DNA of 64,000 nucleotides. It comes from Mobula hypostoma (lineage: Eukaryota). The stretch covers positions 72,170,001 to 72,234,000 of the forward strand of contig NC_086097.1 of the NCBI RefSeq assembly GCF_963921235.1, in the 5' to 3' direction. Position numbers and translations under genes: made by a program. This document shows positions 1 to 64,000 of the stretch, piece after piece (positions within the stretch are counted from its first letter, which is position 1; every line of letters begins with the position of its first letter). Below the pieces are notes generated by a model that was not told the origin of the DNA, searched no databases, and was given only the letters and a program-made list of their open reading frames with translations.

Positions 1-79
1 TTACTGAAGGCTACCAAAACAAGTAATTCAACTAAATACTTTATTAATAATACTTTTTCTGTAAAAAGAGTTATTAATA

Positions 80-535
80 AGGTGAACAATCACCTCAAAT
101 AATGGAGAGGTGAACAAAGGCGAGGCTGAGTTGAGGGTTGCAGTGTGAGGCTGCAACGCGGTCAGAGAAAGTCGAGGCACTTCAAGACAAGGTTGGGGCG
201 AGAAGAGTGGAACAAGGCTGGAGTGGAGGAGAGGCAAACTTGAGATAGACTAACTAAACCGAGCGAGGGCTGCTTTGGACAGTGGTCTGCTCCAGTTGCT
301 CGGGGCTCCATGTCTGTGGGCTCCATGACGTCTACTCCACTATGTGCTGAACTAAGGGTAAGGCTGAGGGTGTGATCTGCTCTGGTTATTCCAGGCTCCA
401 TGTCTGGGGACTCACTTTCTTTCTAAATGCTATTTGCATATTTTTATTGGTTACATGATTTGTTTTTCTTCTCTCTGCACATTGGGTGTTCATCGGTCTT
501 CTTTTATGGGTTCTTTTGGGTTTCTTTGTTTTGTG
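80..535 (+). repeat. Unclassified interspersed repeat fragment (retroposon UTR-like), truncated by the adjacent CR1
   Basis: Internal imperfect repeat CTGCTC...GGCTCCATGTCTG at ~287 and ~377, followed by a T-rich UTR-like tract; no credible ORF. Confidence 0.35.
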
Positions 536-2700
536 CCTCCTGATTTCTTTCTTAAGTGTTCTCTTGCTTTTCTCCATAACTACCTCATTTGCTTCTACCT
601 GTCGATACCTGCTATGCACCTCCTCTTTTTTCTCAATCAGGGCTTCAATATCTCTTGAAAACCAAGGTTCCCTAAACATGTTATCTTTACCTTTTATTCC
701 AACAGGCACATACAAGCTTTGTACTGTCAACATTTCACTTTTGAAGGCCTCCCATTTACAACGTACATCTTTACCGTAAACAGCCTGTCCCAATCCACGC
801 TTGCCAGATTCTTTCTGATACCATCAAAACTGGCCTTTCTCCAATTTAGAATCTCACCCCAAGGGCCAGACCTATCCTTTTCTATATTTACTTTGAAGTT
901 AATGGCATTATGATCACTACATTATGACTGGCATTATGTTCCCTCCTTCAACTTCGGTCACCTGCCCTGTCTCAGTCCCTAATACCAATACATGTATCAC
1001 ACACTCTCTCTCATTGGGACTTCTAGGTACTGATTAAGGAAACTTTCCTAATCACATTTGACAACCTCTATCCTATCTAGTCCTTTTACAATATGGGAGT
1101 CCCAGTCAATATGTGGAAACTTAAAATCACTTACAATGACAACATAGTGTTTCTTGCAACAGTCTGTGATCTCTCTACAAATTTGTTGCTCTAAATCATT
1201 TGGACTGTTGGGTGGTCTATAATATAGCCCTATTAATGTTGTCATATCTTTCTTATTCCTCAGCTCCACCCATAAATCCTCACTAGATGAGTTCTCCAGT
1301 CTGTTGTGACATAGCACTGCCATGACATTTTCCCTGACTAATAATGCCACCACTCCAACTTTAATTCCTCCTGCTCTGTCACATCAAAAACAATGGAACC
1401 CCAGAATACTGAGCTGCCATTCCTGCCCCTCCTGCAACCAAATCTCATGAATGGCTACGATGTCATAATTCTAGGTGCTGATCTATGACCTGAGGTCATT
1501 TGGCTTTCCAACAATATTTCTTCCATTGAAATATATGCAGCTCAGGACATTATTCACACATGCTCAACTTTTTGATTCCTGACTTTGTCTGGGGTCTTCG
1601 CAACAACTGTCTCTACAACCTCTCCACTATCTGATCTAACACTTTGATTCCTATCCCAATGCAACTGTAGTTTAACCAACCCCCCACCCCCTCCCCTGTG
1701 CAGCACTAGCAAAGCTTCCCAGTAAGATATCAGTCTCCCTCCAGTCCAGGTGCAAACAGTCTCTTCTGTACAGGTCCCACCTTCCCTGGAAGACAGCCCA
1801 ATGATCCATAAATCTGATGCCCTCCCTGCTACACCAATTCTTTCATCACATGTTAAACTGTATGATATCCCTATTTATGGCCTCATTAGCGCGTAGCACA
1901 AGCAGCAATCCTGAGACACGATGCTGGAGGTCCTGCCCTTTTAATTTAGCACCTAACTCCCTGAACTCACTTTGCAAAACTTCATCACTCTTCCTACCTA
2001 TATGGACCACAACACCTGGCTGCTCACCCTCCCACTTAAGAATGCTGAGAACTTGATCAGAAATGTCCTGGATCCTGGCACCCAGGGGGCAAAATACCAT
2101 CTGGAAATCTCATTGTTGTCCACAGAACCTCCTTTCTGTTCCCCTAACTAACAAATCCCATATCACCACAGTATGTCTCTTCTCTCCACTTCCCATCTGA
2201 GGCACAGAGTCAGCCTCAGTCCCAGACACCTGACCATCGTGACTTTCTTCTGCTAGGTCATTCCACCACCCCCACCCCCCACAAGAGTATCCAAAGTGGT
2301 ATACCTGGTGTTGTGGGGGATGGCCACAGGGGTATTCTGCACTGGCTCCTTAATCCCTTTCCCCTTCCTGACTGTCAGCCAGTTTCCTGCAGCCTGCACC
2401 TTGGGTGTAACTACTTCTCTGTATGTCCTATCTATCACCCTTTCAGCCTCCCGAATGATCAGGAGTTCATCCAGTTCCAGCTCCAACTCATTCATATGGA
2501 GTTTTGGAGCTGCAGCTGGACGCACTTCTCTCAGGTGTGTTCATCAGGATACTGGAGGTCTCCCTGCCTTCTCACGTCCCACATCACACAAGTGGAGCAT
2601 TCAACTATCCTGCTTGGCATCTCTACTGGTCAAAATGTGCAAATAAAAAGAAGGAAAACAATAAATAAACAGGGGTAAAATCTACCAACAGCTTTTTTGC
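536..2700 (-). mobile_element. CR1 LINE, 5' half (ORF1 esterase + ORF2 endonuclease), decayed
   Basis: Minus ORFs: ELELELDELLIIREAERVIDRTYREVVTPK (ORF1), GEQPGVVVHIG (SGNH esterase), LWVELRNKK..GLYYRPPNS..DFKFPHIDW (APE), EPWFSRDIEALI. Confidence 0.9.
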
Positions 2701-2730
2701 CTTCTCGACTTCCTAGCCGGAAGACTACAT

Positions 2731-2883
2731 ATCTGCTCCTCACTGACAATCAACACTGGTGCACCTCAAGGAAATGTACATAGCCACTGCTCTACTCTCC
2801 CTATACCATGACTGAGTGGCTAGGTATAGCTCAAACACTATCTATGAATTTGTTCATGATACAACCATTGTTGGTAGAATCCC
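2731..2883 (+). mobile_element. Rex1/Babar-like LINE RT fragment, part A (host of the CR1 insertion)
   Basis: Encodes SSLTINTGAPQG...NTIYEFVHDTTIVGRI; the sequence resumes at 6753 after the repeated AATCCC. Confidence 0.8.
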
Positions 2884-5800
2884 CCTCAACAATAAGTACT
2901 CCATTTTGAGTGCTTTTGGGGAGGGACAGCCTACCTGGGGGAAGCAACAGCGACCATGCCTCTGGCACTGAGTCTAGCCCTGTGGCTCAGAAGGGTAGGG
3001 AATGGAAGAGGAGGGCAGCGGTAATAGGGGACTCTATAGTTAGGGGGACAGATAGGCAATCCTGTGGACGTGAAAAAGAAACAAGGATGGTAGCGTGTCC
3101 AGAATATCCTGAAATGGTAGGGTGAGCAGCCAGAGGTCGTGGTACATATTGGTACCAATGACATAGGTGGAGAAAGGGTGGAGGTCCTGAAAGCAGAATA
3201 CAAGGAATTAGGAAGGAAGCTGAGAAGCAGGGCCTCAAAGGTAGTAATCTCAGGATTGCTGTCCGTGTCACGCAACAGTGAGTATAGAAATAGAGTGAGG
3301 TGGAGGATAAATGTGTGCTGAGGGATTAGAGCAGGGGGCAGAGATTCAGATTTCTGGATCATTGGGACCTCTTCTGGGGCAGGTGTGACCTATACAAAAA
3401 GGAAGGGTTCCACTTGAATCTGAGTGGGGAGGTTTATTTTTTTCAAAACTTTACTGAAAAACTTTTTCACACAGAGGGTTGTGGTTCTGTGGAATGCTCT
3501 GCCTCAGAAGGCAGTAGAGGCCAATTCTCTGGATTCTTTCAAAAAAGAGTTAGATAGAGCTCTTAAAGATAGCGGAGTGAAGGGATATGGGGAGAAGGCA
3601 GGAAAAGGGTACTGATTGTGGATGATCAGCCATGATCACAGTGAATGGTGGTGCTGGCTCGAAGGGCTGAGTGGCCTACTCCTGCACCTATTGTCTATTT
3701 ACGGATGCTATTGGGGAAGGTTTAAACTAGATTTTCAGGGGTTGGGAATTGAAGTGAAGATGCAGAGGATGGGGAGGTTGGAGCACAAGTAGAGACAGCC
3801 TGTAAGGAGTTTGTGCGGAAGGACAGGCAGATGTTAGAGCAAAGATGCACTCAACCAGATGGTTTGAGATGTGTCTATTTTAATGCAAGGGGTATCATAA
3901 ACCGGACGGATGAACTCAGAATGTGGATCAATACGTGGAACGGTGACGTTGTGGTCGTTACAGACACTTGGATGTCTCAGGGGTAGGAATGGCTGCTGAG
4001 TGCGCCAGGCTTTAGATGTTTCAAAAAGAACAGAGAGGGAGGCAAATGAGGGGGGGTGTGGCATTGCTAGTTAGGGACAGTATCACAGCTGCAGTAAAGG
4101 AGCAAGTCATGGAAGGATTGTTTACTGAGTCAGTGTGGGTTGAAGTCAGAAACAGGAAAGGGACAATAACTCTACTGGGAGTTTTTATAGACACCCCCGC
4201 CCCCCCGATAGTAACAGGGATATCAAGGAGCAGATAAGGAAGCAGATTCTAGAATGGTGCCATAATAGTAGAGTTGTTGTGATGGGAGATTTTAACTTTC
4301 CTAATATTGAATGGCATCTCCTTAGTGCAAGGGGTTTAGATGGGGTGGAGTTTGTTAGGTGTGTTCTGGAAGGTTTCCTGACTCAATATGTAGATAATCC
4401 AACTTGAGGAGAGGCTGTACTTGATCTGGTATTGAGAAATGAACCTGGTCAGGTGTCAGATCTGTTGGAGGGAGAGCTTTTGTAGGTAGTGTCCACAACT
4501 CTATCTCCTTCACCATAGCGCTGGAAATGGATAGGAGCAGACAATTTGGGAAAGCATTAAATGGGGTAGGGGGAAATATGATGCTATTAAGCAGGAACTT
4601 GGGAGCATAAAGTGACAGCAGACGTTCTCAGGGAAATGCATGGCAGAAATGTGGCAAATATTCAGGGAATATTTGCATGGAGTTCTGAATAGGTATGTTC
4701 TATTAAGGCAGGGAAAGGATGGTAGAGTTAAAGAACCATGGTGTACAAAGTATGTAGAAAATCTAGTTAAGAAGAAAAGAAAAGATTACAAAACATTCAA
4801 GGAACTAGTTACTGTTAGAGCTCTAGAAAATTACAAGGTTGCTAGGAAGGAGCTTAAGAATAGAATTAGGAGAGCCAGAAGGGGCCATGAGAAGGCCTTG
4901 GCAAGCAGGATTAAGGAAAACCCCAAGGTATTTTTACAAGTATGTGAAGAGCAAGAGGATGAGCCGTGTGAGAATAGGACCAATCAGGTGCGATAGTGGA
5001 AACGTGCATGGAGTCGGAGGAGGTAGAGGAAGTACTTAATGAATACTTTGCTTCCGTATTCACCAAGGTAAAAGACCTTGGCAATTGTGGGGATGACTTA
5101 CAGTGGACTGAAATTGTTGAACATATAGACATTAAGAAAGAGGATGTGCAGGAGCTTTTGAAAAGCATTAAGTTAGATAAGTCACCGCAACCGGATGAGA
5201 CATACCCCAGGCTATTGTGGGAAGCGAGGGAGGAGATTGCTGAGCCTCTTTTGATGACCTTTGTGTCTCAATAGGGACAGTAGAATGTACCAGAGGATTG
5301 GAGGGTTGCAAATGTTGTTCCCTTATTCCAGAAAGGGAGTAGAGATAACCAAGGAAATTATAGACCAGTGAATCTGACTTCAATGGTGGGCAAGTTGTTG
5401 GAGAAGATCCTGAGAGACAGGATCTGTGAGCATTTGGAAAGACGTAATCTGATTAGGGATAATCAGCATGGCTTTGTCAAGAGCAGGTCTTGCCTTACAC
5501 ACCTGATTGAATTCTTTGAGGATGTAACAAAACACATTGATGTAAGTAGAGCAGTGGATGTAGTGTATATGGAGCTCAGTAAGGCATTTGATAAGAATCC
5601 CCATGCAAGGCTCCTTCAAAAAGTAAGGAGGCATGGGATCCAAGGGCTTTTCTTTGTGGATCCAGAACTGGCTTGCCCACAGAAGGCAATATGTGATTGT
5701 AGGTGGTTCATATTCTGCAAGGAGGTCAATGACCAGTGGCGTTCTGCAGGGATCTGTTCTGGGACCCCTCCTCTTTGTGATTTTTATAAATGAACTGGAT

Positions 5801-6752
5801 GAGGAAGTGGAGGGATTGGTTAGTAAGTTTGCTGATGACACAGAGGTTGGGGGTGTTGTGGATAGTCTGGAGGGTTGTCAGAGGTTACAGCGGGACATCG
5901 ATAGGATGCAGAACTGGGCCAAGAAGTGGCAAATGGACTTCAATCCAGATAACTGTGAAGTGGTTCATTTTGGTAGGTCCAATTTGAAGACAGAATATAA
6001 TATAAATGGTTAGAGTCTTGCCAGTGTGGAGGATCTGAGAGATCTTAGGGTCCGTGTAGATAGGACACTCAAAGCTGCTGCGTAGGTTGACAGTGTTGTT
6101 AAGAAGGCATATGGTGTGTAGGCATTCATCAACCATGGGATTGAGTTCAAGAGCTGTGAGGTAATGTTACAGCTATATAAGACCTTGGTCAGACCCCTCT
6201 TGGAGTACTGTGTTCAGTTCTGGTCACCTCACTACAGGAAGGATGTGGATACTATAGAGAGACTGCAGAGGAGATTTACAAGGATATTGCCTGGATTAGA
6301 GGGCGTAACTTATGACAATAGGTTGAGCATACTTGGCCTTTTCTCTTTGGAGCAACAGAGGATGAGATGTGTTCCGATAGAGGTGTATAAGACGATGAGG
6401 GGCATTGATCATGTGAATAGCCAGGTGCTTTTTCCCAGGGCTGAAATGGTTAACACGAGGGGGCATAGCTTTAAGGTGCTAGGAAATAGGTACCGAGAGG
6501 TGGTCAGGGGTAAATTTTTCACACAGAGAGTGGCGGGTGTAAGGAATGCATTGTCGTGGGTGGTGGTGGAAGCAGATATAATAGGGTCTTTTAAGAGCCT
6601 CTAAGATAACTACATAGAGCTTAGAAAAAAACAGGCTCTGTGCTAGGGAAATTCTAGGCAGTCTCTAGAGTAGGTTACAGGGTTGGCACAGCATTGTGGG
6701 CCAAAGGGCCTTTAATGTGCTGTAAATTTCTATGTTCTATGTTTTGTGTTCT
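2884..6752 (+). mobile_element. CR1 LINE, 5'-truncated in ORF1, with ORF2 through to the 3' tail; pseudogenised
   Basis: AVIGDSIVRGTD and VHIGTNDIG (SGNH); GGVALLVR..VWVEVRN (APE); NQHGF, SGVLQGSVLGPLLF, KFADD, LYKTLVRPLLEYCVQFWSP (RT); (TTCTATG)n tail; flanked by AATCCC TSD. Confidence 0.95.
3436..3699 (+). mobile_element. Short CR1 3' end nested inside the 2884-6752 CR1
   Basis: NFFTQRVVVLWNALPQKAVEANSLDSFKKELD plus 3' UTR ending CCTACTCCTGCACCTATTGTCTATT; interrupts the end of host ORF1. Confidence 0.85.
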
Positions 6753-7435
6753 AATCCCAGATAGAGATGAGAGGACATACAGGAGCAAGATATACCAGCT
6801 AGTTGAGTAGTGTCGCAGCAATAAACTTGCACTCAACGTCAGTAAGACGGAAGAGCTGATTGTGGACTTCAGGAAAGGTAAGATGAGGGAACATGAGCCA
6901 ATCCTCATAGAGGGATAAGAAGTGGAGAGAGTGAGCAATTTCATGTTCCTAGGTGTTAAGATTTCTGAGGATCTAACCCACCCCCAACATATCAATGCAG
7001 CTATAAAGAAGACAAGACATTGGCTATACTTCATCAAGAGCTTGAAAAGATTTGGTTTGTCAACTAAAACATGGAATAACTTCTATAGATGTACAGTGAA
7101 GAGCAGTCTGACAGGCTACATCACTGTCTGGTATGGGGGAGGGGAGGGGCTACTGCATATGACCAAAAGAAGCTACAGAAAGTTGTAAAATTAGTCAGCT
7201 CATCTTGGGTACTGGTCTCCATAGTATCCAACACATATTCGAGGAGCAGTGTGTCAGATTAAAGATCTATTATTAAAGATCTCCATCACCCAGGGCATGC
7301 CCTCTTCTCATTGTTACCATCAGGAAGTAGATACAGAAGCCTAAATGCACACACTCAGTGAATCAGCAACAGCTTCTTCCCCTCTGCCATACGATTTCTG
7401 AATGGACATTGAACCCATGAATACTACCTCACTTT
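6753..7435 (+). mobile_element. Rex1/Babar-like LINE, part B (RT C-terminus and 3' region)
   Basis: LNVSKTEELIVDFRK, ERVSNFMFLGVKISEDL, NFYRCTVKSSLTGYITVWYG, HPGHALFSLLPSG. Confidence 0.9.
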
Positions 7436-7439
7436 ACCT

Positions 7440-8560
7440 CAAAGAGCTAAAGCTTCAGAATCCCCACTCTAACAACACCCTTTCTGACAAAAGCCCTCTG
7501 CTTGCTCCTGCTTTATTTTAATTTGCCCATCCTAATTTGCCTCAAGACAGCAGGCATCTCCTCCTCTGTCCATGACCTCGCTGCTGCATTGCCTCATATC
7601 TGTAGACTCTGTGTCCATTTCCCAAGTAAATACAGATGCAAATAAATCCATTTAAGATTTCACCCATCTCTTTTGGCTCCATGCATAAATTAACACTTAG
7701 ATCTTACAGAGGATCAATTTTGTCTCACACTATCCTTTTGCTCATAATATATCTGTAGAACCCCTTAAGATTCTTCTTCATCTTGTCTACTAATACAACC
7801 TCATGCCTTCTTTTAGCCCTCCTGAGTTCCATTCCTAAGTGTTTTCTTGTATTTATTATATTCCAACTACCTCATTTGATCCTATCTGCAATACCTGCTA
7901 TGCATCATTTCCTTTTCCTTTAGGAGGGCTTCAATATATCTCTAAAGCCAAGGTTCCCTAAACCTGTTATCCTTGCCTTTTATTCTGTCAAGAACTTAAA
8001 GTACTAACTGTATTCTTAAAATTTCACTTTCTCCCACTTCCCAAGTATACCTTTGCCAGAAAACAACCTGTCCAAATCCACACTTGCCATATTCTTTCCA
8101 ATACCATCAAAATTGGCCTTTTTCTAACTTAGAATCTTAACCTGAGGGCCAAATCTCCATAATTACCTTGAAACTAATGGCATTATGATCACTGGATGCA
8201 AAGTTTCCCCTACAAACATTTGTCACCTGCTCTGTCTCATTCCCTAAAAGGAGATCTAGTATCATGTTCTCTCTGGTTGGGACTTCTACATATGGATGAA
8301 GGAAGCTTTCCTGAGCACATTTGACAAACTCTCTCCCATGCAGCCCTCTTACAGTAGGGGAGTCCCAGTCAATATGTGGAAAGTTAAAAATCACCTACTA
8401 TCACAAAATTTCTTGTAGCAGCCTGTGATCTCTCTCCAAAGTTGCCCTTCTAAATCCCATGGAATGTTGGATGGTCGATAATATAATCCCATTAACGTGG
8501 TCATGACTTTCTCATTCCTCAGTTCTACACATAAAGCCTCGCTTCATGAGTTCTCCTGTC
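7440..8560 (-). mobile_element. CR1 LINE internal fragment(s), endonuclease/linker region
   Basis: Minus ORF FNFPHIDW..YVEVPTRENMILDLLLGNE..SDHNAISF; homologous to 536-1350 and 11700-12650. Confidence 0.85.
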
Positions 8561-8829
8561 ATGAAGTTATCACATAAAACTATCTGGCCACCATATTTTA
8601 AGGACTTGGTTTGATCTTCAAATTATTAGTAGCATCATCACATTCTCATGCTCATATATTTGGATGGATTTGTAATTCTTTCACAGAAATATAGAGCAAT
8701 TTTGTTCCACAAGCTACAAGCATTTTGCATTACAAAGTTCCTTGCAGCAATGCTTCAAGTTTAGAACTTCTGCTTTAAGACTTCCCTCCACAATGGAGGA
8801 TGGCACTTTTAAAATCACACTTCTCACAA

Positions 8830-9692
8830 GCTAGGAATTTTTGTTTGGAGTGTAGGAGATTGAGAGGTGACGTGATAGACGTATATATGATCATAATAGG
8901 TATAAATGGATAAGCAACTTTGTAAATATTGGGTATCTGTTGCACATTGGATGCTCATGATTTCCAAAATTGAATGGTAGGATTCTTAGCAGTGTGGAGG
9001 GACAGAGAGATCCTGTGGTCTACATCCATAGATCTCTCAGAGGTGATAGGGTGGTTAAGAAGGTATATAGTGTGTTGACATTCATTGGTTGGGTGATTGA
9101 GTTCAAGAGCCATGAGGTAATGTTGTAGCTCTATAAAGCTCTGGTTAAACCATACTTAGAGTACCGTCTTCAGTTCTGGTTGCCTTGTTATAGGAAGGAT
9201 GTGCAAGCTTTAGAGAGGGTGCAGATGAGATACACTAGTATGCTACCCAGATTAGAGAGCAAATCTTATGAGAAAAGGTCGAGTGAGCTAGTGCTTTTTT
9301 TCTCTTTGGAGTGAAACAGAATGGGAGGCGACTTGATAGAAGTGCGTGTGATGATAATAGGTATAGATAGAGTGGACAGTCATCACCTTTCTTTCCAGAT
9401 CGGTAATGGTTAATAAGAGAGGGCATACTTTTAATGTGATTGGAGGGAAGTATAGGGAGGAATGTCAGAGGAAGGTTTTTAACACAGAGTGGTAAGTGGA
9501 TGGATCACACTGCCAAGGTGATGATAGAGGCAGATACATTCGGAAAATTTAAGAGTTTCTTAGAAAAGCACATGAATGGAAGAAAAATGGAGGCCTAAGT
9601 GGGAGGAAAGATTGATCGTGGAGTAAGTTAAAAGATGACCAAAATATTGTGGGCCAAGTAGCCTATCATGTGCTGTACCGTTCTATGCTCTA
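8830..9692 (+). mobile_element. CR1 LINE 3' fragment(s)
   Basis: LYKALVKPYLEYRLQFW-like segment; 3' UTR ending TGTGCTGTACCGTTCTATG; similar to 6020-6750. Confidence 0.85.
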
Positions 9693-10104
9693 AAGCTTGG
9701 AAGTGCAATACTTTGAACATGAAGACAATGCTTCCTTGGCTCTCAAAAGCAGTTGGCAAGGGTTTCACATACAATGCCAATTTAGCCTGCATTTCTCTTT
9801 GGGTCTACAATGACTGTTCCTGAGCTGTCATTAGTGGTGGGGTACCCTGCTGACAGATATATCATAACAAATTCTCAGAGCACTGATTATCCCACCATGA
9901 AGCCAAGCTTGAGCAAGAAAAAATGATGGGTAAATGAATCTGCCCTCTGTAAACAAGGATCAAAGCTGCAAATATCACAAAGTAAAACTGGTTTTCAAAC
10001 TGTTATAAGTCAAGTGAAGCATTTTTGAAATTCAAATAAACTTAACAATTATATTAATTAAACATCCAAGACACTTGGAAGATAATACTGATTCGTAAAG
10101 TTAT

Positions 10105-13100
10105 AGAATTATAAAGTCATAAAACACAACGACAAAGGAACAGACCCTTTAGCCCATCTAGTCTTTGCTGCACCCTTAATTTGCCTAGTCCTAATGCCCT
10201 TCATAACCCTCCCATCCATATACCTATCCAAATTTCTCTTAAATGTTGAAGTTGAACCCACATCCACCACTTGTGCTGGCAGTCCATTCCACACTTTCAC
10301 CACCCTCTGACTGAAGAAATTTCCCCTTGTGTTCCCCTTAAACATTTTACCTTTTCCTCTTAACCCATAATGTCTAGTTATAGTCTCACCAAACCTCAGT
10401 GGAAAAAGTCTGCTTGCATTTACCATATCCATACCACTCAATTTCGTATACTTTTATCAACTCTCCCCTCAATCTTCTACCCTCTAGGGAACAAAGTTCT
10501 AACCTATTCTACCTTACCCTATAGCACAAACCCTTCAGTACCACAAAATCCTTAGCAGTTTGCAAATAAGATGTAAATCATATTTACATTTTTCCTGTAG
10601 GTATGTGACCAAAACTGCGCACATTACTCCAAATTAGGCCTCACCAGCGTCTTGCACGATATATTCCAACTCTCGTACTCAGTACATTGATCTATGAAAG
10701 CCAATGAGGTAAAAGCTTTCTATACAGCCCTACCTATTTGTGACACCACTCTCAAGGAAATATGGATCTTTATTCCTAGATCCTCTGTTCTATTGCACAA
10801 CCATTCACTGTGTAAGACCTACCTTGGTTGGTCCTCTCAAAGCGCAACACCTCAAATATATTCCATCTGCCTTGTCTCAGGCCATTTTCCCAGCCGGTTC
10901 AGATCACACCTCAATTATTGATGGTCTTTCTTGCAGACATTAGTTCACAATCTTGGTGTCATCCACAAATTTGCTGATCCAGTTTACCACATTTTTATCC
11001 AGATCATAGATATAGATGACAAACAACAACAGAGCCAGCACTGATCCCTGCACCACACCACTAGAGACAGGCCTCCAGTCAAAGAAGCAAACATCTACTA
11101 CCATTCTTTGGCTTCTCTGGTGAAGCCAATCGCTAATCCAATGTACTACCTATTCATGAATGCCAAGTGACTGAACTTTATTAACCTACCTCTCATGTGG
11201 GACCATGTCAAAGGCCTTGCTAAAGTCTATGTAGGCAACATCTACGGCCTTGTCTTCATAAACTTTCATGTAACCTCCTCAAAAAAATACTATAAAATAG
11301 GTTACACATGACCTACCACAAACAAAGACCTGTTAACTGTCACTAATCAGCCCCTATCTATCCAAATATGCATACATCCAGTCCCTTAGAATAACATCCA
11401 ATAACCTTCCCACTACTGATGTCAGGCTCACGGCCTATAATTTTCTGGCATATTCTTAGAGACTTCCCCAAGCAATGGAACAACATCAGTTGTCCTCCAT
11501 CCTCCGGCACCACACCTATGGCTAGGGACATTTTAAGTGTCTCTGCTAGGGCACTACAATTTCTTCACTAGCCTTCCACAGGGTCCAAGGGAACACCTTG
11601 TCAGACCCTGGGGATTTATCCACCCTAATTTGCCTCAGGACAGCAAACACTTCCACCTCTGTGTTATGTATAGGGTCCATGACTTCACTGCTGCTTTGCC
11701 TCACTTCTATAGATCCTGTGTCCATCTCCCAAATAAATACAGATGCAAAAAATCCACTTAAGATCTCCACCATCTTGTTTGGTTCCACACATAGATTACC
11801 AATCTAATCTTCCAGAGGATTAATTTTGTTCTTTGCAATCCTTTTGCTCTTAACATATCTGTAGAAGCCCTTAGGATTCTCCTTCACCTTGTCTGTTGGG
11901 ATAACCTTATGCCTTCTTTTATCCTTCCTGATTTCTTTCTGAGGTGTTCTCTTGCATTTCTTATGCTCCATAACTACCTCATCTGTTCTTACCTGCTATG
12001 CACCTCCTTTGTTTTCTTAACCAGGCCTCAATATATCTTGATAACCAAGGTCCCCTAAACCTGTTATCCTTTTCTTTTATTCTGACAGAAACATACAGTA
12101 CAAACTCTGTATTCTCAAAATTTCACTTTTGAAGGTCTCCTCACTTACCAAGTCCACCTTTGCCAGAAAGCAACCTGTTCAAATCACATTTGCCAGAGTC
12201 TTCCTGGTATCATCAAAATTGGCCTTTCTCCAATTTAGAATCTCAACCCGAGTACAAAACCAACCTTCTTCATAATTACCTGGAAACTAATGGCATTGTA
12301 ATTAATCACTAGGGGTAAAGTGTTCCCCTGCACAAACTTCTGTCACCTGCCCTGTCTCATTCACTAATAGGAGACCTGTCTATATTTTGGACTTCTATGT
12401 ACTGATCAAGAAGACTTTCCTGAACACGTTTGACAAATGCTTTCCCATCCAGCCCTTTTACAGGATGGGAGTCCAAGTCAATATGTGCAAAGTTAAAGTC
12501 ACCTGCTATCTCAACATTTCTTGCAGCAGTCTGCAATCTCTACAAATTTGCTTCTCTAAATCACATGGAATATTTTTAATATAATGTATAATATAATCCC
12601 ACTAGCATGGTTATGCCTTTCTTTTTCCTTAGTTCTACACATGAAGCCTTGCCACACAAGCTCTCCAGTCTGGCCTGACTGAGCAATGCTGTGATATTTT
12701 CCGTGATTAGTAATGGCAACCCTTCCTCTTTAATCCCTCCCGCTCTATCACATCTAAAATAACAGAACCCTGGAACATTGAGCTGCCTACTGCAGCCAAA
12801 CCACAAGAATGGTTGCAATGTCATAATTCCACATGCTGATCCTTTCCCTAAGCTAATCTGCCTTCCCAACCATGCTCCTTCCATTGAAATGTAGGCAGCT
12901 CAGAACATAAGTCGCACCATGCTCAGCCTTTTGATTCCTGATTTTGTATATAGACTTAACATCCTTCACCACAACCACTCCACTATCTGTTCTGGTGCTC
13001 CGGTTCCCATCCCCTGTAGCACTAGTTTAAGCCCACTCCCCCCTTTGTGCAGCACTAGCAAACCTTCCCACTACGGTATTAGTCCCCTTCCAGTTCAGGT

Positions 13101-14310
13101 GCAAACCTTCCCTTCTGTTTAGTTTCCATCTTCCCTCGAAGAGAGCCCATCTCTTTAGCCACGTGTTAAACTGTATGATCTTCCTATTCCTGGCCTCACT
13201 GCAATGTGGCATAGATAGCATTCCTGAGATCACAACCCTGAAGTTCCTGTCATTTAACTTAGCACCTCACTGTATTAACTAAGTTTGTAGGAGTTATCAC
13301 CCTCCTACTCATGCCATTGCTACCAATATGGACCACAACCTCTGGCTGCTCACTGCACCCCCCCGCCAAACTTAAGAATGCTGTGAACTCAATCCGAGAC
13401 GTCCCTGACCCTGGCACCCAAGAAGTAACATACCATCTGGGAATTTTGTTCTCGTTCTCAGAACCTCCTGTCTATTTCCCCAACCAACGAATCTCCTATC
13501 ACTGCAGGTCACCTCTTCTTCCCACTTCCCTTCTGAACTACAGAGCCAGACCCAGTGCCAAGACCTGACCACTGTGACTTTCCTCTGTCAGGTCATTTCC
13601 CCTCCCGACAACAGTACCCAAAGTGGTATACCTGTTGATCAGGCGAACGGCCACAGGGGTATTCTACACTTGCTATGAATCTCCTTTCCCCCTCCTGCCA
13701 ATCACCCATTTACCTGTGTCCTGCACCTTGGGTGTAACTACTTCCCAGTATGTCCTGTTTATCACCCCCTCAGCCTCCAAAATGATCCAGAGTTCCGGCT
13801 TCAACTCCTTAACACGGTCTGTTGGAAGCTGTCGCTGGGTGCACTTCTCGCAGTTGTAGTCATCAGGGACACTGGAGATCTCCCTGCCTTCTCACATCCT
13901 GCAAGAGGAGCATTCCACTATCCTGCCTGGCATCCCCATTGCTCTAATTGTGCAAAAAATAAAGAAATAAATAATAAATAATGAGAAAATAATCTACCTA
14001 TGGGCTAGACCTCTCCTCATCAAAGCATTTGCTCCCCACCCTAACACTAGCCCACTCATGCAATGGCCTCTCCCACAATGGCTGCTCCACCTAAACCTAA
14101 CTTCCTTTTATTGGACTTTGCCACATGCCTCTACGCAATCCAAATGTCACCTTGGGAACTGTAGAGCACAAAATGTGCTGACTTCCCTCACTTGCTTCTT
14201 TTAATCTCTCTCACCGACTACACAATCCAATGTCTCCTCGGAAACTGTGGCGCGCAAAATGTGCCGACTGCTCTTGCTCATTTCTTTTAAATTCCCTTTC
14301 CATCTATGCA
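10105..14310 (-). mobile_element. CR1 LINE, near full length with internal deletions, decayed
   Basis: 3' GNFFSQRVVKVWNGLP; RT-region remnants; VDKSPGSDKVFP; APE remnant; ORF1 remnants at 13030-13940; 5' UTR-like sequence to ~14310. Confidence 0.9.
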
Positions 14311-14334
14311 ATCCAATGTCTTTTCAGGAACTGT

Positions 14335-15160
14335 GGCATGGAAAACCTCCCTCCTGGCACTTATCTTTGCAAATGGTACAAGTGTTACACCTGTCCCTAC
14401 AACTCCTCCCATATTACCATTCAGGGCCCAAACAGTCCTTCCAGCTGAGGCAACACTTCACTTGTGAGTCTGTTGGGGTCACATACTGTGTTTGGTGTTG
14501 CCAGTGTGGCATCTTATATATTGGTGAGACCCGACATAGATTAGGAGACCGCTTCGCCAAGCATCTACACTCCATCCACCAGAACAAGCAGGATCTCCCA
14601 GCGGCCACCCATTTTAATTCCACTTCCCATTCCCATCCTGATATGTCCATTCATGGCCTCCTCCACTGAAATGATAAGGCCACACTTAGGCTGGAGAAAT
14701 AACACCTTATATTCCATTTGGGTAGCCTCCAACCTGATGGTATGAACATCAATTTCTCAGACTTCCACTAGAGCCTCCCCCCGCCCACTTCATCATTTCT
14801 CATCCCCTTTTCCCTCTCTCATGTTATCTCCTTGCCTGCCTATTGCCTCCCTCTAGTGCTCCTCACCCCCTTCCATTTTCTTTCCTCCATGGCCTTCTGT
14901 CTCTTTCACCAATCAACTTCCTAGCTCTTTGCTTCATCCTTCCCCTCCAAGTTTCACCTGTCATCTGGTATTTTTCTCTCCTCTCTCTCCATCTTTCAAA
15001 TCTACTCCTCAAATTTTTTCCTCCAGTCTTGCCGAAGGGTTTCAGCCCGAAATGTTAACTGTGCTTTTTCCATAGATGCTGTCTGGCCTGCTGAGTTCCT
15101 CCAGCATTTTGTGTGTGCTGCTCGGAATTCCAGCATCTGCAGATTTTCTCTTGTTTGTGC
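14335..15160 (+). mobile_element. Penelope-like element 3' part (GIY-YIG endonuclease + terminal repeat with degenerate hammerhead)
   Basis: CKWYKCYTC..FTCESVGVTYCVWCCQCGILYIGETRHRLGDRFAKH..ATHFN..LGSLQPDGMNI; pyrimidine tract; degenerate HHR at 15025-15060. Confidence 0.9.
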
Positions 15161-17110
15161 GTGGAAAAATTTATTGTGATACAATACGGTATGTAATACA
15201 CGATGCAATTACTTTTTTCTAATATGAGAGTCATGATATTTCTCTTTCTTTCAATTTTAAATCATTCTCTTTGAATTCCAGCAGACAAGGATTTGAAACA
15301 TTCCATTGAATTATTTTCATTTTCTATTTTAATGAAGTTGCTAACTAGTTCAATTGAACGATTTAATAAAATTGTGCAAAAAAGAATGTATGGCTTTAAG
15401 AGGTTTAAAGGATTTTCATTGACATTCATAAAGCCTAACATCAAGCTCTGTTTGTGTGTAAAGAAAAAGCAATTGCAGTTGCTCTTAGCATTTATGTAAA
15501 TCTGAAATACCTTCTCGATCTCAGCCGTCTGGCTGAGTTTTGGGAACCGGCCACCATTTTGCAGTAGAATGTTTCACTTTAATTACAACATCAAGCAGCT
15601 TCATTCACTGAGGAATTTCAATCCCAAACAGCTGCTTCTGAATCCCCCAAATATGCGTTAATTTGAAGTTAATTGCAGTAAGTGTAAATTAAGTAAAAGC
15701 AGAGTTATAGTAACATTACATCTAAATTATATAACAATAGAGACACTCCGCTTCTTTCACTGTGTCACATGAATGCAATTTTGTTAAACTGTCTTCTGAA
15801 TATTCTGATGCTTTGTGTCGAGCATCGTTCCAAGTGTCCTATAAAGTAAAACTGTATTTATAATTTGTTGGCTGTTTCTCCCCAAAAGCCACAAAGGATG
15901 GAGAAAATAGGAAATGATAAATGTATGTCACACCAGATAGGAGACAAGGGCTCGAATCCAAATGAAGAAAACTTATTTGAAAAGGACGCTTCATGCTTGG
16001 AATGCCAATTGCTGCAAACTGTAGATAAAAGTAGTTAAATTGTGAATCCCTACATACAAATTTAATCATTATTCAGAAATTCAATCTAACTTATACTTGG
16101 AAACAAAGGTATGATTTTCAGAACTGGTTTTGCTCTGTGTGAAAACAGAGAACATAAAGGCACATTTATGAAGTGTTTTACCATTAACAATAGTTCAATG
16201 GACATAATCCGAACAGTCATAGTGAATTAACTATATGTGAATTTACTCAATCTATTGCACAAAACACACGTTTTCAACAATAACACAGTTACAGGATAAT
16301 TTTTGGGCATATTATTATTACGTACAGAGATAAATCTGTCCATAAATCACTTTTTGTTAATATTTCCGGCACGTAAATGCTGCAAAGTTACAGGTAAAGC
16401 TCCAAGGGAGCTTCAGGGATGTCTGTTGTTATTGATTGGTGTATGGCATGTTCTTAAAGAATCAAAATTCTTTCATTCAGGGAAAAGGAGGATATATTGT
16501 ATACAATATTTGAATATATTATTTTATTTTTATATATATAGACATTCTCATTCTCTCTCTCTCTCAACTGGTGTTGCTGTTTCATGTCAAATCCAGTATA
16601 CATGTAAGAATCATTCTTCTAATATCAAAGTTTGATATTAATGCAATAACTCCAGTCTCAAGTGATCTAGGGCACTCTGTTTCAGGCTTTCAGTTATTGC
16701 AGAGTATTTAAGTGGAAGGTAAATACAGCTGTTCCTTTCTGAAATAAGTTGAACTAGGAATTGGTCTACCCTATACATAGTACTGTGATTGTGTAATAGA
16801 AGCAATCTTCCTGCTGATCTCCGGTGAGATCTCAAAGACAAAAGCAATGAAACATCATTGAAGTATGTCTACTTCTGCAAGGAAAGAATTGCAACAGTCA
16901 ATCTGCATGTTCCATGAAGAAAACCTAACAATTGAGCAAGCTATTTGTTTCAGTATTCAGATCATGGAGAAATATTCTCCCGAATTCTGCGAGATCCTTG
17001 CTATGTTTTCTTTTCCAGTTTAGGACAGGAGTCACAGAATCAAGATACAGTAATTGAAGTGATCCGTTGACCATCAAGTTGGTGCCAGTTCATAGTCAGT
17101 GAGTTTTCTA

Positions 17111-17636
17111 CACTCACTGGCCACTTTATTAGATACACCAGCTTTTTAACGCAAATATCTAATCAGACAATCATGTGGCAGCAACTCAGTGCATAAAAGC
17201 ATGCAGAGGTGGTCAAGGGATTTACTTGTTGTTCAGACCAAACATCAGAATGGGGGAGAAATGTGATCTAAGTGACTTTGACCATGGAATGATTGTTGTT
17301 CCCAGAGAGCTTGATTTGAACATTTCAGAAACTGCTGATCTCCTGGGATATTCACACACAACAGTCTCCAGAGTATACCGAGAATGATGTGTAAAAAAAA
17401 AAAATAAATTCAGTGAGTACCAGTTTTGTGTGCAAAAAATGCCTTGTTAATGACGGGAATGTGACAGTAACTCAAATAACCACACATTACAACAGCGATG
17501 TGCAAAAGAGCATCTCTGAGGACACAACACATTGAACCCTGAAGTGCCTTGGTTACAACAGCAGAAGACAACAAACATAAACTCAGTGGTGGACTTGTTA
17601 GCTACAGCAGGTGCTTAATAAAATGGCCACTGAGGG
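17111..17636 (+). mobile_element. Tc1/mariner-derived non-autonomous DNA transposon
   Basis: TA then TIR CACTCACTGGCCACTTTATTAG at 17111; inverted TAATAAAATGGCCACTGAG at ~17616-17634; HTH remnant DLSDFDHGMIV..NISETADLLGYSHTTVSRVYRE. Confidence 0.88.
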
Positions 17637-17947
17637 AAGTATGGAACTCTTGTGTTCCAACGGCTGTACCTGGTGCCCTGAAAGATGGAAGCAAATGTTC
17701 TAACACATTCTTCACAACTGACTACCTGGTCGCCACTTTCAGTATGTATCTGTACCTCTTGATCTCTGGATATCTATAATGCAGTTAATCAAGAACCTGT
17801 CTCTACTGCCCCCAAATAATTTCCTTTCAGGTAATTGTCCCGCTCTTCTGAATCTGCCTTCACACCTACCGTACAGCTGGCAATGCACTCCAAAGTTTTT
17901 CAACATGTCACTTTTTCAGAATCAGAATCAGGTTTAATATCATAGAC

Positions 17948-18589
17948 AGTCATGGTCCCGACGGTTAATTTGCCATTTTCTCCTAATTTCCTTTGATGGT
18001 GGCACACCTGGTTTTCATCAAGACTTGCAGCATAAGAACCCTGGCTTTGCATCCACTAGTTGCCAGATCGTTGGTTTTGCTAATGTGTTAATTAACATTT
18101 CCTGGCCGCTTAGGACTGTGTGTTCTAAGTTTTGTTTCAGTAGGGGAGCAAACTTAGAGGAAGACCTCGGCTTAGGTACATCAAAAGCCTAGCCAGGTGG
18201 CTACAATCGAGGAAATGGAAGTCATCCAAAGAACGAGGGATAGATCTATTTGGAAAACCATGGTCACCAACGATCGCATCAGATATGAAACCTATACAGA
18301 CAGACAGACTGAGATTTACCTGTGAAACTCAGTCCCTTCGTGTCAAGATAAGTACTCTTAAGTTTTGCTTCAGTTCGGAGGTTTACCTGTGTAACTCCAT
18401 CTCTCAGTGCTAAGAGAAGTTTTGTCTGCCGTTTTCCTTTCTACACTCCGTGTCAAGATAGGTTCTGCCTGCCTCCTGCTTTCCTGCACTCCCTCCTGTT
18501 TGCCGTTCAACGCTCACGCCCGCATCTGCATCCTAACTCAATCTCTGTGTCTGTGTCCTACGTTTAGGTTCACCTCGTTCATTGCAACA
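17948..18589 (+). repeat. 5' LTR (contains a 166-bp RTE insertion)
   Basis: Collinear with 22476-22949 apart from the insert at 18143-18308. Confidence 0.95.
18143..18308 (+). mobile_element. RTE-clade LINE 3' end inserted in the 5' LTR
   Basis: Absent from the 3' LTR (CAGTA|CTGAGA); translates RGRPRLRYIKSLARWL..EVIQRTRDRSIWKTMVTN; ends in an (ACAG)n tail. Confidence 0.8.
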
Positions 18590-18601
18590 GAATGACCTGG
18601 C
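18590..18601 (+). promoter_or_regulatory. Primer-binding site, probable self-priming type
   Basis: AATGACCTGGC directly after the LTR end; no TGG tRNA-type start; complementary to LTR 18062-18072 GCCAGATCGTT with one G:U and one mismatch. Confidence 0.65.
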
Positions 18602-18605
18602 CACC

Positions 18606-19640
18606 ATGTGCCCAGTGGACATGTATACCCTGCAACAAGCCCTGGCCAGCCAGGGTTCCCTACTGGGACAGCACAACCAACTCCTCCGGGAGGTCATGGA
18701 GAGCCTCCGTTCCCGGACTGCTCACGTCACGCAGATCGGTGACCAGGTGGACCGTGTATCCACTCATTTTACTTACCCCACTCCTGGAACCCTGTCTAAC
18801 CAGCCCAGTCAGCCTGTAGCAGCAACCCCCTACGTGTCAGCAACACCCCCGCCAAGAGAGCCTCACGTACCTGAACCAGAGCACGATGCTGGGGATTTGG
18901 GGAAGTACCGGGCCTTCCTTCTTCAGTGCTCCTTGGTGTTCGAACATCAGTCGTCCACGTACTCCACGGATAAGTCAAAGATAGCTTATATCATGGGGTT
19001 GTTGCAGGGAAGTGCATTAGCGTGGGCCACAGCTGTTTGGGATAACCAACCAGATATCTGCTCTTCCTTTGCCACCTTGATCGCGGAAATGAGAAAGATC
19101 TTTGACCACCCTGTCTGTGGTAAAGAGGCCACCAAGCATCTACTCACTCTCTGCCAGGGCTCACGTAGTGTTGCCGGATATTCCGTGGGGTTCCGGACAT
19201 TAGCAGCCGACTTCGGGTGGAATGCTGAGGCACTCCAAGGGGTATTTCGGAATGGTCTTAGCGACATGGTGAAAGACAGGTTGGCGGTAAGAGACTACAC
19301 CGATATCCTGGACTCCCTGATCTCCCTAGCCACCAGGTTGGATGATCGCCTCCGAGAACACCATAGAAAAGGAACTGGTCGTCCACCACCTTTGGCCACT
19401 CCACAGCACTCATTACCGCCTCCTGCCAGAACAAGCCTCTCTCCTCCTCCTGCTCCTAGAGTAGTTCCCAGCCCTGCCATTTCCACCGCCCCTGGAGAGG
19501 AACCCATGCAGCTGGGATGGAACCAACTTTCCCCCGCTGAATGACTCCGGAGATTGAGAGCTAGTGAGTGTCTCTATTGCAGCCAGTCCAGTCACTTCCA
19601 TGCTACCTGTTCCCTTCGGCAAAGAGGGAAGGCACCAGTA
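18606..19640 (+). pseudogene. gag: Sushi-type Gag with a premature stop just before the CCHC zinc knuckle
   Basis: Open from CCACCATG (18606) to TGA 19542-19544; FLLQC..KIAYIMGLLQGSALAW..LCQGSRSVAGY..EEPMQLG; CLYCSQSSHFHATC follows in frame after the stop. Confidence 0.9.
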
Positions 19641-22350
19641 GAAAGGGGACCCTGGTGAGCCAGACAACATTCCCTTCCGTCCCCCGACCCCGGATGCAGC
19701 TTTAAGCCACTTTGTGTTGCAAACAACAGTCCCTGCCTCTGTCAGCTCCAGTGGACTCCGGCGCTGAGGGAAACTTTCTGGATGAAAACTTAGCCTTCCA
19801 AACCGGAATTCCTTGTGAGCCATTGAGTACCCCCTGGAAGCCCGGGCACTGGACGGTCGACTACTGGCCCGAGTCACACACTGCATAGAACCCCTGTCTC
19901 TCCTTCTCTCCGGAAACCATCAGGGTCAGGTACGATTCAATTTAATTCCTTTCCTCAAGCCCCTATAGTTCTTGGTTATAACATAACCAGGAGGGAGATG
20001 AGTGGAAAACAGCTTTTAACAGCCCCCTCGGTCATTTCAAATATCTGGTCACGCCATTCGGTCTCATGAATGCCCCCGCTGTCTTCCAAGTCCTGGTAAA
20101 CGACGTCCTTAGGGATCTTATTAACCGCTTCATTTTTGTTTATTTGGACGACATCCTAATCTTCTACCATATTCTTCAGGAACACACCCACCATGTCCAT
20201 CAGGTTCTTCGAGGCGTTTGGAGAACAAGCTATTCGTTAAAGCAGAATAATGTCGGTTCTGTCAGTTTCCTGGGGTACATCATTGACAGCGGGCAACTGA
20301 GAGCGGATCCTGAAAAGATCCGGGCGGTGGTGGAGTGGCCAAAACCCACGATGCTCAAACAACTCCCGTGATTTCTAGGGTTCGCAAACTGCTACCATCG
20401 CTTCATCAGGGATTACAGCCGGATGGCAGCACCCCTCACTCGACTCACCTCTCCTGTGACCCCTTTTCACTGGGACCCCGAAGCGGACTCAGCCTTCTCG
20501 GAGCTGAGGAGGTGTTTCACCTCTGCTCCCATGCTGGCCCAACCTGATCCTTCTCGCCAATTCGTTGTGGAAGTCAACTCCTCCGACTCTGAGGTGGGAG
20601 CAGTCCTCTCCCAACGCTCCGGCCCAGACCAAAAGCTCCATCCCTGCGCTTTCTTCTTTCGCCGTCTATCCCCCTCCGAATGGAACTGCAACGTAGGGAA
20701 CCGGGAGTTGCTAGCCGTCAAATTCGCCTTGGAGGAGTGGAGGCACTGGCTGGAGGGAGATGAACATCCATTCATTGTCTGGACGGGCCATAAGAACCTG
20801 GCATACATCTAAACTGCTAAACGCCTGAATTCCCACCAAGCCCGTGGGCATTATTTTTTGGCCGTTTCAAATTCACCGCCACCTATCGTCCTGGTTCCAA
20901 GAATGGGAAGCCAGATGCTCTCTCTCGTCAATATGTCTTTAAGGAGGGCCTTCCCAACCTCAAGACCATCCTTCCACCATCCTGTGTTGTGGCAGCCCTC
21001 ACCTGGGAGATCGAATCCATAGTCAGAGAGGCCCAACGGACTCAACCTGACCCAGGCATTGAACCCCCCCCCCCAATCGCCTCTTTGTGCCTGACTCTGT
21101 TCGGTCTTAGGTTCTCCAGTGGGGGCATAACTCTTGTTTCGCCTGCCATCCTGGAATCAGTCGAACTCTCCATTCTGAAGTGACATTTCTGGTGGATCAC
21201 CATGGATGCTGACACTCGCTCCTTCAGTCTCTGCCTGTTCTGCCTGTGCTCGCGGGAAAGCCCCCCATCAACCACCTGCTGGGCTGCTTCATCCCCTACC
21301 TGTCCCTAGCCGCCCTTGGTCCCACATTGGTCTGGATTTCATTACTGGACTACCCCCTTCACATGGTAACACTGCTGTACTCACCATACTGGACCGTTTC
21401 TCCAAAACCGTGCACTTCATAGCCCTTCCCAAACTCCCTACAGCCCGTGAAACAGCCACCCTCCTTGTCCATCATGTCTTTCACCTTCATGGAATTCCCT
21501 CTGACATTGTTTCTGACCGGGGCCCCCAATTCATCTCTCAAGTCTGGAGATCCTTCTGTCAAGCTCTTAGAGCCTCAGTAAACCTGTCTTCCAGTTTCCA
21601 TCTGCAGACTAATGGTCAAACAGAACGAGCAAACCAGGATTTGGAAGCAGCACTGCGCTGCATAACCGCCAACAGCCTGTCGTCCTGGAGCACCCATATC
21701 ACTTGGGTGGAGTATACCCACAACTCCCTGGTCAGTACCGCCACAGGAACGCCTCCCTTCGAATACTCCCTCAGTTATTAACCCCCTCTGTTTCCTGCCC
21801 ATGAGGACGATATTGCTGTGCCTTCTGCTCAGGCTCATCTCTGCCAGTGCTGTAAGATTTGAAAGATGCACGTGCGGCCCTGCTCTGCTCAGCTGACCAC
21901 AACCGGAGGATGGTCGATCGCCATCGAATTCCTGCACTCTACTATCGGCCTGGTCAGAAGGTTTGGCTCTCTTCAAAAGACATCTCGCTCAAGAATGAGC
22001 CTAAAAAAACTCACCCCTCGTTACCTCAGACTATTCGAAATTGAGAGCATCATCACCCCCTCAGTGGTCAAACTCAAACTGCCCAGATCCATGCATATTC
22101 ATCCCATGTTCCACATTTCCCAACTGAAACCCATGTCTGTCAGCCCTTTGTGCCCTCCTGCTGAACTTCCTCCACCCACCCGAATCATTGACAACTACCC
22201 AGCTTACACCATCCGGCGAATACTGGATGTGCGCCGCTGAGGCAGGGGTCTCCAGTACCTGGTCGACTGGGAGGGATACGGTCCCGAGGAGCGCACCTAG
22301 ATTCCCCGCTCCTTCATCTTGGACCCTTCCCTCATCTGAGATTTCCATCA
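19641..22350 (+). pseudogene. pol: Pol (protease, RT, RNase H, integrase, chromodomain); frameshifted and internally deleted
   Basis: [99 protein letters not shown]. Confidence 0.93.
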
Positions 22351-22405
22351 AGACAATCTGGACAAGCCTGGTGGTTCACCTGGAGGCTCCCATTGAGGGG
22401 AGTAC

Positions 22406-22949
22406 TGTCACGGTCCCGACCGTTAATTCTCCATTTTCTCCTAATTCCCTATTTCTTCCCAATTCCCTTTGACTGTGCCACGGTTCCAACCGTTAATTCC
22501 CCATTTTCTCCTAATTTCCTTTGATGGCAGCACACCTGTTTTTCATCAAGACCTGCAGCATAAGAACCCCAACTTTACACCCACTAGTTACCAGATCGTT
22601 GGTTTTGCCAGTGTGGTAATTAACATTTCCCAGCAGCTTAGGATTCTGTGTTCTAAGTTTTGCTTCAGTACTGAGATTTACCTGTGAAACTCAGTCTCTC
22701 CGTGTCAAGATAAGTATTCTAAGTTTTATTTCAGCACCAAAGTTTACCTGTGTAACTCCGTCTTTCCGTGCAAGAAAAGTTTTGTCTGCCACTTTCCTTT
22801 CTACACTTCGTGTCAAGATAAGTTCTGCCTGCCTCCTGCTTTCCTGCACTCCCTCCTGTTTGCCATTCAACGCTCATGCCTGCAACTGCATCCTAATTCA
22901 ATCTCAGTGCCTGTGTCCTGCATTTGGGTTCGACTCGTTCGTTGCAACA
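22406..22949 (+). repeat. 3' LTR with a duplicated 5' end (extra ~70 bp)
   Basis: TGTCACGGTCCCGACCGTTAATT at 22406 is repeated as TGCCACGGTTCCAACCGTTAATT at 22476; preceded by PPT GAGGGGAG. Confidence 0.95.
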
Positions 22950-23039
22950 TAGGCATGTGACATGAATTTTGTTTTGGTATTTCTGCAAACTTTCATAATC
23001 CTATGTCTCTTTGTTCTTGGCCCTCCTTCCAGTGGGTAC

Positions 23040-23500
23040 AGTTTCTTGCCATTTATTCTGTAGATAGCATTCATTTTGAGAGTCTCTATCTGAGCCCCTC
23101 ACAACTTCCTCTGTTCCCAGGAAAAAAGTCCCAGCTGCTCCAGACTAACCAAAGAACTCAAGTCCCTCATCCCTGCATCATCCAATTAAACCTCTCCAGT
23201 ACTTTCACTAACCCTAACCCTAACTTATAATACAGCTCCCAGACCTGGACACATTGCTCCAGTTGCGGTCAGATTAATATTTTGTAAAGGTTCATCATGA
23301 CTTTCTTTCTTTTATATTTTGTCATGGCAGGAGGAGAGCAGACCATATGCATTTTAACCACTTCCTTTAACCTGCATTATGAACTACAAACATATTTTGC
23401 TATCTCTCTTGTGTACTCATCTTAGAATTATGCCATCCCATTTATGTCATCTCCTTTCATTCTTCTATCCAAAATGCAATGTTTCATATTTCTCGGCAGC
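23040..23500 (-). mobile_element. Old CR1 RT fragment (a further piece lies at ~24290-24510)
   Basis: Resembles the reverse complement of CR1 RT (CCAGACCTGGACACATTGCTCCAG; GATTTGCCTTTATCAAATCCATGCTG). Confidence 0.6.
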
Positions 23501-23669
23501 TGACTGGCTTCTCTACATCTTTTTGAAGTCTATTCCACATTCACTAGACCTCCAGGTTTTGTGCCACTTTACAGATTTGTACATCAAAGCCAAGTTATTT
23601 ATATGTATTAAGAAAAGCAGTTATCTGAGTAGTGACTGCTGGGTATCTTCAAAGTTCATTTCCCCACAC

Positions 23670-24176
23670 CATGAAAAAATCAGGTTGGAGGAACAACACC
23701 TTATATTCGGTCTGGGTAGCCTCCAACCTGATGGAATGAGCATTGATTTCTCCAACTTCCATTAATGTCCCTCCTTCCCTTCTTACCCCATCCCTATCTA
23801 TCTATCTATCTATCTATCTATTTATTTATTTATTTTCTCTCTTTCCCTCTCACGATAACTCCTTGCCAGTTCTCCATCTTCCTCTGGTGCTCCCCTCTCC
23901 CTTTCTTTCTTCCAAGGCCTTCCGTCCCATGATACTCCCCCTTCTCCAGCCTTGTATCGCTTTTGCCAGTTAACTTCCCAGCTCTTGGCTTCATCCCTCC
24001 CCCTCCTGTTTTCTCCTATCATTTCAGGTCTGCCCCTCTCTCTCCCACTTTCAAATCTCTTAATATCTCTTTTTTCCGTTAGTCCTGACGAAGGGTCTCA
24101 ACCTGAAACGTCGACTGTGCTTCTTCCTATGGATGCTGCCTGGCCTGCTGCATTCACCAGCATTTTGTGTGTGTTG
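23670..24176 (+). mobile_element. Penelope-like 3' fragment / terminal repeat
   Basis: RLEEQHLIFGLGSLQPDGMSIDFSNF, (ATCT)n, pyrimidine tract, hammerhead and conserved tail; same subfamily as 51108-51568. Confidence 0.9.
24081..24116 (+). ncRNA. Minimal type-I hammerhead ribozyme motif, core intact
   Basis: AGTC-CTGACGA-AGG gtctcaa CCT-GAAA-CG-TC|GACT: stem I AGTC/GACT, core CUGAnGA, stem II, GAAA, palindromic ACGT stem III, GUC cleavage triplet. Confidence 0.8.
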
Positions 24177-25887
24177 CCCTTACCACCTTGTTATTTCTAG
24201 CAACTTAGCCAATTGCTCTTGTTGCTTCAGTTCATTTCATTCCATGAGCTTCAATCAAGATGACAAGCTATTATGTGGCTCCATATCAAACATCTTTGGA
24301 AGTCTATTAACACTAAATTAATTGCAATTCTCCATTCAACCCTCCCTGCAACTTCATCAAAAATCTCTGCAGTTAGTTAAACGTGATTTGCCTTTATCAA
24401 ATCCATGCTGACTTCTTCTTATCAATCCACACTTGTCCAAATATCTGCTAATTCAGCCTTTGATTATTGCTTTTAGTATTTGCCCTATAACTGATGTTAA
24501 ACTGGTTTGATTTTTGTTAAACAAAAGCCAGCTGAAGAGGAACTGCCACGCATTTGTAATGTAATTCTTCTGAAATGTTTAAATGTGAAGTTCAGGAATA
24601 TTTTATTTTAGCATCTGTGGAATTATTTCTGACATTTAAAGAAATGGAATATAATGAGGAAAAAGTGCCAAGAATGTCCTTTGTATGTGCAGCTGCATGA
24701 TCTTGGATATAAGCAAGTCTTCAGAGACAATGAGTCACTACAATCATCGTATATTCCCATTCAAGATGAAGCTAAAATGAGGCACATATTTATTCTTTAG
24801 TAAAACACATCTTTGGAGAGGTTTCATTTGAAAATTTTGATTCATTCTTGAAATTATTTATTTTTATATACATTGCCTGAAAGCCTTTTTTTTTTGCTTT
24901 GCTTTCAAAGGTAAATATCCGCCTAGATGTTTCACTCACGATTTATTACAGAATATCTTGTTCTCATTTTGCGCTTTGGCATAGACAGCACAAAACTTAA
25001 AGAAAGCTCCTAACTTGTCCCCACATGACATGTAAACCTACACTTATTAAGGCAGATTTCATTTACACTTCCTTCAGCCAGAACCTACTTTTAAAATGTA
25101 TTTAAAATTTTGGTTTTGATTTTCAAAATTTAAAGCTTATATCAACATCACAAATAGAACATTAGTTAATTTTGATGAAGTTCTTCGGATGAGGAGCCCT
25201 GCAGAGTGAGTTACTAATCTTAATGGAAACTTAGGAGAATATACAGGTATTGAGCAAGGGTGCATCACATGGGCTTTGAATCAAGTAATTAAACATCAAT
25301 TTCACAAATTCATAGACATTGATCCTGTGGGCAGTGAAAATGTAACAGAACACTCTGCTGTTCTTGAAGAAAGAAACCTCAACTGATCGAACAAATCATT
25401 AAAGAGTAGATTTCACTTCTTTAATCATTGACTTCCATCAGGCAGTAACTCAATAAGTTTGATAACACCAATATCATTCAGTTGACCTGGCCACCAACCT
25501 CCCACAGACAGCAAGCAAAGAATTAAAGAGCCTCTGTCTTTTCACCAACGTTTTAAAATATTGTGGAGAATGAAATAGTAATTGGACATTCACCTGGGAT
25601 CAGGTTAAAAGATGCAATTTCACAAATGTTTGAAATTTTAGGAAATTATTTTAAGGAGTATGTCACCCCACTTATATAAATTATGATAATACATTAGATG
25701 GTATTAGCATCAGAAAGGTCTTGATAATCAACAGTTAAGGAAGATTATGATATTAAAAATTCACTTACATTTTTGTGGAACAATGTATAAAATTGTCAGG
25801 GTATTTTGTTGGACTGTGGTTCATAAAAGCTATGGTTCCTGTCAGTTTACTGATTTATGGAGATTACACTGGATAAGGCTGCAAATT

Positions 25888-26035
25888 GGAGCAACACACA
25901 CGAAATGTTGACAGAACTCAATAGATCAGGCAGCATCTATGGAGGGAAATGAACAGTCAACTTTTCAGGCTGAGACGCTATGTCATTCTTATGTGTTTTG
26001 ATCCAGATTTCCAGCATTTGGATTCTCTATTGTGC
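25888..26035. mobile_element. Short Penelope terminal-repeat unit with partial inverted tail
   Basis: Minus-strand tail up to a degenerate HHR (~25955-25985), then plus-strand tail GATTTCCAGCATTTGGATTCTC. Confidence 0.65.
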
Positions 26036-26257
26036 AAAATGGAAAAGCCTGGAATCACTATCAGCAATTTATGCATTTCTGTATTTAAGCATAGGTACAT
26101 AATAGTAATGTTACTGCCAGATTTCATCCAATGTAACTTTGATTATCTCACCATTTATTTACACTGCGCTTTACAAATGCTATAGTAATTAATTTAGATC
26201 TTCCCTGTTAATACATATATTTTTAATCTAAAAGGTAGCTGAGCAAAGGAAACATAA

Positions 26258-27272
26258 TAAACAATGCAGATGCTGGAAATCTGAAGCAACGCACAAAAAG
26301 TGCTGAAGGTACTCAGCAGGTCAGGCAGCATCTATGGAGAGTAATGAACAGACCACATTTTGGGCCAAGACCCTTCAATAAATGACACCGATGGATTCAC
26401 ATGTGAAGTGCTGCCTCATTTGCAAGAACTGTTTAGGGCCCTGAATAGTGGTGAGGGAGTTGTTGTGAGGGGAGATGTAGCAGATGGCATGGTTGCAGGG
26501 ATAATTCCCTGGAGATAGAGCAATGGGGAGGGGTGATCAGACAAGGAATTCATGGAGAGAAGAATCCACTGGTGTCATTTATTGTATCTGGTGCTCCTGG
26601 TGTGGACTCCCCTTCACTGGTGAGAACTGATGCATTTCGGGGATCCTTTTTACAAGCTCTTTTACTCCATCTGCCATAACAGCCAGGCTTTCCTGGTAGA
26701 CAGCCATTTTAATTCCAATTCTCATTCCCACATTGACATTTTTGTCCATGACATCCACTACCACCAAGTTGAGGCTATTCAGATTAGAAGAACAACATCT
26801 CATATTCCGCCTTGATATCTCCAAACTGACAGAATCAGCATCGATTTCTTTTATTACTCCTCTGTCCACTCTCCACTTTTGTTTTCCTTTATATCCATGG
26901 CCCCATTACCCCATATCTTTCTCCTCTACCAATCTCTCAACCAGCCCAACACCCACATCTTCCCCCCTCTGGTTCCTCACTTCCTTCCCTTTACTCAATA
27001 GTCCTCTGTCCGCTTCTTCAGCCATTTGCCTCTCACCCCTATCACTTCCCATCTTCTTACATCATTCCCACCCCGCCCTCCACAATCTTCCCATCTTCCC
27101 CCAATTTCCTGGATTCACCAGTTCGTATACCACCCCTTCCCCCCACCCTTTTATACTGGCCTCTGCCCTTTTTTTTCCCTGTCCTGATGAAGGGTCTCGG
27201 CCCAAAATGTTGATTGTTCATTTCCCTCAATAGTTGCTGCTTGAGTTCCTCTGGCATTTTCAGTGTTTTGAG
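26258..27272. mobile_element. Penelope-like element with inverted architecture
   Basis: Minus tail + HHR 26258-26383; minus pre-GIY-YIG segment 26384-26560; plus GIY-YIG (GVIYCIWCSWCG..SHFNS..RLEEQHLIFRL) through HHR 27180-27215. Confidence 0.85.
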
Positions 27273-28074
27273 GCAAGGCATACCTGGTTTCCAGTGTTAA
27301 CTTGGATTCCCATAATAAAACTGTTCCGCAACATGCCCTTGAAAAAGCTTCTGCTTGGAGTTTTGTTGTGAATTTCTGTTTGCTTGCATGTGAAGTGTTC
27401 ATAAATCTGGCACAGCATTCACCAAGTTGTTAATGTATTTGAAGTCACTTTGAGTCACATCTCCTACTTGCTGGTTTAGAGTTTATAAACTGAAGCTATC
27501 AATTCCGTCTGTGAAAAGTGTATCAGAGTTCTAAATCATATGCTGTTCTCAGTGCTGACAAAGCATTCATCTGAATGCTTTGACTCCATAGCAGAGTGAG
27601 TGAAGATGTTTTCACTTGACTGAAAGACCTCACTTAACAAGAGGCCTTTGAGTTCATGGTGGGGTGGAGTGGTCAGAGAGAAATTGTTTCTGGATGTAAA
27701 TGCAATTGGAATGTTTGATGAATAAAATAAGCTATAACAAATGCACAGCCCAAACTTTAAAAACTTTGAATTTCAGTCTAATGAAGGGATTCCTTCAGAG
27801 AGGATGGCCAGTTTGTATGATAACAACACTTTGCATTTATATGATTCCTTATTTTGGAAAAATATCTTGAGGCATGAGGAATATGTTGTTCTATGTTGTC
27901 TCCCAATCAAGAGCAGCAGAATTATTGGGAAATATTTGCATTCAGGATGTTTAGTCAGGTTGATAACATGCATTGGAAATTTTGTTTTGTTGTACTGAGC
28001 TGTGCAATGTTGCACAACAGTTCTATCATTGAACAAGCGCACACACAATATTCATACTTTGTATTTAGGTAAAT

Positions 28075-28620
28075 AACAATGCATGAATTCGGATCAGGAG
28101 GAGACCATCTGGTCCTTCCAGCCTGTTCATTAATTCAATAGCAGATCTCATTTTCCCAGCCTCCTCATATCCAATCATTCCCTGAGTATTTAGATAAACT
28201 TTGACCTCTGTATTGAATTGACTCGATAACTGAGTCTCCATATCCTGACGGTAGAAAATTTCAAAGCTTCTCTATCCTATTTGTGAAGAGAATTTTCCTC
28301 ATCTTAATCATCAATGGCTATCCCTTATTCTGAGATCGTGATCACTAGTTCTAGACTCCTCAGCCTGGGGAAGCATCCTCCAGGCATCTGTCAAACCCTG
28401 TGAGAATTTAGTAAGTTTCAGTGCAATGTCCTCTCACCCTTCTTAATCCTAGTTCCTAGGTGTAGTTTACCCCAACTCTCCTCATGTAGTGATCCCATAA
28501 TTCCTGGAACCAGTCTAGTGATTTTTTGTCGTATTCACACTATCATGATTAGTGAAGGAGACCAAACCTGCAAGTGTCTGCTGTCATCCAAGCCCTACAA
28601 ATTTCGGAAGACATCTTGTA
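28075..28620 (-). mobile_element. Old CR1 3' fragment
   Basis: Reverse-complement CR1 3' end (GAAGAGAATTTTCCTCATCT, CCCTTATTCTGAGA). Confidence 0.7.
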
Positions 28621-30309
28621 ATGCAAACCTGCCTGTCTGTGATTTTGATATTTATAGCTGACACTACTTCTACCTTAAGATCCAAGTAAATTGAGAAATG
28701 ATTTGAGAAGTTAGGTAATCATTCAAAGAAACATTTGCAGTACTGTTCAGCCTTCAAACACTTATCGCCAAAGGCAATTTCTGGTCACTCAGAAGACATA
28801 CAGGCTCAAAACATTTTTTTTAAATTGAAGTGAAAGATAATGTCACAAGACATTTTTGAAAAAGAAATTTCTTTATAGAATCATTCAACTTAATGAAACC
28901 ACAATGGATTTTGGCTTTATAAAAGTTTGGGACAAATCATCGCGTTGTTATAAGGGAGGAGAAACTGACACAAGTAGAGCTAAAAGACAAAGAAGCTTTT
29001 AAGACCTTCAAAATAAGGATTTTAACGCAATAAACCAATCTAGAAAGCATTACTTGTAGCTGTAAAGTAATTGTATATAAGCAATACTTCAGAGGTGCTA
29101 TAACAAGTAGGAGCAGTGTTCCGTAGATCTGAAAAATTTAGCTCTGCCACTTTCACACAGAGGCAATGGTTACTGCTCATTTCCTGATGTGCAAATAACG
29201 AAAGAGCAATCCACAATGGTTTTATCATCGTCAGCATTCAGCCACTAACTAATGTGCAAAGACTCAGCCAATAATGAAGTCATTTACATGCATGACAAGG
29301 TCTTCATTCATGCGCTTCTTTACAGACTCCATGAACTGTTGTTTTATTTAATCAAAAAAAATTTGCACTTGAATACAGCTGCAGTACCAGTTAACAGTGG
29401 ACCAGCTGCCTCAGTGCCAGAACCATTGCACAATGCCTGCTTTAACACTTCTTGATGTTTGCTTCGGAAGCTCACAGGAAGTGACAGGTGTGATTTACTT
29501 GAAGGACACAACCTATTTTATTCCACCACCACCCCCCGCCCCCCCACCGCCATCCTTCATCTGTGTACCTCCATTGGTCCCAATGTAGTAATGGATCACT
29601 GATAGATTTTGACATGCCCCTATCGCTGCTGAATGTAGGAAATGAACACACTGACTGCAAACCTCTCAGCTTGGAGCCCTTAGGCAGTCCTCCTTAATTA
29701 CAGCTTGTTTTGCTGTGTGCAAACAGGGGTGAAAGTGGCATAAATTTGACAGTAAATATTAATCATTCACTTGACTGTAAACATGACTTTAGGAGTGGAG
29801 AGAGAAGTGATTTCTGTGTAAGTAGCAGATGCAGAGAACCAGGGACAAGAATTAGAGGTATCAGGGCACAACAGCAGAGACTAAATTTCCTAGTGCCCTG
29901 ATAATTTGGGTTTTAAGGAATGAGGGGTGACCTTATTGAAGCATACCAGATCCTCTAATTGCTTAACTATTAGTCGCATTGCGTACTGTGAAGGGTCATT
30001 GACTTCAGGGCATGGATTGTAACAACGACTTTGCACCTTAAAGCTGTAGGAAATTGTTCTCAATATCATAATATTCCAGCTTAGTACTTCTAATACATCC
30101 TCCGATCAAGTCAGCACTCAAAGCTATTCCAAGTCTTTTGCTTAAATTAAAGTGCAGTGATTTTGAAAGTGATTGATAGCAAACGTTCACTTCAGTGAAA
30201 GATAGCACCTGTGCGGATTGGTTGCATTTCATTTGTTTTTTTTTTCTGTACTGCATATCCAGTCTAAACACTCAAAAAAAAGTTCTGCTTTTACTCACTT
30301 GCTTCATAC

Positions 30310-30580
30310 ACAGCTATTTGCTTTGAAGTGCAGTCACCGATAATGTGGAGACAAATGTGACAGCTGTTTTGCATAAGGCAATTGTGTTATAAATTGGAAA
30401 TTAATCTCCGCTTCAGTGAGAAAAATTAGCCAGAAAACGGGAAGGGATTCTGCCTGCTCCTTCCAATGTCAAAGGATATTCAGCATCCACTGATAAAGCA
30501 AAGAATGACCCCTGGACCTGCTGCAGATTAGTACCATCTGCACAGCATGGGATTTTAGGGCCACTGGTTTTGTAGACGGT
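30310..30580 (-). mobile_element. Ancient Deu-domain SINE remnant (SacSINE1/AmnSINE-like)
   Basis: TTTGAAGTGCAGTCAC..ATGTGGAGAC..CTGCTCCTTCC..CATCCACTGA resembles my recollection of the Deu-SINE consensus; similar to 55790-55945 and 58655-58850. Confidence 0.5.
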
Positions 30581-30654
30581 AATATAACTAATTTTAAAAT
30601 CCATCAAGGCACATTGTTAGACATAAACAATGAAAAACCTACTTAGTTTACGTA

Positions 30655-32949
30655 CCATTCCGTGCCCAGACCGCATTTTGGTAAACCTGGTCACTTGGCT
30701 ATCATTCTCCCACCCACCTGCACACGGGGAGAGGCTAAAGAGCAAAACTCCAGAGATTAGGACAATAGAAAGATGGTCACAGGAGACAGAGCAGTGTCTA
30801 CGGGATTACTTCATCTGAGTTGCGCTTTTGTACTGCTGGACATTGCTTGTACTGGCTGGTTACGATTTTATTTATTGTTTATTTATTTTATTTGTTGTTT
30901 TATAGCATTGAGTATGAGAGTTGCAAACTCATTTTCTCTGTATTGGTGCAGGACAAATTGTACTATGCGATGACAATAAAGATATTTCATTTCATTTCAT
31001 ATCAAAGTCAACGGAGGGGGCCGTGTTCAAGGACTAATCTGTGAATCTGAATGATCACACCATGGTTGTCATGGACCGTTATTAAAACAGTGATAGCTGA
31101 GTGTGTCCCCACAAAATCATTCAGAGTCCTCTCCAATCATAAGTCCTGACTGAACCATGAGGTGTTCAAGTTTGGTGACCAAGAAAGTTACAAGAGGTCC
31201 AGCTACAATCTCCAAAAAGCCATCTCACGGATGAAGTGGGAATTTCAGGCTAAACTTGAATCAACGAAGAATGATTGACAGTTATGGCAGGGTTTGAATA
31301 TTATCACCTCTTATAAAATTTAAACAAGGGGCATAAGCGACTATAGGCCCTCCAGATGAGCTCAATGCCTTCTATGCTCATTTTGACCATCAAAACACAG
31401 AGGAACCATGACAAACTCCCTCAGCCCCCGATGATCCCATGATTTCAGTTGCTGAGGCAGATGTGAGATCAGCCTGCAGGAGGGTGAACCCATGAAAAGC
31501 ATCCGGCCCAGATGAAGTACCTGGCCGAGTACTAAGGACCTGTGTTGATCAACTGGCTGGAGTGTTCACTAAGATCTTTAACCTCTCTTTTCGGCAGTCT
31601 GAGATACCCATCTGCTTCAAGCAGGCTTCATTACACTGGTGCCTAAGAAGAACGTAGTAACCTGCCTCAGTGACTATCATACAGTAGCACATACATCCAC
31701 AGAGATGAATATATATTGAGAGGTAGGTGATGAAACATGTCAACACCTGCCTGAGAAGTGACTTGGATCTGCTCCAATTTGCCTACTGGAGCAACAGGTC
31801 CACAGCAGATGCCACCTTATTCTTTTTTCACTCAACCCTGGAACATCTTCACAGCAAAGGTACATAATGCACATCAGGATGCTCTTTACTAACTACAGCT
31901 TAGTAATCAATACCATCATCACCCCAAAACTAACCAATAAGCTCCTAGACCTTGGCCTCACTACTTCGTCGTGCAACTAGATCCTCGATTTTTCACTTGC
32001 AGACCCCAGTAAACTCAGATTGGCAACAACATCTCTTCCACGATCTCCATCAGCACAGATGCACCACAAGTTGTGTGCTTATCCAATTTGCTGATGACAC
32101 CACTGTCATAGGATGGATCAAAGGTGGTGATGAATCAGGAGGGAGATTGAAAATCTGGCTGAGTGGTGTCCTAACAACAACCTCTCACTCAAGATCAGCA
32201 AGACCAAGGAGGTGACTTCAGGAGAAAAAAAATCAGAGGGCCATGAGCCAGTCCTCAACTGAGAGGTGGAGAAGGTCAACAACTTTAAATTCCTCAGTGC
32301 TATTAATTGAGAGGATCTATCCTGGGCCCAGCACATGAGTGAAAATCCAAAGACAGCACGGCAGTACCTCTACTTCCATAGGAGTTCTTGTAAATTCGGC
32401 ATGACATCTAAAATCCGACAAACTTCTATAAATATGTAGTGGAAAGTAAATTGGCTGGCTGCTTAACAGCCTGGTACGGAAACACAACTGATGTTGAATG
32501 GAAAATCCTACAAAAAGTAGTGGATATGGTCCAGTCCATCATGGGTGAAGCCCTCCGAACCAGTGAGCACATTACACGAAATGTTGTTGCAGGAAGGCAG
32601 CATCCATCATCAGGGATCCCCATCACCCAGAACACGCTCCCTTCTCAGCGCTGCCATCAGGAAGAAGGTACAGGAGCCTCAGGACACACAGAACCAGGTT
32701 CAGGAACAGTTATTTTCCCTCAAACATCAGGCTCTTGAACCAGAGGGGATAATTTCACTCAACTTCACTCACCCCATCACTTAAATGATCCCACAACCTA
32801 TGGATTCACTTTCAAGGACTCTTCATCTCATGTTCTCGATATTTATTTCTTGTTTATTTATTTATTATTATTATTTCCTTGTTTTTGTATTTGCACAGTT
32901 GTTGTCTTTCACACACTGGCTGAACACCAAGGGTGGTGTGGTCTTTCAT
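30655..32949 (+). mobile_element. Rex1/Babar-like LINE, decayed; contains a LINE-tail insert at ~30815-31000; its 3' UTR resumes at 33705-33727 and 34371-34440
   Basis: HPPAHGERLK, CVDQLAGVFTKIFNLSF, LIQFADDTTVIG, AGCLTAWYGN..LQKVVD; tail TGATAATAAATTTACTTTGAA. Confidence 0.85.
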
Positions 32950-33704
32950 CGGAAACATCCACGAAAACAGAGAAGTGCCCCAAAGAATGAATGACAGTTA
33001 AACGTGAAAACCCCAAAGTCCCCCCCAGCTCTCCCCTCCCGCACGTAAGCGGCAGCGAGCAACGATCCTACCGCCCTCCCCCCACCAGCAAAAACAGTGC
33101 GCGTCAGTACCATCACTGAGCCTAAGCATGTGCTAAACAATAGCAAAGACACAGACCCAAGTTACCCCAAAGGCTTCGTATTTCATCCGACAAACCACAG
33201 GTTCTCTCTCTCCCTAATAAGGAAAAGGGAAGTGTCCCTCCATTTTCACAGCGAGCAGGAGGCATAACAACAACCCACAGTTTACAATGTTAAAAGTCCA
33301 TTTCATTGCTTTTCTCGAGCTCTGTGTCCGAAGATCGCAAAGATCTCGGGTCTTTGGGCCCACAGCGAAAGATTTTCTGGCCTCCCCGATGATGCACGAG
33401 TCTCCTGCTGTGACACCGATCCTCAATCGGCCTATCTCCAGAGCACCGAGATCTTAAGCTTCCAAACGCGATCAAGACTCTCAGGCCAAACCCTTGGCAT
33501 GTCGAATAATGGCCAGTCATGGAACCCCGAGAACGGGACCCATTCCCACAAAGAACCAAAGCCTGCATGTAACTCCAAGTCAACGTCTTCTGAAGATGAA
33601 AGGGAAAAATAAAGATATTAAAGGTGGAAACAGAGCTGTTTCTGAAGATGCAAGCAAAGGAGTTGCTGTTAGGCGCCATTACCCCTCCTGACCTCTGTCT
33701 TCTC
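32950..33704 (-). repeat. Unclassified GC-richer interspersed repeat inserted in the Rex 3' UTR
   Basis: CpG-rich block interrupting the UTR; its minus strand starts GGTAATGGCGCC, resembling a LINE 5' UTR; no credible ORF. Confidence 0.45.
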
Positions 33705-33724
33705 ATTTATTGATTTATTGAGTA

Positions 33725-34370
33725 TGTGATTCAGGGCATGTGATTCAGGGCATGAGTTTCAGGGCAGGAGATTCAGGGCAGGAGATTCATTGCAGGAGTT
33801 TCAGGGCATGAGATTCAGCGCATGAGTTTCTGGGCAGGAGACTCAGGGCATTAGTTTCAGGGCATGAGATTCAGTGCTGTGGTTTCCGGGCCGGAGATTC
33901 AGGGCATTAGTTTCAAGGCATGAGATTCAGGGCAGGATTTTCAGGGCATGAGATTCAGGGCAATAGTTTCAGGGCAGGAGATTCAGGGCATGAGATTCAG
34001 GGCAGGAGATTCAGGGCTTTAGTTTCAAGGCTGGCGTTTCAGGGCCGAAATTTCAGGGCAGGAGATTCAGGGTTTGAGTTTCAGGGCAGGAGATTCATGG
34101 CATGAGTTTCAGGTCCGCAGATTCAACGCATTAGTTTCAAGGCATGAGATTCAAGGCAGGAGTTTCAGGGCATGAGATTCAGGGCATTAGTTTCAGGGCA
34201 GGAGATTCAGGGCATGAGTTTCAGGGCAGGAGATTCGGGGCAGCAGATTCGGGGCAGCAGATTCAGGGCATGAGATTCAGGACTTTAGTTTCAGGGCTGG
34301 AGTTTCAGGGCAGAAATTTCAGGGCATGAGATTCAGGGCAAGAGTTTCAGGGCAGGAGATTCAGGGCATG
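33725..34370. repeat. 14-bp minisatellite (GATTCAGGGCATGA / GTTTCAGGGCAGGA variants), ~46 units
   Basis: Directly visible tandem array. Confidence 0.97.
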
Positions 34371-34442
34371 AAAATGAAACTCTGCATTGTATTTGGTGAT
34401 ACATATGTACATTGATAATAAATTTACTTTGAAATTTCAAAC

Positions 34443-35297
34443 ATACTTTACTTTATTGTCGCCAAACAATTGATACTGGAATGTACAATCATCACAGCGA
34501 TATTTGATTCTGCGCTTCGCGCTCCCTGGAGTACAAATCGATAGTAAATATTAAAAATTTAAATTATAAATCATAAGTAGAAAATAGAAAATAGAAAGTA
34601 AGGCAGTGCAAAAAAAAAAACAAGAGGCAGGTCCGGATATTTGGAGGGTACGGCCCAGGTCTGGGTCAGGATCCGTTTAGCAGTCTTATCACAGTTGGAT
34701 AGAAGCTGTTCCCAAATCTGGCCTTCAAGCTCCTGAGCCTTCTCCCAGAGGGAAGAGGGATGAAAAGTGTGTTGGCTGGGTGGGTCGTGTCCCTGATTAT
34801 CCTGGCAGCACTGCTCCAACAGCGTAAGGTGTAAAATGAGTCCAAGGACGGAAGATCGGTTTGTGTGATGTGCTGGGCTGTGTTCACGATCTTCTGCAGC
34901 TTCTTCCGATCTTGGACAGGACAACTTCCATACCAGGTTGTGATGCATCCTAGAAGAATGCTTTCTACGGTGCATCTATAAAAATTAGTGAGGATTTTAG
35001 GGGACAGGCCAAATTTCTTTAGCTTTCTCAGTAAGTAAAGGCACAGGTAGACCTTCTTGGCAGTGGATTCTGCTTGGTTGGACCAAGTCAGGTCATTTGT
35101 GATATTGACCCCGAGGAACTTAAAGCTTTTGACCTGTTCCACTTGCACACCACTGATGTAAATGGGGTCGTGTGGTCCGCTACTCCTCCTGAAGTCAACA
35201 ACCAATTCCTTCATCTAGCTGACGTTGAGGGATAGGTAATTGTCTTCGCACTATGCCACCAGGTTCTTAATTTCCTCTATGTACTCAAACTCATCAT
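34443..35297 (-). mobile_element. Rex1/Babar-like LINE 3' fragment, relatively young
   Basis: 182-aa open ORF KELVVDFRR..FKFLGVNITNDLTWS..NFYRCTVESILLGCITTWYG..LPSGRR..NSFYPTVIRLLN; (AAAGT)n tail. Confidence 0.93.
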
Positions 35298-35309
35298 TGC
35301 TCATCAAGA

Positions 35310-36302
35310 TTCTGCATCTCCTGAGGCAGGGGTAGGAAAAGGAGTGCAGGTTGGCAAATGATGGCTGAAACCAAGTGAGGATTAAGGTGGTTGGGTGGTG
35401 GAAGAGGAGATAAAGCAAGAAGCTGGAAGGTAACAGTGAAAGAGGTAAAGCATGAAGAAGAAGAAGAAACTAATAGGAGAGGACACTGGGCCATGAAAAA
35501 AAGGGAAGGAGGAATGGGTAGGGCTACACCAGCCCCTACACCTCCTCACCATCCCTCAGGGCCCCATCACCTTCAGCTATGAATCTTTCAGGGTCATCTA
35601 CTGCATTCAGTGCTCCCAGTACTGCCTACTCTACGTCAGTTAGACCCAGTGTAAATTGGAGTCTGCTTTATTGAGCATGTACATGTATTGAGCACAAAAG
35701 GCAGAATTTCCCAGTGGCCACCCAGTTCAATTTGACTTCCCATTCTGATCGCCACACATCAATCCACAGCATCTTCTGCTGCCACAATGACACCCTACTA
35801 CTCAGGTTGGAGGAGCGACACCTCACATTGCACCTGGGTAGCCTCCAATCTGATGACATGAACATCAATTTCCCTAACTTCTGGTAATTCTCCTTCCTCC
35901 CCCTTTGCCTCTTTTCAATTCCCCATTCTGGTTCCCCTCTCACCCCTTCTCTTCTCATTTGCCCATCACCTTCCTCTGGTGCCCCTCTTCCTGCCCTTTT
36001 TTCCATGGTCCACTGCCCTCTCCTATTAGATTCCTTCTTCCTCAACTAATTTACATTTTCCACCTATCACCTCCTGGTTTCTTACTTCAACACCCTCCCC
36101 CACCCACCCATCTTCTCCCTCACCTGGTCTTACCTATCACCTGCCAGCTTGTTTTGCTCCCCCACCCCACTTTATTCTAACTTCTGCCCTACCTTTCTTT
36201 CCATTCCTCATGAAAGGTCTTGGCCTGGTAGGTCAGCTGTTTATTTCTCTCCACAGATGCTGCCTGAGCTGCTGAGTTCCTTCAGCATTTTGTATCTGTT
36301 GT
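35310..36302. mobile_element. Penelope-like element: inverted purine-rich arm (35310-35515) plus a plus-strand GIY-YIG 3' part
   Basis: CESFRVIYCIQCSQYCLLYV.., RLEERHLTLHLGSLQSDDMNINF, pyrimidine tract, degenerate HHR ~36205-36240. Confidence 0.8.
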
Positions 36303-36363
36303 TAGCTTATATGCATTCTTCTTCCTGTATTTCATAGATCATTTGTAGCCACTTCTAACATTA

Positions 36364-36676
36364 CAGTCACAGTTTCAGGATAAAGGGGAAGCCTTTTAGG
36401 ACCGAGATTAGGAAAAACTTCTTCACACAGAGAGTGGTGAATCTGTGGAATTCTCTGCCACAGGAGACAGTTGAGTCCAGTTCATTGGTTATATTTAAGA
36501 GGGAGTTAGATATGGCCCTTGTGGCTACGGGGATCAGGGGGTATGGAGGGAAGGCTGGTGCAGGGTTCTGAGTTGGATGATCAGCCATGATCATAATAAA
36601 TGGCGGTGCAGGCTTGAAGGGCCGAATGGCCTACTCCTGCACCTATTTTCTATGTTTCTATGTTTCTATGTTTCTA
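36364..36676 (+). mobile_element. Young CR1 3' end
   Basis: FRTEIRKNFFTQRVVNLWNSLP; (TTTCTATG)n tail. Confidence 0.92.
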
Positions 36677-36959
36677 TATTTCTAAGCATTCAGTATGTTG
36701 CATCAAATCAGCTTAAAAGTGGTGGGTTCAACACTGACTGTGACATTTTATTCTATTTTATTTTATTTAGAGATATTGTATGGTAAAAGGCCCTTTGGCC
36801 CAATAGACACACACCATTCAATTATACCTTTGACTCATTTATCTACAAAACCCATACATCTTCGGTGTTCCTCCTACATGACCGGTCCACTCCAAATACA
36901 AAATGTAGGTATGGTAGACAGAGCTTTTGCTGTTAATGCGCCAAGGGCTTTTGTACCTG

Positions 36960-37380
36960 GGCTCAGGCAGTTTAGAAGAATGGGGGGCGGGGGGGAGGGT
37001 TGTCATAGAAACCTACTGAATGTTGAAAGGCCTAGATACAGTAGATGTGGAAAGGATGTTTCCTATAGTGAGGGAATCTCGGACTGAAGGGCACAGCCTC
37101 AGAAGAGAGGGACGTCCATTTAGAACGGAGATAAGGAGGAATTTCTTTAGCCAGAGGGTGGTGAATCTATGGAAATCATTGCCACAGGCAGCTGTGGAGG
37201 CCAAGTCATTAAATATATTTAAGTCAGAGGTTGATAGATTAATGATAAGTCAGAGTATGAACTGCTACAGGGCAAAGGCAGGAGAATGGGGTTCAGAGGG
37301 AAATGCATCAGCAATGATCAAATGGTAAAGCAGACTCGCTGGACTGAATGGCTTAATCTGCTCCAGTATCTTATGGTCTG
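36960..37380 (+). mobile_element. CR1 3' end
   Basis: VERMFPIVRESRTEGHSLR..FRTEIRRNFFSQRVVNLWKSLP; tail TCTTATGGTC. Confidence 0.92.
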
Positions 37381-38574
37381 CTGTGTAAAATAAAATGGAG
37401 AGCTTTAAAGCCTTCATGATGGGGGATAGATGTGTATAGGGACTGGACATCCATAATGGAAATAAGGCTGGTGATCTGTAAGCATCCACTGAGTGTCTAC
37501 ACGTCACCGGCTGCATTCTGACAACATCCATACTTAACCTAACGCAGGTCACAGGTAGGCAAGGAGCAATCACTGTACCAGGTTCAGGAACAAGTGAATT
37601 TTTATCCTGGGTATCGGATCGTGTTGGTTTGAGACCAGAGTTCATAAAGCTTGAATCAGAAAACAAGTGTTACCAAATGAGCATAGCATGGTTCAAGTAC
37701 ACTGCACCAACCTCTGGATACAGGTAGCAGGACATGCATAAGTAATGTATAATTAATCATTGTGGCAGGCCATTCACCTCGAAGGAGTACTTATTAGTTA
37801 TATTTAGTATTGGAACAAATATTGAATTACCACAAAATTATAACATTTATATGCACTATGAAATTTTTGATTTGAATATCTTACTTTATCTATCCCAGAG
37901 GAGTTCTGCTTTAAAGCGGTTGCCCTTGGATAGGTCATGTCTGTTTTCTGTTCTAATATCTGTGTATGCTCTATATGATTAGTGGATTAAATAACTGAAT
38001 CAAAATCCTCATCAAAATGTTAATAATCCATTCTTTGTAGAAACTCAGCCGGACCTTGCCTTGCATTTCAATATTCAGATTTGTCATTGATTCCTTGCAG
38101 CTTGCCCCCGTGCTTTCGTACATCAGTGGCACGATGAATTCTATTGCTATTCTGTCAGGTCCCTGTGGTAAGCACTGGTGCATACATAACTACAAGCAAA
38201 GGCAGTTCGAGTTTTCGCCAGAGAAAGATGTATATTTAGGAATGTTTATATTTGATAACCATATTTCTATCGCTATTAAAAGTTCTTTAGTTTTCCCCGG
38301 CATTTTGAGTTAGGTATGAAAAGTTGAGCATTGCAATCCACCAATCAAGCGTACACTTTGAAAGTGATGCAGACTTCTTTCCTTTTGTCACTTGTATAAG
38401 CAGAAGTTTCAGGTGGCTCAATCAGTTATGACAGTCAGTTACTGTGCATATCAAAGTTCCCCGGTGGATTCAGGGTGTAGACTGATGGCTGAGCTTGGCT
38501 GTATCAGTGGTAAGGGTGTAAAAATTATATCTAACACCTTAGGTCAGAGAAAGAAAACTCAGGCAAGGTTCCTG

Positions 38575-38800
38575 ATGCAAAAAAAAATCAAACTGCTAGA
38601 AAAGATCAGCAGATCAATCAGCACCTGTGGAGGGAAAAGAGCAGTTGACAATTCAAGTCAATTCCCTTCATCAGGACTGAGAGTGGAGATGGAAGGTAGT
38701 GGATATAAAGAGAGGGGGAGGATGAGATAGTTGGCAGCAGATGACAGCTGGACTGAGGAGGGGGAGGTTAAATGGACAGGTGGAGCCTCGTAGGTGGGGA
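38575..38800 (-). mobile_element. Penelope terminal-repeat fragment
   Basis: Tail plus CCCTTCATCAGGACTG (HHR CUGAUGA on the minus strand). Confidence 0.7.
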
Positions 38801-39007
38801 GAAATTACCGATTGCTTTCAACACCAGAAATTGACTGTCGTGTTCCCATGTTGGAAGTCTGCAATGTTCATTGAGGTTCAGGCATAAATGAGATTGCAAA
38901 GATTAATGCAAGATTTTGAGGAAACATTGACCATCAAAGACACTTTTCAGGAGTGGAAGGGAGAAAACAGTGGGAAAATAATCTATTGTTATTTGAATTT
39001 AAATCTC

Positions 39008-39480
39008 AAGCTGATGGCATCAACTTCTCTAAATTCCAGTAAGTTCTTCCCCCCGCCCCCACTTCTCCCATCTGCATTTCTCCATTCTGGCTCCATTCTT
39101 ACCCCTTCTTCTCCTAACTTGTCCATCACCTCTCTCTGGTGCCCCTCCATCTTTCCTTTCTCCCATGGTCCACCATCCTCTCCTATCAGATTCCTTCTTC
39201 CTCAATCACTTCACATCTATCGTTTCCCAACTTCTTACTTCAACCACTCCCCCATCTATCCACCCTCACCTGATTCAACTTGTCACCTTCCAGCCTGCGT
39301 TCCTTCCCCTCCTTTCACCTTCATATTCTGGCTTCTTTCCCCTTCCTCGTCAGTCCTTATGATGGGTCTTGGTCCGAAAAATCAATTGTTTATTCCTCTC
39401 CATATGCCCTGCTGAGTTGCTCTAGTATTTTGTGTGTGTTGCTCTGGATTTCCAGCATCTGTAGAACCTTTTGTATTTAT
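39008..39480 (+). mobile_element. Penelope 3' fragment
   Basis: CTGATGGCATCAAC.., pyrimidine tract, degenerate HHR 39351-39388, tail TTTCCAGCATCTG. Confidence 0.8.
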
Positions 39481-39879
39481 GATTTGATTGGACTTCTGTT
39501 ATTTCTTAATCAAAACAAATCCATGGAAGATTTATATATTTGAAATAGAGCCAGGTATAATTCAGTTAGAAATTGTCTCTACTTATAATTGGTATGAAAC
39601 AAAATACAAAGCAATTCAATGTTCTTGTTAATGTTTACAGGGCCCAAACTGCAGAATCAGACCATGAAAAGAGGAAGATGAATTTGGTTATAATGTGAAA
39701 GTTTTAAAATCTTTTAAAAAACATGGAGGACTTTGTAAAAGATAAGGGTTAGTGTGATCTTAGAATAGGTTACCTGTCAAGGGAAATTTTGGGAGGGAAT
39801 CAAATTAACAAAGAGTGAAATTAATCGGACAGAGAGCGGGGTTCTACCAAAGTCCTGATCTGCATTGGCCTTCAAACTG

Positions 39880-41945
39880 CATTTTTTTTAAAACGGGAGA
39901 TGAGTTTCCTCTACTGGAGCCCACCGACCGGCCATTTTATGACCAGCTCTAGCTTCACTACCTCACCTAATGGGAACTACTATACGTTGCATTTCTGAAA
40001 AAAAAATCAGATCTGAAAAAGAACTGAAATAAATATCATGATCAGATTAAATTCATACAAGCCTGTGGAGTACAGAGAATTTTTTCAGTTGTAATCGAAT
40101 GCTTAAAAAACATCCAGATCTCAATCTAGTGAGGGAAGTTTACAAACCAAAAATATCAGTTGTGCGCCTATTGAATTCCAGTTGTAGTCCCAGAATAAAG
40201 TATTGACCGCAATCTATTAAATTTTGTATGCAGTCCTATAGAGATCTGGTTGTGATCCTATAAAATGTCAGGCCCCAACGTGGACTGATTGGCAGGATTG
40301 GTTGATTGCAAGCAAATTATTTCTGAGGATGTTTCAGAATATGAGGAATGTGACAGGACCGTGCGGTTACATTATTCAGGGGTCCCAGACATAAATGAAG
40401 ATAAAAGAGGATTCTGTTGAAGTCAACTTTAATGGATGTCTTGAAACCAGATGTTGCCAAAAGGGTGAAGCTGACAAAAATGAACTGGAGAGAAGATGCT
40501 GTTTTATATAACCAGCTAGTGTGAGCCACCAAACAAGTGGAACAAGATATCAAAATCGAAATGAGATCATTACAGGTTGGTCAGTTACCAGTTAACCAAC
40601 AGCCTTGAACCACAGGTCAACAGACATTGCTTACTGGTCAACAGCCACAGCAAGCGGCTAATAACCAACAGAAGTAGCAGGACTGGAATTCACCGTGTGC
40701 CTCACAGCAATCTCAGTCTGAGTCATACTTCCAAGGCCAATCCCGTAAAGCACAGTGTCACTTACATAGTAAGCAAGGACATAGGGCTAAAAATTGTTGG
40801 CAAAAGAAAATAGAGAAACAAGCTCACCAGCAAGTTGAATCACCTACTTCGCAAACATCAGGAGATTTTAATTTAATGACACTGTTTCAACAAATTATGC
40901 TCGATGTAATGGTAGCTTTTATATTAATTTGTTGATTGGAAATCAATGTGCTGAATTCTTATTGGATACAGGAGCTGAGCTAACATGTATAACATAATCT
41001 ATTGGCCAAAGGTACAAAACAGCATTAACTAATGTCCATAAATATGCATGTGTGCAGGAGGACCGAGAATTTCATGAATCAAAAGCGAACCAGTCGAGGT
41101 GCAACTTGGTCCTCATCTACAAGAAATACAATTCTGGGTAGGAGATGGCTTGCAACCTGAAACTCTATCCTTGAGCTTGTGGAGGGTAAAGTCTTTTGGA
41201 ATCTTATTCAGTTAACCAAATCTGAATTAAGCAAACATCCCATGTGGTCGAAAAAAAAAACGACTGTGGCCTGCTTGAAATGAATCCTGTTAAGTTTACT
41301 GGTAAGATGCCACCTTGTACTAAGCAGTATTGTCTGAGAAGAACATCTACATAGAGTATTTTACCCATTGTCAACAAGCTGGAGGAGCGCAAAATTCCTG
41401 TCAAAACTCTTAGCATGTTGACCAGTCTAGTCTGGTCTGTTAAGAAGGCATATGGTACCTGGTGCCTGACACTGGATTATCAGGTTGCTAATCAATGTAT
41501 TGACAAGCTAACCCCTATCGTAGTAGATCAATCAATTATTTCCAATGCCCTGAAGCTATCACGCAAATAGTTTCATTATTGATTGATTCTGGTCCATACT
41601 ACTGGCGCCTGATTGTCAATCATGGCTGGCTTTCACATTTGACCAGTGGACAAGGCTACCACAAGGGCTCAACAACAGTCCCACTGTCTACTGCATGGCT
41701 TTGGAACATCTCAGGGACTTATCAGCCATTGATTCGACTGTTATACAATATGTGGATGACGTCCTGATTCCTGACCAGTACGGACACTATATGCTTTATT
41801 TGCCCAATTATCTATCCTCCAGTGGTCACAAAGCAAATCTACACAAGGCACAATTACAATAAGAAAAAATAATTTACATAGGACAGAAAGTTTCCCAAGG
41901 CAATTGGGAAATCACAGAAGATCATGTGAAGACCATTAAGTTTAA
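39880..41945 (+). mobile_element. Decayed retrovirus-like (ERV) pro-pol; upstream part possibly gag; 5' boundary uncertain
   Basis: AEFLLDTGAELTCI (DTG 40965-40973); DCGLL..KQYCL..SLVWSVKKAYGTWCLTLDYQVAN; VIQYVDDVLI (YVDD 41749-41760); GHKANLHKAQL. Confidence 0.75.
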
Positions 41946-41949
41946 GACT

Positions 41950-42075
41950 CTCAGGGAGCAGAAGTGAGTGCAGTTGCTACTAGTAAAGAGAATGTGCTTG
42001 GGAAACTGGAAAGTGAGAAGGTAGGCAAGTCACCTGGACCAGATGGACTCTGCCCCAAGGTTCGAGCAGAGTTGA
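41950..42075 (+). mobile_element. Small CR1 ORF2 fragment truncating the ERV
   Basis: ENVLGKL..KVGKSPGPDGLCP. Confidence 0.7.
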
Positions 42076-43611
42076 GAGCTATTGCACACTATGGTTTACT
42101 CTAATATTATTTGTTGTTATATCTTTGCCAATATTCCCTACTCACAATAAGTGATAATATTTGTCCCAATATGCTTTATCATAATTTACATTTTTACTTG
42201 TAAAAAAGAATTAATGACAATCATTAATAGAGTAGTTCAAACACACATAAGTGTGCCAACTAATCTACCTAACAATAACATAATAAATGCCCTTTGATAT
42301 TTCCATGCTTAGGTATTTTTTGTCTATTTCATACCTGATGTGGACACCACGAGTTTTCCTGCTTCTGCATTTTCAGATGTCATCATTTTAAATTTGTGAT
42401 TTAGAACCAAAGAGGGGAACATTGAATTAGACTGTATAATTGTTACTTATTTGCAGTTTATCTTTCTTATGACTGCTTGTATTTTTATATAATTACCTAA
42501 GCACCTCAATAGAAAGCATACCACACTAGATACTGCTAATGGGGGTGATCTACCAGGGAGGAGCCACAGAAGCCAGGTCTCTGAGACTGAGTCTGGCGCT
42601 GTGGTTCAGAAGAGAGCCAAGGTAAAGATGACTGCAGTGCTGATAGGAGATTCCATAGTTAGGGGAACAGAGGAGTTTCTGTAGGTGTGATAGAGACACT
42701 CGGATGGTATGTTGCTCCCCAGGTGCCAGGGTCAGTGATGTCTCGGATCAGGTCCACAGAACTCTAAATGGGGAGGGTGAGCAGGCAGAAGTCTTGGTAC
42801 ATATTGGCACCAATGACAAGGGTAGGAAAGGTGAGGAGCTCCTGAAGAGAGATTTTAGGGAGCTAGGTAGAAAGCTGAAAAACAGGACCTCCAGGGTAGT
42901 ATTCTCTTGATTGCTGCCTGTACCGTGCACTACACATCAGTGAGGGTAAAAATAAGAACATTTGGCAGATAAATGCATGGCTAGGGAATTGGTGCAGGGG
43001 GCACAGTTTCAGGTTCCTGGATCATTGGGATCTCTTCTGGGGAAAGTACGACCTATACAATAGGGACAGATTGCACCTGAACCCAAGCGGGACCGATATC
43101 CTTGTGGGCAGGTTTGCTAGAGCCATTCAGGAGGATTTACACTAATTTGTCAAGTGGATGGGAAATGGAGTGATAGTGCTGAGGATGAAGTAGTTGGTTT
43201 ACAAACAAAGATCCTGCATAGTGATACTGCTAGCAAGGAGAGGCTGACGACAGGGCGAAATTCCAGTCAACAGGATGAGTTGCGACGTAAAAGGGGGACA
43301 AAATCGAAAAGGGTGATGAATACAGGACTGAAGGTGTTATATTTGAATGCACCCGGTATACAGAATAAGGTAGATAAATCTAGCACAGCTTCAGATGTTG
43401 TGGGCATCACTGAATAATGGCTGAAAGTAGATTATAGCTGGGGACTTATTGTCCAAAAATACATGTTGTATTGAAAAGAGTGGCAGGTAGACTACGGAGG
43501 CGGGGTGGTTCTGCTAGTAAAAAATTAAATCAAATCATTGGAAAAAGGTGATCGGAAGGCGTGGAATTGTTCTGAGTAGAGCTAAGAAGCTGACAAGGGT
43601 AAACAGACCCT

Positions 43612-43708
43612 GGCAACACACATCAAAGTTGCTGGTGAATGCAGCAGGCCAGGCAGCACCTCTAGGAAGAGGTACAGTCGACGTTTCAGGCCGAGACCCT
43701 TCGTCAGG
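43612..43708 (-). mobile_element. ~97-bp Penelope tail with intact hammerhead core
   Basis: Minus strand CCTGACGAAGGGTCTCGGCCTGAAACGTCGACTG; near-identical to 51145-51240. Confidence 0.88.
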
Positions 43709-44814
43709 GTTGTCCAAAACGTAAAGTGTAAAGGAGAGGTGAGAGTGGAGATCAGACCACTGAAAAGCGATGCTGGAGAGGTAGTAATGGAGGAAAAGGA
43801 AATGGCGGATGAAATGAATAAGTATTTTGCATCAGTCTTCACAATAGAAGACACAAGCAGTATTCCAGAAGTTCAAAAATGTCTGAGAGTGTGTGAAGTT
43901 TCCATTACTCAGGAGAAGGTGCTTGGGAAGCTATAAAGTCTGAAGGTAGATAAATCACCTGGACTAGGTGGTCTTTTCCCAGTATTGTGAAAGCATAGCT
44001 GAAGAGATTGGGAAGGCATTCTTTAAAGAATTAATGGATTCTGGCATGGTTCTGGAGGTCTGGAAAATTGCAAATTTCACTCTACTCTTCAAGAAGGGAG
44101 AGAGGCAGAAGAAAGGAAATTATCATCCAGTTGTTTGACCTCAGTGGTAGGGAAGATGTTGGAGTTGATTGTTAAGGATGGGGTTTCAGGGTACTGGGAG
44201 GCACATGATAAAATAGGTCATAGTCAGCACGGTTTCCTTAAGGGAAAGTCTTGCCTGACAAATTTGTTGAAGAAATAACAAGCAGGATAGACAAAGAAGA
44301 ATTGGTTGATGTTCTGAACTTGGCCTTTGACAAGGTACTACACATAAGGCTGCTTAACATGTTAAGAGCTCATGGTATTACAGGAAAGGTACTAGCATGA
44401 TTAGAACATTGGCTGATTGGCAGGAGGCAAAGAGTGGAAATAAAGGGGGATTTTTCTGGTTGGCCGTCAGTGACTAGTGGTTTTGCACAGGGGTCTGTTT
44501 TGGGAAGATAGGTGAAGGGGCGGGTAGTTTTGAGGAAGCTCAGAGACTACATAAGGACTTAGACAGATAAAGAGAATAGACAAAGAAGTGGCAGATGGAA
44601 TACAGTGTCGGCAAGTGAATGTTCATGCACTTTGGTAGAAGAAACTTAAGTATAGACTATTTTCTTAGTTGCAAGAAATTTCAAAAATCTGAGGTTGGGA
44701 GCTGGGAAGTTGGGAGTCCATATTCAGGATTCACTGACGGTTGATTTGCACGTTGAGTTGGTAGTGAGGAAGGCAATTGCAATGTTAGCATTCATTTGAG
44801 AGGACTAAAATATA

Positions 44815-46100
44815 GTTTTATAAGATAAGAAAAAAACTTTCTTCACCCTGAGGGAAATTATTGTTGCAAGGTTGCTCTATGTACTTTAAAATACAAAATG
44901 TAACCATAGAGGTACGAAAAGGATACAACATGTGCATTAAAAAGTAATAGTGCAAAATACAGAGGTGCAATGAAACCATTACTTACTAACTTGAGGAAGA
45001 GTAGTTGTAGAGTCTTATAGCCACAGTGAGAAAGGATCTCCTGTGGTGTTCAGTGGTGCACTTTGGTGGAATCAGTCTATTACTAAAGGTGCTCCTCTGT
45101 TTGCCCCGTATGTCATCAAGGGGGTGAGAGGAATTTTCCATTATGTTCTGTACCTTCTGCCGCATCCTCCTCTCAGACACAACCACCAGGGAATCCAGAT
45201 CTAGCCCCCAGAACAGAACGAGCCTTCCTGATAAGCTTATCAATCTTCTTGGCATTATCTGCTCCCACCCTGCTGCCCAGCAGACTTCAGCATAACGTAG
45301 AATGCTGGCCGCCACTGAGTCGTAGAATATCTGCATCCTAGTACTGCAGATGTTGAATGACTGGAGCCTCCTCAGGAATTACGGTTGGCCCTGTCCCTTC
45401 TTGTACAGAGCCCCTGAATTTTTAGTCCAGTCCAGTTTATTATCCAGGGGAGCTCCCAAGTACTTGTAATACCGGATGACTTTCACATCCATTTTCTTGA
45501 TGGAGATGGGAATACAAGGTGTTTTCACCTTCCTGAAGTCCACCACCAGCTCCTTTGTCTTAGTGATGTTGAGCTGCAGGTGATTCAGCCCACACCACTC
45601 AACCAAGTTGTCCACCACTCTTCTGTACTCAGCCCCTTGACCCCAGCTGATACAGCCCACAACTGCCAAATCATCCAAAAATTTCTGTATATGGCAGGAG
45701 TCCAAATTGTATCTGAAGTCCGAGGTATAGACGGTGAACAAGAAGGGGGACTGGACAGTCCCCTGAGATGCCCCTGTGCTGCTAACCACAGTATCTGATA
45801 CACAGTTCTGCAATCTCACATACTGTGGCTGTCGGGACAGGTAGACTGTAATCCAGGACACTTGTGGAGCATCCACCTGCATCTCTGTGAGTGTACTCCC
45901 TAGCAAAGCAGGATGTTTGGTGTTAAAAGCACTGGAGAAATCAAAAACATGATTCTCACAATGCTGCCTGGCTCATCCAGATGGGTGTAAGCCCGTTGAA
46001 GCAGGAAGATAATGGCAACCTCAACCCCAATAGGTAGTTGGTAAGCAAGCTGCAGGGGGTCCAGTGATGGATTTATGATGGTCTGGAAGTACGTCAGGAC
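44815..46100 (-). mobile_element. Rex1/Babar-like LINE 3' part nested in CR1
   Basis: LDPLQLAYQ..RIMF; STGASQGTVQSPFLFTVYTSD..QKFLDD..LNITKTKELVVDFRK..YKYLG; RRSFLTVAIRLYN. Confidence 0.92.
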
Positions 46101-46936
46101 CTTGTAAGGCACTGGTGAAACCTCACTTGGAGTATTGTGAGCACTTCTGGGCCCCTTATCTAGGAAAAGATGAGATGATGTTGGAGAAGGTTCAGAAGAG
46201 GTTCATGAGAATGATTATGGGAATGAAAGGCATATCATATGATGAGCAATTAATCGCTCTGGGCCTTTACTCATTGAAATTTAGAAGAATGAAGAGGATC
46301 TCTCTGAAACCCATCAAATGTTGAGAGGCTTCGATAGATTGGGTGTGGAGAGGATGTTCCTTATTGGGGGGGGGAATATAAGACCAGAGGACACACCATC
46401 AGAATAGAGAAATGTTTATCTAGAATAGATGTGAGGTGTAATTTTGTTAGGCAGAGAGTGGTGAATCTGTGGAATTCATTGCCACAGACTGTTATGGAAG
46501 CCAAGCAATTGGGTATATTTAAAGCAGAGCTTGATAGATTGTTGATTAGTCAGAGCATGAAGTGGTATGGGGAGAAGGCAAGACACTGGGCTGAAAGGGA
46601 AATGGTTCAGCTATGATGAAATGCAAAGCAGACTCGTTGGGCTAAATGACCTAATTCTGCTCCTATATATTATGGTCTTATATACAAGAGTGCAGTATGT
46701 TTCCTTGTGGTCACAGTATGCATATGCAATTGTTCAGAGTGCCCCCTAATGGTTGCCGTATTTTGTATTATTCTGGAAGCTTCTTGGGTACCGCATTTTC
46801 TGAATAAGGACTATCTGATTGATCAACTTCTATCTACAAATTTGAATGGAATATCTGTTATCTATGGAATAAGAAGAACAGAGCAGAAAAGACTTTCCAT
46901 ATTTTCTTCTCTTTGTCCTTCCCTGTGAACACTACT

Positions 46937-48238
46937 TGGCATGGTCCAGTCCGTAATGTCCGCATTCCGGTTCACGGTCCGGTCCGTGGACTCAGGACTC
47001 CGAGTCTTTCAGCTGTCCCTTGTTTTGGTTGAGTTAATCATAGGCACCTGATTCCTATCTTGGTGCTTGGAATACAAGTAGCCTTGGGGACGACTGTGGG
47101 CTGCTGATTTGTCTTGTCAGTTCCCCTGGGAGCAACCTGCCGGTGGAAGGCTACAGCAGCATCTTGCCATTTTTAGGTCGCGTTAGAGAACCATCGCTTC
47201 ATGGAGCCTGCTGTCGGTAGTCGGAGTGATCATTGCGGTATGGATTCGGCTGTTTCCTGGGTCAGCTGAGTGGCTGCCAGCCACTCCAAGCTAGGTAAGG
47301 ATCTGGCTGTTTCTGTAGCCAGCTAAAGTTTCTGGCCGAACTGCGACTCGGAGCAACCCCATTGCAGAGATGGAACTGTCTGTCGTTCTTTGGTGTTTGT
47401 CTCTTCTTGTCCTCACCTCTGTGGGGTAAGTCAGACCGTTCTGCTGTTGCCCTGCAAGGGGGATCTGTCTTGTCTTGTCTTTGCCTCTGTGGGGTAAGTC
47501 ATGCCATTCTGCCGTTGCCCTGCAAGGGGGATCTGTCTTGTCTTGTCTTTGCCTCTGTTGAGTAAGTCTGGCCGTTCTGCCGTTACCTGACGGATGGACC
47601 TGTCCCATTTTGGTGTGGGGATAAAGTTGAGCCCCGGCTTATCTAAGGATAAGTCTTGGCTCTATGTCTATCTTCTGTCCAGTCTCATGTTGGTGTCATG
47701 TTAAAGATGAGTCCCAACTTTTCGAAGGATTAGTCCCGGCTCTATATTGATGTACAGTTCCCAGTCTGTCTCCGAGTTCCAGCCTCCAAGTTATCAGCCT
47801 CTGCATCTCAAGACCCAAGACCCCAGTCTGTCTCCAAGCTCGAGCCTCAAGACCAAGACCCCAGCCTCAAGTCCAAGACTCCAGCCTCAAGCCTCAAGAC
47901 CAAGACCCCAGCCTGCAGCCCCAAGCCTCTAGACCCCAGCCACAATCTGTCCTGTAGCCATGTCATGTCCTTGCCTGGTTTTGGGGCCTGAGCCTGAGGC
48001 AAGACCCAGGTTCTGGGTCCTTGTCCAGTCTCTGGCTTGGACCCCAAGCCCAGGCTCCTAGTGCATAGTTCCTTGTCTGGGTTCCCTGTCTTGTCCATGT
48101 CCTAGCCCAAGTCTGCATTCTTGTCCCTGCTCCTTGTCTGTATCCTATCATGTCCCTACTCTAGTCAAGTCCTGTTCCTAGAACTTCAGTGTCTGTGTCT
48201 TGCATTTGGGTCCGCCATCAACGCCCCCCATTGTGACA
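46937..48238 (+). mobile_element. Solo LTR, Gypsy/Sushi-like, 1302 bp
   Basis: TGGCATGGTCC...TGTGACA; TSD CTACT/CTATT; 3' end GTCTGTGTCTTGCATTTGGGT resembles the 22906-22930 LTR end; internal 68-bp x3 and CCAGCCTCAAG repeats. Confidence 0.85.
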
Positions 48239-48902
48239 CTATTAGATTCTTGCTACTCTCCAATTCCAATTTCTTTGGTCTTTTAGAACTTAATAAACCA
48301 ATCATGAAGCAATAAGTCTTATGCTTCATTCTTGATTTCCAAAATAGCCTGGGATCAGAAACATCAGAATCCAAAAATATATTGTTTATAAAAACAAGGT
48401 AAGTACAACTTACAAAAGGGAATAAAGTTGGAATAGAGCAGTTTTATATCTAGAACACAAATATACAGTGTCAGTTGACAGAGTACTATTTAAATCGTAC
48501 AGCATACCATACAATATTAGACTAAAACTGTAAATTGAATGATTCAGGTCAGCCCATGTGAGAAAGTGCACTGATGTACCAAGGGCAATGAATAATTTTA
48601 CACAAAACATTCAACATAGAAAGTTCTTGATTTCTACAGGACCTCTCTGGGGACAGGTAAAGCACAAGTCAGATACTGTTGGAAAATTAGTGCCGGTATC
48701 ATCATGAGCAACTAAGCCACATTCATTGATTGTGGTAGAAGTACACACCAAATTTGTATTGCCCTCTGTTTCTAATGATTTCAGTGTACACCTACCATTA
48801 ATCATGGATGATGTATTGGCAGGTGACTGATGTAAGTGGCTTAAGGCAGCAGATGTGGAGGAAGTGAGTCTGAACTGAAGCTGACTGGGGCCAGCATCTT
48901 AC

Positions 48903-48954
48903 CGTCTGTCAAACTTCTTACTAACTGTCAGAGACCGCACTTCGCTGGCTTCAA
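48903..48954 (-). other. Candidate 52-nt internal exon of an unidentified transcript
   Basis: Acceptor CTTTCTGCTGTTGCTTTCTGCAG| and donor ACG|GTAAGA; one open frame EASEVRSLTVSKKFDR; lies in non-repetitive sequence. Confidence 0.3.
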
Positions 48955-50179
48955 CTGCAGAAAGCAACAGCAGAAAGCCCCAATACTTTGCGGGTCTACG
49001 ACCCCAGAATTTTTTTCCTCTTACAGGCAGCCAGGGCTTTCTAGGCTACCTAAGGCTAACTCACTGCTGAAACCTCTTCAGGTGTTGCCAGATACCTCTC
49101 TGTTGTGAAAACTCAGCTTGTATAGGCACTCTGGATCTGATACTGACTAACGGAGGGGTTGGGAGGGGTGTTTCGGGAAGACAGGGGGTGAGTCAAGAGA
49201 ATGAGCTGAATTCTACTCCATGCGTTCCAAACATCTCTTTGACATTCTTGAACGTGTCTTAAATAATCTAGAGGAGCCCTTTTCCATCAGCAGCTAATCT
49301 GTAAGGAAATGATAATCCCCTTAAATTTTGCTGATGTAAAAATTTTCCTGTAGCAAAATGTATCTAAGAACTAGCGAATACTGGGAGCATTGAGCTCTTA
49401 ATTGAAAGTTCAGGCGTCAATCGAGATTGGAGATGATTCACGTTGCTCTGCACCATCCCAGAGACACTCACTAAAGCCTCACTGACATTGTATCTGGTGC
49501 AAATGATACCAGTAATGCATACATGCAAAGCAGATGCCATTTTGGAGATTTGAGAACACTTGTAATACTCGAGGAATGAATACTAATGATCTATGTTTCT
49601 TATTGCATAACTTGGACAATATTTGTACACTTCCCAGTGGCCATCCAAAGAGCAGCAAAAGAAGGAATCTTAAAACATGTTGGGAAATAATGCAATTGAT
49701 TTTTGGAAGGAAATTGGTCACATGGGTGCTGGAGCAGATGCTTTGTGTGTGTGAATGTAGTGAGTGGAGCCGGTGCCAACGCAGCTGCTGCCAGCCCCAT
49801 TTATATGCTTGTGGCTGCAAGAGAATTTCACTAATCCAAACGGGGCTAATTTACATGTATCAGTCAATAATCCAAACATATTTTTGTAAACATGCACTTC
49901 CCATTTGGAGCTGTACCAGCTCAGCTTTTTCACATATATATGTAATCTATTCTGGGGAAGAAAATGTCCATAATGTTAATCCTTATCAATGAAATCGTGT
50001 TACAGAATGGAAAGTTACCAGAGTACAAGACCTTTACACTGAGGCACAGATGTGGGAACACACACAAAATGATGAGTTCCTCCAAATGATGGGTGTCGCT
50101 CTGGATTTCCAGCATCTGCAGAATCTCTTGTGTTACGGATGTGGGAATCTCACTGACTGAGGGGCATTAGAGTTGATTA

Positions 50180-50435
50180 TCAAGTCAAGTCAAGTCACTT
50201 TTTATTGTCATTTCGACCATAACTGCTGGTACAGTACACAGTAAAAATGAGACAGTGTTTTTCAGGACCATGGTGCTACATGAAACGATACAGAAACTAC
50301 ACTGAACTACGTAAAACAAGACAAAAACTACACTAGACTACAGACCTACCCAGGACTGCATAAAGTGCACAAAACAGTGCAGGCATTACAATAAATAATA
50401 AACAAGACAATAGGCAGGGTAGAGGGCAGTAGGTT
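50180..50435 (-). mobile_element. LINE 3' UTR/tail fragment (Rex/L2-like)
   Basis: (CAAGT)n tail next to TTTATT (AATAAA on the minus strand). Confidence 0.7.
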
Positions 50436-51107
50436 GGCATTCAAACACATATCAAGTGTGGTGGGGAGATTACATGGGCTTAACAGAGCCACCCAATTTT
50501 CCTCCCAAATAAAATAAACTTAGACAAGAGATTTTCTTCCATTTGATATAAAGCATTAGTAGTGATCTCTCAGGATGACAAAGGGGTCAGTCGGTTAACC
50601 AGCACATGGGTAAAATTGGGCAGCATGGGCTTGTTGGACCAAAAGGCTTATTACTGCGCTGGATTAACCAATACATGCAAATTTTAAAAATTAAAAATAA
50701 ATTTAAAAAAAATAAAAGTAATCATAGAGATAGTTTCCATATCTTCCAGCGCCCATGAATGACTGCAACCAAAATCGGTTTGTCTAGTCATTCACCATAA
50801 TTCTTTTGAGATTTTTGACCATATCCAAAATAGCTGACCTATTTCTCATCAAAGCAAGTCACTGTAAATTAATTACTTTGAGATCTTCTGCAGAGACATG
50901 ATCAAGAACCAAATAAATGCAAGTGATGTAATGATGCATAAATCTCTGTGTTTCTTTAATTAAAACTGGTTGTTCATTACTTGCCAGTGTTCTACTCACT
51001 CAGTGCATATATTAATCATTACCTCCTAGCAATCAATCCATGACAATTCTTCAATTATCATATCTACAACTCCTTTTGATACTTCTTAAGGCAAAGAGTC
51101 ATTAAGG

Positions 51108-51568
51108 TAAACACGAGGAATTCTGCAGATGCTAGAAATTCAAGCAACACACATCAAAGTTGCTGGTGAACGCAACAGGCCAGGCAGCATCTCTAGGAAG
51201 AGGTACAGTCGACGTTTTGGGCCGAGACCCTTCGTCAGGACTAACTGAAGGAAGAGCTAGTAAAAGATTTGAAAGTGGGAGGGGGAGGGGGGGACCCAAA
51301 ATGATCGGAGAAGACAGGAGGGGGAGGGATGGAGCCAAGAGCCGGTCAGATGATTGGCAAAAGGGATATGAGAGGATCATGGGACAGGAGGCCCAGGGAG
51401 AAAGAAAAAAGGGAGAGGGGAAAAAAAACCAGAGGATGGGCAAGGGGTATAGTCAGAGGGACAGAGGGAGAAAAAGGAGACAGAGAGAAAGAATGTGTGT
51501 ATATAAATAAATAACAGATGGGGTATGAGGGGGAGGTGGGGCATTAGTGGAAGTTAGAGAAGTCAATG
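51108..51568 (-). mobile_element. Penelope terminal repeat with hammerhead motif (51207-51242, G12>A)
   Basis: Minus AGTCCTGACGAAGGGTCTCGGCCCAAAACGTCGACT; highly similar to 23745-24176. Confidence 0.9.
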
Positions 51569-51889
51569 AGGTTTTCATTTTAGAAACTTAAGAGAAACAA
51601 AATATCTAAACATTACGTGTGTTGTGGTCTTCACTTTTCTTGCATTTTCACATTCAAATTGGAGCAGTTGTCCAGTGGTGCATTGCAAGCTTGTGTTGTC
51701 TCAGCTTGCTCATTTTCGTTGTTTGAAGTGGATGGATTAGACCTGAAAACAACTAATGCATATTTATATTGCACCAGTGAAGTACCAAAACAGCTGATAT
51801 TCATCCAGAAGACAATGATCAAGCAAGGGGTAAGATCAAGCCACATGAGAAAATATTTGGAACATTGAACAAGAAATAAGAATTTATGA

Positions 51890-53290
51890 ATTTAAAGAAA
51901 TACACAAGAATAAAAGAAAAGAACAGGTGTAGCCCACCTGGCCTCCCAAGCCTTCCCTGAAAAACAATAGCTGATCTGTCCTGGGCTGCAACTCCTTTGT
52001 TTCACACAACATTCAATTCCTCAGTACTTAAACATTGGAATTAACCTAAGTGGCTAATTAATGTTAGTGTGGAATTTTTCAGACAAAAGGACCTATTTCT
52101 GTACTTTACCTTTCTATTACTCTAAACATTTATCTGTGGAACTCATCTAGATGACCCCATGATCAAATCTCCACGGTATTTTGATGTAGAGAATTCCAGT
52201 GATTTGTCATGCTTTGGGGAAGAAGTGGCTCAGTTTTAAGTGACCATCTCCAAACTTTTATAGGCATCCGTTAGTCTCATGAGACCATGGATTTGCGCCT
52301 TGGAAGGTTTCCAGGGCACAGGCCTGGGCAAGGTTGTATGGAAGACCAGCAGTTGCCCATGCTGCAAGTCTCCCCTCTCCACGCCACCGATGTTGTCCAA
52401 GCGAAGGGCATTAGGACCCATACAGCTTGGCACCGGTGTCGTCGCAGAGCAATATGTGGTTAAGGGCCTTGCTCAAGGACACACATGCTGCCTCAGCCAA
52501 GGTTCGAATTAACAACCTTCAAATCACTAGACGAACGCCTTAACCACTTGGCCACGTGCCAACTTCCAACTATATCCCCTTGTTTGAGACTTTCCCCATA
52601 GTTCCAAACATCTCAGCATCTACCTTGTCATCCCCCATTCTTCTAAAACTCTAAGGAATATAGTCACAATTTCTTTACCTGTTTGTGACCACCCAGAGAA
52701 TTACCTTCATAAATCTCTTCTTAATTCAAGTATATTTCCTCATAAACGTGGATCAAAACTGTGCAGAGTACTCCAGATATAGCCTTACCAACATCTCATA
52801 GAATCATAGAAGCACACAGCACAGAAACAAGCCCCTTTTGGCCTATCTTGTCCAGCTCATGCTTATCTATAGTAACCCCATTGTAACAAACTTAAGCTCC
52901 AACATCCTACAATAACGACCAATATGTCAACAACCTCTGTGTGATTCATATAGATGAACACCTAGACCCTTCTGTATTCTCTAATTTGCAATATTTCTCC
53001 ATTTAGTTGACAATTTTCTTTTGGATTCCCCTTGCCAAAGTGCATGCGTTGGCATTTCCCATATTAAATTGCACTTGCTAAGTTATCATCCATTCACCAA
53101 AACATATCCATATCCTGCTGTAGAGTCCAAATATTCTCTCTGCAACATGCCCCTCCACTTATTTTCATATCCTTGGCAAATCTGGACATCTGACACTCTG
53201 CTCATTCCTCCAGGTCATTAATATAAGGATTAAATAATCAGGGACCAAGAAATTATGCATGGGGCACTCTACTAGTAGCTCGTGAGGCCA
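51890..53290 (-). mobile_element. Old CR1 3' fragment interrupted by a SINE
   Basis: Reverse-complement CR1 motifs (CAAAACTGTGCAGAGTACTCCAG, AGAGAATTCCA, GCAAATCTGGA). Confidence 0.7.
52258..52560 (-). mobile_element. tRNA-derived SINE with CORE-like central segment
   Basis: Minus GGCACGTGGCCAAGTGGTTAAGG (A box), ATTCGAACC (B box), GTGTCCTTGAGCAAGGCCCTTAACC; possible AACTT TSD. Confidence 0.88.
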
Positions 53291-53489
53291 TGTGAATAAA
53301 GCTATGAAAGGAATTCTAGTGCTTCAGGGAGGCACACCTAAAAGCACCGTTGCAATACAAGTTCAATGAAAATTACATACCTAGATCAGGGAAGTACAGA
53401 AATCTGAGATGACTGTGGAACTGGAGGAGGTTAATCACATATGGAAGTGTCATGGATGGAAAGGCCTGAAAATAGCAAAGAGATGATGA

Positions 53490-53845
53490 AGCCACTCTCA
53501 GTTTGGAAGAGCAACACCTCATATTCTGTCAGGGTAGCCTCCAATCTTATGGCGTGACCATCGATTTCTCCAACTTGTGGTAATATTTCCTCCTCCCCCT
53601 TCTCCCTTCTTCCATTCCCTACTGTGGCCTCCCTCTTACTCCTTCTCTTCTCCTCACCTGCCTATCACCTCCCTTGGTGCCCCTCCTCCTTCCTTTTCTC
53701 CCATAGTCCACTCTCCTCTCCTATCAGATTCCTTCTTCTTCAGCCTTTAACTTTTCCACCTATCATCTTCCAGCTTCTCATTTCATCCCTCCTCCATCCA
53801 CCTGCCTTCCCCCTCACCCGAGTTCATCCAGCATTTTCTATGTGT
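53490..53845 (+). mobile_element. Penelope 3' fragment
   Basis: LEEQHLIFCQGSLQSYGVTIDFSN followed by a pyrimidine tract. Confidence 0.8.
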
Positions 53846-53954
53846 TACAATGAATATTGAAGTCAATGCAGTTCAAAACAGGGAGTCAGTTACAGACAAT
53901 TGAACAGAACGTTATTGCCTTTATTGCTAGCACTAGGTTTTGTATGAAAATTTA

Positions 53955-54155
53955 AAAACTGCAGATGCTCAAGTAAAAAGAATGATGGAAGGACTCAACA
54001 GGGCAGGGAGCAATTGCTTAAAAAGAAAATAAATTAACGTTTCAGGTCAATGACCCTTCAGCAAAACTAATCAGATCTGAGATTTTAACTCTTCCTTTCT
54101 CTACAAGTGCTGCACATCCAGCTAAATGATTCTAACATGTTCTGGTTTCCTTTCA
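53955..54155. mobile_element. Old palindromic Penelope-tail unit (a similar one lies at ~55600-55760)
   Basis: Minus tail, then AACGTTTCAGGTCAATGACCCTTCAG (HHR remnant), then plus-strand tail. Confidence 0.55.
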
Positions 54156-54239
54156 GAGTGTTTGACAAATTTAAGCTGGCAGATGGTGGAGGGTGAGAGG
54201 GCAGTCAGATGTGTGTTGGAACCAGTCCAGTGATTCCTT

Positions 54240-54405
54240 CATCACTGCTGGCCCAGAACTCTGCAACTCCCTGCCCAGGGGCTCTGTGGGAGTACCTTCG
54301 ACAGAAGAACTGCAGTGGTTTCATGAATCTGGCTCATCATCTCTTTCGCCAGAGCAGTAGACACCAGCAATAAATGTTCCCTGTGACAACAGTATCCACA
54401 TCTCT
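54240..54405 (+). mobile_element. Old LINE 3' end (a second copy lies at ~62222-62390)
   Basis: The two loci share GAACTC..CCCT..TGTGG..TAC..TTCA..CA(C/T)CA..CAAT motifs. Confidence 0.5.
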
Positions 54406-55789
54406 CAACACTTTTCTTCTGAAAACACTAATAAGGTCACAGTCGAGCATTCCAGCAGCAGGTGAGCTGACGTGAAGTTAACACAGGCAATGGTCAGAGG
54501 TGAAAGAGGGATGAACTGAACTGACTGTGAACTGAAATCGAAAGAGAACATTAGAAGGAAACAAATCTGAAAACAAAATACAACTTAATAGTATACTTTT
54601 GGAAATTATCATTATTATCTACGTGTGGATTAGAGAACAATTAAACTCCATTTTAAAGCTAGTTCAGAAAATATATGCGCTTGTAATCCTTTTCATCAGA
54701 ATGTCACCTCTTGCCTGGTTTTACTGTGTTCAATAATCCTTGATTGACAATGGCAAAAGCTTTACTTGTAGAATTTATTTTAATTCCGCTGATTTAAATT
54801 TATTATCACTGACAGGCAAGCTCACTGATTTTCATTGTTAGCATTGCTGACATACAGCAATAGCTACGAATATTTTCATTCAATAAGAAGGACTGTGCAT
54901 CTTCCGTTCTGCTACTGTCCATCTGAGAGTGCTCCCATGTCATTGCCTCTGTTTCATCTATCACAGCCCAGTAATTTCTATCTCACGCTCTGACATGCCA
55001 GTGAGTTGAATGCTGATGATGCATTACACATCCAGCATCTTTTTGTCGCACTATGACATATCAGCTCATGTCTACTCAAAGTAGTTAGATAAAGCCAGTG
55101 GCAAATAAAATCTACAATCATGAGAAAAGGCTTTTCTCACTAATCTTGAAATGTTGAAAACCTGAGCAAGAAATTCCAATTATTGGACCCATAAATGTAT
55201 GACGTATCATTGCTCTTCAGATCAGCATTTAAACAAGCCTTCTGAAGGAGCAGAGATTAAACACTGACCTGAAATGCTGCACATAGTAGAGTCTGGAAAA
55301 CCACAAAATCGACAGTGTATTGTTTAGTTGATCTAGATTTTCAATAGAAGGCAAACATGGATTATTATACAATATGTTCCAATTTCTGCTTATAACATTG
55401 ATTCTGCGCCTAAGCCACTGAAGGAGCTGGTTATTAATTTCTAAATTTTGTTCCAGTCACACACCCTCTGTGAAATCACTCATTTCTGTCAAACGAAAGC
55501 AAATACATCCCATGGTACAAATTTTTGAAGTGAAATGGGGCTGTAATCCCTAGTAATTTGGCCATTTTTACCCCACAATCCATATCACTAAAACAGATTA
55601 AAACAGGGAGACATGGAAGTACTTAGCAAGTCAGACTGCATCAGTAGAGAGAGAAACAGTGAAAATGTTTCAGATCGATGACACTTCTTTGGAACTCTCC
55701 TTCTACTAGTGGTTGCTTGACCAGCTGAATATCTCCACCATTCTCTTTTCTTATTTCACATAACATACTTCCACTTTCTTTTTCACTAC

Positions 55790-55945
55790 AGCAGGCTATC
55801 TGCTTAATATCACACTAATAGTGACAGAAGCTTGCTGCTTGCAAATCAGTGGCGAGGTTTCCTACATTATATTCAAGTGATTGCATTTCTAAATGGATTC
55901 ATTGGTTGTAAAGGGCAGTAGGATGAAGCTATATAAATATAAATA
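55790..55945 (+). mobile_element. Deu-domain SINE 3' remnant
   Basis: GCTTGCTGCTTGCAAAT..GTTTCCTACATTA..TTCATTGGTTGTAAAG..GCTATATAAAT. Confidence 0.55.
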
Positions 55946-58654
55946 GCTCTCCCTTTAATATTTGGCTGCTCAGTAAATGATGTTTAGAGAGGCTATGATG
56001 AACTCTACACCAGAGTAATAGCATGTATAACTTAAGACATTTTTTCCCTTCAATCAATATTTTAGAGATTGTAGTCTATAAACAAAAAATTAGATATTTG
56101 CACATACACATTTAGTAAATATTCTGAATGAAAAGATATAACTTAATTCCACATTTTTATGATATCCAGACATATTGGGACACTGGAATTCACTACCCTT
56201 AGAAACAAAATGTATACTGCGCCTTGGCACCCTTCAGATATCTCCCAAACAACTTCACACAAGAAATTACAGTGAAGAGTTATCTCTGTTGACAGGACTT
56301 CAAGGATATTTCATTGGATATCATGCATTTTCTGTGACAGACCAGAAGGCTGGCAATCTAGTCTCCTGGGAGACCTACAAACTTGGGACTAGAATGGGAA
56401 GAGGAATGTATATTATAGGAATCTGTTGCTCATCTTGTGATCTCAGTGTTGCTGTTTCTGTCTCTGTCTTCCAAATGGCAACTTTGGGAAATGGTTGCAC
56501 AGGGAAGGGAATTATCCATGTCCTGCCATCTACCTTCAAACATGCAGTGAATAAGAGTGAGGAAATCACAGGTCAATCACACTTTCCATTATCCTCCTCC
56601 ATGACATTAATTAGAAACGTGAGGTTGCATCTTGGAAGAAATCTCTAATGAAAAGTGTTCCAAACTAAAGTTCCTTTCTGAGATCAGGAAGCCATTTATT
56701 ACTGAATATTAATGACTCAATCACCACTGTCATAAATTAAATGCAACTTTTCAGGCAGGCAGAGTGAACATTTCCCTTCGGCATAAAGCTTTTGCCATCA
56801 TTTAACCTTTGCTGACTGGAGTGATTTCAAATGGAAGTGGGAGACTTAGTTGGCACTAGCCACAGATCTGTGGTCTACAGCACATGTCAAGTGACTGATG
56901 GTGTTGTCAGAGGAGCATGTTCTGATGTCTTGGGACAGCACGACATCAACAGAAGATTAAACATGACTTTTATTAAATAATAGGATTTCCTCATGTCTCC
57001 AGTGGAATTAATTTTACATGTGGTACGAGAGGCACCTGATGTCACTGAGAAAGTCCTTTGAAAATATAAACAAGTTCAGACTGTGCAGGTAGTCTGTGAC
57101 TGCAGGATCACTTCCCCGGGCTCATTCTAAGTCCATCACTTCAAAGCTCTGCCCCAGCTAGATCCTGTCGGGCAGCTGTTCCTTCCCTTTTAGCGCTAGT
57201 TCAAATAGATAGTTAAAAAAAAAGCCTCATATTGCATTAAATCAGCTGATCTGTGCCTTTTGTTGTTGATAAACCTCAAGGATGGACTAGATCGATTGCA
57301 GGGTGAAAACTCGCCTCCTTGACCAGTCTCCTGGGTAATGACCCAATAATTCCTTATCTGGCTCTGGGTCAAATATTATCTGATAATGGCTCAAGACATT
57401 TTAAAACCATTAAAGATTGTATATAAATACAGACAATTGTTCTATTTACTTTGTACATAACAGAAATGGACCACTTGGCCTAATGGGTCAGTGTTAGCCA
57501 GCAGCAGAATAATCTCTTCAGTCTCACTCTGCCTCTTTTTCTCCATTTAATTTGAATGTATTGACATTCCCATCAAGTTCCCTTTGATTCTTTTGCTATT
57601 CTGCTACGCTCCAGGTAATTCGCCACAGCCTCCAGTTAACCCTCCTGCAGCCAAGAGATGAGAGAAGGACAATAAGACAGAGATTCAACCTGAAACTATT
57701 TTAGGAATGATGTCAGGATGTATCTCTGCACAGGAAGAATGGCCAGCATGTGGAATGAATCACTAGATGGTGTGGCAGAGATGAATTGCCTTAAACTATA
57801 TGAGAGAAAGTTATATGTTCTCATGGCACAGATTAAAATGTGAGTGGAAATGGTGGTCACAATGTGATTGCTACTTGGGAATTCACGTCACCAGTGGGCT
57901 AATTCTTTATCTAGGTATCAAAGAGTCTCTCTGAATTAAGCTACATGGGAAGGCCTAAACAGCTGTGAGCGATAGTTACACATTGATGAGCCTACAATTT
58001 TCACTATCTACCAATAGTTCACCACGGTGCAGTGTTACTAACAACTCAACATGCTGAGCAAGGAGGCATTCAATCTATCAGTCTTATGTGTGTATGGCCA
58101 TTAACAAACTGAGAAAAATCAAGTCCCACACTGCAAATTGAAAGGCTGCCTTTTTTGAAACTCAGCAGCATTGATGGCAGCAGATTTACTGATTTCCTTT
58201 GAAGCACAAGTGTGGCGTGAATCAAATTCTCCCACAAAACTGTAATTTACATATTGTTATCCCAGTCATTTATATTCTGTAAAAGACACCCATGCCAATC
58301 AGCAAATCCATGACTAGAATAGAATGATCAGGATTTTTGTACTAGGCAGGAAATGTGCAGAATTTGCTGAAAACTGCTAATTAATAATGAATACGTGTGC
58401 TGGCATTGGCATTATTAACTTTCAGTCAATTGAAAGTCCAGACCTAAATAAAGATGTTGGTCCCTGAAGCTCTGTATGTGCTGTGAGGTTCTGCCATGAA
58501 TATCTCAATATCCACATGGCTTTCTGGAGTTATTTTTGGGTTCGTTGACCTTAAGGAATCAGAAGTACATTTCATGTCAAGGATGGTGATGAACCAGTGC
58601 AAAATTAATTACAAGCTAGCGTCTGTTTCTACAACACTTGGAAGGGTTTTACTA

Positions 58655-59760
58655 GCAAGAAGGAACTTCCGAAGTGTGATATGGGATGTGGAAAAGCCAA
58701 CAGCCAGTTTATTCACAGCAACCCTGAACAAACAGTAATGTGACACCGGAAAACCTGCTTTTGTGATGTTGACTTATCGTTAAGTATCAGCCCAATGCTA
58801 CTGTATAGCTGGGACTGAATCCTCTACATTTACCTGAGGATATCGATGGTGTAACACACACAAGATGCTGGAGGAACTCAGCAGGTCGGGCAGTATCTAT
58901 AGAGAGAATTGAACCAGTTGATGTTTTGGGCTGGGACCCCTCATCAGGACTGGAAAGAAAGAGAGCAGAAACCAGAATAAAAAGGTGGGAGGAAGGGCAG
59001 TAGCATGTGCTTATGGGTGATAGGGAAAACGATGTGAGGGGGAAGGTGGCTGAGTGGTGGACAGGGGATAAATTGAAAAGGTAGGGAGCTGAAGGAAGGG
59101 GGAACTAGGAATGATGTGAGAAGCTAGGAGGTATTAGGTAGAAGAGGTAAAGGGCTGAAGAAGGAAGAATATGACAGTAGATGAGGGAATAAAGAGGAGG
59201 TAAGGAACAAGAGGGAGAACAGTGTGGGTGATAAGTCATGACAGCGGGGGGAGGAAAAGAGGAAGCATGAAAGAGCCAGGGGAATAAAGACAAACAAAAG
59301 TTGTGCAGGGGGTGGGGGAGTTGCAGAGACCAAAGGCAGGGAGTGGTTATGGGAAATTAGAGAAATTGATGTAGGGGAGAGGGAGAGACAGAGGGGAGGG
59401 AGTGGTTACTGGAAATTAGAGAAATTGATGTTGATTCTGTCAGGTTGGAGATTGCTAAAATGGAATATGAGTTGTTCCTCTGATCTGTATCTAGAGGGGG
59501 CCATGGACACATGTCTGTGTGGGGATGGAAAGTGGATTTAAAATAGCTGTCAACCAGAAGATCCTGGCTGTTACGGCAGACAGAGCAAAGGTGATGATGA
59601 AGTGAACCATCCCCCCCACTCCCATCTGCATTGGGTCTCACTGATATGGAAGAGACTGCACTAGGAGCTCGGTGATTTGGTTTAATGACTCATACAAAAC
59701 AACAGTCTTCACTTCGTGCACTGGGCCATCAGCTGGAATTTTTATGAGTTTAAATCTCTG
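58655..59760 (-). mobile_element. Deu-domain SINE remnant split by the Penelope insertion (58655-58850 + 59670-59760)
   Basis: ACAAACAGTAATGTGA..CTGCTTTTGTGATGTTG..TACCTGAG | GGTTTAATGACTCAT..TGCACTGG. Confidence 0.55.
58851..59665 (-). mobile_element. Penelope-like 3' part with hammerhead motif (58916-58951)
   Basis: Minus AGTCCTGATGAGGGGTCCCAGCCCAAAACATCAACT; GIY-YIG remnants (DLLVDSYFKSTFHPHTDM). Confidence 0.85.
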
Positions 59761-60064
59761 GACCAATATGTTTCACCTCTATCCTTTATCTACATGGGGA
59801 GTGTTGTGGTATTGTCAGGATTCTGCAATTTTGATGTGATGGTTCCCACTTCACAGGAGATAGGAATATGGCTGAAACCCCCTATGGATATAATGTGGAT
59901 ACTGACCCAGGGGGAGTAGTGTATTAGCAGTGGTGAAAAAGAATGCCAGTCCATTAGAAAGTTACTCATTAGGGGTGAATTACAGCTCTGGTGACAGAAT
60001 GATTTAGAAGATTATTTTTTACTCTATGTTCCAAGACTTAATCTATGGGAAACATAAACTTGGA

Positions 60065-60475
60065 TAAAAGAAAACCTGGCTTTTTGATTCTGAGCATTCT
60101 TTAGAGTTTAGGAGAATGAGAGAAGATCTTCTTAGTAAGTACGAACACTTAAAGGGCTTGAGAGTGGAAAGCAGGAAGAATGTTTCTCCTGGCTGAGGAG
60201 TCTGAGACCAAGGAACACAATATACAAATAAGGGTAGGCCATTAAGTACTGAGATGAAGCAAGATTTCTTCATTAAGGTAGTGCTAAACCTTTGGAATTC
60301 TCTCCCCCACACATGGTAGTAGCTCAGTCACTGTGTCCATTTATAACATCAATCAATAGATTTCTAGGTATGGAATGAATCAAAGGATACGGGCATAGTG
60401 CTAGAAAAAAGACACTGATGTGACAGATTAGTTATGATCTCGATCATGATCCAAATGTCTACTCCTGCACTGATT
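60065..60475 (+). mobile_element. Old CR1 3' end
   Basis: STEMKQDFFIKVVLNLWNSLP-like; CTACTCCTGC near the end. Confidence 0.8.
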
Positions 60476-62554
60476 ACAAACCCTGGTGTATTTTCTTATT
60501 ATCAGGTTTTTATTTATTACAATTCCTTCTACAAAACTGCCAAACCCTGAGTTAGTTATAATGGTAGGTCAGCTGCAGTTCCAGGGAAATTCCAGTTTAT
60601 GCCTTGGAGAAAAAATAATCTCTCCTCCCAGGGAACCATCTGCAACCTCTGCTTCATATTGTTGTTATGGTTTTGTCCTGGAACTGCAAAGGCTGTGGAC
60701 AGGACCAGATGGCATGTGTTGATTAGTACAAGAATTGCTGTGGCCAGAGTTGAAACATGATAGTCACAATTCTCAGTAAACAGTGAGCTCCAAAAATATA
60801 AATGAAAAACTGGATATAATGTTAAGACCTAATTAGTTTACATTTACATCAAATATGCATACTTATGAAACGCAAACATTCACTTAACAATCAGGTATTG
60901 CTGAATAAAACTTCCTGTAACATGCTATTACAGATTATTCTGCCTTTCCTTGGGCTTCTTGTTCGCTTTCAATCTGAGGAGTGCTTCAAATGGGAGAAAC
61001 AACAATTAAATCTCATGGTTGAAGCTCACAGGCCAGGATTAGTGAGCAGTTCTAACCACCACAGTGTCATGCTACCTGAGCTGACGGGTTTTCTGTTTGG
61101 CTTCCCTTTATAGAATGCAAGGTTTGCTTCTTAAAATGGACTGGACGTTGGGGTGTCAATGCAGCAAACTCTGCAGGTACCTCCTCCTCTACCTTAAAGT
61201 GATCAGCAATAAATTCATCAGTCTGGAAATTACCTCTAGCAACTTCAACTGCTCTGAGTTTGATGTAGTTGTCTTGATGTTAATTTGTTATTTTAATGGG
61301 GTTGTCCATTTGCTTATGATAAAAATAAGTTAGCATTAAATTTTCAGACAGGGTGGTGTCATTTGCTAATACCGGCAGCAGTAATTTCTGGATGCTAGTC
61401 TTCAAGGTTAGAAATAAATTCGCTCTTCCTTAATGGGTCATTAATTTGTATTGACTACTGTGGTTGTGCTTCCTCCATTTCGAAAGGGACGTGGCTGACA
61501 GATTTCATGCTCTCTCTGCTCCCCATTTGCTATGCATGGTTACCAAGGGCATTAGTAATCAGCGAAAACTTATCTTCCTCAAGATAGAATTTTGGCTTGA
61601 ACTCTGTTGAATATTTCATAGTGGCATATATTCTCAAATTCTAGCCTTATTATTATTTCCATAAATGAATTATTTTCTCGGTTAGAACATGTGTTACTAT
61701 CTCATTCGTTATCAATATAGTTACATAGGCTTTGACATTTCTTTCCACTGCCCCTTCACAAAGAAAATCTCCCATGATTCGCTGCTTTATCGGTGAATAT
61801 CATTGCCTTTACATCACTGATAGCATGGTTCTTCAAATCTTTCCCATTTAACAACAAACTATTTAAATTTCAGCTGCAAAGATTTTGCACTTCAGCTGAC
61901 ATGCACACTTAAATAAAGTATCCCAGCAAACAATTAAACTAGACAGGCATTAATCATAATCATTGTGTGGATTTTAGAACCAGTTTAGCAGCATTCATCT
62001 ATTTTTAGAAGAAGTCAATGATAAAGGAAATTTAAGCACATCATGTTCAGTTTACAGAATATTACACGTCTATTTGGATCTCTGCTGAATTGCTTACAAA
62101 TTGTCTTCAGCAGCCCTGACAATGAAATGAGAACTGAGTACATTTCAATATTGTTCCTCAATGCTCCTCACTCTCCCAGAGCTGCCATTTTAACTGAATT
62201 CTCAGCATGTATTCCTTTGCTGTTACTGGGTCACAATTGTGGAACTCTCTCTAACAGCATTGTGGCTACTCCCACACCCCTCCAAGTGATTCAAAGAGGC
62301 AACTCCACCACCGTCTCAAGGACAACAAACACTGACAATTAAATGATGCTCAGCCAGTGAAGGCATTTCATTTGAAGCAATATTTTTAAAAATGCCTTTA
62401 TCATACACGGAGCTTAGAAAAATAGAGGGCTATGGGTGACCCTAGGTAATTTCTACAGTGAGGACATGTTTCGGACAGCTTTGAAGGCCAAAGGGCCTAT
62501 ATTGTGCTATAGGCTTTCTCTGTTTCCATGCTTCTGTACAGACTGCAGCATTTC

Positions 62555-62695
62555 AAAAGGAAAACACAAGAGATTCTGCTGATGCTGGAAATCTAGAGTA
62601 ACACAGAATGCTGGAGGAACTCAGCAGGTTGGGAAGCATCTATGGAAAGCAATAAACAGTTGGTGTTTCATGCCAAGACTCTTCCTCCGGAATCC
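62555..62695 (-). mobile_element. Short Penelope tail ending at a degenerate hammerhead
   Basis: AAACACAAGAGATTCTGCTGATGCTGG..GCTGGAGGAACTCAGCAGG..GTGTTTCATGCCAAGACTCTTC. Confidence 0.75.
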
Positions 62696-63011
62696 TAAGG
62701 ACTTCAACATTACAAAAAGATTCATTTTTTACTTTTCCTGGATTACATAGGGTGGGCACAAATATAAACCTTGACAGCAGAGACTGTATTTCAGGAACGA
62801 AGTGATTTTAAAAATCAGTTTTACCCATAGTGCCTTAAAGAAGCAGGTCATCATGTCCTGCCAACTTATCAGCATCCACTCTCACTAGTTTTTCCAGTAT
62901 TCGATTTTCCACATTGCTAGTTTGTTTCAGGTCACCATTCTTTACTTTTCTGGGATTTTTTTGTGACTTTATCTGAGAAGACAGACAAAAAAAAAAATTA
63001 TTTACAATAAA

Positions 63012-63315
63012 GACACGACTTCAGGATTGAAGGACGTCCATTTAGAACAGAGATGCAGAGTAATTACTTTAGTCAGAGGGTGGTAAATCTGTGGAATTAG
63101 TTTCCAGGAGCGGCTGTGGAGGTCAAGTCATTGGGAGCATTTAAGGCAGAGATAGATTGGTTTTTGATTAGCCAGGGCATCAAAGGGTATGGGGAGAAGG
63201 CAGGGGAGTGGAGATGACTGGAAGAATTTGATCAGCCATGATTGAATGGCAGAGCAGACTCAATGGGCCAAATGGCCTACTTCTGCTCCTATATCTTATG
63301 GTCTTGTGGTCTTAT
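63012..63315 (+). mobile_element. CR1 3' end
   Basis: GRPFRTEMQSNYFSQRVVNLWN; (TCTTATGG)n tail. Confidence 0.92.
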
Positions 63316-64000
63316 GTATTTTTTTTATCTCAGTCAGTAATATACCCAAATAAACTTGTTTTAATCCTTCCCATGTTTAATTTCTAAGCTATTGCTCTCT
63401 TGTTTTGTAATTCTCTGTGCATGGCTCTTGCATTCTGCATCCCCATTGCTTATTGGAGTCTTGTTGTTCCTTTGCAAAGTTCTGAAATTTTCACAATTCC
63501 AAGACTAACTGCTCTTTGAGCAATAGGTCTTTTCCTTTGATCGAACACCATATTTTATTCTGAGATTAGTCACGGATGGATCATCTTTTCTGTTCCCTTT
63601 TCATCGTAAGCGATGCATTTGTTTTAACTTCGGATCATAGGCATGAAATCACTTCACTTCATGGTCAGAGATGTTGGGTTTGTTGGCAAAGTGGACAGGA
63701 ATAGCTGAGTTGTGGGAGGGGAGTGGTGACAGAGCTTTGAGGATAGCAGTGTGCAGGTAGAGGAGAACAGTCAGGAGGGTGACAGGAGCAATGAGAGGGT
63801 GAGGGGAACAGTGAATGGGAGGTGAAGGGAATATTAAGAGTGGTTAGGGGAGCATTGATGGTGAATGAGGAGAGTAATTAAACAGGAAGAATGTGTAGCT
63901 GCACCAGCTGATGAGAAATTCCTAACCACCTACTCCAACTCTGTGTCTGAGATCTTAATGCCTTCTTGGCCAAGAGCTGTTTAAGGTCATCCACCAGACC

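Follow-up and report, generated by a model that had tools for sequence, protein, structure and literature searches.

The 14 hammerhead-like motifs of a 64-kb stretch of the Mobula hypostoma genome (hereafter the window, that is, the whole stretch analysed) are best explained, with a probability of about 0.9, as minimal type I hammerheads lying in the pseudo-LTR (pLTR) of a very abundant Penelope-like retrotransposon, whose insertions here are truncated, likely dead and likely decaying neutrally (Table 1). The core is broken in 12 of the 14, and the copies are thus likely inert relics. The family occupies about 6.6 kb (10%) of the window, within which neither a full-length element, nor a tandem pLTR pair, nor an element 5' end was found.

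Table 1. Copies and fragments of the Penelope-like family in the 64-kb window, with their hammerhead motifs (window coordinates)
Copy	Strand	Content	Motif	State of the motif
14325..15159	+	Longest Penelope-like copy: Zn-finger-like linker (CX4CxxC), GIY-YIG endonuclease with frameshift and stops, pyrimidine-rich pLTR, 3' tail	15025-15060	Relic; C3 and A6 changed
23671..24180	+	5'-truncated; endonuclease C-terminus, pLTR; no tail at end	24081-24116	Core intact; helix I 4/4, helix II 4/4 (G-U at 10.1-11.1); sole complete-looking motif
25875..26029	-	Short copy starting inside the motif; inverted tail piece + ~25989-26029	25955-25990	Broken core
26257..26566	-	Inverted arm; linker and endonuclease start fused directly to hammerhead 3' part, then tail	26350-26385	5' core missing; G12>A
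26534..27298	+	Main arm, diverging pair with 26257..26566 (-); endonuclease, pLTR	27180-27215	Relic; G12>A
35342..36304	+	Inverted pLTR piece 35342-35513 (-) at the 5' side; endonuclease 35545-35881, pLTR	36203-36238	Relic; 3 core changes
37374..37454	-	Lone reverse transcriptase fragment of the element, 74% identity to P0004 residues 1-27		
38576..38781	-	5'-truncated pLTR copy; probable inverted partner of 38951..39482 (+)	38643-38678	Relic; A15.1 changed, helix II 3/4
38951..39482	+	Endonuclease end (weak, tblastn E 0.047), pLTR, tail	39352-39387	Relic; G5 changed
43611..43711	-	~100 bases, starting at the motif; inside LINE-like fragment	43676-43711	Core intact; helix I 5' strand mostly gone, 2/4 pairs left
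50070..50134	+	Tail fragment alone, without motif		
51109..51592	-	Young-looking; last ORF codons, pLTR, tail	51207-51242	One core change, G12>A
53479..53854	+	Endonuclease end and pLTR; hammerhead lost through internal deletion		
53959..54144	-	Old short copy starting at the motif; weak inverted partner + 54077-54144 (E 0.1)	54032-54068	C3 and A6 changed
55614..55746	-	Inverted partner + 55703-55746 (E 0.005)	55660-55696	Relic
58849..59668	-	Endonuclease remnant, 60-base internal duplication, pLTR; without tail	58916-58951	G12>A
62558..62695	-	Short copy starting at the motif; tail present	62658-62693	U4 and U16.1 changed

An earlier note on this DNA listed 13 motif copies, all of which are present. 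An ungapped scan with the 36-letter motif recovered 12 of them with 1-12 mismatches and at most 2 bases from the listed positions, while shuffled windows (n=50) gave a mean of 0.0 matches at up to 12 mismatches. The remaining one (54032-54068, minus strand) requires a 1-base gap and was recovered at E 1.9e-8 by a profile not trained on it. A fourteenth copy (55660-55696, minus strand) was added by the profile at E 8e-6, the best match in the reversed window reaching E 1.6; the scores of training copies are inflated, and the copies at 25955, 54035 and 55660 lie outside the training set. The listed copies thus stand, their number being now 14, but the description of a 13-copy ribozyme family is overstated, given the broken cores and several motif pairs that are probably the two arms of one insertion each. 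Five motifs lie on the plus strand and nine on the minus strand, a split without bias (p=0.42). An Rfam scan of the window at E<=1 returned no hammerhead and only two unrelated chance-level matches. Some candidates were discarded: an ungapped match at 46957 (13 mismatches), because it was absent from both profile searches; profile matches at 51723-51881 and an extension to 51720, artefacts of about 290 bases of non-element flank (51593-51880) in the profile; and a low-complexity tblastn match at 51879-51430, the contigs placing the 5' end of that copy near 51592.

The majority line of the 14 copies keeps the core CUGANGA...GAAA...NUH intact, as the earlier note had proposed for the family consensus, and position 12 is G in 81-83% of the DNA depth in contigs of sequencing runs. 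Among individual copies, the 12 core positions show no break in two, one in five and two or more in seven; the core and both helices are kept at 24081 only, the second intact core being 43676. Paired cells amount to 93% for helix II and 66% for helix I (79.5% for both), above slid controls (21-48%). The 10.1-11.1 pair is found in all 14 copies (6 G-C, 7 G-U, 1 A-U) and the ACGU palindrome that stands in place of helix III in four. Every copy has an extra base between positions 9 and 10.1, which is A in 12. The extra A reported previously is therefore real; it is the norm and no viroid-like oddity, this base being conserved in all metazoan Penelope minimal hammerheads (PMC4209133).

Compensatory covariation among the 14 copies shows no excess over shuffles (189 of 500 reach the observed score) and the folding z-scores of the motifs are only -1.4 to +0.1; it is therefore the agreement with the published consensus that supports the predicted structure. 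These two results and the lack of an Rfam match would suit a likeness arising by chance in a motif that was never a ribozyme. The probability of this is next to negligible: the order of parts (U-rich stretch, helix I, CUGANGAH, G..C helix II, GAAA, palindrome, NUH, helix I), together with the extra base and the pLTR position, fits the consensus, and every Penelope-like element examined in PMC4209133 was reported to have hammerheads in its pLTRs. The hammerhead type proposed by the earlier note is thus retained. The likeness to the minimal hammerheads of metazoan Penelope-like elements (Cervera and De la Pena 2014, PMC4209133) extends to the CUGANGA core, the extra base before G10.1, the G10.1-C11.1 pair, GAAA, the palindrome 15.1-16.1 instead of helix III, a 4-bp helix I, the U-rich 5' flank, the location in the pLTR and the occurrence mostly as single dispersed copies on truncated elements. 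Helix II is at the short end with 4 bp, compared with 7-8 bp in Schistosoma, and shorter ones also occur in the alignment of that paper.

Decay falls mostly on CpG sites, as supposed previously: CpG positions are changed in 57 of 140 cells (41%) versus 44 of 346 for the others (13%; p=4e-11), and GAAA has become AAAA after C (G12>A) in four copies (26350, 27180, 51207 and 58916). The asymmetry between C11.1>U and G12>A in the window (8 vs 4) is not significant (p=0.39). As to conservation of the core against its flanks, a point raised by the earlier note, the core is not detectably better kept, with 14 of 119 non-CpG core cells changed (12%) versus 96 of 565 in the downstream block (17%; p=0.17), a comparison of little power with 14 copies from at least two subfamilies.

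The link between the motif and GIY-YIG/RT Penelope elements, which had been proposed from the letters of the window, is borne out by same-strand endonuclease remnants upstream of 6 of the 14 motifs (15025, 24081, 26350, 27180, 36203 and 58916) and by ray homologues with both domains. Two more motifs (39352 and 51207) have weak endonuclease links, and contigs departing from the 51207 copy at 51568 run on into the endonuclease C-terminus; six short copies have no direct link. On one strand, the reverse transcriptase (RT) is followed by the CX4CxxC linker and the GIY-YIG endonuclease; after the stop come some 250-320 pyrimidine-rich bases, then the motif and the 3' end, the latter lying about 100 or 135 bases past the motif. 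The ORF 14205-14666 matches five ray proteins at 58-80% identity, and the nearest named proteins are RT and GIY-YIG proteins of rays (Mobula, Hypanus) with a Neptune/Nematis-type linker. Furthermore, P0004 matches 29 longer proteins, 27 of which align with 96-100% of the query and have a precomputed Pfam assignment to RT and/or GIY-YIG; it has no match at E<=1 among PDB sequences. The GxKF, DKG, RT, CX4CxxC and GIY-YIG motifs are all visible in four aligned proteins. Against the Pfam GIY-YIG family, three of four proteins matched, the ray proteins scoring 18.8-20.9, slightly below the curated cut-off of 22.6. The succession of RT and C-terminal GIY-YIG, seen in ray homologues and in relatives of 800-1000 aa, is a family-level feature that no single window copy displays.

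The CX4CxxC linker is present at 14344-14433 and in P0001, and a CxxC within the GIY-YIG core followed by downstream histidines (the CCHH feature) at 14424-14666. A CX2-5CxxC linker excludes Penelope/Poseidon and is common to Neptune and Nematis; Neptune is favoured because the only vertebrate elements in a preprint are Neptune and Poseidon. The family resembles Neptune/Nematis-type elements (Craig et al. 2021, PMC8557442) in a C-terminal GIY-YIG that has two cysteines within it and histidines downstream, and in its linker, 5' truncation, inverted 5' arms and 30-40 bp tail. Unlike these references, the window holds no full-length copy, and the likeness is one of features, not of a tree. PAc, a Poseidon of Anolis (Frangieh et al. 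2024, PMC11167929), shares a sense-strand pLTR hammerhead, AT-rich flanks and two 3' end sites (tail) about 100-135 bases downstream of the motif, but belongs to the Penelope/Poseidon clade, without the linker Zn-finger.

The insertions bear the marks of Penelope: they are truncated at the 5' side, some have inverted partners, and their 3' ends fall at two sites 36 bases apart. Loose contig ends accumulate at 51109 in each of the four runs and, in a single run, also at 51145, a spacing that matches the tail of 30-40 bp described for Penelope-like elements (PMC11167929, PMC8557442). Diverging inverted pairs are seen at 26350/27180, 38643/39352, 35342/35513, 25955 and 55660, and weakly at 54035. 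The 5' junction of the copy 51109..51592 was also found in DNA of a second organism.

The short copies could also be read as units of 100-135 bases that start at the motif and form a separate non-autonomous family, retrozyme- or SINE-like, using the Penelope enzyme, instead of random truncations. Six of the 14 copies start within about 15 bases of one another at the 5' outer edge of the motif, not at the cut site, a clustering whose p ranges between 1e-4 and 0.04 when the chance per copy is assumed to lie between 0.06 and 0.2; moreover, 319 contigs with unrelated flanks depart at 51241, and Penelope-derived non-LTR retrozymes, likewise with a type I hammerhead of pLTR origin, are described in one chondrichthyan (bioRxiv 10.64898/2026.07.22.740005). 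However, such retrozymes consist of tandem units (at least two) with a motif in each, whereas the copies here are dispersed and several carry endonuclease-coding sequence: none of the 14 TRF rows covers a motif, and the distance to the closest neighbour on the same strand is between 395 bases and 12 kb. The short copies also differ in upstream sequence and fall in both subfamilies, three have the inverted arms typical of truncated Penelope insertions, and lengths spread from 65 to 835 bases. A separate family is thus very unlikely, and truncation of the Penelope-like element itself is preferred.

The very high copy number announced by the earlier note is upheld, 135,060 contigs of a single DNA run aligning to one copy; the depth at the motif, about 1e6 times that of the flank, should not be taken for a copy number. 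By extrapolation, a genome would hold 1e4-3e5 intact cores. Two runs guessed to be RNA gave 4,210 and 7,615 family contigs, the unique flanks being almost uncovered, and among the rows listed neither the putative acceptor nor the cut site had a joint or loose end specific to RNA, although contigs are unable to reveal RNA ends. Going upstream across the motif, summed depth was 0.41-0.56 then 0.06-0.09 in the guessed-RNA runs and 0.82-0.88 then 0.27-0.31 in DNA; the steeper fall in the former is not used as evidence, since contig depth cannot rank parts of the element. Comparison with Pfam of mostly unmasked frames of at least 55 aa (70 of 154) revealed no host gene, only one RT fragment and two matches far below the cut-off, and the exon-looking frame 61070-61279 (minus strand) had no useful Atlas match; these results speak neither for nor against the position inside introns that the earlier note supposed for some copies.

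With so many extrapolated intact cores, some of the dispersed copies that keep their core might act on the RNA of the host by cutting its transcripts, either as trans-dimers or assisted by protein. The core is kept in two of the 14 copies, with both helices in one, and two 24081 motifs have a predicted cofold of -22.4 kcal/mol versus 2 x -9.7. In that cofold, however, the core strands are still mispaired, so that it does not represent an active dimer, and the two intact copies lie on opposite strands, 19.6 kb apart. Published monomers showed no cleavage and dimers little (PMC4209133); the anole motif needed the element protein, with no RNA-seq read reported to end at its cut site (PMC11167929). 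The core that is not detectably better kept than its flank and the lack of a strand bias also speak against host cutting, which we judge even less probable than a separate family.

Under the preferred reading of the motifs as Penelope-like relics, and following what is published on elements of this kind, the source copies would be full-length tandems transcribed from a pLTR, the element protein would nick AT-rich DNA and reverse transcription would start downstream of the motif at either of two internal sites and so yield the two 3' ends. When synthesis ends early, often with a second arm in inverted orientation, short motif-bearing stubs would be left, which then likely decay neutrally, mostly at CpG sites. 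By analogy with known minimal hammerheads, the motif of the source RNA would cut only as a dimer through the ACGU palindrome, and probably with the assistance of a protein. For a lone copy, the predicted fold is an inactive hairpin, in which the core strands pair with each other (-9.7 kcal/mol versus -5.7 for an open core). We propose that lone stubs, including the one or two with an intact core, consequently do essentially nothing.

A 2014 paper (PMC4209133) already described the hammerheads of Penelope pLTRs, with their extra base, and how they are dispersed en masse through the genomes of fish and amphibians; for whale-shark introns, an expansion of Penelope has been published as well (bioRxiv 10.1101/443036). 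No cartilaginous fish appears in the searched part of the PMC4209133 supplement and no account of the hammerhead of the ray family turned up among the papers listed on Penelope in cartilaginous fish. Its density, an extrapolated figure, is apparently above the ~9,000 motifs of Xenopus tropicalis and the ~4,000 of the coelacanth (PMC4209133). The family is ordinary in kind and its remaining interest is quantitative. Such a large number of insertions makes statistically testable some questions left open in print: selection on the motif, avoidance of the intron sense strand by intact copies and the reverse-transcription stop relative to the motif. A stronger reading, which we hold doubtful, is that the number of intact minimal hammerheads in the genome runs into the tens of thousands, exceeding what is reported for other vertebrates, and that the motif edge is a point of RT stop and strand switch. 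The outer edge of helix I, where the short insertions start, coincides with a pyrimidine tract plus AG, and Penelope reverse transcription might stop and switch strand either at the motif in its folded form or at a splice acceptor on the edge of the motif. If so, the Penelope hammerhead would have a structural role.

The 13 hammerhead-bearing repeats that the earlier note had counted in the window are real, and their identification was largely right. An ungapped scan of the window recovered 12 of them at 1-12 mismatches in 36 (mean of 0.0 in 50 shuffles); the remaining copy, 54032-54068(-), requires one gap and was found at E 1.9e-8 with a profile trained without it. The profile search also added a fourteenth copy, 55660-55696(-), at E 8e-6, the best match in the reversed window used as a control having an E value of 1.6. 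Homology extends about 60-100 bases past the motif in every copy and the motif therefore belongs to a dispersed repeat family, which, motif-less pieces included, takes up 6,625 bases or about 10% of the window. Five of the 14 motifs lie on the plus strand and nine on the minus strand (p=0.42); neither the tandem-repeat rows nor the spacing reveals any tandem pair among them.

The frame 14205-14666 shares 58-80% identity with five ray proteins from Mobula hypostoma and Hypanus sabinus, in which RT motifs are accompanied by a cysteine linker and a GIY-YIG domain (Pfam GIY-YIG scores being slightly below the cut-off in three of four ray proteins). These matches would point to a ray-like cartilaginous fish as the host. 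Searching with one of the five, P0004, led to 29 longer proteins, 27 of which, at 30-49% identity, align over 96-100% of P0004; to these 27 a precomputed RT and/or GIY-YIG family is assigned. The GxKF, DKG, RT core, CX4CxxC linker and CxxC inside GIY-YIG are all found in four aligned proteins. According to the definitions in PMC8557442, this motif content, taken without a tree, assigns the element to the Neptune- or Nematis-type Penelope-like elements. When the ray proteins were searched back against the window, endonuclease remnants were found upstream of six of the 14 motifs on the same strand, as the proposed link with GIY-YIG/RT Penelope elements implies, and weak links were found for two further motifs. 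The ORF stop lies 254-316 bases from the motif in the three copies measured. The coding sequence of the element is also included in gene models of rays that are public under the names mucin-2, divergent protein kinase domain 1C and NLR protein (P0003, P0004, P0034); the element therefore contaminates annotations or is exonised.

The base between positions 9 and 10.1 had been regarded as a variant known from a viroid (CChMVd). This base is indeed present; since it is named as conserved in Penelope minimal hammerheads by PMC4209133 (where De la Pena and Flores 2001 is the reference for the viroid variant), it is the norm here and not a special viroid variant. For metazoan Penelope elements, Cervera and De la Pena (PMC4209133) define a minimal hammerhead with a flank rich in U and a short helix I, then CUGANGA with one extra base, a helix II whose first pair is G10.1-C11.1, GAAA, a palindrome where helix III would be, and NUH. 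At every position, the 14 window copies agree with this in their majority line, so that the core of the family consensus is intact. According to the same paper, motifs number about 9,000 in Xenopus tropicalis and 4,000 in the coelacanth; monomers showed no cleavage, and dimers cleaved little. Among the terms searched in its supplement file 2, none for a shark, skate or chimaera gave a match; a 2026 preprint (bioRxiv 10.64898/2026.07.22.740005) reports Penelope-derived retrozymes in one chondrichthyan. The ray repeats thus belong to a type already described, adding a new family of Penelope-like elements that has the standard minimal hammerhead, and are mostly decaying relics.

This decay is apparent in most copies. 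The 12 core positions are unbroken in two of the 14 copies, broken once in five and at least twice in seven; only 24081 keeps both helices besides the core, its helix II starting with a G-U pair, and in 43676 the 5' strand of helix I is mostly gone. The CpG decay suggested previously is borne out, 57 of 140 cells at CpG positions being changed (50 of them C>T or G>A) versus 44 of 346 elsewhere (p=4e-11), with G12>A in four copies. Protection of the core relative to the flank is not detectable, with 14 of 119 cells changed in the non-CpG core and 96 of 565 in the block downstream (p=0.17, a comparison of low power). Paired cells reach 93% in helix II and 66% in helix I (21-48% in slid controls); covariation in the helices shows no excess over shuffles among the 14 copies. 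For the lone 24081 and 51207 motifs, the best predicted fold pairs the core strands with each other.

All copies are truncated at their 5' end. In six of the 14 (25955, 26350, 43676, 54035, 55660 and 62658), homology is lost within about 15 bases at the 5' edge of the motif. Among public contigs aligned to the 51207 copy, 319 with unrelated flanks depart where helix I has its outer edge (51241), and none of the loose ends listed lies at the cut site. The likeliest explanation is that reverse transcription would stall or switch strand at the folded motif, so that short copies begin at its 5' edge. The same edge resembles a splice acceptor: the eight copies retaining the upstream pLTR (pseudo-LTR), e.g., those with the edge at 15025 and 58951, have 73-87% pyrimidines before it, and six of these have AG at the start of helix I. 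An intron ends at helix I in Penelope of Drosophila virilis (PMC4209133), and by analogy a pLTR intron is possible in the ray element. No spliced joint at the motif edge occurs among the joints listed for the contigs, including runs guessed to be RNA. In some copies (35887, 53583) the ORF stop has a GTAA.

Pairs that diverge, their 5' end carrying an inverted arm (26350/27180, 38643/39352, 35342/35513, 25955, 55660 and, weakly, 54035), indicate that the 14 motifs probably represent about 12 insertions. In the inverted arm 26377-26566(-), the start of the endonuclease sequence is fused to the 3' half of the hammerhead with a 2-base microhomology, about 650 bases being skipped; this looks like a template switch or a deletion and not splicing. 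Copies end at two points, one about 100 bases past the start of the motif and the other about 35 bases beyond that. In public contigs aligned to the 51207 copy, loose ends whose flanks are AT-rich and unrelated accumulate at 51109 in four of four runs, and at 51145, 36 bases away, in one run. Both inverted arms and a tail of 30-40 bp have been described as hallmarks of such elements (PMC8557442), and the tail of the anole element reflects two internal sites, downstream of the hammerhead, at which RT starts (PMC11167929).

A Pfam scan of 70 of the 154 mostly unmasked frames of at least 55 aa and a search with one exon-looking frame revealed no host exon in the window. The other repeats include LINE-type RT fragments, presumably CR1-like, and a Ty3/gypsy-type relic whose gag, RT, RNase H and integrase domains lie in separate broken frames. 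An 86-base tandem repeat (2.4 copies, 14131-14337) adjoins the 5' side of the longest Penelope copy. As 30% of the whale shark's Penelope-like elements lie in introns (bioRxiv 10.1101/443036), an intronic location of some copies would be expected in general.

Isolated fragments and other repeats located in the window
Feature	Position	Strand	Basis or description
Isolated RT fragment of the Penelope-like element	37374-37454		Back-search with ray proteins
Ty3/gypsy-type LTR retrotransposon relic	17946-22949	+	Terminal repeats 87-88% alike
Tandem array	33724-34371		14-base unit, 46 copies, 77% matches
Many LINE-type RT fragments	526-13981, 34666-35214, 42550-46000		Pfam RVT_1 in three frames tested, self-similarity
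RT fragment of another element	41587-41859	+	Pfam RVT_1, E 2e-8

The claim of a very high-copy family agrees with public data. The 1,441-base stretch around the 51207 copy aligned, at a likeness of at least 82%, 135,060 contigs of one DNA run, about 96% of which was read, and 76,812 contigs of a second organism's run; depth is concentrated on the 480-base element, summed contig depth not being a copy number. Scaled up from one 64-kb window to 2.8 Gb (the contig total of the run), the 14 motifs and two intact cores would amount to about 6e5 relics (3e5-1e6) and 9e4 intact cores (1e4-3e5), a single window being a weak base. The 5' junction of the 51207 copy is bridged by a contig of the second organism, with 16 differences in about 690 bases; this insertion therefore predates the split of both organisms. 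Among the best-supported 40 of 90 difference rows, G at position 12 makes up 81% and 83% of the depth in two runs, hence the family majority has the base lost by the 51207 copy. In the same rows (51218-51219), U at 11.1 accounts for 38-39% of the DNA depth versus 17-19% for non-G at 12. Though these positions form one CpG, U at 11.1 is about twice as common family-wide, a depth-weighted difference that is not significant in the window; this could mean that the source elements tolerated a wobble at 11.1 but not G12A.
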